Shown in pieces: positions 1 to 64,000 of a stretch of DNA of 64,000 bases. The position numbers were made by a program, and so were the translations under genes. Below the pieces are notes generated by a model. The model saw only the letters and a list, made by a program, of their open reading frames with translations, was not told the origin of the DNA and made no database searches. Where the stretch lies: IMG/VR virus record IMGVR_UViG_3300045988_082442, positions 96,001 to 160,000 of that record; one strand, written 5' to 3'. The first letter of the stretch is position 1. The number at the start of each line of letters is the position of its first letter. This DNA is from a virus.

Positions 1-44
1 TGGTATGGCTAGATTTTAGACTAGATAAACCAGCTTGGGCATTT

Positions 45-542
45 ATGGATGGAAAGGAAGCACAAATGCTTACTAATAAAGAAAGGGAAGCATTCATTAA
101 TGAGATACCTAAATTCCAAAAAGGTGGTTCATATAGAAAGACACACCCAATAGCACGTTCTGAATCAGATGATATAAGATGTATGATAGAACAGAAAGAA
201 AAAGAGATACGTCAACTAAAGGAAAAATTAAACCAGGAAGAAGATAAACATATAGAAGAGTTGTCAGAGAGATATAAAAAGTATCTTGATAAGAATAAGT
301 TACAAACATTTAACAAGTGCCTAGAGAAACTTAAAAATACTACAGATTATGTATTGTCAAAGGATTGTTTTTATACAAGAATACTTGGAACTGGTGTAAT
401 TATACTAGATAAAACAAACAATATTCCAGTGGGTATTTTACAACAATATAATAATGAATGCTGTGTTGAATTATTAGATGATGACGATATTAAAAGTCTA
501 ATTAGAAATAATCCAAAAATAAGAAATATGTTAGAAGAGTAG
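45..542 (+). CDS. hypothetical protein
   Basis: 165-aa ATG ORF, codirectional with all other genes; no recognisable motif. Confidence 0.45.
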   Translation: MDGKEAQMLTNKEREAFINEIPKFQKGGSYRKTHPIARSESDDIRCMIEQKEKEIRQLKEKLNQEEDKHIEELSERYKKYLDKNKLQTFNKCLEKLKNTTDYVLSKDCFYTRILGTGVIILDKTNNIPVGILQQYNNECCVELLDDDDIKSLIRNNPKIRNMLEE

Positions 543-582
543 TGGATTTCACTACTCTTAAAATTTTCTTAAAATATTTTAT

Positions 583-619
583 AAAAATGCTTGACAGAAT
601 TTAAAACTTATAATACAAT
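583..619 (+). promoter_or_regulatory. class-1 conserved phage promoter copy
   Basis: AAAAATGCTTGACAGAATTTAAAACTTATAA then TACAAT; TTGACA at 591-596, 17-nt spacer, -10-like hexamer 614-619; same cassette recurs at least 10 times. Confidence 0.7.
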
Positions 620-651
620 ATCAGCAGTTAAACAAAGGGAGGATTTATAAA

Positions 652-1017
652 ATGAATACAAAAGTTAATTTAGAAAGAGATTTACAAATAAGAAGAAAGG
701 TAATAGAAAACAGAAGAAAGAAAAAGCAAAAGATGATGTTAAGAAGATTGATATTGAAATTAGTTATTTTTGCATTATTTATGTTAGGAACAGTAACTGT
801 ATTTGCAGATTATACAAGTAATGATATTCCAGTTAATTATGATGGAGAATACTATACATATTCTGTTTCAAAAGGTGATAGACTTTGGGATATAGCTGAG
901 AAATCTTCTGAGAATAGAGATGTAAGAGAAGTTGTATATATCATAGAAAAGGATAATAACTTAAATGATGCAAACTTACATATAGGACAAGAACTAAAAT
1001 TAAGAAATAATTATTAA
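652..1017 (+). CDS. LysM-domain membrane protein
   Basis: RBS GGGAGG upstream; basic N-terminus plus TM (LILKLVIFALFMLGTVTVFA); LysM-like YSVSKGDRLWDIAEK...LHIGQELKL. Confidence 0.65.
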   Translation: MNTKVNLERDLQIRRKVIENRRKKKQKMMLRRLILKLVIFALFMLGTVTVFADYTSNDIPVNYDGEYYTYSVSKGDRLWDIAEKSSENRDVREVVYIIEKDNNLNDANLHIGQELKLRNNY

Positions 1018-1030
1018 GGGGTAGGTTTAT

Positions 1031-2962
1031 ATGATAATATTAGAATATGGAAGTGCAGAGATGCAACAGTTGGAACTTAATAGTATGTTTATCTCATTTC
1101 CAAAGGGAAGCCCTACATTTAATGAAGATAGATTAAAGATAAGTGGCTACTGGAATAGAGTGTATAATGCACAGACACATGAATGGGAAGTTCCATATAA
1201 CGATAAAACATTTAAAGATATTACTGATATGTATGGTATGGATAATATATATTTTAGAAATCCAGACCAAAAGCCAAGTAGACCTAGCATTGAGAAATTG
1301 AATAAGTATTTTGATAACTTTGATTGGGGTACTTACAAGCCATTTCCTTATCAGTTAGAGGGTATTGGTTATGGCTTAACTAAAAAGAACTGGATACTTG
1401 GTGATACTATGGGTTTAGGAAAATCTTTTCAGACAATACAGTTAGCAAGGGTACATAAAAAGAGAAGAGGAATAAAACATTGTTTAGTTATATGTTGTGT
1501 AAACTCATTAAAATATAACTGGGCAAATGAAATCAGTAAGTTTACAGATGAAAGTTCAATAATATTAGGAACAAGACCAGGTAAAACAGAGAAAACAAAG
1601 AATAAATTATATAATATGACAATAGAGGAAACAAAGGAACAAATAAAGAGTTGTCCTAAGGAGTTTTTCTGGATAATAAATGTTGAAAAGATAAGAGCAA
1701 CTAAAAAGGAAGAAAAGGCAGGAGATACCATTGTAGACGCTTTTAATAAACATATAGAAGATGGGCAATTAGGTATGATAATAATAGATGAAATTCACAT
1801 GTGTAGAAACCCACAGGCTCAACAAAGTAATATGCTAATGAATTTAGGTGTAAAGATTACAAGGGAAGTTGGAAGAAATGGAAAGACTATGGAAACTAGA
1901 AGGAACATGAATGTAATTAAGGTTGGTATGTCTGGTACATTAGTTGTAAACAATCCATTGAATTTATATGTACCAATGAAAGTAGTAGGATTAGTAACAT
2001 CTAATTATTGGGTATTTTGTAAAAGATATGTTATAAAGGATATATTTGGAGGTGTTAGTGGATTTCAAAATGTAGGAGAATTACAAGACATATTACATGC
2101 TTCATTTATTAGAAGGACAAAAGAAGAGGTAGCAAAAGATTTACCACCAGTAATATTTAAGGATGAAATACTAGAAATGTCTCCAGAGGAAGAAAAAGTA
2201 TTTAATGAGCTACAGGATGGTGTAAAAGAAGAAATTACAAGTTTAGCAACAGCAGATGATAACACTTTAATACAGACAAAATCATCAGGAAGGATAAATG
2301 ATAAGATTGATATTCCAACAGCAATAACAGCAGTAATAACAAGAATAAGACAGTTTTCAACACATACTGGTTTATTAAGTTCTAAAATACAGAAATCTAC
2401 AAAGTTTGAAAGATTAAGAGATATATTAGAAGAAGCTAGAATGAATGGAGAAAAAGTATTAGTATTTTGTCAGTTTACACAGGCAATAGATATAGCAAAA
2501 GAATATTTTAAAGACTTCAACCCAAAAATTATTGTAGGAGGAATGGGAAGTGAGGTAATGAATGTTGTAGCAGAGCATGAAAATTCAGAAGGGTTTAGTG
2601 TTATATTTGCACAAACACAAACATTAGGTGTTGGACATTCTTTACCAAATACATCTCAGGTTGTATTTCTAACATTATTATGGGATTATGCAACATTTGA
2701 ACAATGCTTTAATAGATGTCATAGAATAACAAGTAAAAGAAGTGTAACAGTAACAAATTTAATTATGAAGGATACTTATGATGAAGTTATATATGATAAG
2801 ATATATGCTAAAAAAGCAATGGGAGATGTTATAATAGATGAAAAGGAAATAGATGCAGCTATGCAGTATTTATCTAAATTAGGAATTGTATTCCAGGCTG
2901 GTGAAATTAAACAAGCAAATACATTACTATTAGATGATATAAGTAATACTATACAACAATAA
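1031..2962 (+). CDS. SNF2-family helicase
   Basis: Motif I LGDTMGLGKSFQTI, DExH-like IIIDEIH, motif III MSGTLVVNNPLNLY, C-terminal helicase domain (VLVFCQF, QTLGVGHSLP, QCFNRCHRI). Confidence 0.85.
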   Translation: MIILEYGSAEMQQLELNSMFISFPKGSPTFNEDRLKISGYWNRVYNAQTHEWEVPYNDKTFKDITDMYGMDNIYFRNPDQKPSRPSIEKLNKYFDNFDWGTYKPFPYQLEGIGYGLTKKNWILGDTMGLGKSFQTIQLARVHKKRRGIKHCLVICCVNSLKYNWANEISKFTDESSIILGTRPGKTEKTKNKLYNMTIEETKEQIKSCPKEFFWIINVEKIRATKKEEKAGDTIVDAFNKHIEDGQLGMIIIDEIHMCRNPQAQQSNMLMNLGVKITREVGRNGKTMETRRNMNVIKVGMSGTLVVNNPLNLYVPMKVVGLVTSNYWVFCKRYVIKDIFGGVSGFQNVGELQDILHASFIRRTKEEVAKDLPPVIFKDEILEMSPEEEKVFNELQDGVKEEITSLATADDNTLIQTKSSGRINDKIDIPTAITAVITRIRQFSTHTGLLSSKIQKSTKFERLRDILEEARMNGEKVLVFCQFTQAIDIAKEYFKDFNPKIIVGGMGSEVMNVVAEHENSEGFSVIFAQTQTLGVGHSLPNTSQVVFLTLLWDYATFEQCFNRCHRITSKRSVTVTNLIMKDTYDEVIYDKIYAKKAMGDVIIDEKEIDAAMQYLSKLGIVFQAGEIKQANTLLLDDISNTIQQ

Positions 2963-3006
2963 AATGTCTTAAAATTGAATCTCATTTGAAATAAGGAGGA
3001 TATATT

Positions 3007-3189
3007 ATGAGTGATTATTCAGAAAAAGGAATTTGTAGCATTTGTGGTAAGGAATATACAAATTGGGGAAATAATGCTTACCCAATAAATGATGGAAGAT
3101 GTTGTAATGATTGTAACACATCAAAAGTTATTCCAGCCAGATTAGGAAAATTATTAAACAAGGAGGAAAACGAAAATGAAAAAATGTAG
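3007..3189 (+). CDS. small zinc-ribbon protein
   Basis: 60 aa; CSICG...CCNDCN; RBS AAGGAGG upstream. Confidence 0.6.
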   Translation: MSDYSEKGICSICGKEYTNWGNNAYPINDGRCCNDCNTSKVIPARLGKLLNKEENENEKM

Positions 3190-3325
3190 TATTTGTGGTG
3201 AATATTTTGAAGAGTTTGGAAATAATGCTTACCCAATAAATGATGGGACATGCTGTGGTAAATGTAACGAAGAAGTAGTTATTCCAGCTAGACTAGAGAA
3301 ATTACTAAACAAGGGGGATAAATAA
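3176..3325 (+). CDS. small zinc-ribbon protein, tandem paralog of 3007..3189 (below the ORF-track size cutoff)
   Basis: Hand-translated MKKCSICGEYFEEFGNNAYPINDGTCCGKCNEEVVIPARLEKLLNKGDK; shares GNNAYPINDG.CC..CN...VIPARL..LLNK with the upstream ORF; RBS AAGGAGG 3161-3167. Confidence 0.6.
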   Translation: MKKCSICGEYFEEFGNNAYPINDGTCCGKCNEEVVIPARLEKLLNKGDK

Positions 3326-3327
3326 CT

Positions 3328-3570
3328 ATGTCAATGCATGTAAACATATATGGTGTACCAGATATTGATAGAGTGAATAAAGCTAAAGAAGCAAGAGATA
3401 TTATGAACAATCTAGGTATTAAGTATCCAAAAGAGCTAGATGATATAATAGAATCTGAGATAAAAATACCAATAACAAAAATAAATTCAGAATGGTCAGA
3501 TGACTATGCAGTAAGTGTGAAAGATATCCCAGATAATGTTTCAGCAATAGTATTTAGTGTTAGTTATTAA
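3328..3570 (+). CDS. hypothetical protein
   Basis: 80-aa ATG ORF, tightly packed after the previous stop. Confidence 0.5.
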   Translation: MSMHVNIYGVPDIDRVNKAKEARDIMNNLGIKYPKELDDIIESEIKIPITKINSEWSDDYAVSVKDIPDNVSAIVFSVSY

Positions 3571-3579
3571 AATGTTTAT

Positions 3580-3629
3580 AAGGATAATTTTACAATCCTT
3601 GCAGGAAACTGCAAACTGTGTAATTTGAT
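3580..3629 (+). ncRNA. CRISPR leader module L1 (two-hairpin element)
   Basis: AAGGAT-aattttaca-ATCCTT then GCAG-gaaa-CTGC then AAACTGTGTAATTTGAT, abutting the first repeat; 7 copies in the window with compensatory changes. Confidence 0.7.
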
Positions 3630-3797
3630 GTTTTATAGCTATGTAAAATGACACAGATGTGAAAGAATCCAACCCAATATAAAGTAGAACAAGGCGTTTT
3701 ATAGCTATGTAAAATGACACAGATGTGAAAGTTCTTTCTAATTTTAATGTCCTTATCATTAGTTTTATAGCTATGTAAAATGACACAGATGTGAAAG
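3630..3797 (+). CRISPR. mini-array 1: 3 repeats, 2 internal spacers of 30 nt
   Basis: Three identical copies of GTTTTATAGCTATGTAAAATGACACAGATGTGAAAG at 3630-3665, 3696-3731 and 3762-3797; spacers AATCCAACCCAATATAAAGTAGAACAAGGC and TTCTTTCTAATTTTAATGTCCTTATCATTA. Confidence 0.9.
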
Positions 3798-3929
3798 ATT
3801 ATGATATGGGAACTATAATGTGGTGTAGTAAGTATAAGGAAGGTCAAGAAGAATTATGCAACAAAGAATGCAGAAAGAGATGGTCTTATGAGTTAAATAT
3901 TTGTAGACCAGATAAGGAGGAATTAGAAA

Positions 3930-4178
3930 ATGGAAAATAGAACAAGTGGTTATGTAAATACAGTATCTAATTACGGTTGGGTTTGTCCAATATGTGGTAG
4001 CGTTTATAGTCCTACAACAGTAGAGTGCTACAAATGTAATAAAAGTATGACATCAAGCAGTACAACCATCGATTGGACTGGACCATCAAAGATTACAACA
4101 ATAAATCAGGATGAGATAGCTAGATATAATAATGATGGTACAAAGCATAAGAGAAGTTTAATAAAAGGGGGAAACTAG
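3930..4178 (+). CDS. small zinc-ribbon protein
   Basis: CPICG...CYKC; RBS AAGGAGG upstream. Confidence 0.55.
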   Translation: MENRTSGYVNTVSNYGWVCPICGSVYSPTTVECYKCNKSMTSSSTTIDWTGPSKITTINQDEIARYNNDGTKHKRSLIKGGN

Positions 4179-4179
4179 A

Positions 4180-4767
4180 ATGAAATCTGGTTCAAATAAT
4201 AAATCTAATATGAGAAGTAATATAAAGTTAGGTTTAATAAGTTTAGGTATAATTTTAGGTGTTATACTATTATTTGCCTGTATATTTGCAGGGACTAACA
4301 ACACAGTAATCAGTCTTGAAGAACAAATAAGTGAGAGTAAATCTAGTATAGGAATACAAGAAAAGAGAAGAGCAGATTTAATATGTAATTTAGTTGACAC
4401 TGTTGAAAGTTATAATAAGCATGAACACAACACTTTAGTAGATGTTGTTGAAGCAAGAAGTAAAGCAAATAATGGTGATTTGGCAGAAGCACAGGTTATT
4501 ATAACAGCATTAGCAGAACAGTACCCAGAATTAAAATCTAATGAAAACTATAAATCATTAATGACTGAGTTATCTGTAACAGAAAACTTAATAGCAGAAT
4601 ATAGAAATAATTATAATACACAGGTAAGACAATATAATAAATATGTAAAAGGATTTCCAAGTAGAATGATTTTAAATATTATGGGTTATGAAAAGATAGA
4701 TGCCACATATTTAGAATATGATGGATATGAAGATGCACCTAAAAATTTATTTAAAAATGAGGATTAG
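4180..4767 (+). CDS. lemA: LemA-family membrane protein
   Basis: N-terminal TM, then the LemA-typical core EEQISESKSSIGIQEKRRADLICNLVDTVESYNKHEHNTLVDVVEARS...YPELKSNENY...EYRNNYN. Confidence 0.8.
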   Translation: MKSGSNNKSNMRSNIKLGLISLGIILGVILLFACIFAGTNNTVISLEEQISESKSSIGIQEKRRADLICNLVDTVESYNKHEHNTLVDVVEARSKANNGDLAEAQVIITALAEQYPELKSNENYKSLMTELSVTENLIAEYRNNYNTQVRQYNKYVKGFPSRMILNIMGYEKIDATYLEYDGYEDAPKNLFKNED

Positions 4768-4770
4768 ACA

Positions 4771-5526
4771 ATGGATAATATTGTAGTTACTAAAAGGGAA
4801 ATCTTAATTACAATTATAATATCTTGTATTTTAATTGGAATAGGGATTTTAATATCTAGTTCAATTAAAAGTAATGTATATGAAGATAATGAGTGTTATT
4901 ATAAGTCATTAAAAATAGATAATGATGAAAATATGTATCAGTATGCACTAAGAACAAATGTTGGATATACATTAGTATCAGGTAAGATAAAAGCTGTAAA
5001 CCCTGTAAGTTCTGAAAGAATAGACGGTCAGTACTATTATATTAGGGAAGAAAAAGAAAGATATACAGAACATTCAAGAAGAGTATCTCATACAAAAACA
5101 GTTCCAGATGGTAAGGGTGGTGTAAAAACAGAAACATATTATACCACAGAATACTACTGGACATGGGATAATATAGACACTAATACATATCACACAGATA
5201 TGTTTAACTTTTTAGGTACTAATTATAATTATGATAAGATAAGGTTTAGTAAAGAAGTATATAAAGATACAGTAAAAGAAAGTTCTAAAATAAGGTATGT
5301 ATATTATGTAACACCAATAGAATTTGATGTAACTTTATTTACATTTATAACAGATAATGATATAACAGATGTACATGTATATTACTCAAAGATACCAGAA
5401 ATTATAGAAAATAAGCAGAAAGCAGGGACAGGTGCAGTAGCAGGTTTTTGGATTGCTTGGGTATTCATTATAGCACTTATAGATTTTGTATATGTAAGTT
5501 TAGAAAATAAATATTTGGAGGGGTAA
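4771..5526 (+). CDS. membrane protein (N- and C-terminal TM)
   Basis: TM segments ILITIIISCILIGIGILISS and AVAGFWIAWVFIIALIDFVYV; starts 4 nt after the lemA stop. Confidence 0.55.
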   Translation: MDNIVVTKREILITIIISCILIGIGILISSSIKSNVYEDNECYYKSLKIDNDENMYQYALRTNVGYTLVSGKIKAVNPVSSERIDGQYYYIREEKERYTEHSRRVSHTKTVPDGKGGVKTETYYTTEYYWTWDNIDTNTYHTDMFNFLGTNYNYDKIRFSKEVYKDTVKESSKIRYVYYVTPIEFDVTLFTFITDNDITDVHVYYSKIPEIIENKQKAGTGAVAGFWIAWVFIIALIDFVYVSLENKYLEG

Positions 5527-5529
5527 ACA

Positions 5530-6048
5530 TTGAGTACAACATATTATATGAGATTAAAAGATAATGGTAAGTTAGACAAAGTAAGATACCTAATATCTAT
5601 CACAGAAAGAATGATAAATTCTATATTAGAAACACAAGCAAGAGAATTGCATAATATAATACAGATAGATTTAGAGGAAGTATTGAATAAAGATGATTTT
5701 AATAAACAATTCTGTAATGCAGCAGATTGGTATGCTAGTTATCCAGATGAACCAGAAGATTATCATTTAAAAAAGGTATTTATGGAAGATATACCTAGTA
5801 TAGAGGTTAATATAGGTACAAATACAGGTAGTGGATTTCATTGGCATTTAAGTAGCTTAAAAGATGGTTATTATGATACAGAAGAAGTGGATACAGGATT
5901 CTGGAAAGATAAGAAATGTTTTAATATGCCAAGAAGTAAAGAACAGTTAGTTTCATTTATGAATACCTATAAAGATAAGGTAGAAATAGTAGATGAATAC
6001 GGAGAAGTATATACAGTAAAACAATTCTTAAAAAAGGTAAATGAGTGA
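5530..6048 (+). CDS. hypothetical protein
   Basis: 172-aa ORF with TTG start after GGAGGGG. Confidence 0.5.
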   Translation: MSTTYYMRLKDNGKLDKVRYLISITERMINSILETQARELHNIIQIDLEEVLNKDDFNKQFCNAADWYASYPDEPEDYHLKKVFMEDIPSIEVNIGTNTGSGFHWHLSSLKDGYYDTEEVDTGFWKDKKCFNMPRSKEQLVSFMNTYKDKVEIVDEYGEVYTVKQFLKKVNE

Positions 6049-6077
6049 TAAATTATCACTCATTTTTAAATCCTTTT

Positions 6078-6092
6078 GTAAAATATTAATGA
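6078..6092 (+). promoter_or_regulatory. class-2 (late-type) motif GTAAAATATTAATGA
   Basis: Exact 15-mer; 9 copies in the window, always intergenic. Confidence 0.55.
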
Positions 6093-6120
6093 AGAGAAAA
6101 AAAATTATATAATTTTTAAG

Positions 6121-6157
6121 AAAAATGCTTGACAGAATTTAAAACTTATAGTAGACT
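6121..6157 (+). promoter_or_regulatory. class-1 conserved phage promoter copy
   Basis: AAAAATGCTTGACAGAATTTAAAACTTATAG then TAGACT. Confidence 0.7.
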
Positions 6158-6192
6158 AAGTATAGTTAAAAATAATTTAGGAGGTTATTATA

Positions 6193-6801
6193 ATGAAAGA
6201 TGAACAAGGAATAATTGATTTAGTAAATAGCTGGTTAGGTGATGACGAAGATATTAGATATAGGGACGCAGATGAAGTAGCATCTGAATATGCAGATACT
6301 ATAATGGCTAGTGAAGATTTAGAAAACTATGGATACACAGACGAAGATAGAGATGAGATATATGACATTGTATCAGAAGCTGTAAATTCATATATGGACG
6401 AAGTATCTGACATATATGCTTTAGCTGAGAACTGGGATGGTAATATGGCTACTGATAAATTAGAAGAGGACGAATGGGAAGAAATATACAATAATGCACC
6501 AGATGTATATATTGAAGCATTACATTCAAGAGAGGAATTTGTAGTAAATAATTTTGAATGGGCATCAATTCCAGACCATGTATGGGAATATATAGAGGAC
6601 TGTGTAAGAGATAATATAGGATTTACAAGCCCAGAACCAGAAGTAGTAATTGATAATATCATAGTTAATGGTTCTTACGGTGATTTTGATGAGTTTAAAG
6701 ATGAAGACCAATCTGACGAAGATTTTATAGCAGAAAGAGAAGAAGAGGGAGATTATATTGATATATTCCCAGAAGATAGATTTATCATATATAGTTTATA
6801 A
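6193..6801 (+). CDS. highly acidic hypothetical protein
   Basis: 202 aa, very rich in D/E; RBS AGGAGG upstream. Confidence 0.55.
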   Translation: MKDEQGIIDLVNSWLGDDEDIRYRDADEVASEYADTIMASEDLENYGYTDEDRDEIYDIVSEAVNSYMDEVSDIYALAENWDGNMATDKLEEDEWEEIYNNAPDVYIEALHSREEFVVNNFEWASIPDHVWEYIEDCVRDNIGFTSPEPEVVIDNIIVNGSYGDFDEFKDEDQSDEDFIAEREEEGDYIDIFPEDRFIIYSL

Positions 6802-6812
6802 AGGAGGATATT

Positions 6813-7004
6813 ATGCCAGATAATTTTGATTTAGAAATGGATGTATCAGAGCATCTATTTAATATCATAAGTAATAATTTTGAGGGTGTAGATTTAAAAT
6901 CTGCATCAGATAAAATAAAAGCATGTATAGATGAGATAATAGGTAATGCTCTAAAAGAAAACTGTAAAACAACAGAAGATTTTACAGATTGGATGATGGG
7001 CTAA
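6813..7004 (+). CDS. hypothetical protein
   Basis: 63-aa ORF, RBS AGGAGG upstream. Confidence 0.5.
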   Translation: MPDNFDLEMDVSEHLFNIISNNFEGVDLKSASDKIKACIDEIIGNALKENCKTTEDFTDWMMG

Positions 7005-7020
7005 TATAAGAATATAATTT

Positions 7021-7050
7021 GAGGAAAGCAATAATGCTTTCCTCTTTTTT
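7021..7050 (+). terminator. intrinsic terminator
   Basis: GAGGAAAGCA-ataa-TGCTTTCCTC followed by TTTTTT. Confidence 0.8.
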
Positions 7051-7062
7051 ATTGTTTTAAAA

Positions 7063-7077
7063 GTAAAATATTAATGA
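7063..7077 (+). promoter_or_regulatory. class-2 (late-type) motif GTAAAATATTAATGA
   Basis: Exact 15-mer upstream of the small ORF and the endolysin/holin genes. Confidence 0.55.
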
Positions 7078-7120
7078 GATACATAAGTGTGTCTACATTT
7101 TCCATGAGGAGGTAGAAAAT

Positions 7121-7273
7121 ATGGAAGATAAAAAGAATTGGCTAGAGCCATCAGAAGTTTTAGAGTATGACCCAGCATTAGGTCAAGTATGTATGGATGA
7201 CCCAGAGAATGATTGGTCAGGAAAAATCAGTGATGGTGTTGGTGTAGATAATGATGAAACACCAGAAGGATAA
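7121..7273 (+). CDS. small acidic hypothetical protein (below the ORF-track cutoff)
   Basis: Hand-translated MEDKKNWLEPSEVLEYDPALGQVCMDDPENDWSGKISDGVGVDNDETPEG; RBS GAGGAGG at 7106-7112. Confidence 0.45.
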   Translation: MEDKKNWLEPSEVLEYDPALGQVCMDDPENDWSGKISDGVGVDNDETPEG

Positions 7274-7335
7274 TTGATAAAGGTTTAAAAATAAAGTTAG
7301 AGGTAGGGAATTTTTATATAAGGAGAGATGATAAT

Positions 7336-8520
7336 ATGGAAATAATACAATTGTTATGCCCATCAGACAAATATTCAATAAAATGCCCATATAGTATGAT
7401 ACCCCAAGGTATTACAATTCATAACACAGCTAATGACGCAAGTGCAAAAAATGAAGTTTCATATATGCTAACAAATAACAATAAAGTATCATATCATTTT
7501 GCAGTAGATGATGTTAGAGCAGTACAAGGTATTCCACTAGATAGAAATGCTTGGCATGCTGGTGATGGAGGAAATGGATTTGGTAATAGATATACAATAG
7601 GAATTGAAATCTGTTATTCAAAATCAGGTGGTGATAGATTCCACGCAGCAGAAAGAAATGGAGCTGAATTAACAGCAAGATTAATGTTACAATATGGATG
7701 GGGTATTTCTACAATTGGAACAAAAGTAGTAAATACACATCAATCAAGAAGTGGTAAATATTGCCCACATAGAACATTAGATGAAGGATTAGAAAGATTC
7801 TGGAATATGGTTAGAGAAAAATATGCTGAATTGTCTGGTCAACCAATACCTACACCAGCACCTACACCATCTGCACCAGCAATAAGTGGTGATTCATATT
7901 TAGTAAGAGTTACAACAGGAGCATTAAATATAAGAGCAGGAGCTGGAACACAATATGATATAACAGGATGTATTAGGGACAGAGGAACATATACAATAGT
8001 AGAAACAAATGGAGATTGGGGAAGATTAAAATCTGGTGCAGGATGGATTTGCTTGAGATATACAAGTAAAGGTTCAGGAAGCACAGCACCATCAACTCCA
8101 ACACAACCAGCAGGACACTATGTTGGTGAAAGTGTTACTATAAATGGTGTATATACATCATCAATGTCAACTAAAAAATTGAACCCAGCAGTAAAAACAG
8201 GAACAATTACTAAAATAGTAAATGGGGCAAATAACCCATATCTATTGAACAATGGTAATATTGGTTGGGTAAATGATTCTTGTATAGTAGGTGGAAATGG
8301 TGGAGGTTCATCCCAACCAGCTACACCAGCAGGATTTAGTAAAGGACAAAGAGTAACATTACTATCATCAGCAACTAGATACTGTACTGGACAAACAATA
8401 CCAGGTTCAGTAAAAGGTAAGACATATACAATAATGCAAGTTGGAAGTGGAAATACACACCCAGACGGAGTATTATTAAAAGAGATTATGTCTTGGGTAT
8501 ATAAGAAAGATGTTAGATAG
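7336..8520 (+). CDS. N-acetylmuramoyl-L-alanine amidase endolysin with SH3b-like cell-wall-binding repeats
   Basis: Amidase_2/PGRP-type motifs GITIHNTAN, SYHFAVDD, AWHAGDG, GIEIC, CPHR; Pro/Thr linkers; SH3b-like YLVRVTTGALNIRAGAGTQY...GDWGRLKSGAGWI. Confidence 0.9.
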   Translation: MEIIQLLCPSDKYSIKCPYSMIPQGITIHNTANDASAKNEVSYMLTNNNKVSYHFAVDDVRAVQGIPLDRNAWHAGDGGNGFGNRYTIGIEICYSKSGGDRFHAAERNGAELTARLMLQYGWGISTIGTKVVNTHQSRSGKYCPHRTLDEGLERFWNMVREKYAELSGQPIPTPAPTPSAPAISGDSYLVRVTTGALNIRAGAGTQYDITGCIRDRGTYTIVETNGDWGRLKSGAGWICLRYTSKGSGSTAPSTPTQPAGHYVGESVTINGVYTSSMSTKKLNPAVKTGTITKIVNGANNPYLLNNGNIGWVNDSCIVGGNGGGSSQPATPAGFSKGQRVTLLSSATRYCTGQTIPGSVKGKTYTIMQVGSGNTHPDGVLLKEIMSWVYKKDVR

Positions 8521-8533
8521 GAGGTAATGATTT

Positions 8534-8953
8534 ATGGATAACTTAAATCAAATAATCAATGCAATAATGCCTTATGTAGTTACAATAGTTACAGCCATAT
8601 TTGCTTATTTAGCAGTAAGAATAAAAACAAAACTAGAAGAAAAATTAAATACACAAGCAAAGAAAGAAGTAGCAGAAGCAACAGTAAACTATATTCAACA
8701 AGTATATTCTACATTAGATGGTAAAGGGAAATTACAAAAAGCATTAGAAACAGCAACTGAATGGCTAGAATCAAAAGGCATAAAAGTATCAGAAGCTGAA
8801 ATGACAATATTAATAGAAGCAGCAATTAAAGGTGCAAAAGAAGGATGGGCTACACAAAAAATTGCTGAGAATGATTTAATTATATCATCTGCACAGGTAC
8901 AAGCATTAGAAACAGAAACAACAGAATCAGAAACAACAGAAGAAACAAAATAA
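8534..8953 (+). CDS. putative holin (LL-H-like layout)
   Basis: 139 aa, single N-terminal TM IMPYVVTIVTAIFAYLAV, charged C-terminal tail; immediately downstream of the endolysin. Confidence 0.6.
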   Translation: MDNLNQIINAIMPYVVTIVTAIFAYLAVRIKTKLEEKLNTQAKKEVAEATVNYIQQVYSTLDGKGKLQKALETATEWLESKGIKVSEAEMTILIEAAIKGAKEGWATQKIAENDLIISSAQVQALETETTESETTEETK

Positions 8954-8967
8954 TATAAAATAAAGAT

Positions 8968-9000
8968 AAGATGGTTGTTATGACCATCTTATTTAGTTTT
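8968..9000 (+). terminator. intrinsic terminator
   Basis: AAGATGGT-tgttatg-ACCATCTT followed by a T-rich tract. Confidence 0.7.
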
Positions 9001-9004
9001 CTGG

Positions 9005-9019
9005 GTAAAATATTAATGA
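9005..9019 (+). promoter_or_regulatory. class-2 (late-type) motif GTAAAATATTAATGA
   Basis: Exact 15-mer, 31 nt upstream of a class-1 promoter. Confidence 0.5.
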
Positions 9020-9041
9020 TGATAGGTTTATAAAAATACAT

Positions 9042-9078
9042 AAAAATGCTTGACAGAATTTAAAACTTATAATAAAAT
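9042..9078 (+). promoter_or_regulatory. class-1 conserved phage promoter copy
   Basis: AAAAATGCTTGACAGAATTTAAAACTTATAA then TAAAAT. Confidence 0.7.
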
Positions 9079-9118
9079 ACATAAAGTAAAAAGAAATAAG
9101 AGGTTAGGAGGATTTATA

Positions 9119-12100
9119 ATGGATATTGGAAACGGAAAACCATTACATGAGATTATGGCATCTATATTAGGTGGAAACAAAGAAGATAATATTATTGGAA
9201 AACAAAATACAACAATGAAAGTAGATAAAGAAGTAAAGAAACCAGAAGAGGAAAAAGTAGATACAGCTGATATAATAAAATCAGCACCTACAAGACCAGA
9301 CCCAAATAAAGAAGAACAAGATGTTGATGGAGTAGCAGACGGAATATTAGTAGTAACAGACCCAGAGATAACAAGCGAGGAGTTTGAAGAAGTAGCAGAT
9401 GAATTACAAGGAATAGTAGATAATTCAGAAGCAGGAGAATTACCATATACAGATAAATATAAAGGTGACTATATATTATCTTGTCCGATATGTGGTGGAA
9501 CATTTGTAAGTGAGACATTATTAGATAGTGGAGAGGATACTTGCCCAATATGTTGTAAAATACCAGACGCATTTGTAGTAAGTGGCAGAATAGAGGGAGA
9601 AGAATCAGCAGATAGCCATGAAGATATACAAGATGATATAGACAATGAAGAAAATTTAGAAGAACCAGCAGAGGGGGAAGAAGAGCTACAAGAAGTAGAA
9701 CCAGAAATGGAAGAACCAGTAGAGGAAGAAGAACCAAATAAAAAAGAGAGTGTAAATATGGAAGGTAACAAATTAGAGGAAACAAAGAAACTACAAGAAG
9801 ATGAATATGATGATTATATAGAAAATGAGAAAGCATTAGCAAAAGAGTATAGCGAAAGAGTAAAAGGAAATATAACACAAGAAGCAAGAACAGCTTTCTA
9901 TGATTTAAAGGATATATTAGATACTGAAAGCAATGATACATCTGTAGATGGTTTCTATTTCCCATCAAAGGCAGTTGCAGTAATTGAAAATTCAAAAGCA
10001 CAATATCATCTAAATGGAAATATGGACTTAACAGTTGCAAATATATTAAATATGGTTGATGATAATGATTCAATAGAAGAAGCTATTGATGAATTATTTA
10101 CAGACTATAAAGCTGATAGTGCATTTAGTTGGGCAGACAATTTTATATCAATATTAGGTAAATTAAGTTTTGATTTAATTGAAGATGAAGATTGGGAAAT
10201 TTATGATTGGAATTATAAAGAAGATAGTGATGGGGATATAATTGAAGGTGCAGGTAAAATTGGTAATCAAGAATTTGTATTTGAAGCATCAAGAGAAGAT
10301 AATATGATAGATTTCTACGATTTTGAATCAGGAGAAACACTAGATATAACTGATGATGAATTATGCAACTATATTCTAGACCTACTTAATGGACTAGAAG
10401 AAAGTAAAAAGGTTGAAGGAGATTTATCAAAAGACCTTTATGGTGCTGAAGCAGATAAAAGAACATATAATAGATTACAAAACCTAGATATATACCTAGA
10501 AGAATATGAACAAGCTGTTGCAGATAAAGATGAAAGTAGAATTGAAACAGCAAAATCAAAAATAATGGGAAATATAGGATACTTAATTCCAGCATTAAAT
10601 ATAAAAGGTGGTGCTAAAGGACTAGTAGAATATATAAAGAACACAGAATTTGATTTTGAAAATAAATTTAAGGAAACAATTAATACTTTAAATCAATTTG
10701 CAGAAGAGTACAGAAAAGAATACGAAGAAAGTAAAAAAGTAACAGAAGATGCAGACGATTATGATGAAGAAAGTCAACAAATGTTTGATAAAGATACAGA
10801 TTTAATTAATGGATATTGCCAACAACTTCATAAACTATGCAAGGAAGCAGTTAATAACTTAAATACAAGTAACGATATACCAAGAATGAGTAAGGCATTT
10901 ATTGAAATTATACAAATGTATGCAGCTCAATTAGGTATGCCATTTAAAGCAACACTAGATATGTCAAATGGAACTGTTGTATTGGGTGAAAGTAAAAAAG
11001 TTGAAGGGAAGAAACTAACAGAAGAATATTATGAAGATGGTATCTATGCAGAAATAGAAGATGCATTAAGAGATGCTGGTTTTGATATTCAAAGATATTC
11101 TGATGCTGGTGTACTTACAAGAAACTTAGGCTGGATAGTTTATAATGAAAATGGAGAAAGAGCTGACTTATCTTGTGATGGAACCTACTTAGATGAGAAT
11201 AAAAAACTAACAGAAGGTGCAGATACAAGAGAAGCAACAGAAATATTTATAAATGGTTTAGACAAAGCAGTAAATACACAATCAATAGTAAATGCAGAAT
11301 GTATGGACGAGTTTTTCCAAAATGCAAAAGGAATATTGATGGAAGTTGCAGAAAACTATGATGACTATAAAGATACTCAAAGAGCAAGTTCATTAACAGA
11401 AAGTAAAGACCCAACATATATAGTATGTTCATACTATGATGAAAAACTACATGGACTAGAAGATGAATTAAAAACAGATGACTGGTCAGAAGTAGAAGAT
11501 TTTGCACATAGAAAACTAATGCAAGGAAATATGTTAGAAATAGAAAATACCAAAACAGGTAAGTATAGAAGAATAAACCCAGATGAATATGATGAAACAT
11601 TTGATGGGGAATTTATAGTAAGACCAGAAGAATTAGATGAAGCTAAAAAAGTAGAAGAGCTTATAAACAATATGTATGATTTCAATAAGGTAGAAGAAAG
11701 TAAAGAAAAGAAAGAAGAAGCAAGAGTACACAGAGTATTAAATAAAGGTGATAGATTTCAAAATAAAAATGGTGTAATAGCAACAATAATAGATGTTGAT
11801 AACGAACATTTATTAGACGGTCAACCACAAGTAACATATAAGTTTAATGATGGGGCAGCAAAATGTTACCCAATGAATAGTGTTAATGATATGCTAAATG
11901 ATTGTGGATATACTAAAATGGAAGAAAGTGAAAAAAGAACAGTAAAGACAGAATCAAGAGATAGAGTAGCAGAAAAACTACCTAGATTTATATATAATTT
12001 AACAAGTGATGCTGATGTAAAAGCATTTGGGGAATCAGCTTGGAGTGCAAATGAACCAACATCAAATGGTTTAGGAATAGTAGTATATGAAGTATATAGA

Positions 12101-13306
12101 AATGGTAAATCTACATTTACATCAAAAGATATAGCAGATGCTGTAATAAAAGAGTTTCCAGAATTAAGAGTATATGGTTGGGTATATAATGATAAAGGTG
12201 TAGTATTTACAAAGAAAGATACTAAAAAAGATGAACCAGAAAAAGTTGAAGAAAAGAAACCATTAGAAAAAGGACCATCTGGTGTGTTTGAAGATGCAGA
12301 TGCAAAATCATTTATAAGAGATATAGCAAACGCAGTAGGAAAGGCAAAAGAAGAAGCAAAAGGAGCTTCAATAGAAATGCCAACAACATGGGAACTAATG
12401 AACAATAATAGTATTATAGTATATGAGTTACCAATTAAATTTACAGGTGATGTAATAGGTTTAGGAGAAGAAATAGCAAAACAATTATATAATATAATTG
12501 GAAGTGCAAAAGTAACAGAAGTAAAATGTGTTCCAGAATCAACTAAAAAAGGAACAGTACTAACATTATCAGTAATAGGACCAGATATAGTAGCACAAAG
12601 TAAAGGTAAGAAAGAAGAAAAAGAAGAAGTAAATCAAGAAAAAGAAGTAAATCAAGAAAAAGAAGTAGAATCAAAGAAATTGACTGAATCAGAAGTTGTA
12701 TGGGATTCAGAACCAACTTATGTAGATAGTATAGATGACCCAGACTTTGTAGAGTGGTTTGAAAATAACAACTATGACGAATACTTAGAAGGAGAAGACG
12801 AAGAAACACAATTAAAAATAAAACAAGATTATCTTGAATCATATAACGAAGATATGAACTCAGCAGTAATGGATGACTGGCAAGAAACTATAATTCCTAA
12901 AATAGAGAATCAATTAGATACAGACGATTTAATAATTTTACAAGGTATAGCACAAACATGGAGGGGACAAGGGGAAGCTTGTAAGATTTTAAGAGGTATG
13001 GATGAATTTGAGAACTTAGTTGCAGATTATGATAATGTTAGACTTGAAGCAAACGATGAAAATGATTTAACTATTGATTTAGTACATCATGATGGAACAC
13101 ATTCTATGGCATTATATACATTTAATGATGATGTAGAAGGTGTTTACAATAAACTTATAGAATTAAATATAGATGGATTTAGTAATGATGAGTATGAAGA
13201 TTTTGATGATGCTTATTCATACTATGATGCAGCTGATTTCTTAGATTGTTTAGCAGACGGACATCAAGAAGAGATGAGAAAATTCTTAATACCAATTAAA
13301 TGGTAA
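9119..13306 (+). CDS. giant acidic multi-module protein, function unknown
   Basis: Likely start ATG 9119 (MDIGNGK) after AGGAGG; the track start at 9050 lies inside the promoter. About 1395 aa, very D/E rich, Cys4 knuckle CPICGG...CPICC, recurring ESKKVEG-like linker motif. Confidence 0.7.
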   Translation: MDIGNGKPLHEIMASILGGNKEDNIIGKQNTTMKVDKEVKKPEEEKVDTADIIKSAPTRPDPNKEEQDVDGVADGILVVTDPEITSEEFEEVADELQGIVDNSEAGELPYTDKYKGDYILSCPICGGTFVSETLLDSGEDTCPICCKIPDAFVVSGRIEGEESADSHEDIQDDIDNEENLEEPAEGEEELQEVEPEMEEPVEEEEPNKKESVNMEGNKLEETKKLQEDEYDDYIENEKALAKEYSERVKGNITQEARTAFYDLKDILDTESNDTSVDGFYFPSKAVAVIENSKAQYHLNGNMDLTVANILNMVDDNDSIEEAIDELFTDYKADSAFSWADNFISILGKLSFDLIEDEDWEIYDWNYKEDSDGDIIEGAGKIGNQEFVFEASREDNMIDFYDFESGETLDITDDELCNYILDLLNGLEESKKVEGDLSKDLYGAEADKRTYNRLQNLDIYLEEYEQAVADKDESRIETAKSKIMGNIGYLIPALNIKGGAKGLVEYIKNTEFDFENKFKETINTLNQFAEEYRKEYEESKKVTEDADDYDEESQQMFDKDTDLINGYCQQLHKLCKEAVNNLNTSNDIPRMSKAFIEIIQMYAAQLGMPFKATLDMSNGTVVLGESKKVEGKKLTEEYYEDGIYAEIEDALRDAGFDIQRYSDAGVLTRNLGWIVYNENGERADLSCDGTYLDENKKLTEGADTREATEIFINGLDKAVNTQSIVNAECMDEFFQNAKGILMEVAENYDDYKDTQRASSLTESKDPTYIVCSYYDEKLHGLEDELKTDDWSEVEDFAHRKLMQGNMLEIENTKTGKYRRINPDEYDETFDGEFIVRPEELDEAKKVEELINNMYDFNKVEESKEKKEEARVHRVLNKGDRFQNKNGVIATIIDVDNEHLLDGQPQVTYKFNDGAAKCYPMNSVNDMLNDCGYTKMEESEKRTVKTESRDRVAEKLPRFIYNLTSDADVKAFGESAWSANEPTSNGLGIVVYEVYRNGKSTFTSKDIADAVIKEFPELRVYGWVYNDKGVVFTKKDTKKDEPEKVEEKKPLEKGPSGVFEDADAKSFIRDIANAVGKAKEEAKGASIEMPTTWELMNNNSIIVYELPIKFTGDVIGLGEEIAKQLYNIIGSAKVTEVKCVPESTKKGTVLTLSVIGPDIVAQSKGKKEEKEEVNQEKEVNQEKEVESKKLTESEVVWDSEPTYVDSIDDPDFVEWFENNNYDEYLEGEDEETQLKIKQDYLESYNEDMNSAVMDDWQETIIPKIENQLDTDDLIILQGIAQTWRGQGEACKILRGMDEFENLVADYDNVRLEANDENDLTIDLVHHDGTHSMALYTFNDDVEGVYNKLIELNIDGFSNDEYEDFDDAYSYYDAADFLDCLADGHQEEMRKFLIPIKW

Positions 13307-13354
13307 TATAGATGTTATAATATATAGATGTTATAATATATAGATGTTATAATA
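13307..13354. repeat. 3 x 16-bp perfect tandem repeat TATAGATGTTATAATA
   Basis: Copies at 13307, 13323 and 13339, followed by the partial copy TATAGAGGTGATATA; each unit contains TGTTATAAT (extended -10-like). Confidence 0.9.
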
Positions 13355-13436
13355 TATAGAGGTGATATATTATGTTGAGAAGAGGAACTGTTTTCTAGGC
13401 AGGTAGTAAAACCCTGCTAGAAAGTAGGTGGACAAT

Positions 13437-13769
13437 ATGTCTAGGAGTTATAAAAGGTTTCCATTGTTTAGAGATAATCTATGGGGAAAATCAATGAAAT
13501 CAGGAAAGCAATACAGTAACAGAAAAATAAGAAGAAAGTTAAAAGATACTTCTATTGATGTTGGTAATGGCTCTGATTTTAAAAGATTTGGTTTAGATAA
13601 ATGGGATTTATACGAGTATAAATCTTATGAAACTAAACAGGATGCTATAGATAGATGGGAAGAAGACCAAGCAGAGATAGCAAATGGAGTAAACAGCTGG
13701 AAATCAAAATATAATACAACATTAGAAGAATCTTTAGTAGAATGGAAGAAGTCTTATAAATGTAAATAA
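13437..13769 (+). CDS. hypothetical basic protein
   Basis: ATG 13437 (MSRSYKRF) preceded by GTAGGTGG; sits immediately upstream of the large terminase, the position small terminases often occupy, but no motif was recognised. Confidence 0.5.
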   Translation: MSRSYKRFPLFRDNLWGKSMKSGKQYSNRKIRRKLKDTSIDVGNGSDFKRFGLDKWDLYEYKSYETKQDAIDRWEEDQAEIANGVNSWKSKYNTTLEESLVEWKKSYKCK

Positions 13770-13807
13770 GATAAGGAGGTATAGAAATATATCTCCTTTA
13801 ATTTTTT

Positions 13808-13822
13808 GTAAAATATTAATGA
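13808..13822 (+). promoter_or_regulatory. class-2 (late-type) motif GTAAAATATTAATGA
   Basis: Exact 15-mer 47 nt upstream of the terminase start. Confidence 0.55.
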
Positions 13823-13868
13823 AGAGGAATTAGTATAAATAAATATATTGAGAAGAGGTAGGTATTAT

Positions 13869-16800
13869 ATGAATGAACAATTAGACTTAATGACATCTTT
13901 ATCAATGGAAGAGTTAGAAGCAGTAAAAGAGATACTAAATGAAATATCAACAACAGGAAGTTCAGAAATGTATGATGCAATAAATTTAGCAGACTATGAA
14001 GAAATACCTGTTGACCTATGGACTTTTCTATCAAGAGATGATTTATTAGGAAAATATACAAATGGTGGTAAGGATATATATCAAACTTGGGTTAATGAGT
14101 TAAAATATGTTCATAACCCAGCAAACTTTGTAGACCAATGGGCTATTACAGGAAGTACAGGAACTGGTAAATCAACAGTTGCTACATATTCATTATGTTA
14201 TGAATTATATAAGCTTATGTGTTTAAAGAATCCAAATAGATTTTACTTAGGGGCAAATGAAACTATATGGTTTTTATTCTTTAACCTTAATTTAAAATTA
14301 GCAGAGAAGACTATGTGGGGAAAATTCCAGAAAGCATTACAAATGTCTCCTTGGTTCCTAGAAAGAGGAACAGTATCTGGAAAAACAAACTTAGTATATC
14401 AACCAAATAAAGATATAAAACTAGATATAGGTTCTACTGAGGAGCATGCTTTATCAGTAGCAGTACAATTCGCAGCAATGGATGAGATGTCTTTTGGAAG
14501 CAATGATAATGTTGAATATTTACAAACAGGAATGATGGCAATATATAATCAGTTATATCTTCGTTTATCTTCTCGTTTCTTATCAGCAGGAAGAATACAA
14601 GGTAGAATGTATCTTATATCTTCAGCTAAATCTACAAATGCTGTTTTAGAATCATTTATAAAAGATAATGAGGGACAACCAGGAATGCATGTAAGTAGAT
14701 ACAAACAGTGGGAGGTATTACCAGCATCAAAGTTTAGTGGTAAGTGGTTTAAATTAGCAGTTGGAAATGAATTATTAGAAAGTTATATAATGGGTGTAGA
14801 TGTTAGTGATGAAGATGTTAAAAATGTAGAAATGCAAGGATACCAAGTAATAGATGTACCATTAGAAATGATGAGAAGATTTGAGATGGACTTAAATAGA
14901 ACACTGATAGATACCTGTGGTATAGCAGTACAATCATCATATAAGTTTATTCCATATAGAATAATAGAACCATGTTTAGGAGATGGAATAAATCCATTTA
15001 AACAAGAGATTATAAAAACAGGTATGAAAGATAATATGCAGATAAAAGATTTCTTTGAACCAGAAATAGTACCAGAAATATTATATTCTAAAAAGTTATA
15101 TATACACTGTGACTTATCAAAATCAGGAGATATGACAGGAATAAGTTGTGTAGCAGTACTAGGATATAAGAACCAAGAAAGATATGATGCAGAAGGGAAT
15201 TTGAGTACACTAAAAGAAATGGTATTTAGGCATGTATTTAGTATAGGTCTACAATGTCCAGCAAATGATGAGTTAAGTATGATAAAAGTAAAAGACTTTA
15301 TACATTATCTAAAATATGATTTAGGGTGGAACATAGCAGGAGTAAGTTGTGATGGTTATCAGTCTTTAATGCTATTACAATCATTGAGATTAGATGGATT
15401 TACAACAAGTGAAGTATCTATGGATATTTTAAAGAATAAAGAATGTGTAGGTTATACATCTTTTAGAAATGCTTTACTAGAAAAAAGAATATATTTATTA
15501 AAGCTACATGAACTAATAAGAGAAATAACTAATCTGGAAAAGAATGAAACAACAGGTAAAATAGACCACCCACGCCAATGTCTTACTGGGGATACAAAAG
15601 TAAGAATGCTAGATGGCACTTCAAAAACAATGACAGATTTATTATTGGATTATCAAAATAATATTCCAAATTATGTATATAGTTTTAATGAGACAACACA
15701 TAAAATTGAACCAAATCTTATAAAGAAAGTTTGGCAGACAAGGTATGAAAAGTGTATATATGAAATAACATTAGATAATGATGAAATAATAAGATGCACC
15801 GAAAATCACCCATTTATGTTAAGAGATGGTCAATATATTGAAGCAAAAAATTTAAAGACTGATGATGCTTTAATGCCTTTATATACAAAATTAGCTGGAA
15901 AAGGTGGATTAAAAGATTACAGAATATATTATGAACCTATGGAGGGGAGATGGCATTTTGAACATACAAGATTTGACCCAATAAGGAAATTAAAAAGAAT
16001 CAAGGGTAATGTTACTCATCATGCAAACTATAATAAGTTGGACAATAGACCTATAAATCTAAAATATATTACAAAGGCAAAACACAGATGGATACACAAT
16101 AGACATCCAGGTAAGTATGAGAATTTGAAGAGAAGCAAGACTATTACAGAGTGGCATGCTCAAAATAAAAATAGTGTAGAGTATAAAGCAAGAAATGAAA
16201 AGTGCAGAATTGGTGTAATAAATTATTATGTAAACAATCCAGCTATCATGAATAAAAAAGTTAGTTCATTTAAAAATACAATTTCTAAACTCTCTACAGA
16301 AGAGCTTAGTAAAAAATTTGGAAAGAATAAAGGAAGACATTGGTACACTAACGGAGTTAATAATATGTTGCTATACCCAACAGATTTGGTTCCTGATGGT
16401 TATTTTAAGGGTAAGACACAAGATGGTAAATGGTACACTAATGGTGCTAAGACAATACTTGTAAAGGCAGCTGATGATATACCAGATGGATTTTATGCAG
16501 GAAGAACACTTGAATATAAAAATCACAAAGTAAAGAGCATAAGGGTTAGATATGGCTATGAAAAGGTATATGATTTAGAGGTGGAAAACAATCCCAATTT
16601 TGCTTTAGATGCTGGTGTTTTTGTGCATAATAGCACAACTATCAATAAAGAAACAGGAGAAAAGGTAAAATCAGTAGGTAAGGATATTAGTGATAGTTTA
16701 GGTGGAGCTGTATATAATGCAATATTATCAGTAAACCTAGATGAACTAGATTATTTAGACCAAAAGATATTGACTAACGATGGACAAGGAAATACTTATA

Positions 16801-17030
16801 TAAGAAGTCTATCAACAGAAAATGCAATAAATAAGAAATTTGGATTTACAGTAGATAGAATGGGTGTAGTACATCTTCAAGATACAGAAAAGAAAGAAAC
16901 AGATAAGCAAGAAGATATAAATGCAATAATAAGTGATGAAATGGAAAAATTAAAAGAACATAAGTCAACAGTAGAAACTGTAGACCCTAATAAATATTGG
17001 GGTAATAAAAGTGGAATGATTATAATATAG
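13869..17030 (+). CDS. terL: terminase large subunit, interrupted in frame by an intein
   Basis: Walker A GSTGTGKST, Walker B-like AAMDEMSF, nuclease-domain motifs HCDLSKSGD, SCDGYQS, GKDISDSLGGAVYNA; likely start ATG 13869 after AGAGGTAGG. Confidence 0.85.
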   Translation: MNEQLDLMTSLSMEELEAVKEILNEISTTGSSEMYDAINLADYEEIPVDLWTFLSRDDLLGKYTNGGKDIYQTWVNELKYVHNPANFVDQWAITGSTGTGKSTVATYSLCYELYKLMCLKNPNRFYLGANETIWFLFFNLNLKLAEKTMWGKFQKALQMSPWFLERGTVSGKTNLVYQPNKDIKLDIGSTEEHALSVAVQFAAMDEMSFGSNDNVEYLQTGMMAIYNQLYLRLSSRFLSAGRIQGRMYLISSAKSTNAVLESFIKDNEGQPGMHVSRYKQWEVLPASKFSGKWFKLAVGNELLESYIMGVDVSDEDVKNVEMQGYQVIDVPLEMMRRFEMDLNRTLIDTCGIAVQSSYKFIPYRIIEPCLGDGINPFKQEIIKTGMKDNMQIKDFFEPEIVPEILYSKKLYIHCDLSKSGDMTGISCVAVLGYKNQERYDAEGNLSTLKEMVFRHVFSIGLQCPANDELSMIKVKDFIHYLKYDLGWNIAGVSCDGYQSLMLLQSLRLDGFTTSEVSMDILKNKECVGYTSFRNALLEKRIYLLKLHELIREITNLEKNETTGKIDHPRQCLTGDTKVRMLDGTSKTMTDLLLDYQNNIPNYVYSFNETTHKIEPNLIKKVWQTRYEKCIYEITLDNDEIIRCTENHPFMLRDGQYIEAKNLKTDDALMPLYTKLAGKGGLKDYRIYYEPMEGRWHFEHTRFDPIRKLKRIKGNVTHHANYNKLDNRPINLKYITKAKHRWIHNRHPGKYENLKRSKTITEWHAQNKNSVEYKARNEKCRIGVINYYVNNPAIMNKKVSSFKNTISKLSTEELSKKFGKNKGRHWYTNGVNNMLLYPTDLVPDGYFKGKTQDGKWYTNGAKTILVKAADDIPDGFYAGRTLEYKNHKVKSIRVRYGYEKVYDLEVENNPNFALDAGVFVHNSTTINKETGEKVKSVGKDISDSLGGAVYNAILSVNLDELDYLDQKILTNDGQGNTYIRSLSTENAINKKFGFTVDRMGVVHLQDTEKKETDKQEDINAIISDEMEKLKEHKSTVETVDPNKYWGNKSGMIII
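15579..16631 (+). mobile_element. intein with HNH-type homing endonuclease insert (351 codons)
   Basis: HPRQ|CLTGDTKVRMLDG (block A, Cys1), ...YDLEVENNPNFALDAGVFVHN|S (block G, His-Asn plus Ser+1); internal THHANYNKLDNRPINLKYITKAKHRWIHN and two WYTNG repeats. Confidence 0.85.
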
Positions 17031-17033
17031 ATT

Positions 17034-17066
17034 AGAGGGGTAAACTGATACCCCTCTTTATTTTTG
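17034..17066 (+). terminator. intrinsic terminator
   Basis: AGAGGGG-taaactgata-CCCCTCT followed by TTATTTTT. Confidence 0.75.
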
Positions 17067-17081
17067 GTAAAATATTAATGA
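17067..17081 (+). promoter_or_regulatory. class-2 (late-type) motif GTAAAATATTAATGA
   Basis: Exact 15-mer directly after the terminator. Confidence 0.55.
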
Positions 17082-17099
17082 GGAGGTCGATTTTGTTTT

Positions 17100-17705
17100 A
17101 TGGGCATGTTAGTGAGAAATGACACATTAAGATTTAGGCAATATTTTAAAGAAGCTGTAAAATTGGTAGGTCTTTCAGTAGCTTATCAATGGGTAACAAA
17201 GCAAGAATATACAATACACTCAGAAAAGAACTTTGAGTATTCACAACCAATAAGAATGGATATAATATTAGATGAAAATCCAACAATAGAAACATTAAAT
17301 ACTTATGGCTGGTTATCAGAATTAGGAGATACTCTACCAATAATAGCACATATACCATTTAATACACCTAATTTAAAAGTAGGTTGTAGAATAACATTAG
17401 CAACAATAAAGGGTACAGATAGACCTAGAATATTTGAAATAACAAAGATAGGCTCTAACCTAGAATACCCAGATAGCTATACAGTAGCTTTAGCACCAGT
17501 ACTAGACCAATTTCCTCAAAGAAATCAATATACATTGGTTAATAACGAGAAAGTTAGTCAAGAAAAGAGTGAGTTCACATCAAAAGAACAAAATTCATCA
17601 TATACAACTAATACAGAGATTATAGATACAACACCAAAACAATTTATAGAGTGGGAAAACAATTATGAACTTATTAGTGATGAACCAAGTTCTTATAGTG
17701 AATAG
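17100..17705 (+). CDS. hypothetical protein (late region)
   Basis: 201-aa ORF downstream of a late motif. Confidence 0.5.
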   Translation: MGMLVRNDTLRFRQYFKEAVKLVGLSVAYQWVTKQEYTIHSEKNFEYSQPIRMDIILDENPTIETLNTYGWLSELGDTLPIIAHIPFNTPNLKVGCRITLATIKGTDRPRIFEITKIGSNLEYPDSYTVALAPVLDQFPQRNQYTLVNNEKVSQEKSEFTSKEQNSSYTTNTEIIDTTPKQFIEWENNYELISDEPSSYSE

Positions 17706-17719
17706 ATTGGAGATATAAT

Positions 17720-18193
17720 ATGTTAGTTAGAATGAGATTTGAAAACATAACTGAGGCAGAGCAGAATATGATTAGGGGGTTTTTAAATTGGTTGTGCAGT
17801 AAAATATTCATTTATCTAAACAGACCAGCAAATAGAAAAAGAATAGAAGCAAGACTAGATTATATTAAAAAAGTAAAATGGATAAACTGGGTAGGACCAA
17901 AAGATATTACTATTGATGACTTAATGAGTTCTATAAAGAAATGCTTTAAAATTAGAAAGAAGAAGGAACTTTGGGAAATATACTTTGATGATAGAGTTAT
18001 GATACCAAATACAAGGACACCTGTAACAAGATTTTTAAGATTTATGGATAGTGGGGATAATCTGGTAAAAGGAACAGGGATGATACAGTTTATCAAAAGA
18101 AAATTTACACATATACAGCTAAATAAATGGTGGGTTACTTATGTTATGTTAAAGACATCAGTTTACACATCAGGTAGAATAATATCAGATTAA
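17720..18193 (+). CDS. hypothetical protein
   Basis: 157-aa ORF; RBS GGAG upstream. Confidence 0.5.
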   Translation: MLVRMRFENITEAEQNMIRGFLNWLCSKIFIYLNRPANRKRIEARLDYIKKVKWINWVGPKDITIDDLMSSIKKCFKIRKKKELWEIYFDDRVMIPNTRTPVTRFLRFMDSGDNLVKGTGMIQFIKRKFTHIQLNKWWVTYVMLKTSVYTSGRIISD

Positions 18194-18204
18194 TAAGGAG
18201 GTAG

Positions 18205-18975
18205 ATGTTAAGAATGTCAGAGGCAAATATAGACAATAAAAATTTGCAACAACCAAATATAAAAGAGAGAGATGTATCTGTTTATGCTTATGATATAGCA
18301 GTAGTAAATGATTTTAGAGCAAGATTTAAACAGCCACCTATAACAGACAGTGATGTAAATAGTAATGTAATAATGGCAACACCAGACCAAGCATTTAGAA
18401 TATTAGGTGAAATGAGTAATGATAATATTGTAATGCCATTTATAAGTGTTCAAAGACTAAGCTGGCAATTAAACCTAGATAGACAAATGAGCCAAACATT
18501 CGTGGGTGATAAGGTAGTAATACAAAATCCAGATAACCCAAAGGAAAAGCTTGAAGTAAGGGCTCAAGTAATTCCTATAACAATAAACTGGCAATTAGAT
18601 GTATGGACAAGAGATAGAATAACAAATGATGCACTTGTAAGAGAAATACTATGGTATTACCATTTAAGACCTACACTACTTGTTAAAGTCTTGCATGGGC
18701 TAAATATGCTTCATACATTTAACATTATGTTCAATAGCGAGATAGAGGATAATAGTGATATTTATAATTCAAATAATAAAGGTAACATTGTAAGGTCAAC
18801 TTTAACTTTCTATTCAGAAGATTGTTACTTATGGAAAGCACATCATGAACCAATAGTAGGAATTGATGTTAATACTAATTTCTATTATGATGCAGCAACA
18901 AAGGAATATGAGGAGTTATATGGTGTTGGAAATAAAGACATAAAGAGCATAACAGGTATAGATACATTATTATAG
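18205..18975 (+). CDS. hypothetical protein (possibly structural)
   Basis: 256-aa ORF; RBS AAGGAGG upstream. Confidence 0.5.
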   Translation: MLRMSEANIDNKNLQQPNIKERDVSVYAYDIAVVNDFRARFKQPPITDSDVNSNVIMATPDQAFRILGEMSNDNIVMPFISVQRLSWQLNLDRQMSQTFVGDKVVIQNPDNPKEKLEVRAQVIPITINWQLDVWTRDRITNDALVREILWYYHLRPTLLVKVLHGLNMLHTFNIMFNSEIEDNSDIYNSNNKGNIVRSTLTFYSEDCYLWKAHHEPIVGIDVNTNFYYDAATKEYEELYGVGNKDIKSITGIDTLL

Positions 18976-18986
18976 GGGGTATAATT

Positions 18987-20540
18987 TTGGAATACATCAA
19001 GGTATGTAAGATATGTGGTAAGGAATTTAAAGCTAATAGAAAAGACCAAGAAATATGTAAAGATGAACACTATGCAAATTGTAGTATTTGTGGAAAGCCA
19101 ACAAAGCTAACTACACGAAAGCTTAGAGATTATTTAAAAGGTAATATGATAACTTGTTCAACAGAGTGTGCAAAACAAAAATCTAAAATAACTTGCATGA
19201 ACAGATATGGAAGAAGTACAACATTTGATATAGAAAAATCAAAACAAACAAAATTAAAAAGATATGGCAGTGAAACATATAACAATAGAGATAAGGCTTC
19301 AAATACAGTATTAGAGAAATATGGTGTCAATAATGTAAGTAAAGCAGAAGATATTAAGAATAAGATAAAAGATACAATGATAAAGAATCATGGTGTTAGT
19401 TGTACCTTTGAAATAGATGGATTTACAAAGCAGTCAGCAGAGGTAAAAAAGAAAAGGTATGGAGAACATTATGAACTTATTGGTAAGAAAATTAGCAATA
19501 GTTGGAACAATAAATCAGAAGAGGAAAAGCTAGATATAATAAACAGAATAAAAGATATAAAGGTTAAAAAGTATGGTTATTCTTATTATAATCTAAAAGA
19601 GGCAAGTAAAACAATGAATAGGAAATATGGTGTACCTTATTACTGTATGACAGATGATTGTAAGAATGCTAATGGATATATAATATCAAAGATAAATAAA
19701 GAGTTTAGTAAATTACTTTCAGATAACAATATAAATAATACATTAGAGTTTAAGATACAAAATATGTCTTATGATATAAAGGTTGAACCTAATATACTTA
19801 TAGAAATAAATCCAACTTATACACATAATAGTACCTACGGACCTATATTCAATAATCATAATTTAGAACCAAAGGATAAGAACTATCATCTAAATAAATC
19901 AAACTTAGCAACAGATAATGGTTATCATTGCATACACATATTTGACTGGGATAACTGGGATAAGATAATCAATATGCTTTTACCAAAGAGTTCTATATAT
20001 GCAAGAAAGTGTGATATAAAAGAAGTTAGTAAAGAGGAATGCAGTAACTTTGAGAATGAATATCATTTACAAGGTTATTGTAATAATCAGCAAGTTATGT
20101 TAGGATTATATTATAATAATGAACTTGTAGAACTAATGACATTTGGAAAGCCAAGGTATAATAAAAACTATGAGTGGGAATTGTTAAGACTTTGTTCACA
20201 TAAAGATTATAAGATTATAGGTGGGGCAGAAAAATTATTTATTTATTTTATAAGGAACTATAACCCAAAATCAATAATATCATACTGTGATTATAGCAAA
20301 TTTAGTGGGGATGTATATAACAGATTAGGATTTAAAAAGATGAAGAATAGCACACCAAGTAAACATTGGTATAATGGGAAACAGCATATTACAGATAACC
20401 TGTTAAGGCAGAGGGGTTATGACCAATTATTCAATACACATTATGGAAAAGGTACATCAAATGAACAACTTATGCTAGATAATGGTTTTGTAGAGATATA
20501 TGACTGTGGACAAATGACATTTATATGGAGCAGTGATTAG
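18987..20540 (+). CDS. homing-endonuclease-like protein (KYG/RYG-repeat N-terminus plus YHLQG/GGxxKLF C-terminal domain)
   Basis: Cys clusters CKICG/CSICG; repeats MNRYGRSTT, LKRYGSETY, LEKYGVNNV, KKRYGEHY, VKKYGYSYY, NRKYGVPYY; C-terminal YHLQGYC...GGAEKLFIYF...SYCDYSKFSG; paralog of 62458..>64000. Confidence 0.55.
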   Translation: MEYIKVCKICGKEFKANRKDQEICKDEHYANCSICGKPTKLTTRKLRDYLKGNMITCSTECAKQKSKITCMNRYGRSTTFDIEKSKQTKLKRYGSETYNNRDKASNTVLEKYGVNNVSKAEDIKNKIKDTMIKNHGVSCTFEIDGFTKQSAEVKKKRYGEHYELIGKKISNSWNNKSEEEKLDIINRIKDIKVKKYGYSYYNLKEASKTMNRKYGVPYYCMTDDCKNANGYIISKINKEFSKLLSDNNINNTLEFKIQNMSYDIKVEPNILIEINPTYTHNSTYGPIFNNHNLEPKDKNYHLNKSNLATDNGYHCIHIFDWDNWDKIINMLLPKSSIYARKCDIKEVSKEECSNFENEYHLQGYCNNQQVMLGLYYNNELVELMTFGKPRYNKNYEWELLRLCSHKDYKIIGGAEKLFIYFIRNYNPKSIISYCDYSKFSGDVYNRLGFKKMKNSTPSKHWYNGKQHITDNLLRQRGYDQLFNTHYGKGTSNEQLMLDNGFVEIYDCGQMTFIWSSD

Positions 20541-20550
20541 GAGGTAATAT

Positions 20551-21285
20551 ATGAAAGCATTATTTATAGGTGATGTTCATAATCATTCATATATGTTTAA
20601 AGATATAGAAAGATTAGATAAGGAATACAAATTCGATAGAATAATATTTCTAGGTGATTATGTAGATGACTGGTTGACAGACAATCATAATTCATTAGAA
20701 ACACTAAATACATTATTTAAGCTAAAAGAAAAAGAACCAGATAAATATACAATGCTTATTGGTAACCATGAACTATCATACTTAGGATTTCCTTGTAGTG
20801 GACATCATAAAGAATTAGAAGATTTAGTAGAACAGAAACTAAAAGAGAATATACATAATTTAGAATATTATACAGAAATAGAACTAGGTAATAAGACTTT
20901 TGTATGTTCACATGCAGGATTTACAAATGACTATATATGTCAGGTATTAGATATGTATGGAGAATGGAAACCAGTACTAGATGACTTACAGAAAACAAAA
21001 TTACAAAATCTAGTATATTTAAGATACTGTTCAAGAGCAAGGGGTGGTATGGATAGTTGTAGCTCATTTGTATGGACAGATAGAAGAGAGTTAATGTATT
21101 GTCCAGATAATTTGATAATACCATATCAAATAGTAGGACATACACCAGCATCAACAGTAGGTTCTTATATATCAGAATCAGAAGAACTATATTTTGTAGA
21201 TACACACTCAACATATAGGAATGGAGAACCTTATGGTGATAAATCATATTTAATGTATGATAAAGAATTTAAAATAGTTTATTAA
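20551..21285 (+). CDS. metallophosphoesterase (Ser/Thr phosphatase-like)
   Basis: GDVHN, GDYVDDW, GNHE, SHAG, GHT motifs in canonical order. Confidence 0.8.
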   Translation: MKALFIGDVHNHSYMFKDIERLDKEYKFDRIIFLGDYVDDWLTDNHNSLETLNTLFKLKEKEPDKYTMLIGNHELSYLGFPCSGHHKELEDLVEQKLKENIHNLEYYTEIELGNKTFVCSHAGFTNDYICQVLDMYGEWKPVLDDLQKTKLQNLVYLRYCSRARGGMDSCSSFVWTDRRELMYCPDNLIIPYQIVGHTPASTVGSYISESEELYFVDTHSTYRNGEPYGDKSYLMYDKEFKIVY

Positions 21286-21304
21286 AATTTAGGAGGTATT
21301 TAAA

Positions 21305-21667
21305 ATGTTTAAGATTTATAATAAAAGTAATAGAATAGTAGAGGTTTGTAGTAAAGTAATTCCATCTCAAACAGCATCAGCACCAATGGTAGATGCTTAT
21401 TATGAAGATGAAAAAGCAAGAATTGATAAATTAGTATCAATGGGTATTATCCAAAAAATAGATATGCCAGAAGTAGACGAATTAGAATTACAAAAAAGAC
21501 AGGCTGAGGAAGCAAGAATAGCATTAGAACAACAAGAGGCAGAAAATAGAAGAGTAGAGGAAGAAACTAGAAGAGCAGAAGAGGAAGCAAGAAAGATAGA
21601 AGAAGAATTAGCTAAATCAGAAACTAAAAAAGAATCTAAAAAGGCATCAAAGAAAGAAGAAAAATAG
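21305..21667 (+). CDS. hypothetical protein with charged coiled-coil tail
   Basis: 120 aa; C-terminal E/R/K-rich helix. Confidence 0.5.
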   Translation: MFKIYNKSNRIVEVCSKVIPSQTASAPMVDAYYEDEKARIDKLVSMGIIQKIDMPEVDELELQKRQAEEARIALEQQEAENRRVEEETRRAEEEARKIEEELAKSETKKESKKASKKEEK

Positions 21668-21690
21668 TAATAAGTTAGGAGGTTATAATA

Positions 21691-23220
21691 TTGGGAAAAA
21701 TAACATTATATCATAACACATCTAACGATATTGCTGTTAAAATAAGCAAAGAGGGTATAAAAGGTGGTATGCGATTACAGGCTTATGGAAAAGGCAGTGA
21801 GGCAGAAGGAGCTGGTATATGGTGTACCACTGTCAGGGGTTACGGATATGGTGGTGCAACTATAACATTTGAAGTAGATGAAAACGATGAAGATTTAATA
21901 GCACAAAATGATGACGAATACATCATATATAGAGATGTAGCACCAGAAGAGATAATAGATATAGATTTGGTAGTATCAACAATACCATCTAATAGAAATA
22001 GAAGAGATGCTACCACAACTTTAGAAAGTGATATACCTGATGCAGTAAAGATATTTGGAAAAGATAGAATTATATCAGTTTTTGGAAGTCATTCAAATTC
22101 ATTTGTAGAGCCATATAACCTAGAACAGTTAAAGCAACTTATGGAAACTGGTAATAAATATTGTAAAGGTAAAATAAAGTTAGATGAAAGTAAGTATAAT
22201 TTTTTGGCATATACATTTATAAATCATGTAAAGGTACCAATAGATGGTGCTGATACCAGAGAAGAACTAGAAGATAGATATGAGTATAGTGATGAAGTAT
22301 TTGTTGATGAAAATGATGATATACCAAATGCAAATTATTCAAAACAACAGAAATTAGAAGAAGCAAGTAGAAATGAATTATTAGCAAAAGCAAAAGCAGA
22401 AACAATAACAAGATATAATAAATCAGCAGGATATAAAGGGTTTAGTCTGGTTGATATTGATACAACAGCAATAAAGACCAGAGATTCAATAGTAATAACT
22501 AATAGAGTAGGAAACTACTTTGATACAATAGAGCTAGAAGATATATTGTATTGGGTAGGATTAGAAGTAGATGAAACACCAGATAAGAAAATGAATTTAG
22601 AAACAGTAAGAAGAGCTTTATTGGGAGCAATGGATGGTATGGATATAAAAGTTGATTGTAATTGTGGTGATTTTGTTTACAGATTTGCTTATATGGCAAC
22701 AGTATTAGAGTATAAATATGGTAAACCAGAAAACAGACCATCTAATATAACAAATCCTAATGCTTATGGAGCATTATGTAAGCATTTAATATCTTTATTA
22801 TCAAATAAGTCTTGGGTAAAACAAGTAGCTTCAACATTACAACAATGGATAATAGATGAAATAGACTGGGTTAGAAAGTATCTAAATGTAAAAGAAGAAG
22901 ACTTCAAGTTACCAGATGAGTATGCTAGACAATTAGGTAGACATGGTGCAATGAAGAAGTTCTGGGATAAACAACCAGATACAGATAATACAGATAGTAC
23001 AGAAAATACAGAAAATGAAGATACTGAAAATGATAATGTAGATAACAATGAACCTGATAACAAAGATGATGGTGCAGATTCAAGTGAGGTTGCCCCAGAA
23101 ACAAATAATAGTGAAGAAACAACAAATAATACACCTGATGAGAAATCAACCCTAAATAATCAAACAAATATGCCAAAAACATTTAGGGGTAACTCAGATG
23201 AAGAGTTAGAAGAAAAATAG
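21691..23220 (+). CDS. SWIM zinc-finger protein
   Basis: CNCGDFVYRF...GALCKHLISLL (CxC...CxH SWIM pattern); N/D/E/T-rich tail; TTG start after AGGAGG. Confidence 0.55.
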   Translation: MGKITLYHNTSNDIAVKISKEGIKGGMRLQAYGKGSEAEGAGIWCTTVRGYGYGGATITFEVDENDEDLIAQNDDEYIIYRDVAPEEIIDIDLVVSTIPSNRNRRDATTTLESDIPDAVKIFGKDRIISVFGSHSNSFVEPYNLEQLKQLMETGNKYCKGKIKLDESKYNFLAYTFINHVKVPIDGADTREELEDRYEYSDEVFVDENDDIPNANYSKQQKLEEASRNELLAKAKAETITRYNKSAGYKGFSLVDIDTTAIKTRDSIVITNRVGNYFDTIELEDILYWVGLEVDETPDKKMNLETVRRALLGAMDGMDIKVDCNCGDFVYRFAYMATVLEYKYGKPENRPSNITNPNAYGALCKHLISLLSNKSWVKQVASTLQQWIIDEIDWVRKYLNVKEEDFKLPDEYARQLGRHGAMKKFWDKQPDTDNTDSTENTENEDTENDNVDNNEPDNKDDGADSSEVAPETNNSEETTNNTPDEKSTLNNQTNMPKTFRGNSDEELEEK

Positions 23221-23285
23221 TAACATATTCTAATATAAAGTAGTATATAATATAAATATACTACTTTATTTTTTACTCCACTTGA

Positions 23286-23322
23286 AAAAATGCTTGACAA
23301 AATTTAAAACTTATGGTAAGCT
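23286..23322 (+). promoter_or_regulatory. class-1 conserved phage promoter copy
   Basis: AAAAATGCTTGACAAAATTTAAAACTTATGG then TAAGCT; preceded by the terminator-like hairpin AAAGTAGTATAT...ATATACTACTTT plus a T-run. Confidence 0.65.
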
Positions 23323-23357
23323 AGGAGAAGATAGAGATAGTATTGGGGGTTTTAATT

Positions 23358-23657
23358 ATGAAAAAAGTTTATTATATTTGTCATTGTGGCTCAGGAACCA
23401 CAGTATTTGAAAACTTAATAGAACTAATAAAGGAAGAAGGAAATAAATTATTATTTCATATAAATACTTATGACTGGGATTTAAACAAAGTAAGAACAAT
23501 AACATTAAGAGCAAAAAGAGTGAAAGTAACAGATTGGGATGGAAACATGGTAGATAGAATAGATTTCAGAAGTAGTAAAGAGCAATTTAGATATTCTTTT
23601 ATAAGAAAATATGAAATTGAAGATGATGTAGTACCAGAAAAGAGTATAATAAGATAA
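23358..23657 (+). CDS. hypothetical protein
   Basis: ATG 23358 (MKKVYYICHCG) after GGGGG. Confidence 0.5.
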   Translation: MKKVYYICHCGSGTTVFENLIELIKEEGNKLLFHINTYDWDLNKVRTITLRAKRVKVTDWDGNMVDRIDFRSSKEQFRYSFIRKYEIEDDVVPEKSIIR

Positions 23658-23672
23658 TTTAGAAAATTTATA

Positions 23673-23709
23673 AAAAATGCTTGACAAAATTTAAAACTTA
23701 TAATAACAT
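23673..23709 (+). promoter_or_regulatory. class-1 conserved phage promoter copy
   Basis: AAAAATGCTTGACAAAATTTAAAACTTATAA then TAACAT. Confidence 0.7.
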
Positions 23710-23740
23710 GTCAGCAGATAATTTATTGGAGGGATTTAAA

Positions 23741-24067
23741 ATGGATTTATTAAAATTAGAGAATGATACAATACAAAGATTGTATGAGGCATTTAAAGAT
23801 AATGATGGATTTACAGTAAAGGAAGATGAAAAGTATAAAAAGGCAACTGAAGAAATATTAGAATTAAATAAGAAAACAGATATACAAGAATTGATATATT
23901 TAAGAGATAATTTTGTTTACACAATTTCAGATTTAACACAAGCATCAAGAACATTAGAATCAATGTCTGATAAATATAGAAAGATGACGAATGTATGGAT
24001 GAATATGCTACAATATGTAACAACAGAAATAGATTGTAAATTATTCAAGTTAGGAGCTGATGTATAA
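23741..24067 (+). CDS. hypothetical protein
   Basis: ATG 23741 (MDLLKLEND) after GGAGGG; the track start at 23681 is inside the promoter. Confidence 0.55.
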   Translation: MDLLKLENDTIQRLYEAFKDNDGFTVKEDEKYKKATEEILELNKKTDIQELIYLRDNFVYTISDLTQASRTLESMSDKYRKMTNVWMNMLQYVTTEIDCKLFKLGADV

Positions 24068-24498
24068 TGAAATTGGTAATTAGTGATGGTGGAAGAAGTA
24101 AATATTTTAAGAAACCAAATGTAAGGGATTGTGTATGTAGAGCAATATGTAACGCAACTGGAAGAGATTACAAAGAAGTATATGACCTAATAAATGAAGA
24201 GGCAGGTAATGAAAGACCAAGTAAGAAAAGAAAAGGTGTAAGTACAGCAAGGAATGGAGTTTATAAAGATACAACTAAAAGAGTTATAGAAAAACGAATA
24301 GGCTGGAAATGGCACCCATTAATGAATATAGGAAGTGGTTGTAAAGTACATCTAAATAAAGAAGAATTACCAGGAGGAATACTAATATTACGATTATCAA
24401 AACATTTAACCTGTGTAAAAGATGGAGTTATATATGATACATTTGACTGTAGCAGAGAAGGAACAAGATGTGTATATGGTTACTGGAGTAAAAATTAA
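24067..24498 (+). CDS. hypothetical protein
   Basis: 143 aa; start overlaps the upstream stop (TAATG). Confidence 0.5.
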   Translation: MKLVISDGGRSKYFKKPNVRDCVCRAICNATGRDYKEVYDLINEEAGNERPSKKRKGVSTARNGVYKDTTKRVIEKRIGWKWHPLMNIGSGCKVHLNKEELPGGILILRLSKHLTCVKDGVIYDTFDCSREGTRCVYGYWSKN

Positions 24499-24514
24499 GG
24501 GGGAGGTGTTTCAG

Positions 24515-25150
24515 ATGGAAGAACAAGTATTTAGCTTTGAATATGAAGGTATGACATATTATTACAATAGGGTTGATAAGCCAGATAATATAATTTTAGA
24601 AAAAGACAGTAATAATAAAGATAAATTTATTGGTAGATTCAAATGCCCTAGATGTGGTGGTAAAGGACAATCAACTTGGAGACCTAGTATGGGAATTTGT
24701 TATATGTGTAGGGGTAAAGGTTATTATACTAATATACTAAATGTAACAAAGAATATAGAAACAGCAAAAAGAAGAATTGCTAGTAAGGTAGCCAAAAGAA
24801 GTAAACAAGAAGAAGAGAAGAGACAAGAATTATTAAATAAGAATATGGAATATGCAGTAAAAAGATATAGCGATGAATTTTATATAATACTTGATACATT
24901 AGAAACATCAACTTATAAGACAAGGGAATATCTAAAATCTAAAAAGGCAATGTGGAACCCAGACTGGATATGCTGGTGGATAAAAGCAGAAATAATGAAT
25001 GAGGAAGATTTTAAAGATTATAAAATTTGTAAGATACCAGTTAATACAGTTTTAAATGAATATAATAGAGTTGATAATGATAAAGTAAGACTTGTAGTAA
25101 CAAACTATTTAGATTGGCTAGATAAAAAGAGAGGTAAGGTGATAGTATGA
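24515..25150 (+). CDS. zinc-finger protein (DnaJ-like CxxCxGxG pair)
   Basis: ATG 24515 after GGGGGAGG; CPRCGGKGQ...CYMCRGKGY. Confidence 0.55.
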   Translation: MEEQVFSFEYEGMTYYYNRVDKPDNIILEKDSNNKDKFIGRFKCPRCGGKGQSTWRPSMGICYMCRGKGYYTNILNVTKNIETAKRRIASKVAKRSKQEEEKRQELLNKNMEYAVKRYSDEFYIILDTLETSTYKTREYLKSKKAMWNPDWICWWIKAEIMNEEDFKDYKICKIPVNTVLNEYNRVDNDKVRLVVTNYLDWLDKKRGKVIV

Positions 25151-25548
25151 AAAAGTTAGAGGTTAATTCTATAAAATTATTTTTAGGAGAACCAGTTGTT
25201 GAGTTTAATAGACCAGATGGTGGCAGAAGCATAAAGACAATATCATTACTAGATGATGAAGAAATAAATTTAACAAGGGATGTTTTAATTACTAGACTAC
25301 TACCAAGGTTAAACCATAAGAGAGGTTTAACAGTAAGAAAATCAAATAGAAAAGAAGATTTTGCTACAAAGATAAATAGGATAATAAGTCATAGAGAGGA
25401 TTTAACAAATAAACAAATTGCAGCAAGAGCTTCTATTTCAGAAAGATATTTAATTAAATTAAGAAAAGGTGAAACAGCAAACCCATCATTAAAGGTAATC
25501 TATAAATTAGCAGATGCATTAGAGTGTGATGCTGTTGAATTAGTATAG
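25147..25548 (+). CDS. XRE-type helix-turn-helix DNA-binding protein
   Basis: C-terminal LTNKQIAARASISERYLIKLRKGETANPSLKVIYKLADAL. Confidence 0.7.
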   Translation: MKKLEVNSIKLFLGEPVVEFNRPDGGRSIKTISLLDDEEINLTRDVLITRLLPRLNHKRGLTVRKSNRKEDFATKINRIISHREDLTNKQIAARASISERYLIKLRKGETANPSLKVIYKLADALECDAVELV

Positions 25549-25557
25549 GAGGTCATA

Positions 25558-25851
25558 ATGGAAATAGTTAAGACTTATACAGATATGAAAGAATATTTAG
25601 AAGAAGTAAATAAATCAAAGATAGATAAGATGTATAAGGAAGCAGTAGATGGAGCTTTAGAATCAGAAGTAGTAGAAGAGATGATAGCAAGAGCAGTAAC
25701 AGAAGTAGCTGACTCTGAGGCTGAATTAGATATATTGGAAGATTTATTTGTACACGATAAAGTAGATAAAAAAGAAGTAACACAAGCAAAAAGGAGACAT
25801 ACTAAAGCAAAGAACAATTTAGAATTACTTTTAAAAGATAGAAAAGATTAG
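25558..25851 (+). CDS. hypothetical acidic protein
   Basis: 97-aa ORF, RBS AGGAGG. Confidence 0.5.
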   Translation: MEIVKTYTDMKEYLEEVNKSKIDKMYKEAVDGALESEVVEEMIARAVTEVADSEAELDILEDLFVHDKVDKKEVTQAKRRHTKAKNNLELLLKDRKD

Positions 25852-25924
25852 GCATATAGTTTGTTGGTTAAAATATAAAAATGCCTAGAAATCGAATCTC
25901 ATAATAGGGAAGGGAGTGATATTT

Positions 25925-26512
25925 ATGAGTAAGTGCATATATTGTGGAAAAGAGTTTGAACCCACATCAGAATATAAGAATAGAAAAGCTTGTAGCAGAA
26001 GATGTTATATTGAGTGGAGAAGATTGAACTTATCAAAAGGTTTTACAGACAACCAATTTGAAAAGGGGCATAAGACATTTAATAAGGGAGTACCCCAAAA
26101 GGAATGGATGTCCGAAGAAAGCATGAAGAAATGTAGTAAAACACAGATACAAAATCAGAAAACAGCAGCTTCAAAGTTAAGTGAAGAAGAAGGCAGATTC
26201 TTACCCTACAATACAATGCAAAAAGGAACTGTTGTAAAAAGAGCAACAGTACATAAAGTAGGTAAGAATAAAGGTAAAATTGAATATAACTATTTTATAA
26301 ATATAGATTGGAAAGGTAATAGAAAGCCTGGAAATTTATACAAAAGGTATTTATGGGAGTTATATCATCAACAGGATTTACCAAAGGGTTATGTAGTTAT
26401 AACTGTTGATGGAGACCCAGATAATTTAGTTATAGATAATTTAGATATAATATCACGAAAAGAACTGTTAAGAAGAAACAATGGTGGTAAATTAGGAAGG
26501 AGATGGAATTAG
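25925..26512 (+). CDS. HNH homing endonuclease (HNH_3-like)
   Basis: ATG 25925 (MSKCIYCGKEF); C-terminal VITVDGDPDNLVIDNLDIISRKELL. Confidence 0.65.
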   Translation: MSKCIYCGKEFEPTSEYKNRKACSRRCYIEWRRLNLSKGFTDNQFEKGHKTFNKGVPQKEWMSEESMKKCSKTQIQNQKTAASKLSEEEGRFLPYNTMQKGTVVKRATVHKVGKNKGKIEYNYFINIDWKGNRKPGNLYKRYLWELYHQQDLPKGYVVITVDGDPDNLVIDNLDIISRKELLRRNNGGKLGRRWN

Positions 26513-27177
26513 TGAATAATTTAAAGTTTGCACAGTCAATAATAGACTTATTTAATGATAATTGGAAGCATAGTGCCAAGGTAGTGAATAAGGATATGAA
26601 TTTTATGTTTATAAACAATCCTACAGCAAAGGTGGAACTAAAGGAAGGTACATATCTAAATATAAACTGTGGAGATTGGATAAAAAATTCAGTAAGATAT
26701 TTTGATACAAAGATAACTGATAGTAAATCATTCCAAGAAGGATTTGATAATCTATGTAAATCTGTAATAGGAAGAGATTTTAAAATGTTTAGAGATGATG
26801 GAGAAACACATAGAGATTGGTTAGAATCATTTATCAATGAACAACATGGTAGTGGTGTATCATCATTGTTCTGGTTATATTATAATATAAAGGCATCAGA
26901 TATAAAGAATATAGTTATTGATAATATAGATGGGTTTTTACATTTTCTATCAATGAGGCAATTAGGACATACACTAAGAGAATTTGGTAAAGATTACAAA
27001 TTTATATTTTTAATGAATGAGTATGTACTATTTACAACTAGCATATTCGATATAGAAGATTTATATGTACTACGTGGGGATAAAATATCAAATATACAGG
27101 ATTGCACAGATAAAAAACTAACATTAGCACATAATATGGAAGCAATATTAAGAGCGATAGATAATAATGTTTTATAA
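26503..27177 (+). CDS. hypothetical protein
   Basis: 224-aa ORF. Confidence 0.5.
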   Translation: MELVNNLKFAQSIIDLFNDNWKHSAKVVNKDMNFMFINNPTAKVELKEGTYLNINCGDWIKNSVRYFDTKITDSKSFQEGFDNLCKSVIGRDFKMFRDDGETHRDWLESFINEQHGSGVSSLFWLYYNIKASDIKNIVIDNIDGFLHFLSMRQLGHTLREFGKDYKFIFLMNEYVLFTTSIFDIEDLYVLRGDKISNIQDCTDKKLTLAHNMEAILRAIDNNVL

Positions 27178-27206
27178 TAAAATAAAGTTTAGAGGGGGGA
27201 TTTAAA

Positions 27207-27383
27207 ATGGCAAAGAAAGTTACTGAAATAAAATTAACAGCTGCATCTATCTATGATAAGTTTGCAGATTCAAATGGGTTTGTTAGCCTAAGTTGTATAG
27301 AAAAATTAGGTTGGACAAAAGCAAAAGCAGAGGAAGAAGGACTAGTTATAAAAGAAACATATAAGACTTGTGAAAGGATATAA
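27207..27383 (+). CDS. small hypothetical protein (below the ORF-track cutoff)
   Basis: Hand-translated MAKKVTEIKLTAASIYDKF...TYKTCERI, 58 aa; RBS GAGGGGGG upstream. Confidence 0.5.
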   Translation: MAKKVTEIKLTAASIYDKFADSNGFVSLSCIEKLGWTKAKAEEEGLVIKETYKTCERI

Positions 27384-27385
27384 TT

Positions 27386-27682
27386 ATGAATAATGTTATA
27401 GATATTTCAAAAGCTAAGAATTTAGTACATAAAAAATCAAAGGAAGATGTTGTTAAAGAAGAACCCATTGGTAGTAATCCAATAACACCAGAAGATTTAA
27501 GAGAAGAAATTGAGGATGCTTTTCTAATGGGAAAACAAGAAGCAATTTATCAAACTGTTGCAACATTTTTATCTACACCAGAAGCAATAAATAATCATAT
27601 AACTGGTGTAAGGATTGCAGTTGAGAATGGTTATGTGAATTGTTATTGGGAATTTAACGGAGGTAATACAGATGGAAAATGA
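27386..27682 (+). CDS. hypothetical protein
   Basis: 98-aa ORF. Confidence 0.5.
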   Translation: MNNVIDISKAKNLVHKKSKEDVVKEEPIGSNPITPEDLREEIEDAFLMGKQEAIYQTVATFLSTPEAINNHITGVRIAVENGYVNCYWEFNGGNTDGK

Positions 27683-27992
27683 TGAAGTAAAAGATAGCGG
27701 AATTATAGGATGTTCCGAATTAGAAAGTCTACAACTAGAAGTAGAAGAACTTAGAAAAGACAAAAAAGGTTTACAAGAAGAAGTAGACAGTCTTGAAGAT
27801 GATTTGACTTATACAAGAGAAGAATTAGAAGATGCTGAGAATAAATTAGAGAAACTAGAATGTTTACCAGAAGAAATAAAGTCTGATTTATTCAATAATA
27901 TTCAGTTAAGATTAAGACAAGATGGCTTAATGACATCAGAATTAGAAGACTGGTTTGAGTTATATGATAAATTTTATATAGATAAAGTATAG
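27672..27992 (+). CDS. coiled-coil hypothetical protein
   Basis: 106 aa, heptad-like LQLEVEELRKDKKGLQEEVDSLEDDL. Confidence 0.5.
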   Translation: MENDEVKDSGIIGCSELESLQLEVEELRKDKKGLQEEVDSLEDDLTYTREELEDAENKLEKLECLPEEIKSDLFNNIQLRLRQDGLMTSELEDWFELYDKFYIDKV

Positions 27993-27995
27993 GAG

Positions 27996-28535
27996 TTGTT
28001 TGATTTGAATACAAAGGTAATAAACTTATTTGGCAATCCAGGAAGTGGTAAATCAACAACAGCTTCCTATTTATTTTCTGAGATGAAAGCATTAGGGATA
28101 GAAGTAGAATTGGTCACAGAAGTAGCAAAAGATTTAGTATGGGATGAAGATTGGAAAAGATTAAATAATCAAGTTTATATATTTAGCACACAGCTACAGA
28201 GAATAGATAGATTAGTAGGTAAGGTAGAATATATAATAACGGATTCACCTTTATTATTACAAATAGGTTATTATAAGCAAAGAGGTTTACCAGCACCAAA
28301 GCATTTCAAGAAATTATGTATAGCATACAATAAAAGATATAATAACATAAATATATGGTTGAAGAGTAATAAAGAGTTATCACAGATAGGAAGAGCAGAA
28401 TTAGATTTGGACCCAATGAAATATCTATCTACTATGGAATTTGATTATAAGACAGATTGTAGACATAGAAAAGAGATTTTAGAGTACATATTAGGAGGAA
28501 ATCAAGATGAGAAAGATAAGATTAGGATGGGCTAG
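27996..28535 (+). CDS. P-loop NTPase (AAA_28/dNK-like)
   Basis: Walker A GNPGSGKST, Walker B-like EYIITDSP. Confidence 0.65.
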   Translation: MFDLNTKVINLFGNPGSGKSTTASYLFSEMKALGIEVELVTEVAKDLVWDEDWKRLNNQVYIFSTQLQRIDRLVGKVEYIITDSPLLLQIGYYKQRGLPAPKHFKKLCIAYNKRYNNINIWLKSNKELSQIGRAELDLDPMKYLSTMEFDYKTDCRHRKEILEYILGGNQDEKDKIRMG

Positions 28536-28890
28536 AACATCAGAAGGTGGATTTTATGGTGTTGATATACAAGGTGATGATGCAATATTATTATGTTGTA
28601 ACAAATCAATATATGACGATGTTTCTGGTGATGAAAAAGTATTAAATGTAGTAGATGCTGAAGATATATGTGATATATTGAAACCTGGGGACTATGTAAA
28701 TGGTTGCAGAGTAGATGAAATAAATGTTAATGCTTTTGGTGGAACTATTTACTGCAATAATTATAAAGTTGTAATTCAGCCATCAGATGTTAAACAAGTT
28801 GTAACAAGGGAAAAGTTTAGTCAACAGACATTTGAACTTGAAAGAGCTTATAATAGGGTGAAAGAATTAGAATCTGGAAATGATGACTAA
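28507..28890 (+). CDS. hypothetical protein
   Basis: 127 aa; ATG 28507 after AGGAGGA. Confidence 0.5.
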   Translation: MRKIRLGWARTSEGGFYGVDIQGDDAILLCCNKSIYDDVSGDEKVLNVVDAEDICDILKPGDYVNGCRVDEINVNAFGGTIYCNNYKVVIQPSDVKQVVTREKFSQQTFELERAYNRVKELESGNDD

Positions 28891-28941
28891 AGTGCAATTT
28901 TATATTTTAAAGTGCAAAAATTGCACTTTAAAAATTTATTC

Positions 28942-28978
28942 AAAAATGCTTGACATAATTTAAAACTTATAATATACT
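28942..28978 (+). promoter_or_regulatory. class-1 conserved phage promoter copy driving CRISPR array 2
   Basis: AAAAATGCTTGACATAATTTAAAACTTATAA then TATACT; no ORF between it and the leader/array. Confidence 0.7.
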
Positions 28979-29008
28979 TATATAAGTTAAAGAATTTATA
29001 ATAAATAT

Positions 29009-29058
29009 AGAGGTAATTTTACAACCTCTGCAGAAAACTGCGAACTGTGTATTTTGAT
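29009..29058 (+). ncRNA. CRISPR leader module L2
   Basis: AGAGGT-aattttaca-ACCTCT, GCAG-aaaa-CTGC, GAACTGTGTATTTTGAT. Confidence 0.7.
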
Positions 29059-29160
29059 GTTTTATAGCTATATAGAATGGCACAGGTGTAAAAGTATACC
29101 ATTTTGGGCTTTCCAAATCTTCCTGTTTTATAGCTATATAGAATGGCACAGGTGTAAAAG
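29059..29160 (+). CRISPR. mini-array 2: 2 repeats, 1 internal 30-nt spacer (plus a degenerate repeat remnant near 29191-29220)
   Basis: GTTTTATAGCTATATAGAATGGCACAGGTGTAAAAG at 29059-29094 and 29125-29160; spacer TATACCATTTTGGGCTTTCCAAATCTTCCT; downstream ...ACATAGAATGGAATAG resembles the repeat core. Confidence 0.85.
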
Positions 29161-29215
29161 AAATTAGTTTCATGAGTTGTAGATATTTGGAATAAAACAT
29201 AGAATGGAATAGATT

Positions 29216-29773
29216 ATGAGTGATTTTAAATTTATATTGTATTTAGATATGGATGGTGTAACAGCATCATCAAGTTATATAATAAAGATACATAATTACA
29301 TAATAAATAAGGAAGATGAAAATAAAGACTGGGAATATAGAAACTTTATGCAAAATTGGTGTTTTCAGAAGGAAGCAGTAGAATGCTTAAATTCTATATA
29401 TGATATAATACCATATAAAATAGTTCTATCAACTACAAGAAGATTTGAACTGGATATAAATGGATGGAACACAGTATTTAAGATAAATAAGATTAAAGCA
29501 AAAATAATAGGAAGAACATCTAAATGTGCATTTGATAAGAATAAATATACTTGGAGAGAAGATGAGATATATAAATATCATTATATAGACCATGACCTAA
29601 AGGACGTACCATTGATAATAATAGATGACGATAGCTTTGATTTACAGAAGTTTGAAGATAAACTAATAAAGGTAGATGGTACAGAAGGACTAACAATGAA
29701 ATACTATAAAGAAATATTAGATAAATTATATAAACAAGGTATTATGTATAAGGGGGATAGTAATGAGTATTGA
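29216..29773 (+). CDS. HAD-superfamily hydrolase-like protein
   Basis: Motif I LDMDGV, motif II LSTTRR, acidic IIIDDD. Confidence 0.5.
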   Translation: MSDFKFILYLDMDGVTASSSYIIKIHNYIINKEDENKDWEYRNFMQNWCFQKEAVECLNSIYDIIPYKIVLSTTRRFELDINGWNTVFKINKIKAKIIGRTSKCAFDKNKYTWREDEIYKYHYIDHDLKDVPLIIIDDDSFDLQKFEDKLIKVDGTEGLTMKYYKEILDKLYKQGIMYKGDSNEY

Positions 29774-30041
29774 ACAAAAAGTTAAAGAGTATATAGATAA
29801 CTGGAATTTAGGAGAATTGTCTGAAAGAGAACTTATAGATTTTATAAATTCATCTGAATCAGATTTATTTACTGGAAAAGATGTTGAGGATAATGACATA
29901 TCTATAATTATAAATAAAGGTGTAAACATAGAGTATAGAACATATCAGTCAAATGGCTGGATAAGAATAAATAGATATGAATTAGCAGAAGATGATGAGG
30001 GAAATACTATAATTGTCGAATCAGAGTCTTATGATAAATAA
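29763..30041 (+). CDS. hypothetical protein
   Basis: 92-aa ORF. Confidence 0.5.
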   Translation: MSIEQKVKEYIDNWNLGELSERELIDFINSSESDLFTGKDVEDNDISIIINKGVNIEYRTYQSNGWIRINRYELAEDDEGNTIIVESESYDK

Positions 30042-30048
30042 TAAATAT

Positions 30049-30099
30049 AAGGGTAGTTTTACAATCCTTGCAAGAAATTGTGAACTGTGATATTTTGAT
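30049..30099 (+). ncRNA. CRISPR leader module L3
   Basis: AAGGGT-agttttaca-ATCCTT, GCAA-gaaa-TTGT, GAACTGTGATATTTTGAT. Confidence 0.7.
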
Positions 30100-30325
30100 G
30101 TTTTATAGCTATATAAAATGACACAGATGTGAAAGACACAATTGTTTAAATCTTTTAAAATTTGATGTTTTAGAGCTGTATAAAATAACACAGGTGTGAA
30201 AGGAACGATGTAACTTCTAACAATGAAAAGAGGTTTTAGAGCTGTATAAAATAACACAGGTGTGAAAGGCATTAGTTACTGTGTGTTTTGTTTTAGAGCT
30301 GTATAAAATAACACAAGCGTGAAAG
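30100..30325 (+). CRISPR. mini-array 3: 4 repeats of two subtypes; spacers 31, 30 and 21 nt (degenerate terminal repeat near 30353-30388)
   Basis: R1 GTTTTATAGCTATATAAAATGACACAGATGTGAAAG (30100); R2-R3 GTTTTAGAGCTGTATAAAATAACACAGGTGTGAAAG (30167, 30233); R4 differs only in its tail, ...ACACAAGCGTGAAAG (30290). Confidence 0.85.
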
Positions 30326-30390
30326 TATTTTGAAGATAGTGATGATGTTTTTTGTTTTATAAATATACAAAATATAATAAAATAATTTAA

Positions 30391-30427
30391 TAAAATACTT
30401 GACAAAATTTAAAACTTATTATAGAAT
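30391..30427 (+). promoter_or_regulatory. class-1 conserved phage promoter copy
   Basis: TAAAATACTTGACAAAATTTAAAACTTATTA then TAGAAT. Confidence 0.65.
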
Positions 30428-30455
30428 AGATACAGTTAAAAGAAGGAGGTGCTTT

Positions 30456-32003
30456 ATGGAAGATAGAGATAGAACAGAGCATGTATTCAAGAGTATAAAA
30501 TATCATTTGAATAAACTAAAAGACGCAAGACCAGAATATGAATTTTTAATGATAGCAGCACAGGGTAGTCAGAACTATAATTTAGATTTATATACAGAAG
30601 AATATAAATCAGATGTAGATACAGTAGCAATAGTATTACCCCCAGTAGAAGATATTATAAATAATGCACCATTTGTTAGTGAGACAATAATCTTAGGAAA
30701 TAATGAACATATAGATGTAAAAGATTTAAGACAAATAATAGAGTTATTTAAGAAACAGAATATTAAATACTTAGAGATATTATTTACTAAATTTAGAATA
30801 ATCAATAGTAAATATAAAGATGAAGTACTAGAGTTATTGAATAATGCTGATAATATAGCTAAATTAAACCCAAAGAAATTAGTAACTAGCTCATTTGGAA
30901 TGCAGTTAGAAAAGCATAAAGCATTAGAACATCCTTATGAGGGATTAAAAGAGAAAATATCTAAATATGGGTATGATGGAAAGCAATTACACCATATAAT
31001 AAGACTAACACATTTTGTAAATAGGTATATTAAAGACTTAGATTTTAGAAATGCAATGAACTTTGAAGATATAGATGATAATATATATAATGATTTAATA
31101 AAAGCTAAGTTAAATAAATATAGTTTAGATATGGCAAGAAGTGAGGCATTAACACAGACACAAAGATTAATGAACATAAAAGATGAGTTTGTATTATCTT
31201 ATAAAGACCTAGATACATCTAATACATTAGAGTTTCTAAGTACAATAAAGAATAAAATATTTAATAAATATCTTGAATACAAATTTACACCAGAAGATAA
31301 GATAGAAAAACCTATACTAATACCATCAGCAGATAGAATATTTGTAACATCTGATTTACATTTTGGGCATTCAAATATATTAAAATATGAACCTAAAAGA
31401 TGGGAACTAACAGGTACAACTGAATTAAAAGCAATAAGTGAAACATTAATAGATGAAGGATTTACAAATGAAGAAATATCTAATATGCCAGATGATTTAT
31501 GGGATAAATATAGAAATATAACCTGTAATAAATATATGGAAAAACATGATAAAGAACTTATTAGAAGATGGAATGAGAGAGTAAAAGAAGATGACCTTGT
31601 ATTTATATTAGGTGATTTATCTTTCAGAACTGGTACAGAAACAAATAAAATATTAAAACAGTTAAAAGGTAGAAAGGTATTGATAAAAGGTAATCATGAG
31701 AATATCTGGATGAATAAGAATGCTGACCTATCATTATTTGAAGAAATAGTCGATTATAAAGAGATAAAGGTAGATAAATGTATGTTTTGCATGTCACATT
31801 ATCCATTTAGAGTATGGAACCAACAGCATAATGGCTCAATACAATTATTTGGACATATACATAGTAATGAAACAACAAGCCATCCAATGAAAGAAGAAAT
31901 ACCTTATTCATATAATGTAGGTGTAGATGTAAATAATTATTATCCAGTAAGTCTAAAAGACTATGTAGTGACATCTAACTACTGTAATGAATTAGAGATA
32001 TAA
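30456..32003 (+). CDS. fusion protein: RlaP-like nucleotidyltransferase plus metallophosphoesterase
   Basis: ATG 30456 after AAGGAGG; N-terminal AAQGSQNYNLDL...SDVDT (PF10127-like); C-terminal SDLHFGH, LGDLS, GNHE, GHIH. Confidence 0.6.
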   Translation: MEDRDRTEHVFKSIKYHLNKLKDARPEYEFLMIAAQGSQNYNLDLYTEEYKSDVDTVAIVLPPVEDIINNAPFVSETIILGNNEHIDVKDLRQIIELFKKQNIKYLEILFTKFRIINSKYKDEVLELLNNADNIAKLNPKKLVTSSFGMQLEKHKALEHPYEGLKEKISKYGYDGKQLHHIIRLTHFVNRYIKDLDFRNAMNFEDIDDNIYNDLIKAKLNKYSLDMARSEALTQTQRLMNIKDEFVLSYKDLDTSNTLEFLSTIKNKIFNKYLEYKFTPEDKIEKPILIPSADRIFVTSDLHFGHSNILKYEPKRWELTGTTELKAISETLIDEGFTNEEISNMPDDLWDKYRNITCNKYMEKHDKELIRRWNERVKEDDLVFILGDLSFRTGTETNKILKQLKGRKVLIKGNHENIWMNKNADLSLFEEIVDYKEIKVDKCMFCMSHYPFRVWNQQHNGSIQLFGHIHSNETTSHPMKEEIPYSYNVGVDVNNYYPVSLKDYVVTSNYCNELEI

Positions 32004-32073
32004 AAATGTTCAGTAAGATGTTAATAAGAATGTAAGTAAGTTTTCTGGTATCTTGATAAAAACCAGAATATAT

Positions 32074-32146
32074 CTCCTTATGGTGTAATAGGCAAACACG
32101 CTACTGAGTGGTGGTAGAATTATAGGTTCGAGCCCTGTTGGGGAGG
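32074..32146 (+). ncRNA. tRNA-like element A (non-canonical anticodon loop, no encoded CCA)
   Basis: Acceptor CTCCTTA/TGGGGAG, D arm GTGT/ACAC, T arm ATAGG-TTCGAGC-CCTGT are good; anticodon stem CTACT/GGTAG closes the loop GAGTGGT, which lacks U33. Confidence 0.5.
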
Positions 32147-32180
32147 ATAAATTCTATATATAGAATAATGTGTTACGCAG

Positions 32181-32266
32181 TATCTGTATTATAAGGTGAC
32201 AAGTACACAGGACGCTGTGGAGGGTTTCAATTCCTGGTAGTTGATTAGGTCTACAAAATACAGATA
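32181..32266 (+). ncRNA. unassigned structured element B (10-bp closing stem)
   Basis: TATCTGTATT (32181-90) pairs with AATACAGATA (32257-66); internal hairpins CACAG-gacg-CTGTG and GTAG...CTAC; not foldable by eye as a tRNA. Confidence 0.35.
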
Positions 32267-32272
32267 TAATAT

Positions 32273-32344
32273 CAGGTGGTAGTTGATAGGAAAACACTTC
32301 TACTAATGTATGAAGAGATGCTGGTTCGAATCCAGCCCTCCTGA
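32273..32344 (+). ncRNA. tRNA-like element C (acceptor/T-arm minihelix intact, D and anticodon arms degenerate)
   Basis: Acceptor CAGGTGG/CCTCCTG (one U-U), T arm GCTGG-TTCGAAT-CCAGC; no convincing 5-bp anticodon stem or 7-nt loop. Confidence 0.45.
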
Positions 32345-32357
32345 CCTTTTCAAAAAT

Positions 32358-32443
32358 GCAAGTATATCTCAACGGCAGAGCAGCCTCCAGTTGGGGGTGA
32401 AAAGTAGCATACGATTGTGTAGGTTCGAATCCTACTACTTGCA
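32358..32443 (+). ncRNA. tRNA-like element D (long variable region, non-canonical anticodon arm, no CCA)
   Basis: Perfect acceptor GCAAGTA/TACTTGC, T arm GTAGG-TTCGAAT-CCTAC, D arm CTC-aacggca-GAG; the central region does not give a standard anticodon arm. Confidence 0.5.
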
Positions 32444-32446
32444 ACC

Positions 32447-32489
32447 TAAAAATGACACAGATGTAAAAGAATATATTCATAGGTTATAT
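32447..32489 (+). CRISPR. solitary crRNA-like unit: repeat 3' handle (23 nt) plus a 20-nt guide, flanked by tRNA-like D and tRNA-Trp
   Basis: TAAAAATGACACAGATGTAAAAG (32447-32469) matches the 3' part of the array repeats; followed by AATATATTCATAGGTTATAT, ending one base before tRNA-Trp position 1. Confidence 0.65.
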
Positions 32490-32564
32490 AGGAGCTTGGT
32501 GTCAATGGTAGCACGACAGTCTCCAAAACTGTGAGTGAGAGTTCAAATCTTTCAGCTCCTGCCA
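32490..32564 (+). tRNA. tRNA-Trp (anticodon CCA), CCA encoded
   Basis: Acceptor AGGAGCT/AGCTCCT, D arm GTGT/GCAC, anticodon arm ACAGT-CTCCAAA-ACTGT, T arm GAGAG-TTCAAAT-CTTTC, G73, CCA. Confidence 0.85.
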
Positions 32565-32778
32565 ACATATCAATAATTCTAAATAAAATAAAAATAATCA
32601 GATTGGGTTTGGTACACCTGTAAGTTTGGGTATAGATATGGTCCTAAAAGGTCAGTCTTGATTATGCACAGAGATGTGCTGGCGAACGGTGAATTATTGA
32701 TATAAACAGATTGGATTATAACCTCTATAAGTTCAAGATAGAATGGGCTTGAAATACAATCTGTCAGTAATTTAATAT

Positions 32779-32864
32779 GGGTAGTTGGGTGAGTGGCTAA
32801 AACCATCAGACTGTAAATCTGACCTCATTTGAGTTCCCTAGTTCGAATCTAGGACTACCCACCA
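32779..32864 (+). tRNA. tRNA-Tyr (anticodon GTA), long variable arm, CCA encoded
   Basis: Acceptor GGGTAGT/ACTACCC, anticodon arm TCAGA-CTGTAAA-TCTGA, variable arm CCTCATTTGAGTTC, T arm CCTAG-TTCGAAT-CTAGG, A73, CCA. Confidence 0.85.
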
Positions 32865-32868
32865 GTAA

Positions 32869-32918
32869 AAGGGCAATTTTACAGCCCTTGCAGGAAACTG
32901 TGAACTGTGTATTCTGAT
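32869..32918 (+). ncRNA. CRISPR leader module L4
   Basis: AAGGGC-aattttaca-GCCCTT, GCAG-gaaa-CTGT, GAACTGTGTATTCTGAT; begins 5 nt after the tRNA-Tyr CCA. Confidence 0.7.
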
Positions 32919-32919
32919 A

Positions 32920-33144
32920 TTTTTATAGCTATATGAAATAATACAGGTGTAAAAGTGTTCTAACTGTTTTAGAGTATAATCGTTTGTTTTACAGATATAT
33001 GAAATAACACAGGTGTAAAAGCTAGACTGTAAATCTGGTCTCATTTGAGTTACTTTGTAGTTATATGAAATAGCACAGATGTAAAATTGGATAATATGTT
33101 CTGAATTGTTTTATAGCTATACAGAAATGACATGGATGTAAGAG
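32920..33144 (+). CRISPR. mini-array 4: 4 diverged repeats; spacers 30, 30 and 20 nt; directly upstream of the effector gene
   Basis: R1 TTTTTATAGCTATATGAAATAATACAGGTGTAAAAG (32920), R2 GTTTTACAGATATATGAAATAACACAGGTGTAAAAG (32986), R3 ACTTTGTAGTTATATGAAATAGCACAGATGTAAAAT (33052), R4 GTTTTATAGCTATACAGAAATGACATGGATGTAAGAG (33108). Confidence 0.8.
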
Positions 33145-33201
33145 TTACGGCTAGGTATAGACATCAATAGTGATAAATAATTTATTTGGGGGTTAAAAAA
33201 A

Positions 33202-35007
33202 ATGAAAAGAAAAGAGTTAAACGAAGGAGTTCACTGTGTAGAATATGCTTTAATGCACATACCAGATGAATATAAGGAATTGTTAGAAAGACAATATAAT
33301 TATATGGAAGATTTCAAGAATGGCTTTATTAGTTATATGTGGAGATATATTTCAAAGCAACGAAAGGAAAACGAAGAATTTGATAAAGCCATGGCTGAAG
33401 TTAGATACTTAAATACAAAGGAAGGAAGAATTATAAAGAAGGATGAACGCTCTAATAGACTAAGTAAAGCATATACAACAATAGGTAATTTTGTAAAAGA
33501 AACAAAGTTATTAGATTCTGGAAGTAGACGAAAAGAATACTACAGTACAGTAAAAAATGTTTATTATGCTTGGATACCAGATGATAGTAGGTCTTATGCA
33601 ATAGATGATGTTTTATCAGCATTTGAAGTATTCTTCTTTGATAGGGGTAAAGCAGTATTCCAAAAGAAATATGGTCATACAAAAATATTACAATTTAAAC
33701 CAGCATACAGTAGAATGAAGAGTACTGGTGAAATCAATACAATAGTACAAACACCTAGCAGAGTTGTATTTGAAAATGGAAATCCTTATTTTGAAATGTG
33801 GGATTTAAGAGATTTAAAAGATATACCAGAAGAAGAATGTCAAAAAGGTAAAAGACATAGTAAGATAAGATTTAGAATGTATTGTAATGATAAAGATGAG
33901 TTACAAAGTTATATAAAAACAAACCCATACATAGGTGGAACTAAGTTATTAAGATACTGGAAGAAGGGAAAATGGAGATATAGAGTTCAATTAAACTTTG
34001 AAGCAATATCACCAGCAGTAAAACAAATGAGCAACGAAGAGCATATAATGGGAATAGACTTAGGTACAGAAACAATAGCTTGGGTAAGAGATGATGGAGA
34101 ACAAGCAATATGGGAGTTATCACCAGATACACCAAGGGTAACAGAAGAAATAAAGGAAATAGATGTATATTTAGATAATTCAAGAAGGGCTATGAATCCA
34201 GAATTATTTAGGGAAGATGGTACTAGAATAAGTAATAGGGAAGCTAGGGAATTAGGATTAGAAGAAAAGCATTCAAAAAGATATATAAAAGCAGCAGCAA
34301 GAAGAAAAGAATGTTTTAGATATTTAGGAGAAAAAAGAAAACTAAATAACAGAATCCTAGCTAAAAAGTTATTTGAATTAGGTAATGAGTTTCATATAGA
34401 AAATAATAAGGTTTCATCTTGGATGTTAAAAAGATGTCACATGGCTCTTAAAACAGCAATGAAATATGCTTCTGGAGCAAGAGCAAGTGATTATGGGAAA
34501 GTTGTAGCAGATAGAGCCCCAGGAATGATAGATGCAAGATTATCTCAATTAGCAGGACAAAAAGGACTTTCATACCATAAAATTGAGAAGATAGAAGGTT
34601 TTAAATGCACAGAATATAATCATTTTACGGATAAGAATGATTTATTCCAATATCTAAATGACAGAATTGTAGTATTAGATGTTGACAGTGTAAATGATGT
34701 CTATAAAGAGTTTATTACTGATTTTGGTGATACAATTACTGATTTAAAAATAGACGGAAAAGACATAATACTACAAAGAGATTTATATGCAGCAGCAAAA
34801 TTAGTTTATTGCACACCATATAAAGAAACTATTGTGAATAGTAAAGGTAGAAAGGTAGAAGTAACAAGATATAAATTTGATAGAGAAGGGTTTAGCAAAT
34901 TCTTTGTTGAGAAATTTTATCCAAAACATTTAGAGTATATAATGAATCTAAGGGCTGAGTTAGCTAATGGTAAGAAGCTAAGTGGTACTGTATTTGGTAA
35001 TATTTAA
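33202..35007 (+). CDS. compact TnpB/Cas12-like RuvC nuclease (putative type V-like single effector, 601 aa)
   Basis: RuvC-I HIMGIDLGTETIAW (D286), RuvC-II GNEFHIENNKVSSWM (E400), RuvC-III DIILQRDLYAAAKL (D527); TnpB-like order of basic helices between motifs; no CxxC zinc finger in the lid/Nuc region; flanked by array 4 and a solo leader. Confidence 0.75.
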   Translation: MKRKELNEGVHCVEYALMHIPDEYKELLERQYNYMEDFKNGFISYMWRYISKQRKENEEFDKAMAEVRYLNTKEGRIIKKDERSNRLSKAYTTIGNFVKETKLLDSGSRRKEYYSTVKNVYYAWIPDDSRSYAIDDVLSAFEVFFFDRGKAVFQKKYGHTKILQFKPAYSRMKSTGEINTIVQTPSRVVFENGNPYFEMWDLRDLKDIPEEECQKGKRHSKIRFRMYCNDKDELQSYIKTNPYIGGTKLLRYWKKGKWRYRVQLNFEAISPAVKQMSNEEHIMGIDLGTETIAWVRDDGEQAIWELSPDTPRVTEEIKEIDVYLDNSRRAMNPELFREDGTRISNREARELGLEEKHSKRYIKAAARRKECFRYLGEKRKLNNRILAKKLFELGNEFHIENNKVSSWMLKRCHMALKTAMKYASGARASDYGKVVADRAPGMIDARLSQLAGQKGLSYHKIEKIEGFKCTEYNHFTDKNDLFQYLNDRIVVLDVDSVNDVYKEFITDFGDTITDLKIDGKDIILQRDLYAAAKLVYCTPYKETIVNSKGRKVEVTRYKFDREGFSKFFVEKFYPKHLEYIMNLRAELANGKKLSGTVFGNI

Positions 35008-35017
35008 TATAAATTAT

Positions 35018-35089
35018 AGGGTAATTTTACAGCCCTTGCAGGAAACTGCAAATAAAATATCATTTTAAAGCTCTATGATATTGTAAAAG
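35018..35089 (+). ncRNA. solo leader module L5 plus truncated degenerate repeat
   Basis: AGGGT-aattttaca-GCCCT, GCAG-gaaa-CTGC, then ATTTTAAAGCTCTATGATATTGTAAAAG (35062-35089), which resembles the repeat ends. Confidence 0.6.
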
Positions 35090-35124
35090 AAACTGATTTA
35101 AAAATCAGTTTGTATATTCTTTTT
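35090..35124 (+). terminator. intrinsic terminator
   Basis: AAACTGATTT-aa-AAATCAGTTT followed by GTATATTCTTTTT. Confidence 0.65.
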
Positions 35125-35156
35125 ATATTTTTTGAATATTTTTTCATTTTAATTTC

Positions 35157-35192
35157 TTTCTATAGCTATTTAAAATACTATAGATATAGAGT
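35157..35192 (+). repeat. isolated degenerate CRISPR repeat
   Basis: TTTCTATAGCTATTTAAAATACTATAGATATAGAGT compared with GTTTTATAGCTATGTAAAATGACACAGATGTGAAAG (about three quarters identical by eye). Confidence 0.5.
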
Positions 35193-35228
35193 TAAAGACA
35201 TCCTATATACAAAGAAATATTCTAATTT

Positions 35229-35252
35229 AAAGGCAGAGAAATCTGCCTTTTT
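35229..35252 (+). terminator. intrinsic terminator
   Basis: AAAGGCAGA-gaaa-TCTGCCTTT continuing into TTTTT. Confidence 0.8.
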
Positions 35253-35261
35253 AATTTATTA

Positions 35262-35298
35262 AAAAATGCTTGACAAAATTTAAAACTTATACTATACT
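35262..35298 (+). promoter_or_regulatory. class-1 conserved phage promoter copy
   Basis: AAAAATGCTTGACAAAATTTAAAACTTATAC then TATACT. Confidence 0.7.
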
Positions 35299-35338
35299 TA
35301 TTATAATAAGATGTTAATATATAGGAGGGGTGATTATA

Positions 35339-35797
35339 ATGACAAATGATTTAATAATTAGAAAAATAAATAATATTGATATATACGATTTAGAAGATGA
35401 GCAGATATTTGAATTAAAAGATACAATAGTTAAAAATGTAAATTTAAAACAGTTAAGAGAATCAGTAAATAAAGCAGTCTTAAATTTATCAGGGGTTGGG
35501 GACCCTACTTGGAATGCAGACTTAAACTTCATAGCATTAGATAACCAGAAAAGATTAAATATAGTCTATATGCTTATAAGCAATTTGGAGATGTTTGAAA
35601 TTAGTGTTTCTAATATCAAGAAGAATAAATATGGTTGTGCAATGGATTCAGAACAGTCATTGAGATTTTTAGGAATAACAAAAGATTTAGTAGATACAGT
35701 CATCAAGTTTGGAGAGTTTAAAATAGATGAAGCATACCAGAATAAGCTAGAACTAGAAGAAAACAAGAGATTAGAATTAGAAGGAGGGAATAACTAA
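35339..35797 (+). CDS. hypothetical protein
   Basis: ATG 35339 (MTNDLIIRK) after AGGAGGGG. Confidence 0.5.
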   Translation: MTNDLIIRKINNIDIYDLEDEQIFELKDTIVKNVNLKQLRESVNKAVLNLSGVGDPTWNADLNFIALDNQKRLNIVYMLISNLEMFEISVSNIKKNKYGCAMDSEQSLRFLGITKDLVDTVIKFGEFKIDEAYQNKLELEENKRLELEGGNN

Positions 35798-35927
35798 TAG
35801 AACCAGATATGAAGAAGTTAGATTATGCTTACAAAGAAAATCAAAGAAAGAAGAATGTTAAAGAATATCAAGATAAGTTCTTTAAGAAAATAACAAAGAA
35901 TAAATACCAAGGAAAGAGGGTGTAAAT

Positions 35928-36146
35928 ATGCAGACATTGAATAAAATATTAAAATTAAAAGAAGATACTTATAATAAACTATTACAATCAGGAATTACAG
36001 TTGATTTAGCAAAGCAAGCATCTGAACTAACATATCAAATAAATGTATTAAGTGCAACACCAGAAGATTTAAAGAATGATGCTAATCTAAAAGCAGAATT
36101 TGAAAGATTTTGTAGGGAGGCACAAAATGATGAAAATAGGGGATAG
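35928..36146 (+). CDS. hypothetical protein
   Basis: 72-aa ORF. Confidence 0.45.
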   Translation: MQTLNKILKLKEDTYNKLLQSGITVDLAKQASELTYQINVLSATPEDLKNDANLKAEFERFCREAQNDENRG

Positions 36147-36312
36147 AATAATATCAGTAAGAACAGGTGAAACTGGTACTGTTGTTACAGGACCAGAAGA
36201 GATACTAGGTATAATAAATTACGGTATTGAGTTTGATAACCCAGAAGCAAGAAAGTTATTCAATCCATTTTATGTACCAGAAGAATTATTAGTAAGTTTA
36301 AAAGAATATTAG
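36127..36312 (+). CDS. hypothetical protein
   Basis: ATG 36127 (MMKIGDRIISV) after GGGAGG. Confidence 0.45.
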   Translation: MMKIGDRIISVRTGETGTVVTGPEEILGIINYGIEFDNPEARKLFNPFYVPEELLVSLKEY

Positions 36313-36325
36313 GGGGGGTATTGTT

Positions 36326-36703
36326 ATGATAATAGAAACAACATTTAATGATAATGATTTCACACATATATTAGATGAATATTGGAGTAGGTTTAGATTT
36401 GTAAATTATTACTATGGACTAGATAGAATAGAAGACCCAGCAGTATATAGAGATGCAAGAATAGATATGGAAAGCTTAATTGAAAAAGCAGTGTATAATG
36501 ATTTAGACCAAGAAGAATCAAAAAGGTTTTTATTATATATTAAAACCAGCATATTGGAATTTATAAAGGATAACTATCGAGATGATTATATATATTTAAG
36601 TGATAATTTTAAAGTTGCAATTAAGAAGTCAGTAGAAGATAAAAATTATAATGGAGAAATAGTATATTATTTCTTAACTAATAATGTATATATAACTATG
36701 TAG
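36326..36703 (+). CDS. hypothetical protein
   Basis: 125-aa ORF after GGGGGG. Confidence 0.5.
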   Translation: MIIETTFNDNDFTHILDEYWSRFRFVNYYYGLDRIEDPAVYRDARIDMESLIEKAVYNDLDQEESKRFLLYIKTSILEFIKDNYRDDYIYLSDNFKVAIKKSVEDKNYNGEIVYYFLTNNVYITM

Positions 36704-36743
36704 ATGTTATACTTATTAGATAAATAATATTGGAGGTAGAAAA

Positions 36744-37916
36744 GTGAATTTATTAGATAGTGTAGAAATTCAGAAATTAGAAGAGGATATAAAAAGATAT
36801 GCAAAAGCGTACTACGAGGGAAAAGCTCAAATCTCTGACTATGAGTTCGACAAACTTACAGATAGATTAAGAGATTTAAAACCAGACTCAACTGTATTAA
36901 GAACACCGGGATGGGGATATGAACAAACTGGTACAAAAGTAAAACATAAATATCAAATAGTTAAAAGTTTGGATAAGTGCAGAACATTTGATGAAATTCC
37001 AGAAAGATTTACAAATAAATCAGTAGCATTATCACCAAAACTAGATGGTCTTACAGGTGTATTCTATTATAAAAATGGTAGACTTATAAAAGCAATAACA
37101 AGAGGAAATGGAACAGAAGGCAAGGATATTACAGATAAAGCAAGACTAATAGTAGGTAATGAAATATTAGATAAGAACTTTACAGGTGGTGTTAGAGGTG
37201 AACTTGAAATTTCTAATACTAACTGGGAAATAATAAAGAGCAAATACCCAGAAGCTAAGAATGCAAGGAACTTATGTGCAGGTTGGATAAATTCAAAAGA
37301 CTATAATCCAGATGAAATAAAAATGATAGATTTTATTACTTATAAGGTAACTGGACAAGAAAGAGAAGAAGGAAAAGAAGATATATTTTATGATTTATCA
37401 AAAGTAGATAATATTGGTGAGATATGCTTTAATAGCAATCCAACTAAGTTTAATGTTATAGACTGGCTATCATATAACTTTAAAAATACAATACCAAAGG
37501 TACAAGCAACATTAACAAGAGATGGGTTTCAAGAATTTATGCAAAAGGTATTTACTGAATTTAAAACAAGTGATAGATATAATTTAGATTACGAACTAGA
37601 TGGTATTGTTATATCTGATATAGATGTAATATATCATAGAGCAGAAAATTCATATATTTATGATGAGTGTGCCTTTAAATTTGCAGCTGAATCTGCTGAG
37701 GCTAAGGTTACAGGAATTACTTGGAATATGACAAGAACACAAAGATTAGTTCCCATTGTTCAGTTTGAACCTGTATTTTTATCTGGTGCTGTTTTACAAA
37801 ATGCTACTGGACACAATGCAAAGTTTATATTAGATAATGAAATAAAAATTGGTTCTACTATTGAGATTTGCAGAAGTAATGAAGTAATTCCTTATATAAA
37901 GAAGGTAGTTGATTAA
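36744..37916 (+). CDS. ligA: NAD-dependent DNA ligase, N-terminal fragment (Ia, adenylation, OB domains)
   Basis: YYEGKAQISDYEFDKL (Ia), motif I SPKLDGLTGV, later ELDGIVI, OB end SNEVIPYIKKV; stops exactly before the expected Zn finger. Confidence 0.8.
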   Translation: MNLLDSVEIQKLEEDIKRYAKAYYEGKAQISDYEFDKLTDRLRDLKPDSTVLRTPGWGYEQTGTKVKHKYQIVKSLDKCRTFDEIPERFTNKSVALSPKLDGLTGVFYYKNGRLIKAITRGNGTEGKDITDKARLIVGNEILDKNFTGGVRGELEISNTNWEIIKSKYPEAKNARNLCAGWINSKDYNPDEIKMIDFITYKVTGQEREEGKEDIFYDLSKVDNIGEICFNSNPTKFNVIDWLSYNFKNTIPKVQATLTRDGFQEFMQKVFTEFKTSDRYNLDYELDGIVISDIDVIYHRAENSYIYDECAFKFAAESAEAKVTGITWNMTRTQRLVPIVQFEPVFLSGAVLQNATGHNAKFILDNEIKIGSTIEICRSNEVIPYIKKVVD

Positions 37917-37917
37917 T

Positions 37918-38679
37918 ATGTATGGTTATATCTATTTAGTGCATGACAGTCTAAATAATAGACATTATATAGGACAACACAAATGGACAAAGTATGAATT
38001 ATTAGACGAAGATTACACAAGAGGGTCTGAAAAAGCATTTAGAGATTCCCATGGATTTGATTTATTTAAGATAGACCCAAATTATTTAGGTTCAGGAAAA
38101 CATTTACAAAATGCAATTAAAAAATATGGTAAGAATTATTTTTATATACAAGATATACTTGATATTGCAGAAACAAAACAGGAGTTGAATAAAAAAGAGA
38201 AAGAATGTATTAGACATTATAAATATGTATTAGGTTATAATCTATACAATATTAGTGAGGGTGGTGATGGAGGATATACTGGTAAAGATATTAGTGGTAA
38301 GAATAACCCAATGTATGGAAAACATCATACAGAAGAAACTAAACAGAAATTAAGAGAAATTATGAAATCTAAGGATTTTGAATATTTTAAAACAGACCCT
38401 AGATTTAGACATTATGGCAAAGATAATGGAATGTATGGTAAAAATCATACTGAAGAATCAAAGGAGAGAAACAGGAAAAAACATTTAGGAAAGAAAGTAT
38501 CTGATGAAACAAGAAATAAAATGAGAAAATCACATAACCCAAATAATATGCCCCCAAATCTACAAGGATATAGAGGAATGAATAATGGAATAATATATAC
38601 AAAAATACCACCAGATAAAATAGATAAATACTTGAGTGATGGTTGGAAGTTTGGAAGAATTAAAAAGGAGGATAAATAA
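37918..38679 (+). mobile_element. free-standing GIY-YIG homing endonuclease gene splitting ligA
   Basis: MYGYIYLVHD...HYIGQ, YNISEGG, NUMOD3-like GKNNPMYGKHHTEETKQKL and GKDNGMYGKNHTEESKERN. Confidence 0.85.
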
Positions 38680-39566
38680 TGAATAGATGTGTAAATTTAG
38701 AAGAGAGTGAATATTTACCTACACAATGCCCAGCCTGTGGACATAATTTGGAGTGGGTTGGTGTTGATTTAAAATGTGTAAACACAGAATGTCCACATAT
38801 AGCAGAGAGTGATTTGGAACAGTGGTGTACTATTGTAGGAGAAACAGATGGGTTAGCATGGGTAACAATGAAGCAATATTTAGATAAATTCAATATACAT
38901 AATACAGATGATTTATATAAGAATATAAATACAATGATAGCTACATTACAAGGTGGTAATGCTTCTATAACAGATAAAAAGATTGTAGAGTTTCTAAATA
39001 AGTTATATAAAGATATGATACCAGTAGAAAAAGCATTGATGGGATTAAATATACCAAGATTAAGTGAACAGACAGCAAAATTATTAAATAAAGAGAAAGA
39101 GTTAGTACATGATTTAATGACAATAGGTTCTCAATATACTACTGTAAAGGATAGAGATATGATTTCTATTCCAGATACATTAAAGAATAAACTATTAGGA
39201 TTAGTTAAAGAAGCAACAACAGAATCTATATTAAGTAATTTAGGAAAGTTGAACACACTACATTATTTATATGAACAAGATACACCTAGAATTATATTCA
39301 ATGACAATACTGATGAAATTATAAAGGTTGCTGTTACTGGCTCATTAGAGAGTATGAAAAGAAGTGCTTTTGAGAAGTATATACAAAGTTATGGATATGA
39401 ATTATCTAGTAGTATTAAATCTTGTAAATATTTAATAACTAATAATCCGAACAGTGGTTCAAGCAAGAATAAAGATGCCCAAAAATATGGTGTTGAAATC
39501 ATAACTGAAAAAGAATTTTTAGATAAATTAGGTAAGGTAACTACTAAATCTAATACATTGTTTTAA
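38679..39566 (+). CDS. ligA: NAD-dependent DNA ligase, C-terminal fragment (Zn finger, HhH, BRCT)
   Basis: CPACGHNLEW...CVNTECPH, then a helical region, then BRCT-like VAVTGSLESMKR...YLITNNPNSGSSKNKDAQKYGVEIITEKEF. Confidence 0.8.
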   Translation: MNRCVNLEESEYLPTQCPACGHNLEWVGVDLKCVNTECPHIAESDLEQWCTIVGETDGLAWVTMKQYLDKFNIHNTDDLYKNINTMIATLQGGNASITDKKIVEFLNKLYKDMIPVEKALMGLNIPRLSEQTAKLLNKEKELVHDLMTIGSQYTTVKDRDMISIPDTLKNKLLGLVKEATTESILSNLGKLNTLHYLYEQDTPRIIFNDNTDEIIKVAVTGSLESMKRSAFEKYIQSYGYELSSSIKSCKYLITNNPNSGSSKNKDAQKYGVEIITEKEFLDKLGKVTTKSNTLF

Positions 39567-39575
39567 GGTATAAAG

Positions 39576-39626
39576 AGGGTTTTTACAAATTTATAACAAT
39601 TTTATAACAAATTTTGTAAAAACCCT
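39576..39626 (+). terminator. long hairpin (14-bp stem) after ligA, overlapping the next promoter's -35
   Basis: AGGGTTTTTACAAA ... TTTGTAAAAACCCT; the loop carries the direct repeat TTATAACA x2. Confidence 0.5.
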
Positions 39627-39654
39627 TGACATTTTTTAAAACTTATAATAATAT
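39618..39654 (+). promoter_or_regulatory. class-1 promoter variant
   Basis: AAAAACCCTTGACATTTTTTAAAACTTATAA then TAATAT. Confidence 0.6.
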
Positions 39655-39681
39655 AAGCAAAGAGGTAGGAGGTGTAACACA

Positions 39682-42432
39682 ATGGGAAATTTATTTAATT
39701 TATTGAACAATCCACCTAAAAGTGAGTTACCAAAGTATTTGAAAGGAATTACAAAATCAGTTGATATTGAAAACTGTAGAACAATGGTAAATACATTTGT
39801 AGAAGGAGTTAATTTTACAGGGGATAAGTTAATTCAATATTGTATATCAAATAACATACCTTATTTTACAAGAGGTGAATATGATGTATTTACACTAGAA
39901 GAAGTTGAATATATAATAAATGATTTGAATACATTAAAAGCTTTAGAACTCGTTTTTGATGATTTTAAAAAGAAATTTCCAAAAAGACATATAGATATGT
40001 CATTAGAACAGTTTAAGAAGAAACTGTTAAAACTAGATTTAATAAAAGATGGAGAGGAGTTGAACAAATATATGAGGTACACAAATGATACAGTAGAGTA
40101 TGTCAGAAGATTAGGTACAGAACATACAATAGAAGAATGTTTGGAAATAATAAAAGTAGACAAACCTGAATTATCAATGACAGCAGATAGACTAAATGAG
40201 ATGAAGGATAGATACTTAATCAAATTTGTTAAAGATGAGGGGATGTTTACAGAATCACAGATTGAAATGATAAAAGTATTAGCAAGAACAGAAACAGTCA
40301 AAAATACATATTTAAGAATGAGAGAGTTATATGGAATACCATGTGGATACTTAGAGTTTATTGAACAAATAAGTAGATTAAAGGCATTATCAATATATAA
40401 CATTGGTACTATAACTACACATTTAACACCATTTGAAGAAGCATATATAGAGGAATTATTAGTTTCAGAAGATAGTAATGCTGTACTATATTCTAAATTT
40501 AATAAAGCATTTCCTAATAAATATCAATATCTACAATTTGTGAAATATTTAAACGAAATTAAAACATCAAAATACAGTAATAATGAAAGCACAAACAATG
40601 ATAAATATAAAGATTTAGAAAAACTTTTAGAATCATTTAAAGGGGAAAAGACAATACAAGAATGTTTAGATGAAGCACAGAAAGATGAAAGATTTAAAGA
40701 TTGTAATTATAAATCTATTTACAACTTTATACACAGAAGAAATATACCATTTAAACAAGCAAAAAAAGGAAGAGTAGCAGGTACAAAGAATATAGATAAA
40801 AAGGATAAGACAGTATCAAGAGCTAAGGGCAGAAAGAGCATACTAGATGATATTTATGATGATTTAGTTGAAACTTTAAGTAGGGTATCAATACCAAAAA
40901 CAATTATAGAATTAAAAGAAAGATATCCAGAGAAAGCAGATAGATTAAGTTATGGTTTAATAATGCACTATGCAAAAAATCATAATATTAAAACTAAAAA
41001 GGAGACACCAGAGGAAAGACAAGATAGAATGAATAAGATGAGAGGCATAAGGGGAACAAAGAAACAGGAACAGACACAATCAAAAGATGGTAAAGTAGAT
41101 GGTAGACAAGAATTGTCTAATAAGATTTATGATGACTTAAAATCATTGTGTAAAGATTATACAAAAATGGAATGCTTAAATATTATTCGTAAGAAATACA
41201 ATGTAGACTATACTGAGACTTATATACCAAATCTAATGAATAGAAAAGGAAAACTAAAATTTAAAGTATATACAGAGTTTACAGATGATATGAAAAAGAC
41301 AATAAGTGAATTAGAAGGAACAGTAGGAAATAAGGTAAATTTATATAGGAAATTTGCAAAAGTATATCCAGGTGCTGTGTCATTAAGACAATTTTGTAAT
41401 ATGTATAATGACATGGAAAAGGCATCAGAGGAAGATACAATACATAATACAGATACTATTGGGGTATCTGCAGATGAAATTGAAAGTAAACCTATTGTAG
41501 AACCAGTTACAGAACATATAGATACAATACCAGTTAAGGAAGAAGAGCATACTGAATTTGTTGAATCAATCCAACAAAAACAACCAGTACCTGTGGAAAA
41601 ATATCAACCAATAATAGATGAGGTAAATGCAACATTTGAAAGAAAATGTAGACAGTTAGGAGTATCAGAAGATACACATCAACATACAGATGAAATCATA
41701 AAAGCATTAGGTACTATTATACAATATGCAGATAGCAAGAAACTAAACAGAATATTAAATGACCATGAAGATATATTAGAGCAATATAGAAGAGAAGTGG
41801 AACATGAAATTGAAATAGAACCTTGGTCAGATGGTGATTCTTATTGTCATAATAAATTAAAAGCAATAGGAATGAGAAGAAGAGAAGTTAAATATGCTAG
41901 AGATGACATTAATGTAATGAAAGAATTACTTGACAATATAAATACTAATATTGAACTTTATAAAAAGACATTAGAAGATTTAGAGGAGAAAAAGTTACAA
42001 AGAGAGAACTCAATATTTATTCCATTGGTGGATTCATCAATGGTAGACAGACTAGATTGGTGTAAACATGCATCTTTAAGAAGCAAAAGAGCTTATACCC
42101 CAATACTAACAACTAATGCAAAGGAAGATAGAATAAAAAGATATAAAGCACAAGGAGACAGAGATTTATGGGTAGAAAAAGAACAGACACAACCTGTATT
42201 TCAAGATAATGTAAGTAAGTCAAATAAAAATTCCCATTTAAAATCAACATATAGAGTTAAGGCAGAATTTATGGTTTTAAAAGGAAACCCTTTTGTAAAT
42301 AAATATTATGATGTTGTAACAACTAATGAAGATTTAGCAAAGGACAAAGCAATAGAGTATTTTGACTTAATAAGCTCAAATAATAATAATGCAAAATATC
42401 AAATAGTATCTGTAACAAGATTAAATAGATAA
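39682..42432 (+). CDS. large hypothetical protein (916 aa)
   Basis: RBS AGGAGG; recurrent short module T(I/M)(E/Q)ECL..(I/A); no catalytic motif recognised. Confidence 0.6.
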   Translation: MGNLFNLLNNPPKSELPKYLKGITKSVDIENCRTMVNTFVEGVNFTGDKLIQYCISNNIPYFTRGEYDVFTLEEVEYIINDLNTLKALELVFDDFKKKFPKRHIDMSLEQFKKKLLKLDLIKDGEELNKYMRYTNDTVEYVRRLGTEHTIEECLEIIKVDKPELSMTADRLNEMKDRYLIKFVKDEGMFTESQIEMIKVLARTETVKNTYLRMRELYGIPCGYLEFIEQISRLKALSIYNIGTITTHLTPFEEAYIEELLVSEDSNAVLYSKFNKAFPNKYQYLQFVKYLNEIKTSKYSNNESTNNDKYKDLEKLLESFKGEKTIQECLDEAQKDERFKDCNYKSIYNFIHRRNIPFKQAKKGRVAGTKNIDKKDKTVSRAKGRKSILDDIYDDLVETLSRVSIPKTIIELKERYPEKADRLSYGLIMHYAKNHNIKTKKETPEERQDRMNKMRGIRGTKKQEQTQSKDGKVDGRQELSNKIYDDLKSLCKDYTKMECLNIIRKKYNVDYTETYIPNLMNRKGKLKFKVYTEFTDDMKKTISELEGTVGNKVNLYRKFAKVYPGAVSLRQFCNMYNDMEKASEEDTIHNTDTIGVSADEIESKPIVEPVTEHIDTIPVKEEEHTEFVESIQQKQPVPVEKYQPIIDEVNATFERKCRQLGVSEDTHQHTDEIIKALGTIIQYADSKKLNRILNDHEDILEQYRREVEHEIEIEPWSDGDSYCHNKLKAIGMRRREVKYARDDINVMKELLDNINTNIELYKKTLEDLEEKKLQRENSIFIPLVDSSMVDRLDWCKHASLRSKRAYTPILTTNAKEDRIKRYKAQGDRDLWVEKEQTQPVFQDNVSKSNKNSHLKSTYRVKAEFMVLKGNPFVNKYYDVVTTNEDLAKDKAIEYFDLISSNNNNAKYQIVSVTRLNR

Positions 42433-42494
42433 TGTGAATACATCTAACAGTACATATTTGTTAGATGTATATTTTATATATAGGAGGATTTAAT

Positions 42495-43289
42495 ATGGGA
42501 ATAGATTATAAAACAATAAGTCATGAATTACCAGACAATTTATTATGGCTGGAAGATAGAACAATATTACTAACAAAGGCAGGTTCATACATATATGGGA
42601 CAAACATAGAAACATCAGATACAGACTATAAAGGTGTTTGTATCCCACCAAAAGAATATTATTTAGGTTTAAAATCAATAAATGAATATAATAAATCTGG
42701 TGGTAAAAACTTTGGTGAAAGAAATACCAAAGATGATATAGATATAGTTGTATGTCATATAAATAAGTTTGTAAGAGATGCTATGAATGGTATTCCAAAT
42801 AATTTAGATATACTATTTTGTAGAGATGAGGATGTAATTTATATGGATGATTTTGGTAAGGAGTTAAGAGATTTTAGACATGAGTTCTTATCAAAAGAAG
42901 TATTCAAAAAGTTCTCAGGTTACGCTTTATCACAAAAACATAAAATAGAGACTAAAAAGAATCATGGAACTGGAAGAAGAGAATTAGTAGAAGAATTTGG
43001 GTATGACTGTAAATTTGCTTATCATGCTGTAAGACTAATATTAGGTGCAACAGAAATATTAGAAACACATGATTATCATTCATATAGACCAGAAAGGGAA
43101 TGGTTAGTAGAAATAAGAAAAGGTAAATATACACTAGAAGAAATATTTGATATAATAGAAGATTTAGATGCAAAACTAAAAAGTGCTTATGAAACAAGTA
43201 CATTAAGAGAAAAACCAGATTATCATAAAATAAATAAATGGCTAATAGGTTTAAATGAAAGAGCATTGAATTATGACTTTAAAAGGTAG
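42495..43289 (+). CDS. RlaP-like nucleotidyltransferase (PF10127-type)
   Basis: ATG 42495 after AGGAGG; KAGSYIYGTNIETSDTDYKGVCIPP... Confidence 0.6.
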   Translation: MGIDYKTISHELPDNLLWLEDRTILLTKAGSYIYGTNIETSDTDYKGVCIPPKEYYLGLKSINEYNKSGGKNFGERNTKDDIDIVVCHINKFVRDAMNGIPNNLDILFCRDEDVIYMDDFGKELRDFRHEFLSKEVFKKFSGYALSQKHKIETKKNHGTGRRELVEEFGYDCKFAYHAVRLILGATEILETHDYHSYRPEREWLVEIRKGKYTLEEIFDIIEDLDAKLKSAYETSTLREKPDYHKINKWLIGLNERALNYDFKR

Positions 43290-43380
43290 TCAGCTGCCGT
43301 CAGGATTCCCTAGAAATGATTTTAAATGTTTAGACATAAAATTATAAGGTTGTAAATAAAATAGTCTTAAATATTGTTCA

Positions 43381-43417
43381 AAAAATGCTTGACAAAACTT
43401 AAAACTTATAGTATATT
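43381..43417 (+). promoter_or_regulatory. class-1 conserved phage promoter copy
   Basis: AAAAATGCTTGACAAAACTTAAAACTTATAG then TATATT. Confidence 0.7.
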
Positions 43418-43445
43418 TATAGAAACGAAGGGAGATGGGTTTTAA

Positions 43446-44213
43446 ATGGGAAATTCAAGAATAAAAACATTAAGTGATAGAATGAAAGATTATGAGTTAG
43501 CATCTGATTACAGACTAACAAAGAAAACACCTGTAATAGTGAGAATAGATGGTAAATCATTTCACACCTTTACAAAAGGATTAGATAAACCTTTTGATAG
43601 TATATTATCAGAAGCAATGAACTATGTTTGTAGAAAATTAGTAGAAACAGTACAGGGCTGTAAGTTTGCATATACACAATCAGATGAGATAAGTTTATTA
43701 TTAACAGATTGGGATAAATCAACAACAGATTGTTATTTTGATTATAGGGTACAGAAAATGGTATCAGTATTAGCTTCAGCAGCAACTATGTATTTTAATC
43801 AGTATATAGTATCAAGAGTTTTATACTGGCAAAAAGGAGAGTCAGAATTATCAGAAAAGTTATTTGATAAATGGGCTGCAAAAGCTGGTTGTGCAATGTT
43901 TGATGCAAGAGCATATAATTTGCCAAAAGAAGAAGTATGTAATTACTTTATATGGAGACAAGAAGATGCAAGCAGAAATTCTATACAGTCATTAGGCAGA
44001 AGTAGATTTTCATTTAAGCAAATGTTAAATAAAAAGAACAATGAAGTACAAGATATGCTGTTTAATGAATATGGTATAAATTGGAATCGTATAGATACTA
44101 AATGGAAAAGAGGATTTGCAGTATGTAGAGATAAAGATGGTATAAAATCAGACTTTGAGATACCATTATTTAAAAAAGATAGAGCATTTATAGACAAATA
44201 TCTTATAGTATAA
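43446..44213 (+). CDS. Thg1-like protein (tRNA-His guanylyltransferase family, 3'-5' nucleotidyltransferase)
   Basis: VIVRIDGKSFHTFTKG, AYTQSDEISLLL, and the later FDARAYNLP...NYFIWRQEDASRNS typical of Thg1/TLP. Confidence 0.8.
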   Translation: MGNSRIKTLSDRMKDYELASDYRLTKKTPVIVRIDGKSFHTFTKGLDKPFDSILSEAMNYVCRKLVETVQGCKFAYTQSDEISLLLTDWDKSTTDCYFDYRVQKMVSVLASAATMYFNQYIVSRVLYWQKGESELSEKLFDKWAAKAGCAMFDARAYNLPKEEVCNYFIWRQEDASRNSIQSLGRSRFSFKQMLNKKNNEVQDMLFNEYGINWNRIDTKWKRGFAVCRDKDGIKSDFEIPLFKKDRAFIDKYLIV

Positions 44214-44242
44214 GATGTTTATAATGATGAAAGGATATAAAA

Positions 44243-44392
44243 ATGTTTATATGTGATAAATGTAGAACTTGTAGTAAGTTTCCATTTTGCACAGTAACAG
44301 AGAGTAAAGATGGAAATTGTGGTGAATATTCCAAAAGAAATATTTACAAGTTTATAGAAGATAAATTAAAAGATATTGAGAATAAGAGGTAG
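44243..44392 (+). CDS. small Cys-rich protein (below the ORF-track cutoff)
   Basis: Hand-translated MFICDKCRTCSKFPFCTVTESKDGNCGEYSKRN..., 49 aa. Confidence 0.4.
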   Translation: MFICDKCRTCSKFPFCTVTESKDGNCGEYSKRNIYKFIEDKLKDIENKR

Positions 44393-44395
44393 AAC

Positions 44396-45013
44396 ATGCT
44401 TGAATTAGAGTTATATGGACGTTGTTATAAAAAGAATAACAATATAAAAATAAATAAAGGTATTACAGTTTTAACTGGACCAAATGGGTGTGGTAAATCT
44501 TATGCTTGTCAGCAAATAAGAGATTACCTAAAAGAAAATAATAAGAAAGTATATTTTGTAGATGTATATTCAGAGGGTAAAACTATATCACAACAATATT
44601 TAGAATATGGAGATATGGAATCATTAGCAAAGCATACAGTAGCATCAGAAGGTCAAAGAGTATTTGATACACTTATAGATAATCATGCATCAAAATTAGG
44701 GGAATTTGTTAGACAACTAATAGATAATAACCTAAAAGAAGGATATATAATTATAGATGGTGCTGATAGTGGTGTTAGTATTGATTTAATGATGTCATTG
44801 AGAAGTTTATTTAGTATGATAGAAGAGGATTGTGTAGACAGTGGAATAGATATATACATAATTATAACTTCAAATAGTTTTGAATTATGTAGAAATTACG
44901 ACTGTATCTGGATACCTACAATGGAACATTATAAAAGAGGAGATGAAGCAGATGCCTATGATTTGTGGAGACACCAATATGAAAAAATCTACAAAGAAAG
45001 AAACAAGAAATAA
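44396..45013 (+). CDS. P-loop ATPase
   Basis: Walker A GPNGCGKS, Walker B-like YIIIDGADSG. Confidence 0.6.
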   Translation: MLELELYGRCYKKNNNIKINKGITVLTGPNGCGKSYACQQIRDYLKENNKKVYFVDVYSEGKTISQQYLEYGDMESLAKHTVASEGQRVFDTLIDNHASKLGEFVRQLIDNNLKEGYIIIDGADSGVSIDLMMSLRSLFSMIEEDCVDSGIDIYIIITSNSFELCRNYDCIWIPTMEHYKRGDEADAYDLWRHQYEKIYKERNKK

Positions 45014-45269
45014 GATTGTAGAAGAATATAAAAGAATATACAGTAGAAAGTATAGAAGAGCTCATTATAAGAGTAAATGGGTATTACAATCTGGTAATCA
45101 ACTAGCAGAAGAAGATTTTAAATCTTGGTGTCAAGAATCAAAAGTTATAATGAGAAAGCATAAAGTTGGATTAATTACTGATGATGATATGTTGGGGTAT
45201 ATAAATAAATGGATAGAACAAGATGTTAAGATAAAAGAAGAAATAGATATACTTGCTTTGAGCAAGTAA
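44979..45269 (+). CDS. basic hypothetical protein
   Basis: Probable start ATG 44979 (MKKSTKKETRNK); the track start at 44880 would overlap the upstream gene by 134 nt. Confidence 0.45.
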   Translation: MKKSTKKETRNKIVEEYKRIYSRKYRRAHYKSKWVLQSGNQLAEEDFKSWCQESKVIMRKHKVGLITDDDMLGYINKWIEQDVKIKEEIDILALSK

Positions 45270-45276
45270 TAGATAT

Positions 45277-45309
45277 AAGGGTAATTTTATAACCCTTGCA
45301 GGAAACTGC
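45277..45309 (+). ncRNA. solo leader module L6 (no intact repeat follows)
   Basis: AAGGGT-aattttata-ACCCTT, GCAG-gaaa-CTGC; then GAACTATTTTTAATAGATATAAAAGC, only a faint repeat remnant. Confidence 0.6.
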
Positions 45310-45390
45310 GAACTATTTTTAATAGATATAAAAGCTTTTTTCGATACCCCAATTTATAAGATAAATAAAACAGAATAGAGGTAGGAAGTT

Positions 45391-47859
45391 ATGAGAAATT
45401 TAGTAGTATTAAGAGGATGCCCAGGTGCAGGGAAATCAACTTGGATAAAAGAAAATGGTTTAGAGCCTTATACATTATGTCCAGATACAATAAGGACAAT
45501 GGTAAGTGCTCCAGTATATACAGAAGAACATGATACTGAGATGACTATATCTCAGCAAAATGAAACTTATACATGGAATTTATTATTTGAATTACTTGAA
45601 AATAGAATGAAGAATGGTGATTTTACAGTAATAGATGCAACACATAGCAGGTCATCAGATTTTAGTAGATATAACGATTTATGTTCTACATATAGATATA
45701 GAAGATATACTGTATCATTTACAGATGTACCAGAAGAAGTATGTAAACAAAGAAATCTGGAAAGAGATGCCTATAAACAGGTACCACCTGAAGTTATAGA
45801 AAAGATGTATGCTAGATTTGCAACACAAAATAAAACAAGTGGATGGACAGAAATTCCAAGAGATAAATTCTGGGAAGTATTTAGTAATAAAGTGTTTGAT
45901 TTTAATAAGTATGAAAAAGTTCATATATTTGGTGATATTCATGGATGTTATGACCCACTAGAACAATATATAGTAGATAGCTATAATGGAGATGATGTAC
46001 ATGAAGATTTAAGCCCAGAAACATTAAAGAATTTATTAAATAAAGATGAGGCTTATATATTTGTAGGTGATTACTTAGATAGAGGATTACAAAATAAAGA
46101 AGTTTTAAAATTTATGATTTCAATATGTCAATTAGATAATGTTTTATGCTTAGAGGGAAATCACGAAAGATATTTATGGTATTGGGCTAATGAACAAGAT
46201 AATGAAATAAGAAGTAAAGAGTTCTTTAATCATACAGTACCACAAATAAGAGGTATATCTCCATCTGATATAAGACAATTTTATAGAAAATTAGGACAAA
46301 TGGCATTATTTACATTTAATAATGAAACATATTTTGTAACACATGGTGGATTATCATTATTACCAGAACACTTACCATTAGTATCAACAAATTGTCTAAT
46401 AAATGGTACAGGAAGATTTAAGTTTCCAATAGATGAAAGATATACAGAAAATATGCAAGGTAAAAATGTATTACAAGTACATGGTCATAGAAATATGGAA
46501 TGTGATTATAAAGGAAAACTACCTTTATCATTCTCACTAGAAGATAGAGTTGAGTTTGGTGGTAATTTTGTAGTATTAGAAATAAATGAGAAAGGTAATT
46601 ACTTCCATAGAATAAAGAATGATACATTTAGGGAACCTGATTATGACAATAAAGAAGAAGAAATAATACCAGCATTTGATATGACAATGGACAATATTGT
46701 AGAAAGAATGAGATTGAATAAGAACATAAAAGAAACAGTGCTACCAGATGGTATATCATCTTTTAACTTTACTAGACAAGCATTTGAAAAAGATAGATGG
46801 AACTCAGAAACAGTTAAAGCAAGGGGATTATTTATAGATACTGAAAACAATAAAATAGTTGCAAGAGGATATGAGAAGTTCTTTAATATAAATGAACAAG
46901 AAAACTGTAAATTATTTAATCTAAAATCATTATTTAATACAGGATTACCTGTAATTGCATATAAGAAGTATAATGGATTTTTAGGAATATTAAGTTATTA
47001 TCATGATGAGTTAAAATTCCATTCAAAATCTACTAATATAGGTGATTATGCAAACTACTTTAAAGACCTATTTTATAAAAGATTTACTGACAAACAAATA
47101 GATATGATTACAGATTATTTAAAGAATAATAATGTATCAATGGTATTTGAAGTTATAGACATAGACAATGACCCACATATCATAGAAGAAAAAGAAAGCA
47201 GAGTAGTTTTATTAGATATAATCAGAAATGAAGTAGAGTTTAGCAGATTACCTTATGACCAGTTATTACTTTTAGCAAACTTATGGGGAATAAAAGAAGA
47301 TGGTGTAAAACAAATATATAAAGAATTTACATCATACAGAGAGTTGACTGAGTTCTATGAAATACATAAAGATGATAAAAACTTTAATGATATTGATATA
47401 GAAGGAGTTGTAATAGAATGTGGTAACTTTATGACAAAGCTTAAATTTAATTATTATAGATTCTGGAAGGGTATGAGAAGTGTTGCAGAAAAATTACAAA
47501 GTGGAAGAGATAATGTAAAATTAAGTATGTTATACAATGCAACTGCAAACTATTTCTATAAGTTTGTAAAAGATATGGTAGAAGAAAAACAGTTAGAACT
47601 TCTAAAAATAAAAGATACATTAGGATTGGGAGATATAAATGCTGGTGATTTAAGAAGAGCAGAATTAGACTTTGAAAATAATATGATTACAATTCATAAA
47701 AGAGATAGAAGAGCTTATTATATAGGAAATGATATTACAGCAGAAAATGTTATTACAGCAACAACAACCCCAGAAATAATGAACAAACTATCAGAACTAC
47801 AAAAATCAAAGGATATAATAACATTAAGAAACGAATATTATAGAAATGGTGGTGTTTAA
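45391..47859 (+). CDS. Pnkp-like RNA repair enzyme (polynucleotide kinase, metallophosphatase, RNA ligase)
   Basis: Walker A GCPGAGKST; GDIHGC, GDYLDRG, GNHE, HGH; ligase motif I AYKKYNGFLG; the same domain order as bacterial Pnkp. Confidence 0.75.
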   Translation: MRNLVVLRGCPGAGKSTWIKENGLEPYTLCPDTIRTMVSAPVYTEEHDTEMTISQQNETYTWNLLFELLENRMKNGDFTVIDATHSRSSDFSRYNDLCSTYRYRRYTVSFTDVPEEVCKQRNLERDAYKQVPPEVIEKMYARFATQNKTSGWTEIPRDKFWEVFSNKVFDFNKYEKVHIFGDIHGCYDPLEQYIVDSYNGDDVHEDLSPETLKNLLNKDEAYIFVGDYLDRGLQNKEVLKFMISICQLDNVLCLEGNHERYLWYWANEQDNEIRSKEFFNHTVPQIRGISPSDIRQFYRKLGQMALFTFNNETYFVTHGGLSLLPEHLPLVSTNCLINGTGRFKFPIDERYTENMQGKNVLQVHGHRNMECDYKGKLPLSFSLEDRVEFGGNFVVLEINEKGNYFHRIKNDTFREPDYDNKEEEIIPAFDMTMDNIVERMRLNKNIKETVLPDGISSFNFTRQAFEKDRWNSETVKARGLFIDTENNKIVARGYEKFFNINEQENCKLFNLKSLFNTGLPVIAYKKYNGFLGILSYYHDELKFHSKSTNIGDYANYFKDLFYKRFTDKQIDMITDYLKNNNVSMVFEVIDIDNDPHIIEEKESRVVLLDIIRNEVEFSRLPYDQLLLLANLWGIKEDGVKQIYKEFTSYRELTEFYEIHKDDKNFNDIDIEGVVIECGNFMTKLKFNYYRFWKGMRSVAEKLQSGRDNVKLSMLYNATANYFYKFVKDMVEEKQLELLKIKDTLGLGDINAGDLRRAELDFENNMITIHKRDRRAYYIGNDITAENVITATTTPEIMNKLSELQKSKDIITLRNEYYRNGGV

Positions 47860-47860
47860 T

Positions 47861-48076
47861 ATGGGGTTAATAGGATACTATATATCTAACCTATTGTGTA
47901 ATATACTTATACTAGCAATGGTTGTAGTGGTGTTGATTATTTCAATACCACTTGCAGTTATAATATCATTATGTGAGGTTGTAGGTACATTAGGTATATT
48001 CCTAAATAAGTTATTAGATAGCCTTATTCAGAAAACAGATAATTTAATAAAAGTATTAAAAACAAAGGAGAATTAG
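47861..48076 (+). CDS. small membrane protein
   Basis: ATG 47861; two hydrophobic segments. Confidence 0.5.
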   Translation: MGLIGYYISNLLCNILILAMVVVVLIISIPLAVIISLCEVVGTLGIFLNKLLDSLIQKTDNLIKVLKTKEN

Positions 48077-48078
48077 AA

Positions 48079-48258
48079 ATGGAAGATTGGTTAAATAGAA
48101 TTGTAAAATGTCCATGGTGTAAGCAAGATGTTAGAGATGGTGATAGAATTTGGTTAGATGGGGAATGCCTATGTCCAGAATGCTATCAGCATAAAAGACA
48201 GAAATATGATGACTTAAAAAGAAGTGGTTATGAACAAGCAAAGAAAGAATCAAGGTAA
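48079..48258 (+). CDS. small zinc-ribbon protein (below the ORF-track cutoff)
   Basis: Hand-translated MEDWLNRIVKCPWCKQ...CLCPECYQHK..., 59 aa; RBS AAGGAG. Confidence 0.5.
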   Translation: MEDWLNRIVKCPWCKQDVRDGDRIWLDGECLCPECYQHKRQKYDDLKRSGYEQAKKESR

Positions 48259-48275
48259 TACAGAGGAGTGATATT

Positions 48276-48815
48276 ATGTTTATAGGAAAAGAGTTAAGAA
48301 GTGTAAAAACTGGAAAACAAATATTAGTACCATTTTGTAATGAATGTAATTCACAGAATATAGAAACTATACAAGTATGTCGTAACTGTGGCTCGCATAA
48401 TATAAAGGTAGACTGGCAAGATGATAGAAGCATAAAAGATGAATATGAGGATAGATGTGCTTATATCTATAAATGTGATTCATGTGGGGAAGAATATGAT
48501 GGATTACAACATGCTAATGTTATATCTTATTCAACAGGTGAATTTATAAGTGGGGAATCTGAATATTCAGAAAAGAAATACAGCATGAAGAGAGATTTAT
48601 GTCCAAAGTGTACTAAAATGCTTATCAACACATTAAATGCTAGAATAGAAGAAATTATAGATGAGGATAATGTTATGAATATAGCAGATAATATCACAGA
48701 TAAAACAGAAACTAAAGAAAGTGAACAATGTCAAACCTGTGCAAAATATGAATATTGCACAATGAGAAAAGATAAAGAGTTCTGTTATGAATATGATAGA
48801 GAGGGTGATTTATAA
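48276..48815 (+). CDS. multi-zinc-ribbon protein
   Basis: CNECN...CRNCG, CDSCG, CPKC, CQTC. Confidence 0.5.
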   Translation: MFIGKELRSVKTGKQILVPFCNECNSQNIETIQVCRNCGSHNIKVDWQDDRSIKDEYEDRCAYIYKCDSCGEEYDGLQHANVISYSTGEFISGESEYSEKKYSMKRDLCPKCTKMLINTLNARIEEIIDEDNVMNIADNITDKTETKESEQCQTCAKYEYCTMRKDKEFCYEYDREGDL

Positions 48816-49186
48816 TGAGTTTTGCAGTAACTGGTTTGACACATTGTTCTAGTTGTGGAACACCATTAGGCATGAACGAATATGGATATTGTGCAAGTTG
48901 TCAGGAAAAGATAGATAAACAAAAAGAAAAGGATAAAAAACAACATGAGAAAGATATGTTTAAAGCAGAAATTTTAGGCGAGGTTAAAGAAGTTCTAAAC
49001 AAGAACATATTAGATGAATTAGCTAAAATGAGAGGTACTATAAATGAGATGAATATACCAACTAGAAAACCAGATGATATAGATTGGGATAGATGGTATG
49101 CAGATATTGGGCAACAGGTAGTATCAGAATCATTAAAAGGTAATAAATGTATCTTAGTAAATTTTATCAATAATAAAAATAAATAA
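48815..49186 (+). CDS. zinc-ribbon protein
   Basis: CSSCG...CASCQ. Confidence 0.5.
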   Translation: MSFAVTGLTHCSSCGTPLGMNEYGYCASCQEKIDKQKEKDKKQHEKDMFKAEILGEVKEVLNKNILDELAKMRGTINEMNIPTRKPDDIDWDRWYADIGQQVVSESLKGNKCILVNFINNKNK

Positions 49187-49193
49187 TAAATAT

Positions 49194-49243
49194 AAGGATA
49201 ATTTTACAATCCTTACAGGAAACTGTGAACTGTGTAATTTAAT
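49194..49243 (+). ncRNA. CRISPR leader module L7
   Basis: AAGGAT-aattttaca-ATCCTT, ACAG-gaaa-CTGT (compensatory relative to GCAG/CTGC), GAACTGTGTAATTTAAT. Confidence 0.7.
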
Positions 49244-49673
49244 ATCCTATAGCTATATAAAATGACACAGATGTGAAAGTATTGCAACATTAAAATACCC
49301 TATTTTTGGGGTTTTATGGCTATATAAAATAACACAGATGTGAAAGAGGGATTTTGTTTTGTTAGCATTTATTTCTGTTTTATAGCTATATAAAATGACA
49401 CAGATGTGAAAGTCTGGAACAAATCTTGAAAAGTCCAGCTTTGTTTTATGGCTATATAAAATAACACAGGTGTGAAATAATTCAAAGTATTGTTCAAATA
49501 GTTTCTGTGTTTTATAGTTATATAAAATGACACAGATGTGAAAGGAATACTAAAATAAAGTAGCAATTGAGCTAGTTCTATAGCTATATAAAATGACACA
49601 GATATGAAAGTTAAGCTCATGAATGATAGCAACAATAGTTTTATAGATATATAAGAAGCAGAAAGGAGAAAAT
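49244..49673 (+). CRISPR. mini-array 5: 6 good repeats plus a degenerate terminal repeat; spacers 31, 30, 30, 30, 30 and 27 nt
   Basis: Repeats at 49244, 49311, 49377, 49443, 49509, 49575 (for example GTTTTATAGCTATATAAAATGACACAGATGTGAAAG at 49377); terminal GTTTTATAGATATATAAGAAGCAGAAAGGAGAAAAT at 49638. Confidence 0.9.
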
Positions 49674-49676
49674 TAA

Positions 49677-50111
49677 ATGAAAGAAAGATTAATATGTGAT
49701 TTAAAGGAAGCAATGAAGAATAAAGATGTAATTGCTAAAAATACAATACAAAGTATTAGGGCTTCTATACTACAGTATGAAAAAGATAATCATACAGAAG
49801 CAACTAATAAACAAATAGAGGATATATTGGTTAAAGAAAGGAAGAAAAGAGTAGATGCATTAGAACAATTCCAAAAAGCAAATAGGGAAGATTTAATACA
49901 TCAAACAGAAATGGAAATACAAATAATAGAGGGATATTTACCAGAGCAAATGTCAGAAGAAGAAATAAGAGAAAGACTATCTGAAACAATATCTCAAATG
50001 AATGCTGATAAATCAATGTTTGGACAAATAATGAAAATGGCAAAAGAAGAATTTGGAAATACAGCAGATGGTAAGACACTTAGTACAATATTGAAAGAAT
50101 TATTAAACTAA
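49677..50111 (+). CDS. GatB/YqeY-domain protein
   Basis: Full-length YqeY-like pattern: LKEAMKNKD...IRASILQYEKD...VKERKKRVDALEQFQKANREDL...EIQIIEGYLP...MFGQIMKMAKEEFGNTADGKTLSTILKELL. Confidence 0.8.
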   Translation: MKERLICDLKEAMKNKDVIAKNTIQSIRASILQYEKDNHTEATNKQIEDILVKERKKRVDALEQFQKANREDLIHQTEMEIQIIEGYLPEQMSEEEIRERLSETISQMNADKSMFGQIMKMAKEEFGNTADGKTLSTILKELLN

Positions 50112-50133
50112 TAAATATTGAGGGGGTTAAATA

Positions 50134-51057
50134 ATGAGTGAAGATGCAGTAAGTAAGATGAGGGATATAATGGATAGATTTGCAAAAATTTATACACCAG
50201 AATATCTAGCAGAATTAAGCTTAAGGAGTTATATAGAAGATAGAGAATATCCAGAAAACTTCTCAAACTGGTACCCACATATATTAAATTTTGGAAAATT
50301 TAGTAATGCAGAGGTTATATCTAATCAAATATTGACACATGGGCAAGTAGAAATATTACAAGAAACAGATGATATAAACAATGTAAATTGGGATAAATGT
50401 GCAGAAGTATTTAAACCTACATTGGATGTAATGAAACCAAATGTAATATATAGTATAAAGAATGGTTGCTTTTCAAATAAGTTTGACTTTGAAACCTGTG
50501 TTACAGATAAGAGAGACTTTGTAGAGAAAATGTGGAAAATAAATTATGCATCATCAATGTTTGAAACAGGTGGATATACAGAAGTAGTAGTTAGAAAATA
50601 TATACCATCAGACCCAAGTAAGTATTTAACTATATATAATGGTATGCCTTTAAGAACAGAGGTTAGAGTATTTTATAATATGATAACAAAGAAAATAGAA
50701 TACATAAAAGATTACTGGGATTATGATTACTGTGTTGACAATATACATAACTTAACAGATAAAGTAGCCTTTAACTATTTTCATAATAAAATGGCTATGA
50801 GTAGTGATTTGGTTATAAATCTTTTTAGACATGAGGCAGAACTAGATAAAGTAAAAGATTTCATAATAGACAATATTGAAACATTAAGATTTGATGGGGA
50901 GCTAGGTAAGATAGAACCTATATGGAGTATTGACTTTATGTATGATGCTGATACAGAAGATGTTTATTTAATTGATATGGCAAGAGGGTTTAGGTCAGCA
51001 TATTGGGATGTAAATCTATTAAGTAAAGAAACACAGGAGGAATTACAAAAGAGGTAG
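50134..51057 (+). CDS. hypothetical protein, possibly ATP-grasp-like
   Basis: C-terminal WSIDFMYDADTEDVYLIDMARG resembles phage ATP-grasp (R2K-type) ends; weak. Confidence 0.4.
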   Translation: MSEDAVSKMRDIMDRFAKIYTPEYLAELSLRSYIEDREYPENFSNWYPHILNFGKFSNAEVISNQILTHGQVEILQETDDINNVNWDKCAEVFKPTLDVMKPNVIYSIKNGCFSNKFDFETCVTDKRDFVEKMWKINYASSMFETGGYTEVVVRKYIPSDPSKYLTIYNGMPLRTEVRVFYNMITKKIEYIKDYWDYDYCVDNIHNLTDKVAFNYFHNKMAMSSDLVINLFRHEAELDKVKDFIIDNIETLRFDGELGKIEPIWSIDFMYDADTEDVYLIDMARGFRSAYWDVNLLSKETQEELQKR

Positions 51058-51086
51058 AATAATATACTAAAATGGAGGTAATTTAT

Positions 51087-52088
51087 ATGAGTAAGGGTAT
51101 TGAAGAAAGTAAAAGTATTGAAGAAGTAAAAGATACTAGAGATAACAGAAAGTCTAAAATAAATATGACAAAACTGTTAGGCAGTATTAGTGGAATTAAG
51201 GTAAATCAAAACAGGAGTGAGAAAGTTTCAGTTTATAGAATTACTGGGAAAGATGGTAAAAAGGTGATTTTATCATCAAGACAGCTAGTTTCAAATAGCA
51301 TATCTAAGTTTAAAGAAACTTATTCTTATTTTTGGAGTAAGTTAGCTGAGTATGGACCTAAAGAATTTAAGGCAGAGGTTATAGCAGAATTTCCAGCAAA
51401 GTATCCAGATAGTGATACAAAAAATGTAAGAGGTATAAAAAGTAGGATAGAAAAGATTATCTGGGATGAATTAGCATTTTATAATTTAAATCCCAATTAT
51501 GTTGTAAGGGGGAGCAACAGAACTGGTTATACACCCCTATTTATTAGTGTTGTAAATTATCACAAAACAGATATGCAAGAAGAGTCTAAGGTTATAGCAG
51601 ATAAAGCAGGTATAAGTGAATCTGAGATAAGTTTAATAGTAAATGGTAAAAAGGGTAATTGTCAACCTATGGAACTTATATCAAATAATGGTAACATACC
51701 TTATTGTTATATAAAAACAGCGTTAAATAATACCAAATCTAGTGAGGTAGATAATAATGCAGATAGTACTGAGGTTATAAATGCTAGTAATGAAGCAGAT
51801 ATTAAAATAAGTCAGACACCAGATAAGTTTATATATGAGGTTAAAGATGGTGCAATATCTGAATATAGGGTATTAAATAAAAAACAATGTACCTTATATT
51901 ATTTAGATAGACCATTAAATGGAAAAACAATATTAGAGGAAGATAAGATATTAGAAAATGCTTTATTATTTACAAATAGGGAAGAAGCTGAGAATATGTT
52001 AAATAATCAAATTGATGAATTTAATAAAAGAATAAGTGGTTTGCCAAGGTGGTTTGTAAAGAAAGCATTATCAAAGGAGGAAAACTAA
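51087..52088 (+). CDS. hypothetical protein
   Basis: ATG 51087 (MSKGIEESK) after GGAGG. Confidence 0.5.
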   Translation: MSKGIEESKSIEEVKDTRDNRKSKINMTKLLGSISGIKVNQNRSEKVSVYRITGKDGKKVILSSRQLVSNSISKFKETYSYFWSKLAEYGPKEFKAEVIAEFPAKYPDSDTKNVRGIKSRIEKIIWDELAFYNLNPNYVVRGSNRTGYTPLFISVVNYHKTDMQEESKVIADKAGISESEISLIVNGKKGNCQPMELISNNGNIPYCYIKTALNNTKSSEVDNNADSTEVINASNEADIKISQTPDKFIYEVKDGAISEYRVLNKKQCTLYYLDRPLNGKTILEEDKILENALLFTNREEAENMLNNQIDEFNKRISGLPRWFVKKALSKEEN

Positions 52089-52345
52089 TGTCAAAGAACA
52101 ATTCATATAAAATAGGTGATAAGTTTTATAGATATAATAAAAAGACAAAAGAATTAGAAGAATTAGAGATAGCCAACATACAATATGTCTTTAATAAGAA
52201 AATAGGTTCTAGGGCGAATTTCACAACAGATGAAATACATAAATTGTTAGAGGATGGAGTAGTAACAAATAATATTGATATTCTAAAAAGAGAGGCAATA
52301 TCAAAATTAGAGGAACAGTTTGGAATAAAACTAAAAGAAGTATAA
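52088..52345 (+). CDS. hypothetical protein
   Basis: ATG 52088 (MSKNNSYKIG) after AAGGAGG. Confidence 0.5.
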   Translation: MSKNNSYKIGDKFYRYNKKTKELEELEIANIQYVFNKKIGSRANFTTDEIHKLLEDGVVTNNIDILKREAISKLEEQFGIKLKEV

Positions 52346-52358
52346 GGGGGTTATAATT

Positions 52359-52820
52359 ATGAGTGATTCAAAAGTATGGGTAAATTTAAAAGAAGTATGT
52401 GATATAGCAGAATTAAAACCAGACCAAATGATATGGTGTATAGGAGATGATGGAGATTTTCTAACAGAAGCACACTCTATAAAAGAAACAATAGGAAGTT
52501 TTGATTGGAATGGTATTCAATTTGCATTAGTATCATCAGGTAATGAAAAAGATGAAGGTGAAAAAGTAATAGCAGAGGAAAACCCAGATAAAACAGTAGA
52601 ACCAAGTGCAGATGGATTTCAAATATCTAAAAGAAGAACCAGACAGGCAGTAAAGATATTTAAAGGTGCAGATAGTGAAATATTAGAAGAGAAGATAAAT
52701 GAGTTCTTAGATACTTTATCAGAAGTAGTAAATATAAAATATTCAACATCTGTTGCATCAAGAGGAAATGTAGATGTTATGATGTATTCTGTTTTAATTC
52801 ACTATCTAAAGGAGGATTAA
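52359..52820 (+). CDS. hypothetical protein
   Basis: 153-aa ORF. Confidence 0.5.
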   Translation: MSDSKVWVNLKEVCDIAELKPDQMIWCIGDDGDFLTEAHSIKETIGSFDWNGIQFALVSSGNEKDEGEKVIAEENPDKTVEPSADGFQISKRRTRQAVKIFKGADSEILEEKINEFLDTLSEVVNIKYSTSVASRGNVDVMMYSVLIHYLKED

Positions 52821-52823
52821 TCA

Positions 52824-53273
52824 ATGGGGATGTATGATACAATAAACCCTGCATTAGCAAAAAGAATAATAACACATTGTCCTATTTGTGATAAGTACCT
52901 ATATAATAGTGATGATGTAGAATGGCAAACAAAATGTTTTAGTAATATTTTAAAAGAAATAAATTTAGAGGATATACATCGTGATACATTTGAAATGCAT
53001 GTAATATGCCCTAATTGTAATCAATATTTTAGTATAGACGTAAATTTAAAAGAAGGTAATTTTACTGCACAGAGTAACTTTGATTTTGATGTAGGGGATA
53101 CCTATATTAGACCTTTTGAAGATACATCTTTAACATCAGATTATATAGTTTTAAAAAGTCAAAGGCTATTCAATAATGGTATTAAAGAATGGCTAGAGTT
53201 AAATTCAGTAGATATATGTGATATGGAAGGATTTTATATTATACCTAAATCAGTATTAAATAAAAATGCTTGA
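52824..53273 (+). CDS. zinc-ribbon protein
   Basis: CPICD...CPNCN; RBS AAGGAGGA. Confidence 0.5.
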   Translation: MGMYDTINPALAKRIITHCPICDKYLYNSDDVEWQTKCFSNILKEINLEDIHRDTFEMHVICPNCNQYFSIDVNLKEGNFTAQSNFDFDVGDTYIRPFEDTSLTSDYIVLKSQRLFNNGIKEWLELNSVDICDMEGFYIIPKSVLNKNA

Positions 53274-53328
53274 CAGAAAAATACTTGACAAAAAAATGCT
53301 TGACATAATATCAAATTTATTATATAAT
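53262..53328 (+). promoter_or_regulatory. triple TGCTTGACA / ACTTGACA -35 cluster ending in a consensus TTGACA-17-TATAAT promoter
   Basis: TTGACA at 53270, 53285 and 53300 (15-nt phasing); the third is followed by 17 nt and TATAAT at 53323-53328. Confidence 0.7.
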
Positions 53329-53412
53329 ACAATTAGGGAATGTAAATCCCCAAGAAATGATATTATATAAGTATATAGAATACTATGTCAGATGTAAGGA
53401 GGTGTAATACAA

Positions 53413-53928
53413 ATGGAAGGAAAAAGAGGTAGACCTAGAAAAGGTGTCATCATAGAAAAGGATATAGAATATTCTAATGCAAGAGTAAAAATAGCACATT
53501 ATGTAAGAAGAAACAATATAGAAAAGAAATGTGTAATATGTGGTAAAGAAGGAGAAATAATGCACAATAGAGAAAATCCATATATGATAGCATTTATCTG
53601 TAACGAATGTAGAAAAGACCCAAAGAAAGAAAAGTTAGCAGAGAAAAGAAGATTTGATATTAGAAATAAAGTATCTAAAAAAGGTACACATATATTAAAA
53701 ACAAGTACAGATGAGTATATTACAAAAGTAGTGGACGATTATCTAAAAGATGTATTACCAATTAGAGAATATTGTGATAAAATAGGGGTTTCTAATAGAC
53801 AATTCCATACAATATTAAACAGATATAAAGAGATACATCCAAATCAACCAGTAGATGACTTTATAAAAAGTCATAGAAATACAGTACACAGAAAGAGAAT
53901 AGAAGCATATAAACAAGTAGATGTATAA
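53413..53928 (+). CDS. putative DNA-binding regulator (AT-hook-like N-terminus, Zn ribbon, C-terminal HTH)
   Basis: KRGRPRKG; CVICG...CNECR; IREYCDKIGVSNRQFHTILNRYKE. Confidence 0.5.
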   Translation: MEGKRGRPRKGVIIEKDIEYSNARVKIAHYVRRNNIEKKCVICGKEGEIMHNRENPYMIAFICNECRKDPKKEKLAEKRRFDIRNKVSKKGTHILKTSTDEYITKVVDDYLKDVLPIREYCDKIGVSNRQFHTILNRYKEIHPNQPVDDFIKSHRNTVHRKRIEAYKQVDV

Positions 53929-53937
53929 TTAGATAAA

Positions 53938-53969
53938 ATTGTAGATAAAAAATATCTACAATTTTTTTA
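53938..53969 (+). terminator. intrinsic terminator
   Basis: ATTGTAGATA-aaaaa-TATCTACAAT followed by TTTTTTT. Confidence 0.8.
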
Positions 53970-53978
53970 TTTTATCTA

Positions 53979-54007
53979 TTGACAAATAAAAATATCTATT
54001 ATATAAT
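53979..54007 (+). promoter_or_regulatory. consensus sigma-A-type promoter with flanking AAATATC/GATATTT palindromes
   Basis: TTGACA (53979-84), 17 nt, TATAAT (54002-07); downstream AAATATCTAAAAAGATATTTAAGATATTT. Confidence 0.7.
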
Positions 54008-54067
54008 ACAACCAGAGTTAAAAATATCTAAAAAGATATTTAAGATATTTATTAGGAGGTAGTATTT

Positions 54068-54976
54068 ATGAAAGAAAAGAAATTAGTGATTACGCCAGAA
54101 AAGTATAATTGGAGAGAGGAAGGATTTAACTTTACAAAGGTATTAAAATTAGAGTGTTTTAGAGAGGATAAACCTTTAATAATAGTAAAACAACCAAAGA
54201 CATGGGCAGGATTAGCAAGGGAAGTAATAAGAACATTTGACTATATAATAGAAGCAGAAGTTCAAAACAATCAAATGCTATTTATGGACAAGTTTAATGA
54301 AGCATTACATGGGGTAATAAAAGAATCAGGAGTAAGACCAAATACAAGTTTTTCAGAAGATTTATTTATATTTCCAACTAATGCAGAAATAAATACATCA
54401 AGAGGAATATATCCAGACCATTTACATAGTACAGTTTATATGAATAATGCAAATAGCTTATTAAAGATATTTGAAATACCAGATTCAACATTGTCAGCAT
54501 ATATAACAGCAGTATATAGTGGAGAAGTTGTGTGGGTTATAAATGCACTTATAAAAGCATTAGCTCAATATGATGTTAAAGTAGTAATAACATATATGGA
54601 TAGAGAAAAAGTAAACACAGAAAAACCAGTTCAAATGAGTATAGATGAGATAGAAACAAATAATGAGGAAAAAGTAGAAGATAAATCATTGAAAGAACAA
54701 CTAAATGATATAATAACAACACTAGAAATAGTAGCAGATGCATCTAGTGAAAAACTAAAAAGAACAGTAACATCAGCTAATGAGATAGACTTAGCAAATA
54801 GGGAGATGAGATTAGCATTAAGCCATCCAGAAGAAACAGACAATGAACTATTAAATGAGTATCAAAAATCAATAGATGAGGGAAGTATATCAATGTTAGA
54901 AAATATGGCATATTTAAGGGCATCAATATATTGTATTAAGACTAATTTAAACAATATAAAAGAACTTCTTTCTTAA
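54068..54976 (+). CDS. hypothetical protein
   Basis: 302-aa ORF after AGGAGG. Confidence 0.55.
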   Translation: MKEKKLVITPEKYNWREEGFNFTKVLKLECFREDKPLIIVKQPKTWAGLAREVIRTFDYIIEAEVQNNQMLFMDKFNEALHGVIKESGVRPNTSFSEDLFIFPTNAEINTSRGIYPDHLHSTVYMNNANSLLKIFEIPDSTLSAYITAVYSGEVVWVINALIKALAQYDVKVVITYMDREKVNTEKPVQMSIDEIETNNEEKVEDKSLKEQLNDIITTLEIVADASSEKLKRTVTSANEIDLANREMRLALSHPEETDNELLNEYQKSIDEGSISMLENMAYLRASIYCIKTNLNNIKELLS

Positions 54977-54996
54977 TCATAGATAATATAAAGTTG

Positions 54997-55011
54997 GTAA
55001 AATATTAATGA
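54997..55011 (+). promoter_or_regulatory. class-2 (late-type) motif GTAAAATATTAATGA
   Basis: Exact 15-mer upstream of the tail-fibre gene. Confidence 0.55.
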
Positions 55012-55046
55012 GGAATATGTAAAACCTCATTAATATTTTTTATTTT
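55004..55046 (+). terminator. intrinsic terminator whose 5' arm is the late motif
   Basis: ATTAATGAGG-aatatgtaaaa-CCTCATTAAT followed by ATTTTTTATTTT. Confidence 0.65.
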
Positions 55047-55063
55047 GTAAAGGAGAGTGTAGA

Positions 55064-58000
55064 ATGGCATCAGTTACAACACCAACTATAAATAAGATAA
55101 TTAGATTAAAGAATTATGATTTACTAGGTACACAATGTAAGAAATACAATATGTATATGTGCCTAGATACACTTCAATTATGGTATGACGAATCTGATTC
55201 AAAGAGAGTATTATATGCCTATGTAGGGGTAGACACAGTAAATGATTTACAGAAAAATTTAATACCAGAATTAGGAACAACATATTACTGTTGGGAGAGT
55301 AATTCATTATGGTTATGGATGAACAGATGGATATGTTTATATACAGATGGTAAATACCCTAGTGCATATAGAACAGATAACGGTTATATAGAAGAAGTAT
55401 ATTTAAGTGATGACCAACCAACAATAGTAGATAATAATGGATTATTGAGAGATGGCTCTGTTGTTGTTAGGGATGCTAATAGAATAATCAAAGGTAGATT
55501 ATATATAAGTGATAGCATGGATAATCTAGTTATATCATCATATTTAGGTGGTGGTGTAAGAATACTTCCAAATGGTGCATTCTCAAGTGATGGGGAATTA
55601 TACATAGATGATGATGCTAGAGCATATATTAGGGGAGAATGGAATGTAAGAAACCATGAAATTTATGTAGACTATACAGAAAAGCCAAATGAGGATAAAA
55701 ATGAATATAGAGATAGTACACATAGATATAGAGTATGGCATGAAGGAAACCTAAAATTATCTAGCTTTGATTTAACAGGAGAGAATATTTATAATAAGAT
55801 TATAGATGCACAAAAGAATGGAACATTACCAGACCCATTAGTATTAAATGTAGATAGATTAAATGGATTACATTCAACAGATTTTGCATTGAAGAGTCAT
55901 GTGCATACAACTAGCGAAATATCAGACTTTAAGGAAGCAACAGAAGCAGCAGCAGAAGCAGTATTAAAGAATAGATTAACAAATATGATATTCAAAGGTG
56001 CAAAAATAACATGGGTAGAAGCATCAAAGAAGTTTATGTTAAGTACAGATAACTTCATATTAACATTAACAGGTGGAGTTACAGGACAAGGTACTGTTAC
56101 AAATAATACAAATACAACAATAGCAGTAACAGTAGACCCAAATAAACATAAGCACAAAGATATAACTGATAGATTAGATAAATTAGAAAAAGGTGGAGGA
56201 GCAGACTTATCAAACTACTATAATAAACAAGAGGTAGATAAAAATATAAGTGATATGTTCTCAGCAACACCAATACAAGGAAAAGCATTATTAGTAGATA
56301 AAAATAAGAATTTACCAGGAAATGCTTTAACAGCAAGTGATTTAGACCATGATACGGAATTAGAATTAGATGGAGATATAACAGGAGCAGTTACATTTGG
56401 TTATGATTTAACTAGATTAACATTAACAACAGATGCATCAAAAATAGTATCAGATACAGCAACAGCAGGAAAAGCATTAAAATTAGATAGTAATGCAGAA
56501 TTACCAGCAACCTCATATAAAGCGAAACAATTAGACCATGATATAGAATTTAATATAGCAGGAGCAGTAACTGGAAGAGCAACATTAGATACATCTCAAT
56601 CATCATTTACAATAAATACAACAATACCAGCAGGCTCAAAGATACTAACAAAAGATGATTTAGGTGTAACAGTAGCATCATTAGGAAGTGATGGAAAAGT
56701 ATTAAGTTCACAATTACCAGATACAGCAATAGGTGGTATGAAAATAGTAGATACATGGTCAGGAGGAATAGCACCAAGTACAAAGCCAGGAGAAGGTAAT
56801 GTATGGTATGTAGATACAGACTGCACATTTAATGGAAAGAGCTATAAAGCAGGGGACTGGATTTATTATCATAATTCAAGTTGGAATAGAGCAGACTTAG
56901 GAGTAAGTGTTAAATCTGTAAATGGAAAATCAGGAGAAAGTATTACACTAACACCAGCAGATGTAAAAGCAATATCAGAAGATTATATAGACTATACAAT
57001 AGGTGCAGATATACCACAAAATAAAATAGTAGTCACAGATAAAGATAGGCATATAGCAGGAGCAACAGTTGATAAATTAACAAAAGAATTTTCAATAGGA
57101 AGTACTAATGGGGATGTTTCAATAAGTGCAACAAAGAGTACAAATTTAAAAACAGATGGCTCAAAGAACTTAAATTTAACAATGGAAATAACACAGGATG
57201 GATATGATAACATAGCAAAAAATGTTAGAAGAGATATAAAAAACAATAATTCAAATGTACCATTTAGAAAGAATTTGAACTTTGTTGACTTTGCCATAGC
57301 AGATGATAGTGGAACGAATACAGTTACAATTAAACCTGATTATACTAATGTTGATGAAATATTATATTTTAATGGAACGCTTACAGATGATTTTAAGAAA
57401 AGATTAACTAATAACTATTATAATAAAAATGACAGACCTTTTTATATAGCATATAGAGATGCTAACAATAGAATACAATTAGTTGGAATAAATGGAAGTA
57501 TTGCAGACGCAGCAGATAATACAACTATTTCTATACCAACAGGAGAATACTCTACAGTATTAGAAAGTAATAAAGTTATAACTAAAGTAGCAACAGCTAA
57601 TATAACATTTGATTCTGGTGGGAATATATCTAATTTTACAATAACAAGAACTAATTCAACAGAGGCATTACCAATATCTGGTGGTACATTAACAGGAAAT
57701 ATAACATTATCAAAATCATCAGGAGATGTAAGTTATTATGCCAAAAGAAGTGATACAGGAACTCAAGTTTGGATGGGTATAGGTTCAGGTGGTGTTAATC
57801 ATGGATTATACTCTAATAAGTTAAATAAATGGATGGTATATGCAGATGCAACAAATGTTTATCTAAATGGAAATGCCACATCAGCAACAAAAGCAACTCA
57901 AGATAGTGATGGAAATGCAATAAATACAACATATTTGAAAAAGTCAGGTGGCACAATGACAGGTACTATTACAACAAGAGCACTAACACCATCAGCAAAC

Positions 58001-58159
58001 AATACTTATAGTGTAGGAACAAGTAGTGCGAGATATAGTAATGGTTACTTTACAAATACAAATACAACAAATCTAATTGTAAATGGAAGAAAAGTATTTC
58101 TACAAAGTGGTACACCATCAGGAGCATCAAATGGTGATATATGGATAGTAACAAAGTAG
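55064..58159 (+). CDS. tail fibre protein
   Basis: 1031 aa, G/T/N/S-rich; internal repeats LDHDTELELDGDITGAVT / LDHDIEFNIAGAVTG; late motif upstream. Confidence 0.65.
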   Translation: MASVTTPTINKIIRLKNYDLLGTQCKKYNMYMCLDTLQLWYDESDSKRVLYAYVGVDTVNDLQKNLIPELGTTYYCWESNSLWLWMNRWICLYTDGKYPSAYRTDNGYIEEVYLSDDQPTIVDNNGLLRDGSVVVRDANRIIKGRLYISDSMDNLVISSYLGGGVRILPNGAFSSDGELYIDDDARAYIRGEWNVRNHEIYVDYTEKPNEDKNEYRDSTHRYRVWHEGNLKLSSFDLTGENIYNKIIDAQKNGTLPDPLVLNVDRLNGLHSTDFALKSHVHTTSEISDFKEATEAAAEAVLKNRLTNMIFKGAKITWVEASKKFMLSTDNFILTLTGGVTGQGTVTNNTNTTIAVTVDPNKHKHKDITDRLDKLEKGGGADLSNYYNKQEVDKNISDMFSATPIQGKALLVDKNKNLPGNALTASDLDHDTELELDGDITGAVTFGYDLTRLTLTTDASKIVSDTATAGKALKLDSNAELPATSYKAKQLDHDIEFNIAGAVTGRATLDTSQSSFTINTTIPAGSKILTKDDLGVTVASLGSDGKVLSSQLPDTAIGGMKIVDTWSGGIAPSTKPGEGNVWYVDTDCTFNGKSYKAGDWIYYHNSSWNRADLGVSVKSVNGKSGESITLTPADVKAISEDYIDYTIGADIPQNKIVVTDKDRHIAGATVDKLTKEFSIGSTNGDVSISATKSTNLKTDGSKNLNLTMEITQDGYDNIAKNVRRDIKNNNSNVPFRKNLNFVDFAIADDSGTNTVTIKPDYTNVDEILYFNGTLTDDFKKRLTNNYYNKNDRPFYIAYRDANNRIQLVGINGSIADAADNTTISIPTGEYSTVLESNKVITKVATANITFDSGGNISNFTITRTNSTEALPISGGTLTGNITLSKSSGDVSYYAKRSDTGTQVWMGIGSGGVNHGLYSNKLNKWMVYADATNVYLNGNATSATKATQDSDGNAINTTYLKKSGGTMTGTITTRALTPSANNTYSVGTSSARYSNGYFTNTNTTNLIVNGRKVFLQSGTPSGASNGDIWIVTK

Positions 58160-58172
58160 GAGGTAGGTAAAT

Positions 58173-58928
58173 ATGGCTTTACAAGAAGTAACTACATTTG
58201 GAGCAACAGGTTATACACCTTATCATAATCATGCATCTACAACTACCTATGATGTACAAAGTAATTTAAGGGTTAGAAATGGACCAGGAGTTAATTACAC
58301 ACAATTATATTACAGATACCCAGGAGATTGGTGGACAGTTGCAGAAAACTATAATGGATGGTGTAGGGTACCAAATGCAAATGAATGGACATCTAATTCA
58401 TATATGAGTAACCCAAACCCATCTCAGCCAACACCAGGTGAGTTTAGAGTAAATTCATTTAAAGTAACAGCAACCAGAGAAACTGCAAGTACAAAGCAAA
58501 TATCTGTAAAGTATGAATGGTGGTGGAATAATGTAGGTGGTACAACAGAAACTTATTATCATTGGAGAGTATATTGCTTTGCACGTAAAAATGGTGGTGA
58601 GGCACAGTATAATATTCACGGAGATACACAAAGCATAGGTAGAGATGGTAGTGGTTATTTTACAGAAACATGGACAATGGACGAAACATCTGGAAATACT
58701 ACATTACACTTTGGTAATTATGGTGTATGGTACACAAGTTATGGTGGTTATTGGAATCCTGGGGGTGGTGTAGGAAATAGCTTTACATTTAATATACCAA
58801 AGTACCAACCAAGCCCAGTAAGACAATTAGTAAATGGTACCTGGGAAACAATACCTATTAGACATACATCAGATAATTCAAATGTAGTAATAAAACAATT
58901 CAATGGTTCAAGTTGGATAGATTTATAG
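58173..58928 (+). CDS. SH3b-like domain protein (tail/host-binding associated)
   Basis: N-terminal LRVRNGPGVNYTQLYYRYPGDWWTVAENYNGWCRV. Confidence 0.5.
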   Translation: MALQEVTTFGATGYTPYHNHASTTTYDVQSNLRVRNGPGVNYTQLYYRYPGDWWTVAENYNGWCRVPNANEWTSNSYMSNPNPSQPTPGEFRVNSFKVTATRETASTKQISVKYEWWWNNVGGTTETYYHWRVYCFARKNGGEAQYNIHGDTQSIGRDGSGYFTETWTMDETSGNTTLHFGNYGVWYTSYGGYWNPGGGVGNSFTFNIPKYQPSPVRQLVNGTWETIPIRHTSDNSNVVIKQFNGSSWIDL

Positions 58929-58936
58929 AATATGAA

Positions 58937-58967
58937 AAAGACTACAAATAATGTAGTCTTTATTTTT
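58937..58967 (+). terminator. intrinsic terminator
   Basis: AAAGACTACA-aataa-TGTAGTCTTT followed by ATTTTT. Confidence 0.8.
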
Positions 58968-58968
58968 A

Positions 58969-58983
58969 GTAAAATATTAATGA
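58969..58983 (+). promoter_or_regulatory. class-2 (late-type) motif GTAAAATATTAATGA
   Basis: Exact 15-mer, 2 nt after the terminator. Confidence 0.55.
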
Positions 58984-59013
58984 GTAATAAGTATTATAGA
59001 AAGGAGATTATAT

Positions 59014-61218
59014 ATGGCAGATGTTTGGTGTGATAATGGTTGGCATACTGGTGGAGCACCTAGAAGAAAAGTATCTGGAACTTTAAGTGCTAATTATTCA
59101 GGTTTAACCATAAGTGCTTCTTTTAGTGGAAATCAAGTATTAACTGCTTCAGGTTTCTCTTCAATGTCAGATACAGCAAGACTTTACATAGATGGTAATC
59201 AGGTTGGCAGTACAACAGTTGCAATGACTGGTGGTGGAATATCTATGTCAGGTTCTTTAAATGTAGGTGCTGGAAATCATACAATTTCAGTAACTATGGA
59301 ATGTCCTGATGTTACAAATGGAAGACATTGTTCTGCCAGTCTAAGGGGACCTATAACTATTGGTTCATTAACATTATATGTACCAGACCCATATTCTCCC
59401 CCTTCTTATGATATATGGAGTGCTACCCAAATTGTAAAGGTTGATAGGGATAAAGTAGATGTAAACTATAAAATAGATGGTGGTACAAATGGACTTGATT
59501 GGGTTATTGCAAGAGTAGACGGTGTAAAGGATTTTAATGCAAGTAAAAATAAAGGTGGTTCTTTATGGACATCTTTCTACCCAACATGGGGTGATGGCTT
59601 TAGACATGGAAGCTCTTATAATGTTAGAATAAGATTTAGCGATAATCATGCAGAATATCAAACAGGACATAAGACCTTTTATACATATCAAGAACCTAAA
59701 CTTACAGGAGTATCTGTAAGTCCATCATCTGCAAATGCACAAAACCAATCTATAACATTTACACAATCAGGAATAAACGATAGAGCTTGGTCAACATTAG
59801 AACAAAAATTCTATACATTAGCACATTGTACAGCTGGTGGTTCAAATGTAGGTAATGGATGGACACAAGTAGGTACAGTGGGAAACAATGCTTCATTTAC
59901 ATTAAACGGAGCATCATTAAGGGGATTTGTACCAAAGGCTTATGATAATCAAACAGTAACAATGCATGTTAAAAGAAGGAACAGTTCAGCAAACTGGGAA
60001 AGTGCAGAGCAAACTTGCACATTTAAAGTTATATATAGACCTCAAAAAGGTGTAACCTGTGCTAATACATCATACAAGAAGAATAACTCATTTGGTGCTG
60101 CAGTAGGTAAGGGGGCATTAGTAATAAATGATAATACTACAACTGGAATACATATATCTTGGAATTATGATACAACAACATCTGATGCAGGATATACACA
60201 GGGTTATAGAATAAGATTATATAATACATCTAAAGTAGTAGTAAAAACATATTATACATCTAGCAAGAACTATACAATACCTAAAGCAGATATACCTAAA
60301 ATGCAGAATACTTATATAGATATAACTCCATATTTTGCAAATGACCAAAGTAGTGTTGCTTCATCAGCTGTTGCAGGAAATTATTGGTATTTTGCAAACC
60401 CAGTTAAATGTGATTTTGTAGTGTTGGCTACTAAATTGAGCAAACCAACAATAACATACCCAGTAGAAGGAAGTGAGTGGATAAATACAAAATTTAGAGT
60501 TTGTTTCCAATTACCATCAGATGGAGATAAGGGTGCAGAACTAGAAACATATCATTATGAGGATATAGAGGTAAGTGTAAATGGAAAAGTATTTAGAATG
60601 ACATCAAATCCAGAAGGTTTAACATCTGGTGGAGTTCAAGCAGCTGGAGCATTTAGTTCAACAGCATCAAATTTAACATATACAAAAAAGATAGTTGTTG
60701 CACCATTTAAAGCATCTAATTTCCCTACAGCATCAACATATCAAATAAGGGTAAGAGTTAAAAAGAAATATACAACAGTAAAGAATAACTGGAGCCCATG
60801 GAGTGATGTTAGAACATTTAGAGTAAAGACAGCTACATTTACACCAGCAGTAGGAGATATAATTTATGCTTCCCACTATAATGATTCTAAAAAGGTTATA
60901 GATAGGGTAAGAAAAACATATAGTGTAGCTTGGAATACAAAACCATCAGATGTAGCAAGAGGAACAGAGATATTAAGAACACAATATCCATATACAAATT
61001 TATATAGTATTATTGTTGATACTAAAAAGAAAGTAAATAACTATGCAACATTTGATTCTTCTCAAACATCTGTAAAATTTGATAGCACAAATGCAATACA
61101 AGAAAACTTTACACAATATGTTGAATTGGTAACAGCAGCGAGTAATGAAAGCAAGTCTGATGCAAGTGGTAGAAACTATATGAGAATAGTTTACGATAGA
61201 TGCAACAAGTTAATTTAG
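59014..61218 (+). CDS. large structural protein (Ig/FN3-like repeats likely; receptor-binding candidate)
   Basis: 734 aa, beta-rich composition, late motif upstream. Confidence 0.5.
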   Translation: MADVWCDNGWHTGGAPRRKVSGTLSANYSGLTISASFSGNQVLTASGFSSMSDTARLYIDGNQVGSTTVAMTGGGISMSGSLNVGAGNHTISVTMECPDVTNGRHCSASLRGPITIGSLTLYVPDPYSPPSYDIWSATQIVKVDRDKVDVNYKIDGGTNGLDWVIARVDGVKDFNASKNKGGSLWTSFYPTWGDGFRHGSSYNVRIRFSDNHAEYQTGHKTFYTYQEPKLTGVSVSPSSANAQNQSITFTQSGINDRAWSTLEQKFYTLAHCTAGGSNVGNGWTQVGTVGNNASFTLNGASLRGFVPKAYDNQTVTMHVKRRNSSANWESAEQTCTFKVIYRPQKGVTCANTSYKKNNSFGAAVGKGALVINDNTTTGIHISWNYDTTTSDAGYTQGYRIRLYNTSKVVVKTYYTSSKNYTIPKADIPKMQNTYIDITPYFANDQSSVASSAVAGNYWYFANPVKCDFVVLATKLSKPTITYPVEGSEWINTKFRVCFQLPSDGDKGAELETYHYEDIEVSVNGKVFRMTSNPEGLTSGGVQAAGAFSSTASNLTYTKKIVVAPFKASNFPTASTYQIRVRVKKKYTTVKNNWSPWSDVRTFRVKTATFTPAVGDIIYASHYNDSKKVIDRVRKTYSVAWNTKPSDVARGTEILRTQYPYTNLYSIIVDTKKKVNNYATFDSSQTSVKFDSTNAIQENFTQYVELVTAASNESKSDASGRNYMRIVYDRCNKLI

Positions 61219-61232
61219 TAAAATATTAATGA
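61218..61232 (+). promoter_or_regulatory. class-2 (late-type) motif GTAAAATATTAATGA
   Basis: Exact 15-mer overlapping the upstream stop codon. Confidence 0.55.
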
Positions 61233-61260
61233 ATGAAATTTTAATAAAGGAGAGGTTGAA

Positions 61261-62301
61261 ATGATAAAAGATTATAGTAAAGTACCTCGTACATTTAGTG
61301 TTACAAATAACACAGGAGCAGACAAGGAGATAGATTTAAGATTTATCAAATTAGTAGTTAAAAATGAAGAAACAATATCTGTAAAAGTAGAGGTAAGCGA
61401 ACACCTTGCATTATTTACAGCAAGAGCAAATGAATTAGGTTTAGAGTTAGGAGAACCAGCAACAGAAGTAACTGATGAAGCTTCTATGAAAGAAGCATTA
61501 GTAGATGAAAATGTTAAAGAAGTTGTATTGTCAGCAGATTTAGAATTAGCAGAAGCATTAGTACCTACACATGATATAACAATAGATGGTAATGGAAAAA
61601 CAATAACATCTACTAAAAGAATCGCAAATGCTGAAGGTGTTACAGTTGAATTAAAAAATGTTAATGTAAATGTTACAGAAGACACAGCAGTTAGAGCATC
61701 AAAAGGTGGAAAAGTAATTATAGGAAGTGATGCTAAAATAACTAACACAAAAGGTTGGGGTGTAACAGCATTTGAAGAAGGAACAACAGTAGAAATAAAT
61801 GGAACTATTGAAACTGGTTCAGAACCTTGTATTGCAGGAAATGGTTCAGCAGGTAAAGGAAATACAAATATAGTAATAAATGAAGGAGCTAAATTAGTGT
61901 CTGATGATATAACTATATTCATACCACAAGACGGAACAGTTACAATCAATGGTGGTGAAATAGTAGGTAAAACTGCAATAGGTATAAAAGCAGGTACACT
62001 TAACATAAATGGTGGTACATTGACAGCAAATGGTGAAAAAGTAGAAACACCAAAAGCAAATAACAATGGTATGGCTGCTTGGGGAGATACAATAGCAATA
62101 GAAGTAAATAAAGGATATGCTGGTGGAAAAACAGATAAGAACATCAAAGTAAATGTATCAGACAAAGCAGTATTAACTTCAGCAAACGCAGAAGTAATAA
62201 GAGAATTCAACCCACTAAAAGAAACAATATCAACAGAAGTAACAGGTGCTTATGCAAATAAAGAAGAAGTTGCAGAAAACATATTTGTATATACAAAATA
62301 A
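61261..62301 (+). CDS. structural protein with beta-helix-like G/N/T repeats
   Basis: IDGNGKTITST, VEINGTIETG, VTINGGEIVG, LNINGGTLTANG periodicity; RBS AAGGAGAGG. Confidence 0.55.
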   Translation: MIKDYSKVPRTFSVTNNTGADKEIDLRFIKLVVKNEETISVKVEVSEHLALFTARANELGLELGEPATEVTDEASMKEALVDENVKEVVLSADLELAEALVPTHDITIDGNGKTITSTKRIANAEGVTVELKNVNVNVTEDTAVRASKGGKVIIGSDAKITNTKGWGVTAFEEGTTVEINGTIETGSEPCIAGNGSAGKGNTNIVINEGAKLVSDDITIFIPQDGTVTINGGEIVGKTAIGIKAGTLNINGGTLTANGEKVETPKANNNGMAAWGDTIAIEVNKGYAGGKTDKNIKVNVSDKAVLTSANAEVIREFNPLKETISTEVTGAYANKEEVAENIFVYTK

Positions 62302-62319
62302 TAATGAAATAGATATATG

Positions 62320-62356
62320 AACAAGGGATATGTAATAGTATCCCTTGTTTTATTAT
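62320..62356 (+). terminator. intrinsic terminator
   Basis: AACAAGGGA-tatgtaatagta-TCCCTTGTT followed by TTATTATTT. Confidence 0.7.
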
Positions 62357-62359
62357 TTG

Positions 62360-62374
62360 GTAAAATACTAATGT
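62360..62374 (+). promoter_or_regulatory. class-2 motif variant GTAAAATACTAATGT
   Basis: 13/15 match to the late motif. Confidence 0.4.
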
Positions 62375-62457
62375 AAAGGAAATTTAAGGAGGAGGTAATC
62401 AAATGGCAAATTCAGTAGCATATTATGCTAAGATGTTGTAGTAAGTAGGAGGAAGAG

Positions 62458-64000
62458 ATGGGTAATAATAGAGTAAAGCTAAATGACAAGATTTTGTCAG
62501 ATGAGGAGTTAAAGAACGAGATAATAAAATATTATATAAATAATAATCATACAATACAAGAAACAGCAGATTACTTTGACGTGAATATAACAACCATTAC
62601 TAGAAAGTTAAAGAAGTTCAAAATTAGAAAATCAAAAGAACTTATAGAAGAATCTAAAAAGATGAGAAATAGAGAAAAATATGGTGTAGATTACCCTCTA
62701 CAATTAGAAGAGACTACAAGGAAAAGGGAGCAAACCAATTTAGAGAAATATGGTTATAAAAATCAATTTCAAAGACCAGATATAATAGAAGATATACAAG
62801 ATGCTAGAAGTGAAAAGATGGACAAGATTGTATCTAAAACAAAAGATACTTGGAATAAAAGATACGGTGGGCATCCATTATCAAATAAAGGGGTACAGCT
62901 TAAAGCAAAACAAACTAACTTAAAAAGATATGGTGTAGAATATTCATCCCAAAATGATGATATAAAGAAGAGGAAGAAAATTTCCAGAATAAAATACTTT
63001 GAGGAAAATTCAGAAGAATATAATCTGTTAAGAGATAAAGAGAGATTTAAACAAATAGTATTAAGTATTCCTTACGAAGAAAGAACATCAACATCATGTG
63101 CAGAAAAAATGGGCATACATACAACTACATTTAATAAGTGGTTTAAGCTTCATAATCTTAAAGAAGAGATTTCAATGAACTTTCAAAGAAGTAGACAGGA
63201 ACAAGAAATAACAGAATATATAAAATCATTTTATACAGGTATTGTAATAAATAACTATAAGCTAGATATGGAACTAGACATTTATTTACCAGAATTAAAA
63301 TTAGGAATAGAGTTTAATGGAACATATTATCATGATGTGGAACATAAAGGAAAAGGTTACCATCAAGAGAAATCATTCTATTTTAAAGAAAAAGGAATAT
63401 TTGTATATCATATATATGAATGGGAATGGGAAGATGATATAAAAAGAGAAATAATAAAAAATAGTTTAAGAAGAATGATACTAAACGATAACAAAGTTAT
63501 CTATGCAAGAAAATGTGAACTTAAAGAAGTAGGTTCATCTGAATCATCTAAATTCTTAAATCAATATCATATACAAGGTAATGTAAATGCAACTATAAGA
63601 TATGGTTTATATTATGAAGATACCCTTGTAGAGATAATGACATTTTCAAAAGCAAGATATACAGACGGATATGAAATAATAAGATTGTGTTCTAAATCAG
63701 ATATAAATGTAGTAGGTGGAACAGAAAGATTATTTAAGCATTTTATAGAACAATATAATCCTAGTAGAATTATCTCATATTGTAACATAGATAAGTTTAA
63801 GGGAACAATATATGAGAAAGTAGGCATGAAGCTGGACAAGATAAATCCACCAAATTATAAATGGGTAAATTGTAATGATAATGATGTTAAGTCAAGATAC
63901 CAATGTCAAAAGCATCTAATAAGGGAAGATGAAAATGATACTAGAACTGAATCAGAAATTATGAAATCAAGAGGATATATAAAAGTAGAAGACGCTGGGA
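62458..64000 (+). CDS. homing-endonuclease-like protein, paralog of 18987..20540 (3' partial, runs off the window)
   Basis: Frame hand-checked open from ATG 62458 (after AGGAGG) to the window end; HTH-like IQETADYFDVNITTITRKLKK, KYG/RYG repeats, LDIYLPELKLGIEFNG...H, YHIQGN...GGTERLFKHF...SYCNIDKFKG. Confidence 0.6.
   Translation, partial: MGNNRVKLNDKILSDEELKNEIIKYYINNNHTIQETADYFDVNITTITRKLKKFKIRKSKELIEESKKMRNREKYGVDYPLQLEETTRKREQTNLEKYGYKNQFQRPDIIEDIQDARSEKMDKIVSKTKDTWNKRYGGHPLSNKGVQLKAKQTNLKRYGVEYSSQNDDIKKRKKISRIKYFEENSEEYNLLRDKERFKQIVLSIPYEERTSTSCAEKMGIHTTTFNKWFKLHNLKEEISMNFQRSRQEQEITEYIKSFYTGIVINNYKLDMELDIYLPELKLGIEFNGTYYHDVEHKGKGYHQEKSFYFKEKGIFVYHIYEWEWEDDIKREIIKNSLRRMILNDNKVIYARKCELKEVGSSESSKFLNQYHIQGNVNATIRYGLYYEDTLVEIMTFSKARYTDGYEIIRLCSKSDINVVGGTERLFKHFIEQYNPSRIISYCNIDKFKGTIYEKVGMKLDKINPPNYKWVNCNDNDVKSRYQCQKHLIREDENDTRTESEIMKSRGYIKVEDAG

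Follow-up and report, generated by a model that had tools for sequence, protein, structure and literature searches.

Three copies of a 36-nt repeat stand directly behind a small protein gene in a large gut phage. The question that they raise is whether they form a working CRISPR array and, if so, which effector would read it and on which side of each repeat the guide would lie. We analysed a stretch of 64,000 nucleotides around and downstream of these repeats (the window), which is part of a 213.6-kb gut phage contig. On the strength of the sequence comparisons and of a structural model, we favour, with a probability of roughly 0.7, the reading that this array (array 1) is a working cassette of a compact type V system, Cas12/TnpB-derived and TranC-like, that the phage itself encodes. 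The features on which the analysis draws are listed in Table 1.

Table 1 Positions of array 1, its leader and the related features of the window
Feature	Position	Strand	Remarks
Sigma-70-type phage consensus promoter	591–619	+	TTGACA-17-TACAAT; closest strong promoter 5′ of array 1
80-aa ORF	3328–3570	+	Function unassigned; stop TAA 3568–3570
Leader, ~52 nt, tracr-like	3578–3629	+	Conserved; two hairpins, then anti-repeat
Leader hairpin 1	3580–3600	+	Invariant loop TTTTA
Leader hairpin 2	3601–3612	+	GCAG-GAAA-CTGC
Anti-repeat, 11 nt	3616–3626	+	CTGTGTAATTT; 3′ part of leader; predicted to pair with repeat positions 17–27
Repeat 1, array 1	3630–3665	+	GTTTTATAGCTATGTAAAATGACACAGATGTGAAAG; 36 nt; copies 1–3 identical
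Spacer 1, array 1	3666–3695	+	AATCCAACCCAATATAAAGTAGAACAAGGC; 30 nt
Repeat 2, array 1	3696–3731	+	Sequence as repeat 1
Spacer 2, array 1	3732–3761	+	TTCTTTCTAATTTTAATGTCCTTATCATTA; 30 nt; no relation to spacer 1
Repeat 3, array 1	3762–3797	+	Final copy, undegraded
Post-array 30-mer	3798–3827	+	Candidate guide of repeat-3 crRNA; truncated-gene remnant
Array 2	29007–29160	+	Leader and 2 repeats; own consensus promoter 28950–28978
Array 3	30047–30325	+	Leader and 4 repeats; leader fragments within two ‘spacers’
Array 4	32867–33144	+	Leader right behind tRNA-Tyr; 4 repeats degrading 3′-ward; just 5′ of effector gene
tRNA-Tyr-like spacer, array 4	33022–33051	+	30 nt
Cas12/TnpB-like effector candidate	33202–35007	+	601 aa; starts 58 nt past array 4; 29 kb from array 1
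Single-guide module	35014–35089	+	Directly past effector stop; 52.5 bits, model positions 1–88
Second single-guide module	45274–45334	+	Leader and mini-repeat ending ATATAAAAG; 59 bits, model positions 1–88
Array 5	49192–49674	+	Leader and 6 repeats, plus degenerate seventh over next gene's ribosome-binding site

Array 1 and its structured leader

Array 1 consists of three identical 36-nt direct repeats separated by two unique spacers of 30 nt each, exactly as the sequence-only reading had described for the copies starting at 3630, 3696 and 3762. It is an ordinary CRISPR mini-array of three repeats and two spacers with an undegraded end. The same reading had called it an array with no terminal repeat; no additional repeat was indeed found 3′ of 3797, but this was a matter of framing, as the array simply closes on an undegraded copy. 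Chance can be set aside, since the repeat family is present in at least 18 copies in five arrays of the window, all on the plus strand.

The 80-aa ORF upstream of the array has no PHROG match, and a protein identical to it is encoded on 11 contigs, most of which end within the array. The first leader hairpin begins at 3580, 10 nt past the stop codon of this ORF, the distance noted before. The promoter sequence AAAAATGCTTGACAnAATTTAAAACTTATAAT occurs 11 times in the window, one copy lying at 591–619, and between this copy and position 6048 we found no comparable promoter and no plus-strand terminator-like site. Judged from these signals, array 1 lies within an operon predicted to begin at 591–619 and lacks a consensus promoter of its own, which supports the earlier suggestion that it is read through from upstream.

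The sequence preceding repeat 1 had been taken for a conserved leader. Conserved it is, but it is more than a leader: it appears as a structured, tracr-like element with an anti-repeat in its 3′ part, and this anti-repeat co-varies with the repeat. In 19 aligned units the two hairpins were 100% paired, with compensatory changes at 8 of 10 pairs. The anti-repeat is complementary to the AAAATGACACAG region of repeat 1, and the resulting helix was 93% paired across the 19 units and includes a G-C to A-U switch. Variants of the two partners go together (CTGTGTAATTT with AAATGACACAG, TATGTAATTT with AAATTACATA and TATGTAAAAT with ATTTTACATA), and the anti-repeat tracks the repeat variant even across two arrays of one genome (L001). 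An alternative hairpin inside the repeat, 77% paired, has some support too, which counts against the preferred reading. The loop of hairpin 1 (TTTTA) could plausibly form a pseudoknot with the repeat tail (T[A/G]AAA); such pairing gives no covariation signal in the aligned units because both sides are invariant there, and a single compensatory example was seen, in L249 (TTTCA with TGAAA).

A same-strand anti-repeat complementary to the repeat is the arrangement of tracr-dependent type V and TranC systems. In place of a separate trans tracrRNA of ~100–200 nt, we found the ~52-nt element contiguous with repeat 1, one per array. Repeats 2 and 3 would therefore have to pair with it in trans, or else work without a leader. 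Rfam returned only tRNAs at the gathering threshold, and nothing meaningful for leader or repeat at E values up to 10. A leader pattern that proved too degenerate (CCTTGCAGGARAYTGYRAA) hit 240 loci in the metagenome_contigs and genome_contigs collections, all of them chance matches, as the full leader was present in none; a strict version gave one match in IMG/VR, also by chance.

Guide-RNA modules and the candidate effector

Array 1 is one of seven guide-RNA cassettes in the window (five arrays and two single-repeat modules), which are spread over 46 kb, all on the plus strand, and each headed by the same leader. When leader and repeat were combined in one covariance model, it recovered seven full-length modules from the window, whereas 47 unrelated loci yielded none. 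In the module at 35014–35089, the leader hairpins are joined to a compact stem of anti-repeat and repeat with a GTAAAAG tail; an intrinsic terminator hairpin (35090–35111) and a T-run follow. The module at 45274–45334 lies upstream of a Pnkp/RNA-ligase gene. Three further single-repeat modules are carried by L249. Since such modules carry the leader fused directly 5′ of the repeat, their guide can only lie 3′. Together with the Cas12/TnpB fold of the effector, this supports the polarity proposed before, a repeat handle followed by the guide.

The candidate effector retains an intact RuvC D/E/D triad (D286, E400 and D527) and has no CxxC zinc-finger motifs. Its ORF gave weak matches to a TnpB-type transposase PHROG and, in PADLOC, to Cas12f and Cas12u3, the Cas12f match being partial (E 4e-7); distant relatives of ~500 aa scored as RNA-guided TnpB, C2c8 and IS607 TnpB. 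Pfam assigned no family to it, Cas12f1-like_TNB included, and a PDB sequence search, run both with phmmer on the protein alone and with a profile at E values up to 10, gave no match to solved Cas12, TnpB or TranC proteins. An AlphaFold model built from 49 sequences reached a pLDDT of 89, superseding an earlier model from 8 sequences whose RuvC half was poor (pLDDT 66). When this model was searched with Foldseek, the best 40 PDB matches were all Cas12, TnpB, TranC or Fanzor structures, with Cas12m2 at the top. These comparisons place the protein as TnpB-derived, with a modelled Cas12 fold, and as a predicted RNA-guided nuclease. A single, array-adjacent effector with a TnpB-like split RuvC is the composition of a type V system.

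The effector appears to represent a lineage of compact proteins, so far undescribed. Its homologues are rare, and a second homologue search (word-indexed, with a profile as query) added no new proteins. All six homologue loci examined (L001, L004, L006, L248, L249 and L277) are phage-like contigs with the same leader/repeat modules. A module begins 8–9 nt past the effector stop in L001, L006, L277 and the window, and about 10 nt past it in L249. In L004 and L248 the effector is split by a frameshift, a leader and array follow within about 70 nt downstream, and the arrays look intact.

The last two loci bear on a different reading, in which the mini-arrays hijack a CRISPR–Cas effector of the host, with a type II-A-like system as the candidate and the 601-aa protein uninvolved: their arrays are still regular although the effector is frameshifted. 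The 36-nt repeat with its GTTTTAGAGCT start and the 30-nt spacer would suit such a reading, since this 36/30 architecture and the repeat variant GTTTTAGAGCTGTAT... resemble type II-A repeats, and adaptation genes were absent from the window among the families listed. However, every array has its same-strand anti-repeat 5′ of the repeat, which is the order of a Cas12 single guide and the reverse of that of Cas9, and the window contains neither reverse-strand repeat copies nor any other anti-repeat. The single-repeat modules offer no space 5′ of the repeat in which a guide could sit, and the modules always co-occur with the phage Cas12-like gene, one of them directly behind its stop codon. We regard use of a host effector as distinctly improbable.

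Solitary repeat units borne by phages are also a known anti-CRISPR strategy (PMC11656645), and the single-repeat modules could be viewed as RNA decoys, that is, repeat mimics that sequester Cas proteins of the host. For the cassettes described here this is hardly credible, given a structured leader that co-varies with the repeat, spacers that are unique and strain-variable, and a cognate effector encoded by the phage.

Spacer content, targets and the sequence behind the last repeat

Among phages with near-identical flanking genes and effectors, the array-1 locus carries four different spacer sets. Spacer 1 is kept with one SNP in L258/L270 and in L259/L268 and is replaced in L261/L271; at the position of spacer 2, each of the other three strain types has a sequence of its own. 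L277 differs in arrays 2 and 4 as well, and the comparison at array 5 retrieved the same strain only. Spacers thus vary between close relatives with repeats and flanks constant, as in CRISPR arrays.

The comparison of spacers with phage sequences, one of the checks put forward in the sequence-only reading, had a mixed outcome. No target of spacers 1 and 2 of array 1 turned up among GenBank phages, in IMG/VR or in the related loci. In INPHARED (GenBank phages), megablast of 25 kb of the window and blastn of the array region gave no match, nor did blastn of all 17 spacers and flanks. A search of IMG/VR for exact 25-mers matched none of the spacers of arrays 1, 2, 3 and 5; the tRNA-Tyr-like spacer of array 4 was the only one to match. 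It agrees at 29 of 30 positions with the tRNA-Tyr of two IMG/VR phages (L275 and L276) and has four mismatches to the tRNA-Tyr of the window itself. Both matched phages are large and of low GC content. A PAM was not derivable from the only two protospacer flanks at hand (5′ ..ACACTC and ..AAACCG; 3′ CTT.. and CTC..).

One spacer outside the window points back to its own phage. An array-1 spacer of L270 (L258/L270 type) is a perfect match to that phage's own SNF2 helicase gene, at the site that corresponds to 1128–1157 of the window. This gene lies in the same operon as the array, and the predicted crRNA would run antisense to its transcript. With such a guide an active nuclease would destroy its own phage, unless the PAM is missing or the complex binds without cutting. 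RuvC N/D substitutions were found in about half of the effector family, and some members may therefore work like Cas12m. Like the frameshifted effectors of L004 and L248, both observations weigh against the preferred reading. These two findings, together with Cas12m2 as the top structural match and the embedding of arrays in operons, would be in line with self-regulation, in which guides bind phage DNA or mRNA without cleavage and time its expression, as with Cas12m/Cas12k-like binders or the repeat-like regulatory RNAs of some cas loci. We consider this very unlikely: the effector of the window retains its D/E/D triad, no spacer of the window matches the window beyond the imperfect tRNA-Tyr case, and spacer content changes from strain to strain, where regulatory guides would be expected to stay the same.

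Under the preferred reading, a phage-encoded type V system, the sequence behind repeat 3 may well be loaded as a putative guide too. The counterpart of this post-array 30-mer in L262 matches at 28 of 30 positions and lies inside an intact 101-aa ORF, with a different sequence, CAGTTGAC, 5′ of it; in the window a remnant ORF of 44 codons is left (3806–3941). In L258 and L266 the initial 18 nt of the 30-mer are absent and the junction is 18 nt shorter.

Junctions of this kind, varying among strains, are what one might expect if the cassettes were selfish elements of the TnpB style and not immunity. The last repeat and its flank would then guide cleavage of an empty or variant allele, such as that of L262, in a co-infecting relative, recombinational repair would spread the cassette, and the internal spacers would be secondary. 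The TnpB descent of the effector is compatible with such homing, as are the single-repeat modules of the window and of L249, which yield flank-derived guides only; many homing endonucleases and an intein are encoded in the genome. Yet neither a TAM nor a PAM was identified, no module was seen to border directly on an empty site, the ‘guide’ of the module at 35014 is a mere terminator hairpin, and the arrays hold a spacer that matches a foreign phage. Homing in place of immunity is, in our view, quite unlikely.

Proposed mechanism and relation to known systems

The make-up of the cassettes, the covariation, the association of effector and modules, the strain differences and one near-perfect match to a foreign phage can be read from the sequences themselves. 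For the phage-encoded type V reading, we infer transcription, processing, effector loading and cleavage as follows. The array-1 cassette would be transcribed within the operon from the promoter at 591–619. The leader would fold into its two hairpins, and the anti-repeat would pair in cis with positions 17–27 of repeat 1, giving a natural single-guide RNA; after processing, it would probably pair in trans with repeats 2 and 3. The 601-aa RuvC nuclease of the phage would bind the leader–repeat scaffold, and mature guide RNAs, in which a handle derived from the repeat would precede the spacer on its 5′ side, would steer it to complementary DNA, mainly that of competing related phages. Spacers may turn over by recombination between arrays and between phages. 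Cas1–Cas2 is probably not involved, since no such protein was seen among the PADLOC and Pfam families (best 25 listed) of the 69 ORFs of the window, which covers 64 kb of the 214-kb genome.

A more far-reaching version, which we put forward tentatively and think unlikely, would see in this lineage a living intermediate between TnpB omega RNA and the CRISPR array. One scaffold (two hairpins, anti-repeat and repeat) would exist in two forms: a single-guide cassette that takes flanking DNA as its guide, following TnpB logic, and a multi-spacer array that arose by repetition of the scaffold's 3′ third. During co-infection, cassettes would spread and compete as their guide RNAs direct cleavage of the alleles of rival phages, a form of RNA-guided homing or marker exclusion, and the post-array 30-mer would be a real guide against the L262-type allele.

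If the phage-encoded system is real, an undescribed lineage of compact 601-aa Cas12-like proteins with an unusually short, naturally fused scaffold of ~88 nt would be an attractive small genome editor. The presence of unsplit single-guide cassettes and true arrays in one family would bear on the origin of type V arrays from TnpB omega RNAs and offer a natural setting in which to test the ‘RNA splitting’ hypothesis. A jumbo phage would be spreading guide cassettes through its operons, also directly behind tRNA genes, with spacers swapped by recombination without Cas1–Cas2. At least one guide would target a conserved tRNA gene carried by rival jumbo phages, which would make this a concrete case of RNA-guided conflict among the phages of gut and rumen viromes.

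A literature search on the repeat, the leader and the protein motifs returned nothing relevant. Compact type V and TranC systems combine a small TnpB-derived RuvC effector with short arrays of 32–38-nt repeats and a same-strand anti-repeat that lies between effector gene and array and is complementary to the repeat's 3′ half; the guide follows the repeat on its 3′ side (bioRxiv 10.64898/2026.03.27.714800). The phage system resembles Cas12f, Cas12n and TranC in its small RuvC effector, short arrays, same-strand anti-repeat and guide 3′ of the repeat. It differs in that the effector has no sequence similarity to the solved members and no zinc finger, the tracr-like part measures ~52 nt instead of 100–200 nt, and the leader is fused to the first repeat and duplicated before all five arrays and both single-guide modules. 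Assignment to Cas12f (V-F) was rejected: besides the partial PADLOC match, there was no Pfam TNB domain, no CxxC motif and no PDB sequence match. Cas12m (V-M), whose RuvC is inactive and which binds without cleaving, was set aside for the window protein on account of its D/E/D triad, and Cas-delta on account of size (867–936 aa versus 601 aa).

According to the available text of its description, Cas12p (‘Cas12 hacker’) is phage-encoded, 500–700 aa long, close to TnpB and tracrRNA-dependent, relies on TrxA, uses a GTN PAM and is proposed to target rival nucleic acids; of its 12 known members, 11 share more than 70% identity with one another. That text contains no dispersed arrays bearing leader-fused anti-repeats (bioRxiv 10.1101/2025.01.20.633832). 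The 601-aa protein is likewise phage-encoded and matches a Cas12p structure (9jfs_A, E 4e-9), but Cas12m2 and Cas12f match the effector structure equally well or better. Neither phmmer nor the profile matched chains 9jfs/9jg3 at E values up to 10, so that the similarity is one of fold alone and Cas12p was rejected.

The sequence-only reading had likened the array to Cas12a systems, and this likeness did not hold up. The handle would lie 5′ of the guide as in Cas12a, where arrays can also be read through and cut into units. However, Cas12a has about 1,200–1,300 aa, no tracrRNA, and a repeat hairpin near the 3′ end as its handle, none of which applies here. A tracr-independent system of the Cas12a type, with its large self-processing effector, was rejected in view of the 601-aa size of the phage effector and the anti-repeat leader, Cas12a being a weak structural match.

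TnpB with its omega/reRNA (IS200/IS605 and IS607) shares the fold, with a TM-score of 0.66 on the target for ISDra2 TnpB; the phage scaffold likewise starts where the nuclease gene ends, and the single-repeat modules amount to scaffold plus flank. Unlike TnpB elements, the phage locus shows no transposase or transposon ends, its effector has an N-terminal expansion of ~250 aa, and it includes true arrays with exchangeable spacers.

Virus-borne mini-arrays, as in the archaeal viruses SPV1 and SPV2 or in a prophage, hold one or few spacers against related viruses (PMC11656645). The short arrays of this phage and the near-perfect match of one of its spacers to the tRNA-Tyr of another large phage recall them. 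Whereas those mini-arrays copy the repeats of the host and use its Cas proteins, this phage brings its own candidate effector and tracr-like leader.

Array 1 and its repeat family

Array 1 is real and belongs to a larger RNA-guided system, encoded by the phage, of which it shows only a small part. The sequence-only reading had described three identical repeats (GTTTTATAGCTATGTAAAATGACACAGATGTGAAAG) close behind a protein gene, and this was borne out: the two spacers, 30 nt each, are unrelated to each other, the first conserved hairpin lies 10 nt past the stop codon of ORF 3328-3570, and nothing resembling a repeat follows position 3797. The repeat family has at least 18 copies in the window, in five arrays and exclusively on the + strand (the strand as given); given these copies, the array 1 repeats are far beyond chance. 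Just upstream of the ORF preceding array 1, a 137-nt tandem duplication (77% identity) forms two small paralogous ORFs.

A promoter consensus of ~44 nt, AAAAATGCTTGACAnAATTTAAAACTTATAAT, was found in 11 copies in the window, each before a gene block, and the transcription units that they head are probably a single temporal class of the phage. The closest copy upstream of array 1 is at 591-619, and no + strand terminator-like site was found between it and 6048, so array 1 lies inside an operon; the suggestion that it would be read through from upstream is reasonable.

Coordinates of the main features (window positions unless a locus is named)
Feature	Position	Strand	Remark
Array 1	starts near 3630	+	repeats 3630-3665, 3696-3731, 3762-3797; spacers 3666-3695, 3732-3761
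Array 2	starts near 29059	+	consensus promoter directly before leader
Array 3	starts near 30100	+	
Array 4	starts near 32920	+	
Array 5	starts near 49244	+	
Single-repeat modules	35014-35089; 45274-45334		
Candidate effector ORF	33202-35007		601 aa
Split effector homologues	L004:10001-11831; L248:1217-2984		two overlapping or adjacent ORFs
Promoter consensus copies	579-622; 6117-6160; 9038-9081; 23282-23325; 23669-23712; 28938-28981; 30387-30430; 35258-35301; 39614-39657; 43377-43420; 53288-53331		
Tandem duplication	3034-3170; 3185-3321		
tRNA cluster	32073-32864		tRNA-like gene 32357-32446; tRNA-Tyr 32779-32864
tRNA-Tyr-matching spacer	33022-33051		matches L275:802-831 (175-kb contig), L276:2571-2600 (83-kb contig)
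Helicase protospacer	1128-1157		self-match in L270 (gene site and spacer): 7216-7245 and 9821-9850
Short last 'spacer'	33088-33107		L001:9888-9908
Intein-bearing protein	13848-17030		1,060 aa
RNA-repair genes	29216-29773; 45391-47859; 49677-50111; others		
Variable large ORF	9050-13306		L269:15190-19377; L268:15173-18019; L270:15191-18064

Leader RNA and guide polarity

Every array is preceded by a leader of about 52 conserved nt with three parts: hairpin 1 (AAGGAT-AATTTTACA-ATCCTT), hairpin 2 (GCAG-GAAA-CTGC) and an anti-repeat complementary to mid-repeat sequence. Over 19 units, pairing was 100% in both hairpins, and in 8 of 10 pairs both partners had changed; the anti-repeat:repeat helix was 93% paired, versus 34-45% when its 3' partner was slid by 1-3 columns. 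The anti-repeat tracks the repeat variant across loci: CTGTGTAATTT faces AAATGACACAG in the window, TATGTAATTT faces AAATTACATA in three loci encoding effector homologues (L004, L006 and L248), and TATGTAAAAT faces ATTTTACATA in the array at 5030 of a fourth, L001, where a second array has a CTGTGT-type anti-repeat in agreement with its own repeats. A hairpin between the 5' and 3' ends of the repeat (77% paired) has less support than this helix, and may have a role in the processing of internal repeats.

The loop of hairpin 1 (TTTTA, 3588-3592) and the repeat tail (T(A/G)AAA, 3792-3796) are complementary and invariant, with equivalents in all modules (leader plus repeat or repeats); in one module of the homologue locus L249, loop TTTCA stands opposite tail TGAAA. 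This pairing may form a pseudoknot beside the guide, where TnpB and Cas12f guide RNAs also have one. The order of hairpins, anti-repeat, repeat and guide is that of Cas12/TnpB guide RNAs and the reverse of that in Cas9.

Two window copies that looked like leaders alone aligned end to end with a leader-plus-repeat model, and are compact single-repeat modules with the final repeat tail (G/A)TAAAAG; L249 has three more, and no array. Since these modules have the leader joined directly to the 5' end of the repeat, a guide can lie only 3' of the repeat, which supports the repeat-then-guide polarity considered in the sequence-only reading. With this polarity, an RNA of repeat 3 plus flank is expected from array 1. 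The flanking 30-mer (3798-3827), which may or may not act as a guide, is however a gene remnant, its counterpart in the sister strain L262 lying within an intact 101-aa ORF. In other strain loci, L258 and L266, the 3' junction of array 1 is 18 nt shorter.

A candidate effector linked to the arrays

The candidate effector ORF begins 58 nt past array 4. Its product matched a TnpB-type transposase PHROG and the PADLOC families Cas12f and Cas12u3, the NCBIfam 'RNA-guided endonuclease TnpB' below threshold only, and no Pfam family. Homologues formed eight 90%-identity clusters among 5.8 billion proteins, listed without names; look-up of three of these gave 'hypothetical protein' only. By exhaustive profile search, the ~600-aa family comprises about two dozen 50%-identity clusters, and beyond it lie ~500-aa proteins (E about 1e-32) that score below threshold as TnpB, C2c8 or IS607 TnpB. 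No sequence similarity to any solved structure was detected, profile search included. The AlphaFold model (49 sequences) was confident (pLDDT 89, pTM 0.84), and all 40 significant PDB matches to this predicted fold were Cas12m, Cas12f, Cas12p, Cas12o, TranC, TnpB, Fanzor, Cas-lambda, Cas12k or Cas12i.

The window protein keeps the RuvC residues D286, E400 and D527 and lacks the zinc finger (CxxC) that is usually present. In the ~600-aa family, about half of the members have N for D at RuvC-I and D for E at RuvC-II (columns 286 and 400 of the family alignment), and these may be a subclade without nuclease activity; L249, with single-guide modules only, belongs to this group. In L004 and L248 the effector is split by an apparent frameshift present in independent assemblies, and many regular arrays remain nearby (the 21 kb of L004 has eight).

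All six homologue loci fetched (L001, L004, L006, L248, L249 and L277) are phage-like contigs, and each bears this repeat family as several arrays or single units. A module begins 8-9 nt past the effector stop codon in L001, L006 and L277; in the other three, a module or array follows at a distance of up to about 70 nt. A covariance model built on the leader and the first repeat found 7 full-length modules in the window and 23 in related loci, with no match in 47 unrelated loci. Between the window and L001, whose effectors are just 49% identical, the short final 'spacer' ahead of the effector gene, TGGATAATATGTTCTGAATT, is kept; it may have a regulatory or trailer role instead of being a true spacer.

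In working principle this is probably a compact type V or TranC-like system of the tracr kind, in which transcription, processing, loading and cleavage are all steps that we infer. It is phage-encoded, as Cas12p is. Membership tests rejected Cas12f, Cas12p, Cas12m and Cas12a. Distinctive here are an anti-repeat element that is very short and joined directly to the first repeat, its duplication before all seven cassettes, which are dispersed in operons, the single-guide cassettes alongside arrays within one family, and the apparent exchange of spacers by recombination. The system is probably undescribed: no description of repeat, leader or protein was found in the searchable literature.

Spacers and phage setting

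Array 1 varies in content among phages that share its flanking genes. The sister strain L258/L270 has spacer 1 with one SNP and a different second spacer; in L259/L268, a unit with homology to a portion of window array 5 stands in place of repeat 2 and its spacer, which suggests recombination between arrays; and L261/L271 carries two other spacers. L277, the same strain as L258 (both on contig LIJU20-1 scaffold_67), has an effector in the 90%-identity cluster of the window's, with wholly different spacers in arrays 2 and 4 and no array 3; one of its 'spacers' is a leader fragment, as also found in window array 3. No Cas1, Cas2 or Cas4 appeared among the PADLOC and Pfam families listed for 69 window ORFs (best 25 per search), and recombinational turnover is therefore the most economical reading.

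The target search proposed for the array 1 spacers gave no match for either in GenBank phages, IMG/VR or related loci. One array 4 spacer matches (29/30) tRNA-Tyr genes of two low-GC large phage contigs in IMG/VR, versus four mismatches to the window's own tRNA-Tyr directly upstream, which fits targeting of other phages. Two of the four are adjacent (window GA/CC versus GG/TC) and look compensatory in a tRNA stem. The second array 1 spacer of L258/L270 perfectly matches an SNF2 helicase gene that L270 itself carries in the same operon, 2.6 kb upstream of the spacer; a crRNA from it would be antisense to the helicase mRNA. A PAM-less site, a regulatory role or a recombination by-product are possible explanations of this self-match.

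A 213,644-bp metagenomic contig contains the window exactly, and near-identical contigs measure 210-216 kb, plus one of 161 kb labelled bovine metagenome. GC content is 29%, the nearest relatives of the endolysin are those of Bacillota-infecting phages, and no similar DNA was found among GenBank phages. All convincing genes are on the + strand, with PHROG/Pfam matches to a virion structural protein, endolysin, holin, homing endonucleases and an RNA-repair set. The intein-bearing protein, with an HNH or homing-endonuclease insert, has a weak, partial match to a large-terminase PHROG; selfish nucleases are abundant, with other homing endonucleases encoded at 18987-20540 and elsewhere. The tRNA cluster has five tRNA genes, among them a tRNA-like gene whose anticodon loop is odd. 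Together with the RNA-repair set (Pnkp-type kinase-phosphatase-ligase, Thg1, RlaP, HAD_SAK_2 and YqeY), it suggests that the phage is defended against tRNA cleavage by host systems. Guide cassettes in several cases adjoin tRNA or RNA-repair genes, and those of window array 4, L001 at 9327 and L004 at 4627 lie directly behind tRNA genes. The variable large ORF, without family matches, ranges from 948 to 1,395 aa across otherwise near-identical strains, and may encode a receptor-binding or tail protein.

Follow-up and report, generated by a model that had tools for sequence, protein, structure and literature searches.

The 64,000-nt stretch of phage DNA analyzed here (the window) probably encodes a TnpB-derived, type V-like (Cas12/TranC-like) RNA-guided system that lacks adaptation genes. 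We found a 601-aa effector and approximately 23 guide-RNA units, the latter distributed over 46 kb in the form of short arrays, preassembled single-guide RNAs, and one tRNA-flanked guide (Table 1). One scaffold occurs in three formats within this single genome: split, fused, and bare crRNA. The original prediction, made from the letters alone, is confirmed as an observation and partly supported as an interpretation. Its single compact candidate nuclease and its five dispersed leader–array cassettes were both recovered, the latter at the predicted positions.

Table 1. Elements of the guide system and neighboring features, in window coordinates
Feature	Position	Strand	Details
Leader 1	3578–3629	+	P1 hairpin, GNRA hairpin P2, GAA/AAA, anti-repeat CTGTGTAATTT, junction GAT; nhmmer E 8e-12, covariation
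Array 1	3630–3797 (repeats); 3630–3827 with terminal guide-like 30 nt	+	Three identical 36-nt repeats, two 30-nt spacers
Extended consensus promoter	28950–28978	+	Immediately precedes leader 2; 11 near-identical copies across the window, this one included
Cassette 2	29007–29190	+	Leader 29007–29058; two repeats 29059–29160; then terminal guide
Cassette 3	30047–30355	+	Leader 30047–30099; four repeats of two subtypes, 30100–30325
tRNA cluster	32073–32864	+	His, Ile (AAT anticodon), odd long-arm tRNA-like gene, Trp, Tyr
tRNA-flanked crRNA-like unit	32447–32489	+	23-nt repeat 3' half TAAAAATGACACAGATGTAAAAG and 20-nt guide AATATATTCATAGGTTATAT
Cassette 4	32867–33143	+	Three repeats 32920–33087; degenerate fourth 33108–33143; leader 3 nt past tRNA-Tyr 3' end
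Effector gene	33202–35007	+	TnpB/Cas12 fold (model), 601 aa; RuvC D-E-D triad D286, E400, D527
Compact unit	35017–35125	+	P1, P2, P3 (AATATCAT/ATGATATT anti-repeat/repeat mini duplex), handle GTAAAAG; directly past effector stop codon
tRNA/RNA-repair module	42465–47859	+	RlaP, Thg1, AAA ATPase, fused kinase-phosphatase-RNA ligase
Compact unit	45275–45365	+	P1, P2, GAA, P3 (CTATT-TTT-AATAG), handle ATATAAAAG; guide from 45335 (CTTTTTTCGATACCCCAATT...)
Cassette 5	49192–49669	+	Leader 49192–49243; six repeats 49244–49610; terminal guide; degenerate seventh near 49641

Leader, repeats, and guide formats

The five mini-arrays are built from a 36-nt repeat, GTTTTATAGCTATATAAAATGACACAGATGTGAAAG, present in four to five subtypes, and their period of 66–67 nt yields 30-nt spacers. 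The 20- to 21-nt spacers emphasized in the original prediction are limited to two (21 and 20 nt). A 15-nt motif from the repeat 3' end matched the window 23 times versus 1.2 expected, a count reached in none of 100 shuffles; 19 of these matches, every one on the + strand, belong to the tRNA-flanked unit or to an array. Spacer 1 of cassette 3 ends in AAATTTGAT, a remnant of the leader end, so this cassette looks like two fused arrays.

A conserved leader of approximately 52 nt opens each array and consists of two covarying hairpins followed by a 10–11-nt anti-repeat, which pairs with the repeat center. Seven copies were detected in the window (nhmmer, each E < 1e-9), including two without an array at 35017 and 45275, and the leader is also kept in homologous loci (L001, L003, L007, L008, and L011–L014). 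In a hand-assembled alignment of ungapped segments from 19 mutually related units of eight phages, 90.8% of cells were paired, compared with 36–49% after sliding the 3' partners. Compensatory changes on both sides occurred at 14 pairs, and the observed values were reached in 0 of 500 shuffles. By helix, pairing was 98% for P1, 100% for P2, and 86% for the anti-repeat/repeat duplex, which contains five compensatory pairs and occurs as CTGTGTAATTT/AAATGACACAG, TATGTAAAAT/ATTTTACATA, TGTGTTAAAT/ATTTAACACA, and TATGTTATTTT/AAAATAACATA. This pairing and its compensatory changes show that each cassette carries its own tracr-like scaffold and that purifying selection acts on RNA pairing. The leader had been noticed previously but was taken for a plain one, with neither its tracr-like nature nor its seven conserved copies listed. 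This structured element with its anti-repeat, rather than the roughly four unrelated genes in front of the arrays, is the organizing principle.

We propose a scaffold composed of P1, the GNRA hairpin P2, and the anti-repeat paired to the center of the 36-nt repeat, with a short 3' handle (ATGTGAAAG) downstream of the duplex and the guide at the 3' end. In the split format, leader plus short array, the leader could form its cis duplex with repeat 1, and the remaining repeats would have to be served in trans. In the fused format, two extra leader copies are joined to a mini repeat and, judged by sequence, look like natural single-guide, omega-RNA-like units. One occupies the omega-RNA position directly behind the effector gene, where a leader copy is found in the window and in all seven related loci with downstream sequence read; the other lies upstream of the Pnkp/RNA-ligase gene. 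Both are predicted to fold as P1, P2, and P3 with a single-stranded handle. In the unit at 35017, a hairpin and T-run after the handle form a terminator-like end, the guide itself being the terminator hairpin.

The third format would be a bare crRNA. The unit at 32447–32489 exactly fills the gap from the tRNA-like gene, which ends at 32446, to tRNA-Trp, which starts at 32490, so RNase P and RNase Z would free defined guide ends. A related locus (L008, 1722–1810) places an sgRNA-like unit between tRNA-Cys and tRNA-Phe. Polycistronic tRNA–gRNA arrays were reportedly engineered by Xie et al. in 2015; they likewise set a guide RNA exactly between two tRNAs, whereas the phage arrangement is natural and is combined with ordinary repeat–spacer arrays. 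Type V systems with a scoutRNA or tracrRNA (Cas12c, Cas12d, and Cas12b/e/f) also use a short structured non-coding RNA, whose short anti-repeat pairs with the repeat, and a guide 3' of the repeat-derived handle. However, their effectors are unrelated in size and sequence, and their RNAs are single separate genes, while the phage element is cis-fused to each array and is also found in complete single-guide units.

The effector and its closest relatives

The AlphaFold model of the 601-aa protein (pLDDT 86.9, pTM 0.81) was matched by Foldseek to AsCas12f (E 8e-10, target TM 0.61), ISDra2 TnpB (0.60), Cas12m2 (TM 0.5), and LaTranC, with weak likeness to Cas-lambda (E about 1e-3). No curated family matched above threshold; the NCBIfam guided_TnpB (E 0.0028, 17 bits, cut-off 100) and PADLOC Cas12f (28 bits) models gave sub-threshold hits. 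The solved Cas12, TnpB, and TranC chains searched gave no significant sequence match. By its predicted structure, the protein is a compact TnpB/Cas12-fold effector, previously uncatalogued, the comparison with TranC being made through solved chains. With its RuvC triad intact, it would bind the guide RNAs and cleave DNA that matches them, or at least bind it.

The effector family was found in approximately 20 metagenomic phage lineages only, on phage-like contigs and always with the same architecture; none was present among GTDB species representatives or GenBank phages. Among GenBank phages, the closest matches are Clostridium phage IS605 TnpB genes (~32% identity across the RuvC half). Together with the weak guided_TnpB match and the degeneracy of several repeats, this would fit an ordinary IS200/IS605-type TnpB beside functionless arrays left over from a host CRISPR locus. 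We regard that explanation as very improbable. The guided_TnpB score falls far below its cut-off, Pfam scans of the other window ORFs gave no TnpA-type transposase, and related phages carry a single, syntenic copy of the gene. Moreover, the architecture is kept down to 32% protein identity (L009), and leader–repeat pairing is under the purifying selection described above.

TranC and the miniature type V systems (Cas12f, Cas12m, and Cas12n) are similar in combining a compact TnpB-derived RuvC effector with short arrays and no adaptation genes, and Cas12f, Cas12m2, and LaTranC are, along with TnpB, the top structural matches. The phage scaffold can also be viewed as an omega/reRNA divided between a tracr-like part and a repeat; the idea of such a split has been described for TranC (10.64898/2026.03.27.714800). 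Unlike these systems, the phage protein lacks a significant sequence match to solved chains and reaches curated models only below threshold. Its tracr-like element recurs at the head of each array, as the leader, instead of forming a separate gene, its five arrays are dispersed, fused and split guides occur side by side, and guides are embedded in a tRNA cluster. The type V systems of phages (Cas-phi/Cas12j, Cas-lambda, Cas12r of Thermus Lalka phages, and Cas12p) share compact, phage-borne effectors without Cas1/Cas2. Their spacers aim at other mobile elements, borrowed host adaptation has been proposed, and sRNA-seq of Cas12r found no tracr or scout RNA (10.64898/2026.04.20.719267). Those systems differ in being crRNA-only and confined to a single locus, and in the weak structural likeness to Cas-lambda.

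Spacer turnover, probable targets, and type II-A likeness

Locus L003 is syntenic with the window and has arrays at the same positions, with spacers that all differ except the trailer-end one. This last spacer of cassette 4, TGGATAATATGTTCTGAATT, lies just upstream of the effector gene. Cassette 5 and L013 have one spacer in common, at 49413 in the window, with identity over the first 23 nt. By these comparisons, spacer turnover is real and polarized.

A protospacer was found for one of approximately 95 spacers, so no PAM or TAM was deduced. Spacer 2 of cassette 4 (33022–33051) agrees at 29 of 30 positions with the tRNA-Tyr gene of two other large phages (IMG/VR contigs, 175 kb and 83 kb) and at 26 of 30 with the phage's own gene, which differs at a compensating stem pair. 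As predicted, this spacer is by its matches tRNA-Tyr-derived, and its match to foreign phages is closer than its match to self. The most likely targets are competing phages that share the host, although host tRNA-Tyr could be the true match given how well conserved tRNA genes are.

Alternatively, RNA-guided DNA binding without cleavage might regulate the phage's own or host genes, in the manner of Cas12m or TldR-type TnpB repressors. About half of the effector family carries RuvC-I Asp-to-Asn together with an E-to-D change, so cleavage is not a universal family property, and Cas12m2 is among the top structural matches. The compact units sit in 5'/3' untranslated regions, one behind the effector gene, the other ahead of the RNA-ligase gene; the guide shared with L003 lies just before the effector gene, and a guide in L001 matches 16 nt of the neighboring tRNA-Thr gene. 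We nonetheless consider regulation unlikely, as the window protein retains D286, E400, and D527. Apart from the tRNA-Tyr spacer, no guide matches elsewhere in the window at ≤3 mismatches, and spacers almost wholly different between syntenic relatives are unlike fixed regulatory guides.

The repeats resemble those of type II-A, and more strongly than originally claimed. The Group 1 leader end ATTTGAG/GTTT is exact at the leader–repeat junction in L001 and L008 and reads ATTTGAT/GTTT in the window. Repeat 5' ends equal those of type II-A: the window repeats start GTTTTAGAGCT, and those of L001 and L008 start GTTTTAGTACT, which matches the SaCas9 scaffold start reported in PMC5732962. Junction, 36/30 geometry, and repeat 5' ends copy type II-A, which hints at borrowed host adaptation machinery; by analogy, spacer turnover probably relies on host type II-A Cas1–Cas2–Csn2. 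The junction overlaps the anti-repeat, so RNA function alone could explain its conservation. Unlike type II-A arrays, the phage system lacks cas9, csn2, cas1, cas2, and a type II tracrRNA; its repeat ends in G rather than C, diverges past ~14 nt, and pairs with the phage leader at the repeat center.

The same likeness would suit RNAs that, like Racr or viral sgRNAs, act as decoys or hijackers of a host type II-A Cas9, with the 601-aa protein incidental. The repeats would imitate the host crRNA repeat and either sequester tracrRNA and Cas9 or supply host Cas9 with guides chosen by the phage. Phages are known to encode sgRNAs that mimic Cas9 guides (10.64898/2026.06.01.729453), they differ in which type II-A-like repeat subtype they carry, and the best terminase matches (large Listeria, Bacillus, and Streptococcus phages) suggest hosts among the Bacillota, in which type II-A is common. 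Still, we judge decoys quite unlikely. The similarity ends after 11–14 nt, no Cas9-guide nexus or 3' hairpins follow, and the phage's own leader, with which the repeat covaries, pairs with the repeat center and not with the 5' end that resembles type II-A. Guides follow the handle on its 3' side in both the compact and the tRNA-flanked units, which is the type V orientation. A Cas12-like gene always co-occurs with the arrays, and decoys would not need 30-nt spacers that turn over.

Genomic surroundings of the guide system

Pfam scans of 67 of the 68 + strand window ORFs of ≥60 aa (all but ORF 44880–45269) detected no Cas1, Cas2, or Cas4, in line with the original prediction. No conventional cas operon accounting for the repeats was found either: the repeat 3' half has no match in 185,579 species-representative genomes or in IMG/VR, and the repeats covary with the phage leader. 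Delivery of guides in several temporal transcription classes, also proposed, did not hold up. The cassettes occupy at least four transcription units, yet the same extended promoter, AAAAATGCTTGACA-N17-TATAAT (promoter families D4–D8), recurs as the driver of every unit.

The anticipated coupling to the tRNA cluster, through the cassette 4 leader and the guide between tRNAs, was borne out and is kept in relatives. RNA-repair genes in the window comprise HAD_SAK_2, RlaP, Thg1, and a fused Pnkp/RNA ligase. Homologues of the tRNA/RNA-repair module accompany the guide system in L001, L003, and L008; we list the module as context, not as a demonstrated member of the system. The source phage is large and AT-rich.

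Dispersed arrays and their leaders

A repeat search of the window recovered a 36-nt direct repeat, with the consensus GTTTTATAGCTATATAAAATGACACAGATGTGAAAG, at five places, in agreement with the original prediction of five dispersed arrays. The repeat period of 66–67 nt gives a standard spacer of 30 nt, and the 20–21-nt spacers of that prediction come down to just two (21 and 20 nt). The repeats fall into four to five subtypes, and the window holds 23 matches to their 15-nt 3′ motif where 1.2 would be expected and none of 100 shuffles gave as many; 19 of the 23 matches lie in arrays or in a tRNA-flanked unit, all on the plus strand. The 3′ half of the repeat did not occur in GTDB representatives or in IMG/VR.

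Positions and composition of arrays, guide units, leaders and promoters in the window, with the pairing segments of the window and related loci
Feature	Position	Composition
Array 1	3630–3797	3 repeats
Array 2	29059–29160	2 repeats
Array 3	30100–30325	4 repeats
Array 4	32920–33087	3 repeats, plus a degenerate one at 33108–33143
Array 5	49244–49610	6 repeats, plus a degenerate one near 49641
Leader copies (7)	3578, 29007, 30047, 32867, 35017, 45275, 49192	each nhmmer E <1e-9
Compact unit 1	35017–35089	P1, P2, AATATCAT/ATGATATT, GTAAAAG
Compact unit 2	45275–45334	P1, P2, CTATT-TTT-AATAG, ATATAAAAG
Bare crRNA-like unit	between 32446 and 32490	repeat 3′ half (23 nt) + 20 nt
Extended promoter copies	579–622, 6117–6160, 9038–9081, 23282–23325, 23669–23712, 28938–28981, 30387–30430, 35258–35301, 39614–39657, 43377–43420, 53288–53331	AAAAATGCTTGACA-N17-TATAAT
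Pairing segments, window		anti-repeat CTGTGTAATTT, repeat centre AAATGACACAG
Pairing segments, L001		anti-repeat TATGTAATTT, repeat centre AAATTACATA
Pairing segments, L003		anti-repeat TATGTAAAAT, repeat centre ATTTTACATA
Pairing segments, L008		anti-repeat TGTGTTAAAT, repeat centre ATTTAACACA
Pairing segments, L013		anti-repeat TATGTTATTTT, repeat centre AAAATAACATA

A conserved leader of about 52 nt stands in front of every array; it is composed of a hairpin P1 (AAGGGY-AATTTTAYA-RCCCTT), a hairpin P2 with a GNRA loop (GCAG-GAAA-CTGC), the trinucleotide GAA and a 10–11-nt anti-repeat complementary to the repeat centre. In the homologous metagenomic phage loci (L numbers), the anti-repeat and the repeat centre change together. 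To score covariation, 19 distinct units from eight phage loci were aligned without gaps; this alignment was assembled by hand from mutually related units and left out the conserved but different leaders of L009. Standard pairs occupied 90.8% of the cells, compared with 36–49% when the 3′ partners were slid by one to three columns. Both sides had changed in 14 of the 28 pairs, and the observed values were reached by 0 of 500 shuffles. By helix, pairing reached 98% in P1, 100% in P2, 86% between anti-repeat and repeat (five compensatory pairs) and 86.5% between the 5′ and 3′ arms of the repeat. A non-coding RNA with a covariation-supported anti-repeat is the mark of a tracrRNA or scoutRNA, and by its predicted pairing the leader is a structured tracr-like element. 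No Rfam family covers it at gathering or E-value thresholds, tRNAs being the sole matches.

The internal repeats imply a need for the leader to act in trans, as does the tRNA-flanked crRNA, which has no anti-repeat in cis. The linkers between anti-repeat and first repeat, which range from 3 to 31 nt among units, also argue that pairing need not be in cis. One leader of L001 (7820–7890) carries a triplicated anti-repeat, ATGTAATTTT ATGTAATTTT ATGTAATTTGAG. A degenerate leader with P1 and P2 and no repeat occupies the 5′ UTR immediately before the effector start codon in L003 (9934–10000) and L014 (462–524), where it might serve in autoregulation; at the same position the window carries a degenerate repeat.

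Other repetition in the window comprises three copies of a 16-nt tandem repeat, ATATAGATGTTATAAT, at 13306–13367 after a 1418-aa acidic ORF, a 137-nt duplication at 3034/3185 (3034–3321), and an 85-nt similarity between two distant coding regions (19994–20078 and 63498–63582), which suggests paralogous genes.

Guide formats, tRNA genes and transcription units

Guides are encoded in three formats, all built on a common scaffold. Besides the five leader-plus-array cassettes, two array-less leader copies are each fused to a miniature anti-repeat/repeat hairpin and a handle. Both compact units are predicted to fold into three hairpins followed by a single-stranded handle, the same layout as a Cas12 single-guide RNA or a TnpB omega-RNA. 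The unit at 35017 is a complete fused unit that begins 10 nt past the effector stop codon. A leader copy follows the stop codon in all related loci for which downstream sequence was read (L001, L003, L007, L011, L012, L013 and L014), and in L003, L007, L011, L013 and L014 the leader or scaffold copy lies 6–17 nt past it. TnpB genes encode their omega-RNA at this position. The phage units share this OMEGA arrangement, with the scaffold at or after the gene 3′ end and the guide at the 3′ end of the scaffold.

A further format is a bare crRNA-like unit that fills the exact gap between the end of a tRNA-like gene at 32446 and the start of tRNA-Trp at 32490. With no cis anti-repeat, it would depend on a leader acting in trans. 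The coupling to tRNA genes that had been proposed is real and recurs in relatives: in the window, leader 4 begins 3 nt past tRNA-Tyr; in L008, a complete fused unit sits exactly between tRNA-Cys and tRNA-Phe; and in L001, two leaders begin within about 10 nt of tRNA 3′ ends. Most simply, RNase P and RNase Z would set the ends of these RNAs. The tRNA-flanked and compact units suggest an orientation in which a guide would have its repeat-derived handle at the 5′ end and its spacer at the 3′ end.

The tRNA-like gene on the 5′ flank of the bare unit has a long variable arm and an anticodon loop that ARAGORN could not read (Rfam tRNA, 38.7 bits); it lies within 32273–32446, as does a tRNA-Ile with anticodon AAT. 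Between tRNA-Trp and tRNA-Tyr is a 214-nt non-coding stretch (32565–32778) with a predicted fold of −50.6 kcal/mol (MFE; z = −3.1, 0 of 200 shuffles as good), which matched no Rfam family and was not a tmRNA by ARAGORN. In L007, L008 and L009, the corresponding tRNA/array neighbourhood includes a tmRNA gene.

Eleven near-identical extended promoters split the window into units. Their long form, AAAAATGCTTGACA(A/G)AATTTAAAACTTATAAT, is conserved also through the spacer between the hexamers, which suggests a recognising factor of greater specificity than the host sigma factor by itself. A generic sigma-70 scan did not rise above chance in the AT-rich DNA of the window, and so only this eleven-copy family was used. 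Cassette 2 lies about 30 nt downstream of an extended promoter, and cassettes 1, 3 and 5 are internal or terminal parts of operons. A further unit, running from 30399 to terminator-like sites near 35090–35250, holds the tRNA cluster followed by cassette 4, the effector gene and the compact unit at 35017. The cassettes therefore occupy at least four transcription units, but one promoter type serves them all, and the delivery of guides in several temporal classes that had been envisaged finds no support in the sequence.

The window (G+C 27–33%, all long ORFs on the plus strand) carries phage hallmarks, namely a terminase with an intein, a holin, an amidase and an SNF2 helicase, and one late ORF has a pectate-lyase-like adhesin domain. 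As predicted, RNA-repair genes are present (HAD_SAK_2, RlaP, Thg1 and a fused kinase-phosphatase-RNA ligase), and a Pfam scan of 67 of the 68 plus-strand ORFs of at least 60 aa (ORF 44880–45269 was left out) found no Cas1, Cas2 or Cas4. The terminase large-subunit gene spans 13848–17030 (Intein_splicing, E 3.5e-22), and inteins or endonucleases are likewise present at that place in the closest phage terminases, those of Listeria phage LIS04 and Bacillus phage HSE3. An NAD-dependent DNA ligase is encoded in two ORFs (36744–37916 and 38679–39566) separated by a GIY-YIG/NUMOD3 homing-endonuclease ORF (37909–38679); the ligase of L003 is one 670-aa gene.

The effector and its family

The 601-aa effector, encoded at 33202–35007, retains the RuvC residues D286, E400 and D527. 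It had no Pfam hit, scored below threshold on NCBIfam guided_TnpB (17 bits, cut-off 100), gave weak PADLOC matches to Cas12f (28 bits) and Cas12u3 (24 bits), and matched nothing in the PDB by sequence or profile searches. These Pfam, NCBIfam, PADLOC and PDB outcomes led us to reject assignment to a named type V subtype (V-A to V-N, V-U families). An AlphaFold model built from a 28-sequence alignment reached a pLDDT of 86.9 and a pTM of 0.81; an earlier nine-sequence model had been poor in the RuvC half (pLDDT 64). Foldseek matched the model to Cas12f, Cas12m and TnpB (E 1e-9 to 1e-7), the best PDB matches being AsCas12f (E 8e-10, target TM 0.61), ISDra2 TnpB (target TM 0.60), Cas12m2 (TM 0.5), Cas12p, Fanzor2 and, more distantly, LaTranC (target TM 0.47). 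Identity with these structures is 10–12% throughout. As in type V systems, a single effector thus combines a split RuvC-like domain, a D-E-D triad and a TnpB/Cas12 fold.

Among 5.8 billion proteins, the close relatives amount to only eight clusters. When 1.84 billion cluster representatives were searched with a profile, 28 proteins had E <1e-30, and roughly two dozen of these belong to the family, either at full length or as fragments. The next tier consists of divergent TnpB-like proteins of about 500 aa that are alignable over the RuvC half only and that score 41–87 bits on the curated TnpB profile, also below the cut-off of 100. No family member was found in 185,579 species-representative genomes or in GenBank phages. 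Among the latter, Clostridium phages gave the only protein matches, IS605 TnpBs that are about 32% identical across 230 residues, and a DNA search with the effector region gave no match. Members of the family come from a single IMG/VR contig and from a few metagenomic contigs that reach 195 kb. Wherever a contig is long enough for a judgement, it has several dispersed arrays of 66-nt period that are interleaved with tRNA genes or a tmRNA gene, and every array has a leader of its own. The effector gene adjoins an array upstream and a leader unit downstream in the window and in L001, L003, L007, L008, L009 and L011–L014, a conserved association of array and effector gene as in type V loci. At 32% protein identity, L009 has at least five such arrays with a different repeat, and its leader differs from that of the window, yet is conserved among its own arrays. 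In L010 (4076–6320 and 6759–7229), a more distant relative, with 31% identity over the RuvC part, is flanked by another repeat system. Its 34-nt repeats, GTTTGAGAGACTTGCAGAATCTCAAGGTTGTAAA, are paired, and a conserved leader of about 30 nt accompanies every pair; three copies of a 157-nt tandem repeat are present as well.

In roughly half of the family members, the RuvC-I Asp is replaced by Asn together with a Glu-to-Asp change in RuvC-II (alignment A3; homologues P0005, P0009 and P0012–P0019), and this sub-branch may be nuclease-dead and act by DNA binding only. One relative has His and Gly at the two positions. The locus of P0005 (L011) has three successive single-guide-like units and no regular array.

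Judged by its predicted mechanism, this is a small type V-like system that derives from TnpB and has a tracr/scout-like RNA, and our confidence in its anatomy and in its assignment as an RNA-guided system is high. An IS200/IS605 or IS607 TnpB was rejected on the curated profile (17 bits against a cut-off of 100), and a TnpB transposon setting was rejected given that Pfam detected no transposase family in the window and that the gene is single-copy and syntenic with L003. Cas12r of Thermus phages, which uses a crRNA only and comes from a thermophile source, was likewise ruled out as an identical system. The phage system resembles further type V systems of phages, which likewise lack adaptation genes and whose targets are rival elements (10.64898/2026.04.20.719267). 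Close in concept are the TranC intermediates, whose tracrRNA and crRNA are the two parts of a split transposon reRNA, as outlined in 10.64898/2026.03.27.714800. Split and fused scaffold formats are both encoded in the window and, judged from sequence, either could be in use. What appears to be new is a tracr-like scaffold in cis as the leader of each of several dispersed arrays, the presence of fused and split formats in one genome, guides that would be released by tRNA processing, and a type II-A-like leader–repeat junction. The 601-aa effector and a scaffold of only about 60 nt are attractive for genome editing.

Type II-A likeness, spacer turnover and targets

The type II-A-like repeat start, GTTTTAGAGCT, that had been noted is present in the window, and the leader–repeat junction is more telling. 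This junction reads ATTTGAG/GTTT in L001 (five of five arrays) and L008, and ATTTGAT/GTTT in the window. Among 25 scored junctions, six are exact (background 1.5e-4) and 14 have at most one mismatch, two of the window's among them; a seventh exact junction lies in L008. The junctions are mutually homologous, so these statistics overstate independence, and there is overlap between the motif and the anti-repeat. Group 1 type II-A loci, which have 36-nt repeats, share ATTTGAG/GTTT as a conserved leader end (PMC5382924), and Wei et al. 2015, cited in that paper, showed the final 10 nucleotides of the leader together with the first repeat to be sufficient for adaptation. The phage arrays thus show an ATTTGAG leader end abutting GTTT, 36-nt repeats and 30-nt spacers, the make-up of a type II-A array. 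Their repeat 5′ ends also track type II-A subtypes, with GTTTTAGAGCT in the window and GTTTTAGTACT in L001 and L008, the latter start being that of the SaCas9 scaffold (PMC5732962). The best terminase matches, in large Listeria, Bacillus and Streptococcus phages, point to a Bacillota host. Type II-A systems are common in Bacillota. Pfam scans found no cas9, cas1, cas2 or csn2 in the window.

Such a likeness might also be expected of Cas9 decoys akin to Racr or viral sgRNAs, but this explanation fits less well: the resemblance to a type II-A repeat stops after 11–14 nt, no Cas9 nexus or hairpins follow the repeat-like part, and the covarying partner is the phage's own leader. RNA anti-CRISPRs are solitary units with no cognate effector, whereas here a cognate effector is always present and the spacers are diverse. 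The arrays do differ from those of type II-A, in which the repeat ends in C and the tracrRNA pairs with its 5′ part; the phage repeat ends in G, and its pairing partner addresses the centre. We consider it possible, at best an even chance, that host type II-A adaptation proteins accept the arrays as substrates, and our confidence in such borrowing is low to moderate.

Comparison with L003 bears on turnover. This locus is syntenic with the window over 25–44 kb (38–74% protein identity) and has arrays at the same positions, and all its spacers differ from the window's except the trailer-end one, immediately upstream of the effector gene, TG[GA]ATAATATGTTCTGAATT. Spacer difference with a shared trailer-end spacer is the pattern that leader-proximal acquisition leaves behind. 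The window and L013 share spacer 49413 over its first 23 nt. The system suggests a way in which a phage could acquire spacers without Cas1–Cas2 of its own, through imitation of the host type II-A leader–repeat junction.

A tentative and, in our judgement, rather unlikely model would make this system both a living intermediate in the split of omega-RNA into tracrRNA and crRNA and a chimera of two systems. Its arrays would be substrates of host type II-A adaptation (ATTTGAG/GTTT, 36/30 geometry, host-subtype-specific repeat 5′ ends), the TnpB-derived phage effector would read them through the cis tracr leader, some guides would mature by tRNA processing as a natural tRNA-gRNA array, and fused and split formats would coexist. 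If this model holds, one genome displays the proposed stages in the origin of type V CRISPR from transposon TnpB, from a fused omega-like guide at the gene 3′ end, through a scaffold split into leader and repeats, to short arrays. It would also be a natural precedent for the single-guide RNAs of Cas12-type enzymes and for tRNA-flanked guide arrays.

The proposed tRNA-Tyr origin of one spacer in cassette 4 holds: spacer 33022 (CTAGACTGTAAATCTGGTCTCATTTGAGTT) agrees at 29 of 30 positions with the tRNA-Tyr gene of two other phage contigs in IMG/VR (175 kb and 83 kb). Its match to the phage's own tRNA-Tyr gene, which differs at a compensating anticodon-stem pair, is 26 of 30. The spacer is in the tRNA sense and would pair with DNA, not with the tRNA itself. 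In the 6–7 kb around each match, the two contigs have the same G+C as the window (28–29%) and no protein similar to the window's, and an IMG/VR scan found no effector relative in either; they look like competitors on a similar host. No protospacer was found in GenBank phages for 21 window spacers and guide-like units or for about 60 spacers of related loci, and exact-pattern scans of IMG/VR gave none either; the tRNA-Tyr spacer was the only one with a hit. With a single protospacer known, no PAM can be proposed. The three special guides had no self-target at three or fewer mismatches. We assign a function in inter-phage competition with moderate confidence, and the tRNA-Tyr match points to phage tRNA genes as targets in phage–phage conflicts. 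A second tRNA-derived guide, here self-matching, closes one array of L001 (2770–2800): the guide (TAGCTCAGCAGGCAGA...) has 16-nt identity to the D-arm region of a tRNA-Thr gene that begins about 30 nt downstream.

Follow-up and report, generated by a model that had tools for sequence, protein, structure and literature searches.

A candidate tracrRNA-like scaffold fused to a CRISPR mini-array, and a Cas12/TnpB-like protein encoded nearby, in a large, low-GC phage genome

TranC nucleases, reportedly described by Jin et al. in Cell in 2025 as transposon–CRISPR intermediates, are among the closest counterparts of the locus analysed here. According to two reports, these TnpB-derived nucleases are accompanied by short CRISPR arrays (repeats of 32–38 nt, median of ~5 repeats), some occur in phages, and their omegaRNA is functionally split into a tracrRNA and a crRNA (PMC13565253; bioRxiv 10.64898/2026.03.27.714800). 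Compact type V systems use tracrRNAs of 100–200 nt (bioRxiv 10.64898/2026.03.27.714800). One compact effector, Cas12p (“hacker”), is phage-borne, has no known host and uses a GTN PAM (bioRxiv 10.1101/2025.01.20.633832). Virus-borne mini-arrays are usually read as targeting other mobile elements while depending on host Cas proteins, as described for archaeal viruses (PMC11656645), and viral single-guide RNAs, including single-guide-like RNAs of phages, subvert Cas9 (bioRxiv 10.64898/2026.06.01.729453). The present analysis concerns a 64,000-nt stretch of a viral genome (positions 96,001 to 160,000 of IMG/VR record IMGVR_UViG_3300045988_082442), hereafter the window. We consider it probable that this phage carries a self-contained RNA-guided DNA-targeting system, consisting of a guide cassette and its own Cas12/TnpB-like protein.

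The region 28942–29220 had been described in an initial annotation as a mini-array (array 2) with its own promoter and no ORF behind it, the promoter being taken to fix the polarity of the arrays. A sigma-70-type promoter (28938–28981, + strand) was indeed found, with near-consensus hexamers in the −35 (TTGACA, 28950–28955) and −10 (TATACT, 28973–28978) positions assigned by that annotation, a 17-nt spacer within the usual 16–18 nt, a consensus match of 11/12 and a transcribed element downstream. In a scan of 27500–31000 it shared the best score with a promoter at 30399. Generic promoter-like matches were not enriched in this interval (29 found vs 25 expected); the 28950 promoter is credible because it belongs to a conserved 44-nt element, AAAAATGCTTGACAnAATTTAAAACTTATAA, present in 11 copies in the window. 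The pattern TTGACA-N17-TAnnnT occurred 12 times on the + strand of the window and never on the − strand. A Shine–Dalgarno sequence and a start codon lay within 130 nt downstream of 11 of these 12 promoters, the 28950 copy being the sole exception, so that the absence of a following ORF was borne out. Two ORFs called over the array were rejected as artefacts: a + strand ORF of 37 aa with a TTG start, and a − strand ORF of 77 aa generated by the repeats, whose peptide FTPVPFYIAIK appeared twice, once per repeat.

From the position of the hexamers, transcription would start near 28985. A terminator-like hairpin with a 13-bp stem (28905–28933, + strand), the only such site in 27500–31000, closes the upstream operon, the last ORF of which ends at 28890. 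The hairpin-then-promoter layout of 28905–28981 was seen again at 35216–35301. No terminator was predicted between the 28950 promoter and the next promoter at 30399, and the former therefore probably also serves two genes and array 3. One transcript should probably carry array 2, a HAD_SAK_2 gene, a 92-aa ORF and mini-array 3 (30049–30325, + strand; scaffold module and four repeats). The HAD_SAK_2 gene (29216–29773, + strand) is the first protein gene of the unit, and its product contains the HAD domain of “Swiss Army Knife” RNA repair proteins (PF18143, E 1.6e-17; phrog_1818). Array 2 is thus preceded by a promoter, but not by one exclusive to it.

Array 2 has the organization of a CRISPR array: two identical 36-nt repeats (GTTTTATAGCTATATAGAATGGCACAGGTGTAAAAG) at 29059–29094 and 29125–29160 (+ strand), both correctly located in the initial annotation, recur at a distance of 66 nt and enclose a unique 30-nt spacer (TATACCATTTTGGGCTTTCCAAATCTTCCT; 29095–29124, + strand). 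They are followed by a second spacer-like segment of 25 nt (29161–29185, + strand) and a putative decayed third repeat (29186–29221, + strand), which overlaps the start codon at 29216. The core of the latter, ACATAGAATGGAATAG (29197–29212), ends just before this ATG, matched the repeat core at 13/16 positions and lay 5 nt short of the expected register. About 1.5 matches of this type were expected per window and five were seen outside the arrays; the probability of one arising by chance in this register was ~1e-3. As a full 36-mer the putative repeat matched at only 18/36 positions, which is not distinctive. Of the three arguments for polarity put forward earlier, the decay of a distal repeat is the weakest.

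The segment between promoter and array, previously taken as a leader module at 29009, is located there but is not a plain leader, because it pairs and covaries with the 3′ end of the repeat. Hairpin 1 (H1; 29009–29029, + strand) has the arms AGAGGT/ACCTCT and a 9-nt loop, AATTTTACA, of which TTTTACA (29017–29023) is complementary to the TGTAAAA at the end of each repeat. Hairpin 2 (H2; 29030–29041, + strand) reads GCAG-AAAA-CTGC, and is followed by an anti-repeat, ACTGTGTATTTT (29044–29055, + strand), complementary to the repeat centre, AGAATGGCACAG. Covariation was assessed in 28 non-redundant units from the window and seven related loci, which amount to eight distinct phage contigs. Across these units 94.8% of cells were paired, as compared with 81.1% in shuffles, and the covariation score was 0.499 vs 0.215, a value reached by 0/500 shuffles; sliding the partners by 1–3 columns lowered the pairing to 35–52%. 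H1 was paired in 98% of cells, with both sides changing at 5/6 positions, and H2 in 100%, with both sides changing at 3/4 positions. Pairing between the H1 loop and the repeat tail averaged 6.15 of 7 (reached by 0/10000 permutations), and the variable loop position of this pseudoknot was occupied by CG in 10, GC in 5, UA in 5 and UG in 3 cases. The cognate anti-repeat/repeat duplex of array 2 amounted to −10.4 kcal/mol; over 22 units the cognate mean was −8.3 vs −6.3 kcal/mol for permuted partners (reached by 0/5000 permutations). Two segments of the module thus pair with the repeat over its 3′ 21 nt, as does the anti-repeat of a tracrRNA, and covary with it across repeat variants. Judged by these sequence comparisons, the module at 29009 is a tracrRNA-like scaffold, comprising two hairpins and a loop and anti-repeat that covary with the repeat.

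The five arrays of the window hold 18 repeats of one family. In addition to arrays 2 and 3 they are mini-array 1 (3580–3797; module and three repeats), mini-array 4 (32869–33152; module and three to four decaying repeats, separated by 4 nt from the preceding tRNA-Tyr and closely followed by the effector gene) and mini-array 5 (49194–49610; module and six repeats), all on the + strand. The module is contiguous with the first repeat in 5/5 arrays and in this respect is not a separate trans-acting transcript. Three further + strand units depart from this arrangement. An array-less module (35017–35115) starts 9 nt past the effector stop codon; in it the module is joined to a short hairpin of the anti-repeat and a tail, GTAAAAG, after which comes a terminator-like hairpin with a T-run. 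A compact single-guide-like unit (45277–45364) has a scaffold of 58 nt with ATAAAAG at its end, beyond which the sequence is unique; its loop TTTTATA is perfectly complementary to its tail TATAAAA. A solitary crRNA-like unit (32447–32489), fitting exactly between two tRNA genes, contains the 3′ 21 nt of the repeat, AAAATGACACAGATGTAAAAG, and 20 nt more, without a scaffold. Another tRNA-flanked unit lies in the related locus L008 (1724–1810). The array-less modules at 35017 and 45277, together with the scaffold-free unit, suggest that the scaffold may also act in trans.

These arrangements bear on whether the 28950 promoter simply serves the downstream genes, the array and module being a 5′-UTR passenger or a cis-regulatory structure. 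The effector might, for example, bind modules in mRNA leaders and control expression, which would be compatible with a self-contained targeting system. No terminator separates array 2 from the gene at 29216, the 45277 unit sits directly before the ribosome-binding site of a Pnkp/RNA-ligase gene, and in two related phage loci (L003 and L012) a module directly precedes the effector gene. Array 2, however, still has two intact repeats, its spacer matches a real target outside the phage, and in relatives perfect promoters directly precede arrays that no gene follows (L008, 4652–5250). We therefore regard the 5′-UTR interpretation as unlikely, though it is the strongest of the competitors, and prefer to view array 2 as part of a guide cassette.

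The likely protein partner of the scaffold and arrays is a Cas12/TnpB-like nuclease of 601 aa encoded 4 kb from array 2 (33202–35007, + strand). It is a single effector with a split RuvC-like domain and a D-E-D triad, as in type V systems: the triad residues D286, E400 and D527 are intact, within the motifs GIDLGT, HIENN and QRDLY, and D527 and R526 were invariant across 44 sequences. A close homologue (P0005) has N in place of the RuvC-I aspartate. The protein matched PHROG 506 (3e-11), guided_TnpB (0.003) and, over part of its length only, the PADLOC Cas12f profile (E 4.1e-7); the effector profile matched LaTranC (E 1.8e-4). Neither the effector by itself nor a profile built from eight sequences found a match in Pfam or among PDB sequences. 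Cas12f and Cas12p in the PDB, with sequence identity of ~10%, were not matched by effector sequence profiles, and the Cas12p entries 9jfs and 9jg3 were not reached at E <= 10 by phmmer or two profiles. An AF2 model based on the 44-sequence alignment had a pLDDT of 88, and was used in place of an earlier model from eight sequences, which was poor (pLDDT 65, low Foldseek TM-scores). Foldseek matched the model to Cas12f, Cas12m, Cas12p, TnpB and TranC, all with probability 1.0, and fold matches were restricted to Cas12, TnpB and Fanzor proteins. Target-normalised TM-scores were 0.61 for AsCas12f, 0.59–0.63 for ISDra2 TnpB, 0.50 for TranC, 0.48–0.50 for Cas12m2 and 0.49 for Cas12p, the TM-scores for Cas12p spanning 0.44–0.49. 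The adaptation module, an optional component of type V systems, was not found in the window: Cas1, Cas2 and Cas4 were absent among the PADLOC and Pfam matches listed for its 61 ORFs, PADLOC matches outside those listed being no stronger than E 4e-7. The Cas1/Cas2 module, with or without Cas4, is often missing from type V systems borne by mobile elements.

At least seven distinct contigs of related phages likewise carry the effector and its arrays. In every locus extending past the effector gene, the gene is flanked by arrays with a module on its 3′ side, so that it consistently adjoins CRISPR arrays, as type V effector genes do; repeats were mapped in the window, L001, L003, L007 and L008, and modules or arrays also flank the gene in L009–L012. 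At 35017 of the window, and likewise in L001, L003, L007, L008, L011 and L012, a module begins within a few nt of the effector stop codon. Neither an effector homologue nor the window-type repeat was found in 185,579 GTDB species genomes. A megablast search of 27000–33000 against GenBank phages gave no match, an Rfam search returned tRNAs only, and a scan of IMG/VR for the module pattern found none, the single IMG/VR relative having a different H2 sequence.

With these data we weighed the usual account of viral mini-arrays, in which the repeats copy a host array, the module is a leader, and host Cas proteins are borrowed against related viruses. The arrays are short, adaptation genes are missing among the listed families, and spacer 2 of array 4 resembles tRNA-Tyr genes of related phages, all of which would suit such an arrangement. 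We nevertheless consider it very improbable, given that no reference genome carried the repeat, that in the window, as in every related locus, a Cas12-like effector is encoded beside the arrays, and that covariation of the module with the repeat is unexpected of a plain leader. A phage-encoded partner remains the preferred explanation.

Among the 13 spacers of the window, one had an identified target. Spacer 1 of array 2 matched a protospacer at 30/30 positions in L014 (ERZ827512.105 NODE-105), a 132-kb metagenomic contig that is low-GC and unannotated apart from a weak Rep-like match (E 0.006). The protospacer lacks flanking repeats and lies inside a 512-aa ORF, which had no match in phage or plasmid collections and whose 54 homologues are unnamed. 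Its 5′ flank reads ...TTCCA, and CCA likewise adjoins the tRNA-Tyr near-match; a single protospacer cannot define a PAM. The contig shares no genes with the window, and the proposal that array 2 targets a close relative is for this reason not supported. In blastn searches against GenBank phages, the 13 spacers and two guide-like segments gave no match, and exact scans of IMG/VR found no target for the array-2 spacer (whole or in part), the second spacer-like segment, a spacer shared with L011 or the tRNA-flanked 20-mer. Three other matches to a 20-nt seed in metagenomes (L013, L015 and L016) extended to only 23–24 of 30 positions and were taken as chance.

The perfect 30-nt target outside the phage would be needless if the units were pure decoys, imitating a host guide RNA so that a host Cas nuclease is sequestered or redirected, in the manner of Racr RNAs or viral single-guide RNAs. 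Such RNAs exist in phages, the compact units at 35017 and 45277 resemble single guides, and the repeat starts with GTTTTAGAGCT, presumably as in type II-A repeats. We found, however, no Cas9 gene and, among the reference genomes, no host array with the window repeat, and the putative cognate nuclease is phage-encoded; a decoy or anti-CRISPR role thus appears highly unlikely. A type II assignment, considered on account of the GTTTTAGAGCT start, the 36/30 spacing and the anti-repeat, was likewise dropped because no Cas9 is present.

The initial annotation had also inferred that the arrays are transcribed from left to right, and this is supported, on grounds other than the promoter, which alone was insufficient: promoters of relatives, strand-specific RNA structure, rightward repeat decay, tRNA placement and effector type. 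Two related phages have promoters with a 12/12 consensus and a TG extension upstream of the module, at 25 nt (L007) and 18 nt (L008) from hairpin 1. Read on the + strand, module pairs included 38 G-U as compared with 3 A-C, and the tetraloops were GNRA-like. All nhmmer matches of the module were on the + strand, as are all genes and tRNAs of the window; modules begin 2–4 nt past tRNA 3′ ends, and in relatives the repeats of long arrays become degenerate towards the right. To our knowledge, the guide always lies 3′ of the scaffold in Cas12/TnpB-type effectors. Transcription of the arrays from the − strand, which would place a 7-bp hairpin (TTTTATA-TAGC-TATAAAA) plus one base beside the spacer at the repeat 3′ end, resembling Cas12a handles, is hardly credible, because there are no phage-type − strand promoters, the 38 G-U pairs would turn into A-C mismatches, the tetraloops would read UUUC and the module would fall downstream of the array. 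With left-to-right transcription, each spacer in the RNA is preceded by the 3′ end of a repeat, and the reading direction of all five arrays, now settled, specifies which repeat end forms the handle and which strand and flank are to be used for targets and PAMs.

Taken together, a + strand transcription unit of this large, low-GC phage genome would begin with 28942–29220. Transcription would initiate near 28985 from a sigma-70 promoter of the host type, and the first product would be a guide-RNA cassette, in which a structured scaffold of ~50 nt is fused in cis to a two-repeat mini-array; the RNA-repair gene, the small ORF and mini-array 3 would follow on the same transcript. Acting as a tracrRNA/omegaRNA-like partner of the repeat, the scaffold would pair through the hairpin 1 loop with the 7 nt that immediately precede the final G of the repeat, and through the anti-repeat after hairpin 2 with the repeat centre. 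Between them, the two pairings would span the 3′ 21 nt of the repeat and create a pseudoknotted handle that immediately precedes the spacer. The 601-aa protein may bind this handle, use the 3′ spacer to find DNA and presumably cleave it. Because the single intact spacer of array 2 matches a gene of an unrelated low-GC element, the system probably serves to attack or exclude a competing mobile element or one resident in the host.

We rate the system as a new variant of type V CRISPR. It shares with Cas12f (V-F), Cas12n and Cas12p a single small RuvC effector (400–700 aa) and, with compact type V systems in general, a guide 3′ of a repeat-derived handle paired with an anti-repeat, and a multi-hairpin scaffold. 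Those systems have one separate tracrRNA gene, whereas here each of several arrays, scattered over more than 45 kb, has a scaffold of its own joined in cis to its first repeat. At ~50 nt the scaffold is also much shorter, and extra RNA elements may have been overlooked. A cysteine zinc ribbon is typical of TnpB and Cas12f; the effector has neither CxxC pairs nor such a ribbon, nor a match to Pfam Cas12f1-like_TNB. Cas12p resembles the effector in fold only, without sequence relatedness, and its GTN PAM differs from the CCA flanking the single protospacer. In comparison with TnpB, the module occupies, just past the nuclease stop codon, the position of the omegaRNA (reRNA), which is found at or over the 3′ end of the nuclease gene within a transposon right end, and both RNAs are pseudoknotted with the guide at the 3′ end, but CRISPR repeats and spacers take the guide position here. 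The effector is 601 aa long vs ~400 aa for TnpB, its N-terminal half being enlarged, and no transposon/IS ends or TnpA were seen. Viral mini-arrays and single-guide RNAs likewise consist of short arrays or single-guide-like RNAs with spacers against mobile elements; they use or counter host Cas proteins, whereas here the nuclease is carried by the phage and a host counterpart was not found in the reference genomes.

By description, TranC combines a TnpB-lineage nuclease with a CRISPR array and a split guide, features that those of the phage locus fit. As a difference from TranC, this one genome contains unsplit units (scaffold, repeat and guide on one RNA), single-guide-like units and a scaffold-free crRNA-like unit, and its guide units are interleaved with tRNA genes. 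The phage lineage could conceivably preserve a TnpB-to-Cas12 transition in progress, with some guide units excised by tRNA-processing enzymes, a suggestion that we offer tentatively and think somewhat more likely wrong than right. In every mini-array, a minimal omegaRNA-like scaffold of ~50 nt would still be linked covalently to the first repeat, and fused single-guide-like units (58–63-nt scaffolds) and the scaffold-free unit would exist beside it; excision from polycistronic transcripts is proposed because guide units are placed exactly between tRNA genes. If so, unsplit and split guide states would coexist in one genome, the guide scaffolds would be among the smallest natural ones of Cas12 type, and the tRNA-bounded guides would be a natural counterpart of engineered tRNA-gRNA arrays. 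It is unusual that each array carries in cis a tracrRNA-like scaffold of such small size, as is the dispersal of guide units, some bounded by tRNA genes, over an RNA-repair/tRNA region. These features are relevant to the origin of type V CRISPR from TnpB through guide-RNA splitting, to warfare among mobile elements and to efforts to find compact nucleases for genome editing that use short guides. Within the scaffold of array 2 itself, the AAAA loop of H2 was the only one of the 28 units that does not begin with G, the others being GAAA, GAAG, GAGA and similar, and this could reflect mild decay.

Behind the promoter of mini-array 2 (28942–29220), one of five short CRISPR arrays in the window, the layout proposed in the initial annotation was present: a conserved element of about 50 nt starting at 29009, termed the leader module, and identical 36-nt repeats at 29059 and 29125 with a 30-nt spacer. 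Sequence comparison indicates that this module is likely to form an RNA scaffold and to base-pair with the repeat. We parsed 28 non-redundant units, each a module with the following repeat or repeat-like tail (seven from the window, the rest from seven related loci). Every unit contained a first hairpin, H1 (6-bp stem with a 9-nt loop, AATTTTACA), a second, H2 (4-bp stem with a tetraloop), an anti-repeat of 10–13 nt pairing with the repeat centre, and a second repeat contact, in which the H1 loop pairs with the 7 nt immediately preceding the final G of the repeat. The anti-repeat and repeat-centre partners were CTGTGTAATTT with AAAT(G)ACACAG in the window, ATATGTAATTT with AAATTACATA in the related phage contigs L001 and L007, and TGTGTTAAAT with ATTTAACACA in the viral contig L008. 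The H1 loop and the repeat tail changed together across units: TTTTAC with GTAAAA in the window, TTTTAG with CTAAAA in L001 and L008, TTTTAT with ATAAAA in L007 and at window position 45277, and TTTCA with TGAAA in L011 and L009. In a 47-column alignment of the units, paired cells made up 94.8%, compared with 81.1% in shuffles, and the covariation score was 0.499 versus 0.215, a value reached by 0 of 500 shuffles. Pairing fell to 35–52% when the partners were slid along, and the observed value was reached by none of 10000 permutations of cognate loop–tail partners and by none of 5000 permutations of cognate anti-repeat partners. These statistics support all four contacts (H1, H2, anti-repeat and loop–tail).

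The array-2 module retains all four parts. Its H1 stem (AGAGGT/ACCTCT) carries two compensatory swaps relative to sibling modules, its anti-repeat duplex (−10.4 kcal/mol) is the strongest in the window, and its loop TTTTACA is perfectly complementary to the repeat tail TGTAAAA. The anti-repeat and loop–tail contacts jointly span the final 21 nt of the repeat, the same 3′ end, preceding each spacer, that the initial annotation had singled out. The decayed third repeat proposed downstream is present but weak: its core (29197–29212) matched at 13 of 16 positions, for which the chance probability in this register is about 1e-3, but its spacing is 5 nt too short for the register and the full 36-mer matched at only 18 of 36. 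In L001, the anti-repeat TATGTAATTT occurs three times in tandem between a module and the first repeat (7819–7890).

Guide-like units were also found outside the arrays. A compact single-guide-like unit (45277–45364) has a 58-nt scaffold in which the module is followed by a 5-bp anti-repeat hairpin and then by the tail ATAAAAG; unique sequence follows, and the place of the guide is taken by the 5′ leader of a Pnkp/phosphatase/RNA-ligase fusion gene (45391–47859). A solitary crRNA-like unit (32447–32489), in which 21 nt from the repeat 3′ end (AAAATGACACAGATGTAAAAG) are followed by 20 nt (AATATATTCATAGGTTATAT), exactly fills the gap between an odd tRNA (32357–32446) and tRNA-Trp (from 32490); an exact scan of IMG/VR found no target for the 20-mer. 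In L008 (1646–1886), tRNA-Cys, 2 nt, a 63-nt scaffold, a 24-nt guide and, with no gap, tRNA-Phe succeed one another, in what appears to be a natural tRNA-guide-tRNA arrangement, and in L001 a stretch of 27 nt separates the last repeat of one array from tRNA-Thr (2797). The layout of the units at 45277, at 32447–32489 and in L008 suggests that the scaffold can act in trans, that the mature handle is approximately 21 nt long and that tRNA-processing enzymes set some guide RNA ends. In L003 (about 9937) and in L012 (about 462), modules also lie directly before the effector ribosome-binding site. These two positions and the module ahead of the Pnkp/ligase gene may indicate regulation from the 5′ UTR, a less likely role that may coexist with that of the scaffold.

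Several independent lines of evidence agree with the earlier proposal that the arrays are transcribed from left to right. All real-looking ORFs of at least 90 aa and all five tRNAs of the window are on the plus strand, and perfect promoters (12/12 consensus with a TG extension) stand directly 5′ of the module in two related phage contigs, at 3030–3058 in L007 (H1 from 3083) and at 4652–4680 in L008 (H1 from 4698). The module folds as RNA on the plus strand only: among its pairs in the 28 units, 38 were G-U and 3 A-C, one H1 position was G-U in 19 units, and the H2 loops were GAAA, GAAG, GAGA, GCAA and similar. Repeat identity drops rightwards in the long arrays of relatives (36, 36, 36, 36, 34, 33, 29 and 30 of 36 in L008), and tRNA 3′ ends precede module starts by 2–4 nt in the window, L001, L003 and L008. 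Proteins of the Cas12/TnpB class use guides located 3′ of the scaffold, and because the associated protein is of this class, the same polarity is expected. Transcription of the arrays from the minus strand is disfavored, since every strand test was against it.

The promoter hexamers described previously were confirmed, with TTGACA at 28950–28955, TATACT at 28973–28978 and 17 nt between them. The site matched 11 of 12 consensus positions and shared the best promoter-like score with the 30399 promoter in a scan of 27500–31000, where 29 promoter-like matches were seen versus 25 expected; because such matches are frequent in AT-rich DNA, the hexamers are weak proof by themselves. The site belongs to a conserved 44-nt element, AAAAATGCTTGACAnAATTTAAAACTTATAA, present in 11 copies in the window, and TTGACA-N17-TAnnnT occurred at 12 sites on the plus strand and none on the minus strand of the window. 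A Shine-Dalgarno sequence and start codon followed within 130 nt at 11 of these 12 sites; 28950 was the sole exception, as expected from the claim that no ORF follows it. ORFs across array 2 were rejected as artefacts, the minus-strand one containing FTPVPFYIAIK two times. A terminator-like hairpin (28905–28933) lies upstream of the promoter, a layout repeated at the 35270 promoter. Terminator prediction gave no site from 28978 up to the following promoter (30399), so the transcript should run on past array 2 and would be expected to include the HAD_SAK_2 RNA-repair gene (29216–29773), a 92-aa ORF and mini-array 3 (30049), whose module begins 8 nt past the stop codon of that ORF. The promoter is probably shared with these downstream elements; it does precede the array, but array 2 is more aptly described as a small operon's first cistron than as having its "own promoter".

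The proposed partner of the array RNAs is a 601-aa effector encoded after mini-array 4 (33202–35007). Its sequence matches were weak but consistent (PHROG 506 "transposase", 3e-11; NCBIfam guided_TnpB, 0.003; PADLOC Cas12f, 4e-7, and Cas12u3, 6e-6), and the motifs GIDLGT, HIENN and QRDLY yielded D286, E400 and D527, the last invariant in 44 sequences. The AF2 model from the 44-sequence alignment was confident (pLDDT 88, pTM 0.83) and matched only the Cas12 and TnpB family, all at about 10% identity: AsCas12f (target-normalised TM-score 0.61), Cas12m2, Cas12p (0.49), ISDra2 TnpB (0.59–0.63), Fanzor2 and LaTranC (0.50). Against a viral structure library it matched TnpB-like proteins only, and an exhaustive profile search gave about 14 close full-length clusters and, after a gap, TnpB-like proteins of about 500 aa from E 1e-32. 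In the related contigs (L001, 195 kb; L003; L007–L012), several mini-arrays flank the effector gene, each headed by a module and built of 36-nt repeats and 30-nt spacers, and a module starts a few nt after the effector stop codon in every locus reaching past it; in the window, the array behind this module (35017) has been lost, and a terminator-like hairpin forms the end of the copy.

The array, scaffold and effector would work like a compact tracrRNA-dependent type V CRISPR-Cas system. In its features the system resembles the recently described TranC intermediates and the phage-borne Cas12p; judged by sequence, the effector is not Cas12p, nor can it be assigned to Cas12f. Three traits appear distinctive: several dispersed arrays each carry a short scaffold joined in cis, guides occur in both fused and split forms within one system, and guide units form junctions with tRNAs. 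No description of them was found in the searchable literature, the coverage of which is incomplete.

Both the effector family and the window-type repeat were absent from 185,579 species-representative bacterial and archaeal genomes. The view that the array is a host-dependent mini-array is disfavored by three points: the phage encodes the effector, the search gave no host repeat, and array 2 has a target outside the phage. The same points speak against the units being an RNA decoy for a host Cas protein. This target is a 30/30 match of the array-2 spacer in the metagenomic contig ERZ827512.105 NODE-105 (132 kb, 25% GC), which has no genes in common with the window; no repeats flank the protospacer. 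The protospacer lies within a 512-aa ORF, which has only a weak Rep-like match (E 0.006) and unnamed homologues and adjoins an AgrC-like kinase gene; its 5′ flank on the spacer-sense strand ends in CCA. The flank likewise ends in CCA where array-4 spacer 2 (33022–33051) matches the tRNA-Tyr gene encoded by the phage itself, in the region of the anticodon arm (32806–32835; 26/28, same sense as the tRNA). This spacer also matched tRNA-Tyr genes of relatives (L011, 26/28; L001, 24/27; L008, 23/26), and it may target the tRNA-Tyr gene of a rival phage while mismatching its own copy. The first 23 nt of array-5 spacer 3 (49413–49442) are common to the first spacer of an L011 array (1592–1614), which suggests inheritance across the lineage, not recent acquisition. 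Other window spacers had no match in spacer comparisons or by blastn against GenBank phages. Array-1 spacer 2 is identical over its first 16 nt (3732–3747) to the minus strand at 17946–17961, inside an ORF (17720–18193), but with a chance estimate of roughly 0.01–0.2 this could be chance.

The window is phage-like, encoding an endolysin, a holin, a tail protein and many RNA-repair genes; Cas1, Cas2, Cas4 and Cas9 were not among the families listed by a PADLOC/Pfam search of its ORFs. The RNA-repair and tRNA toolkit, which includes the HAD_SAK_2 protein, a nucleotidyltransferase-phosphoesterase fusion, an RlaP-like nucleotidyltransferase and the Pnkp/Rnl fusion, lies densely around the arrays (29216–32003, 42465–43289 and 45391–47859), and Thg1 and YqeY are also encoded in the window. 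Unusual tRNA calls were a 90-nt tRNA with undetermined anticodon (32357–32446) and tRNA-Ile(AAT) (32273–32346); relatives carry tmRNA genes and 18–19 tRNAs. A 1060-aa ORF (13848–17030) contains an intein (Intein_splicing, E 2e-22) and HNH-endonuclease-like segments, and PADLOC reported two homing-endonuclease-like ORFs. An NAD-dependent DNA ligase (36744–39566) is apparently split into ORFs 36744–37916 and 38679–39566 by a 256-aa ORF (37909–38679) that may be a mobile insertion. Upstream of mini-array 1 (3580), a non-coding stretch (3034–3321) carries two 137-nt direct repeats with 77% identity, 151 nt apart.
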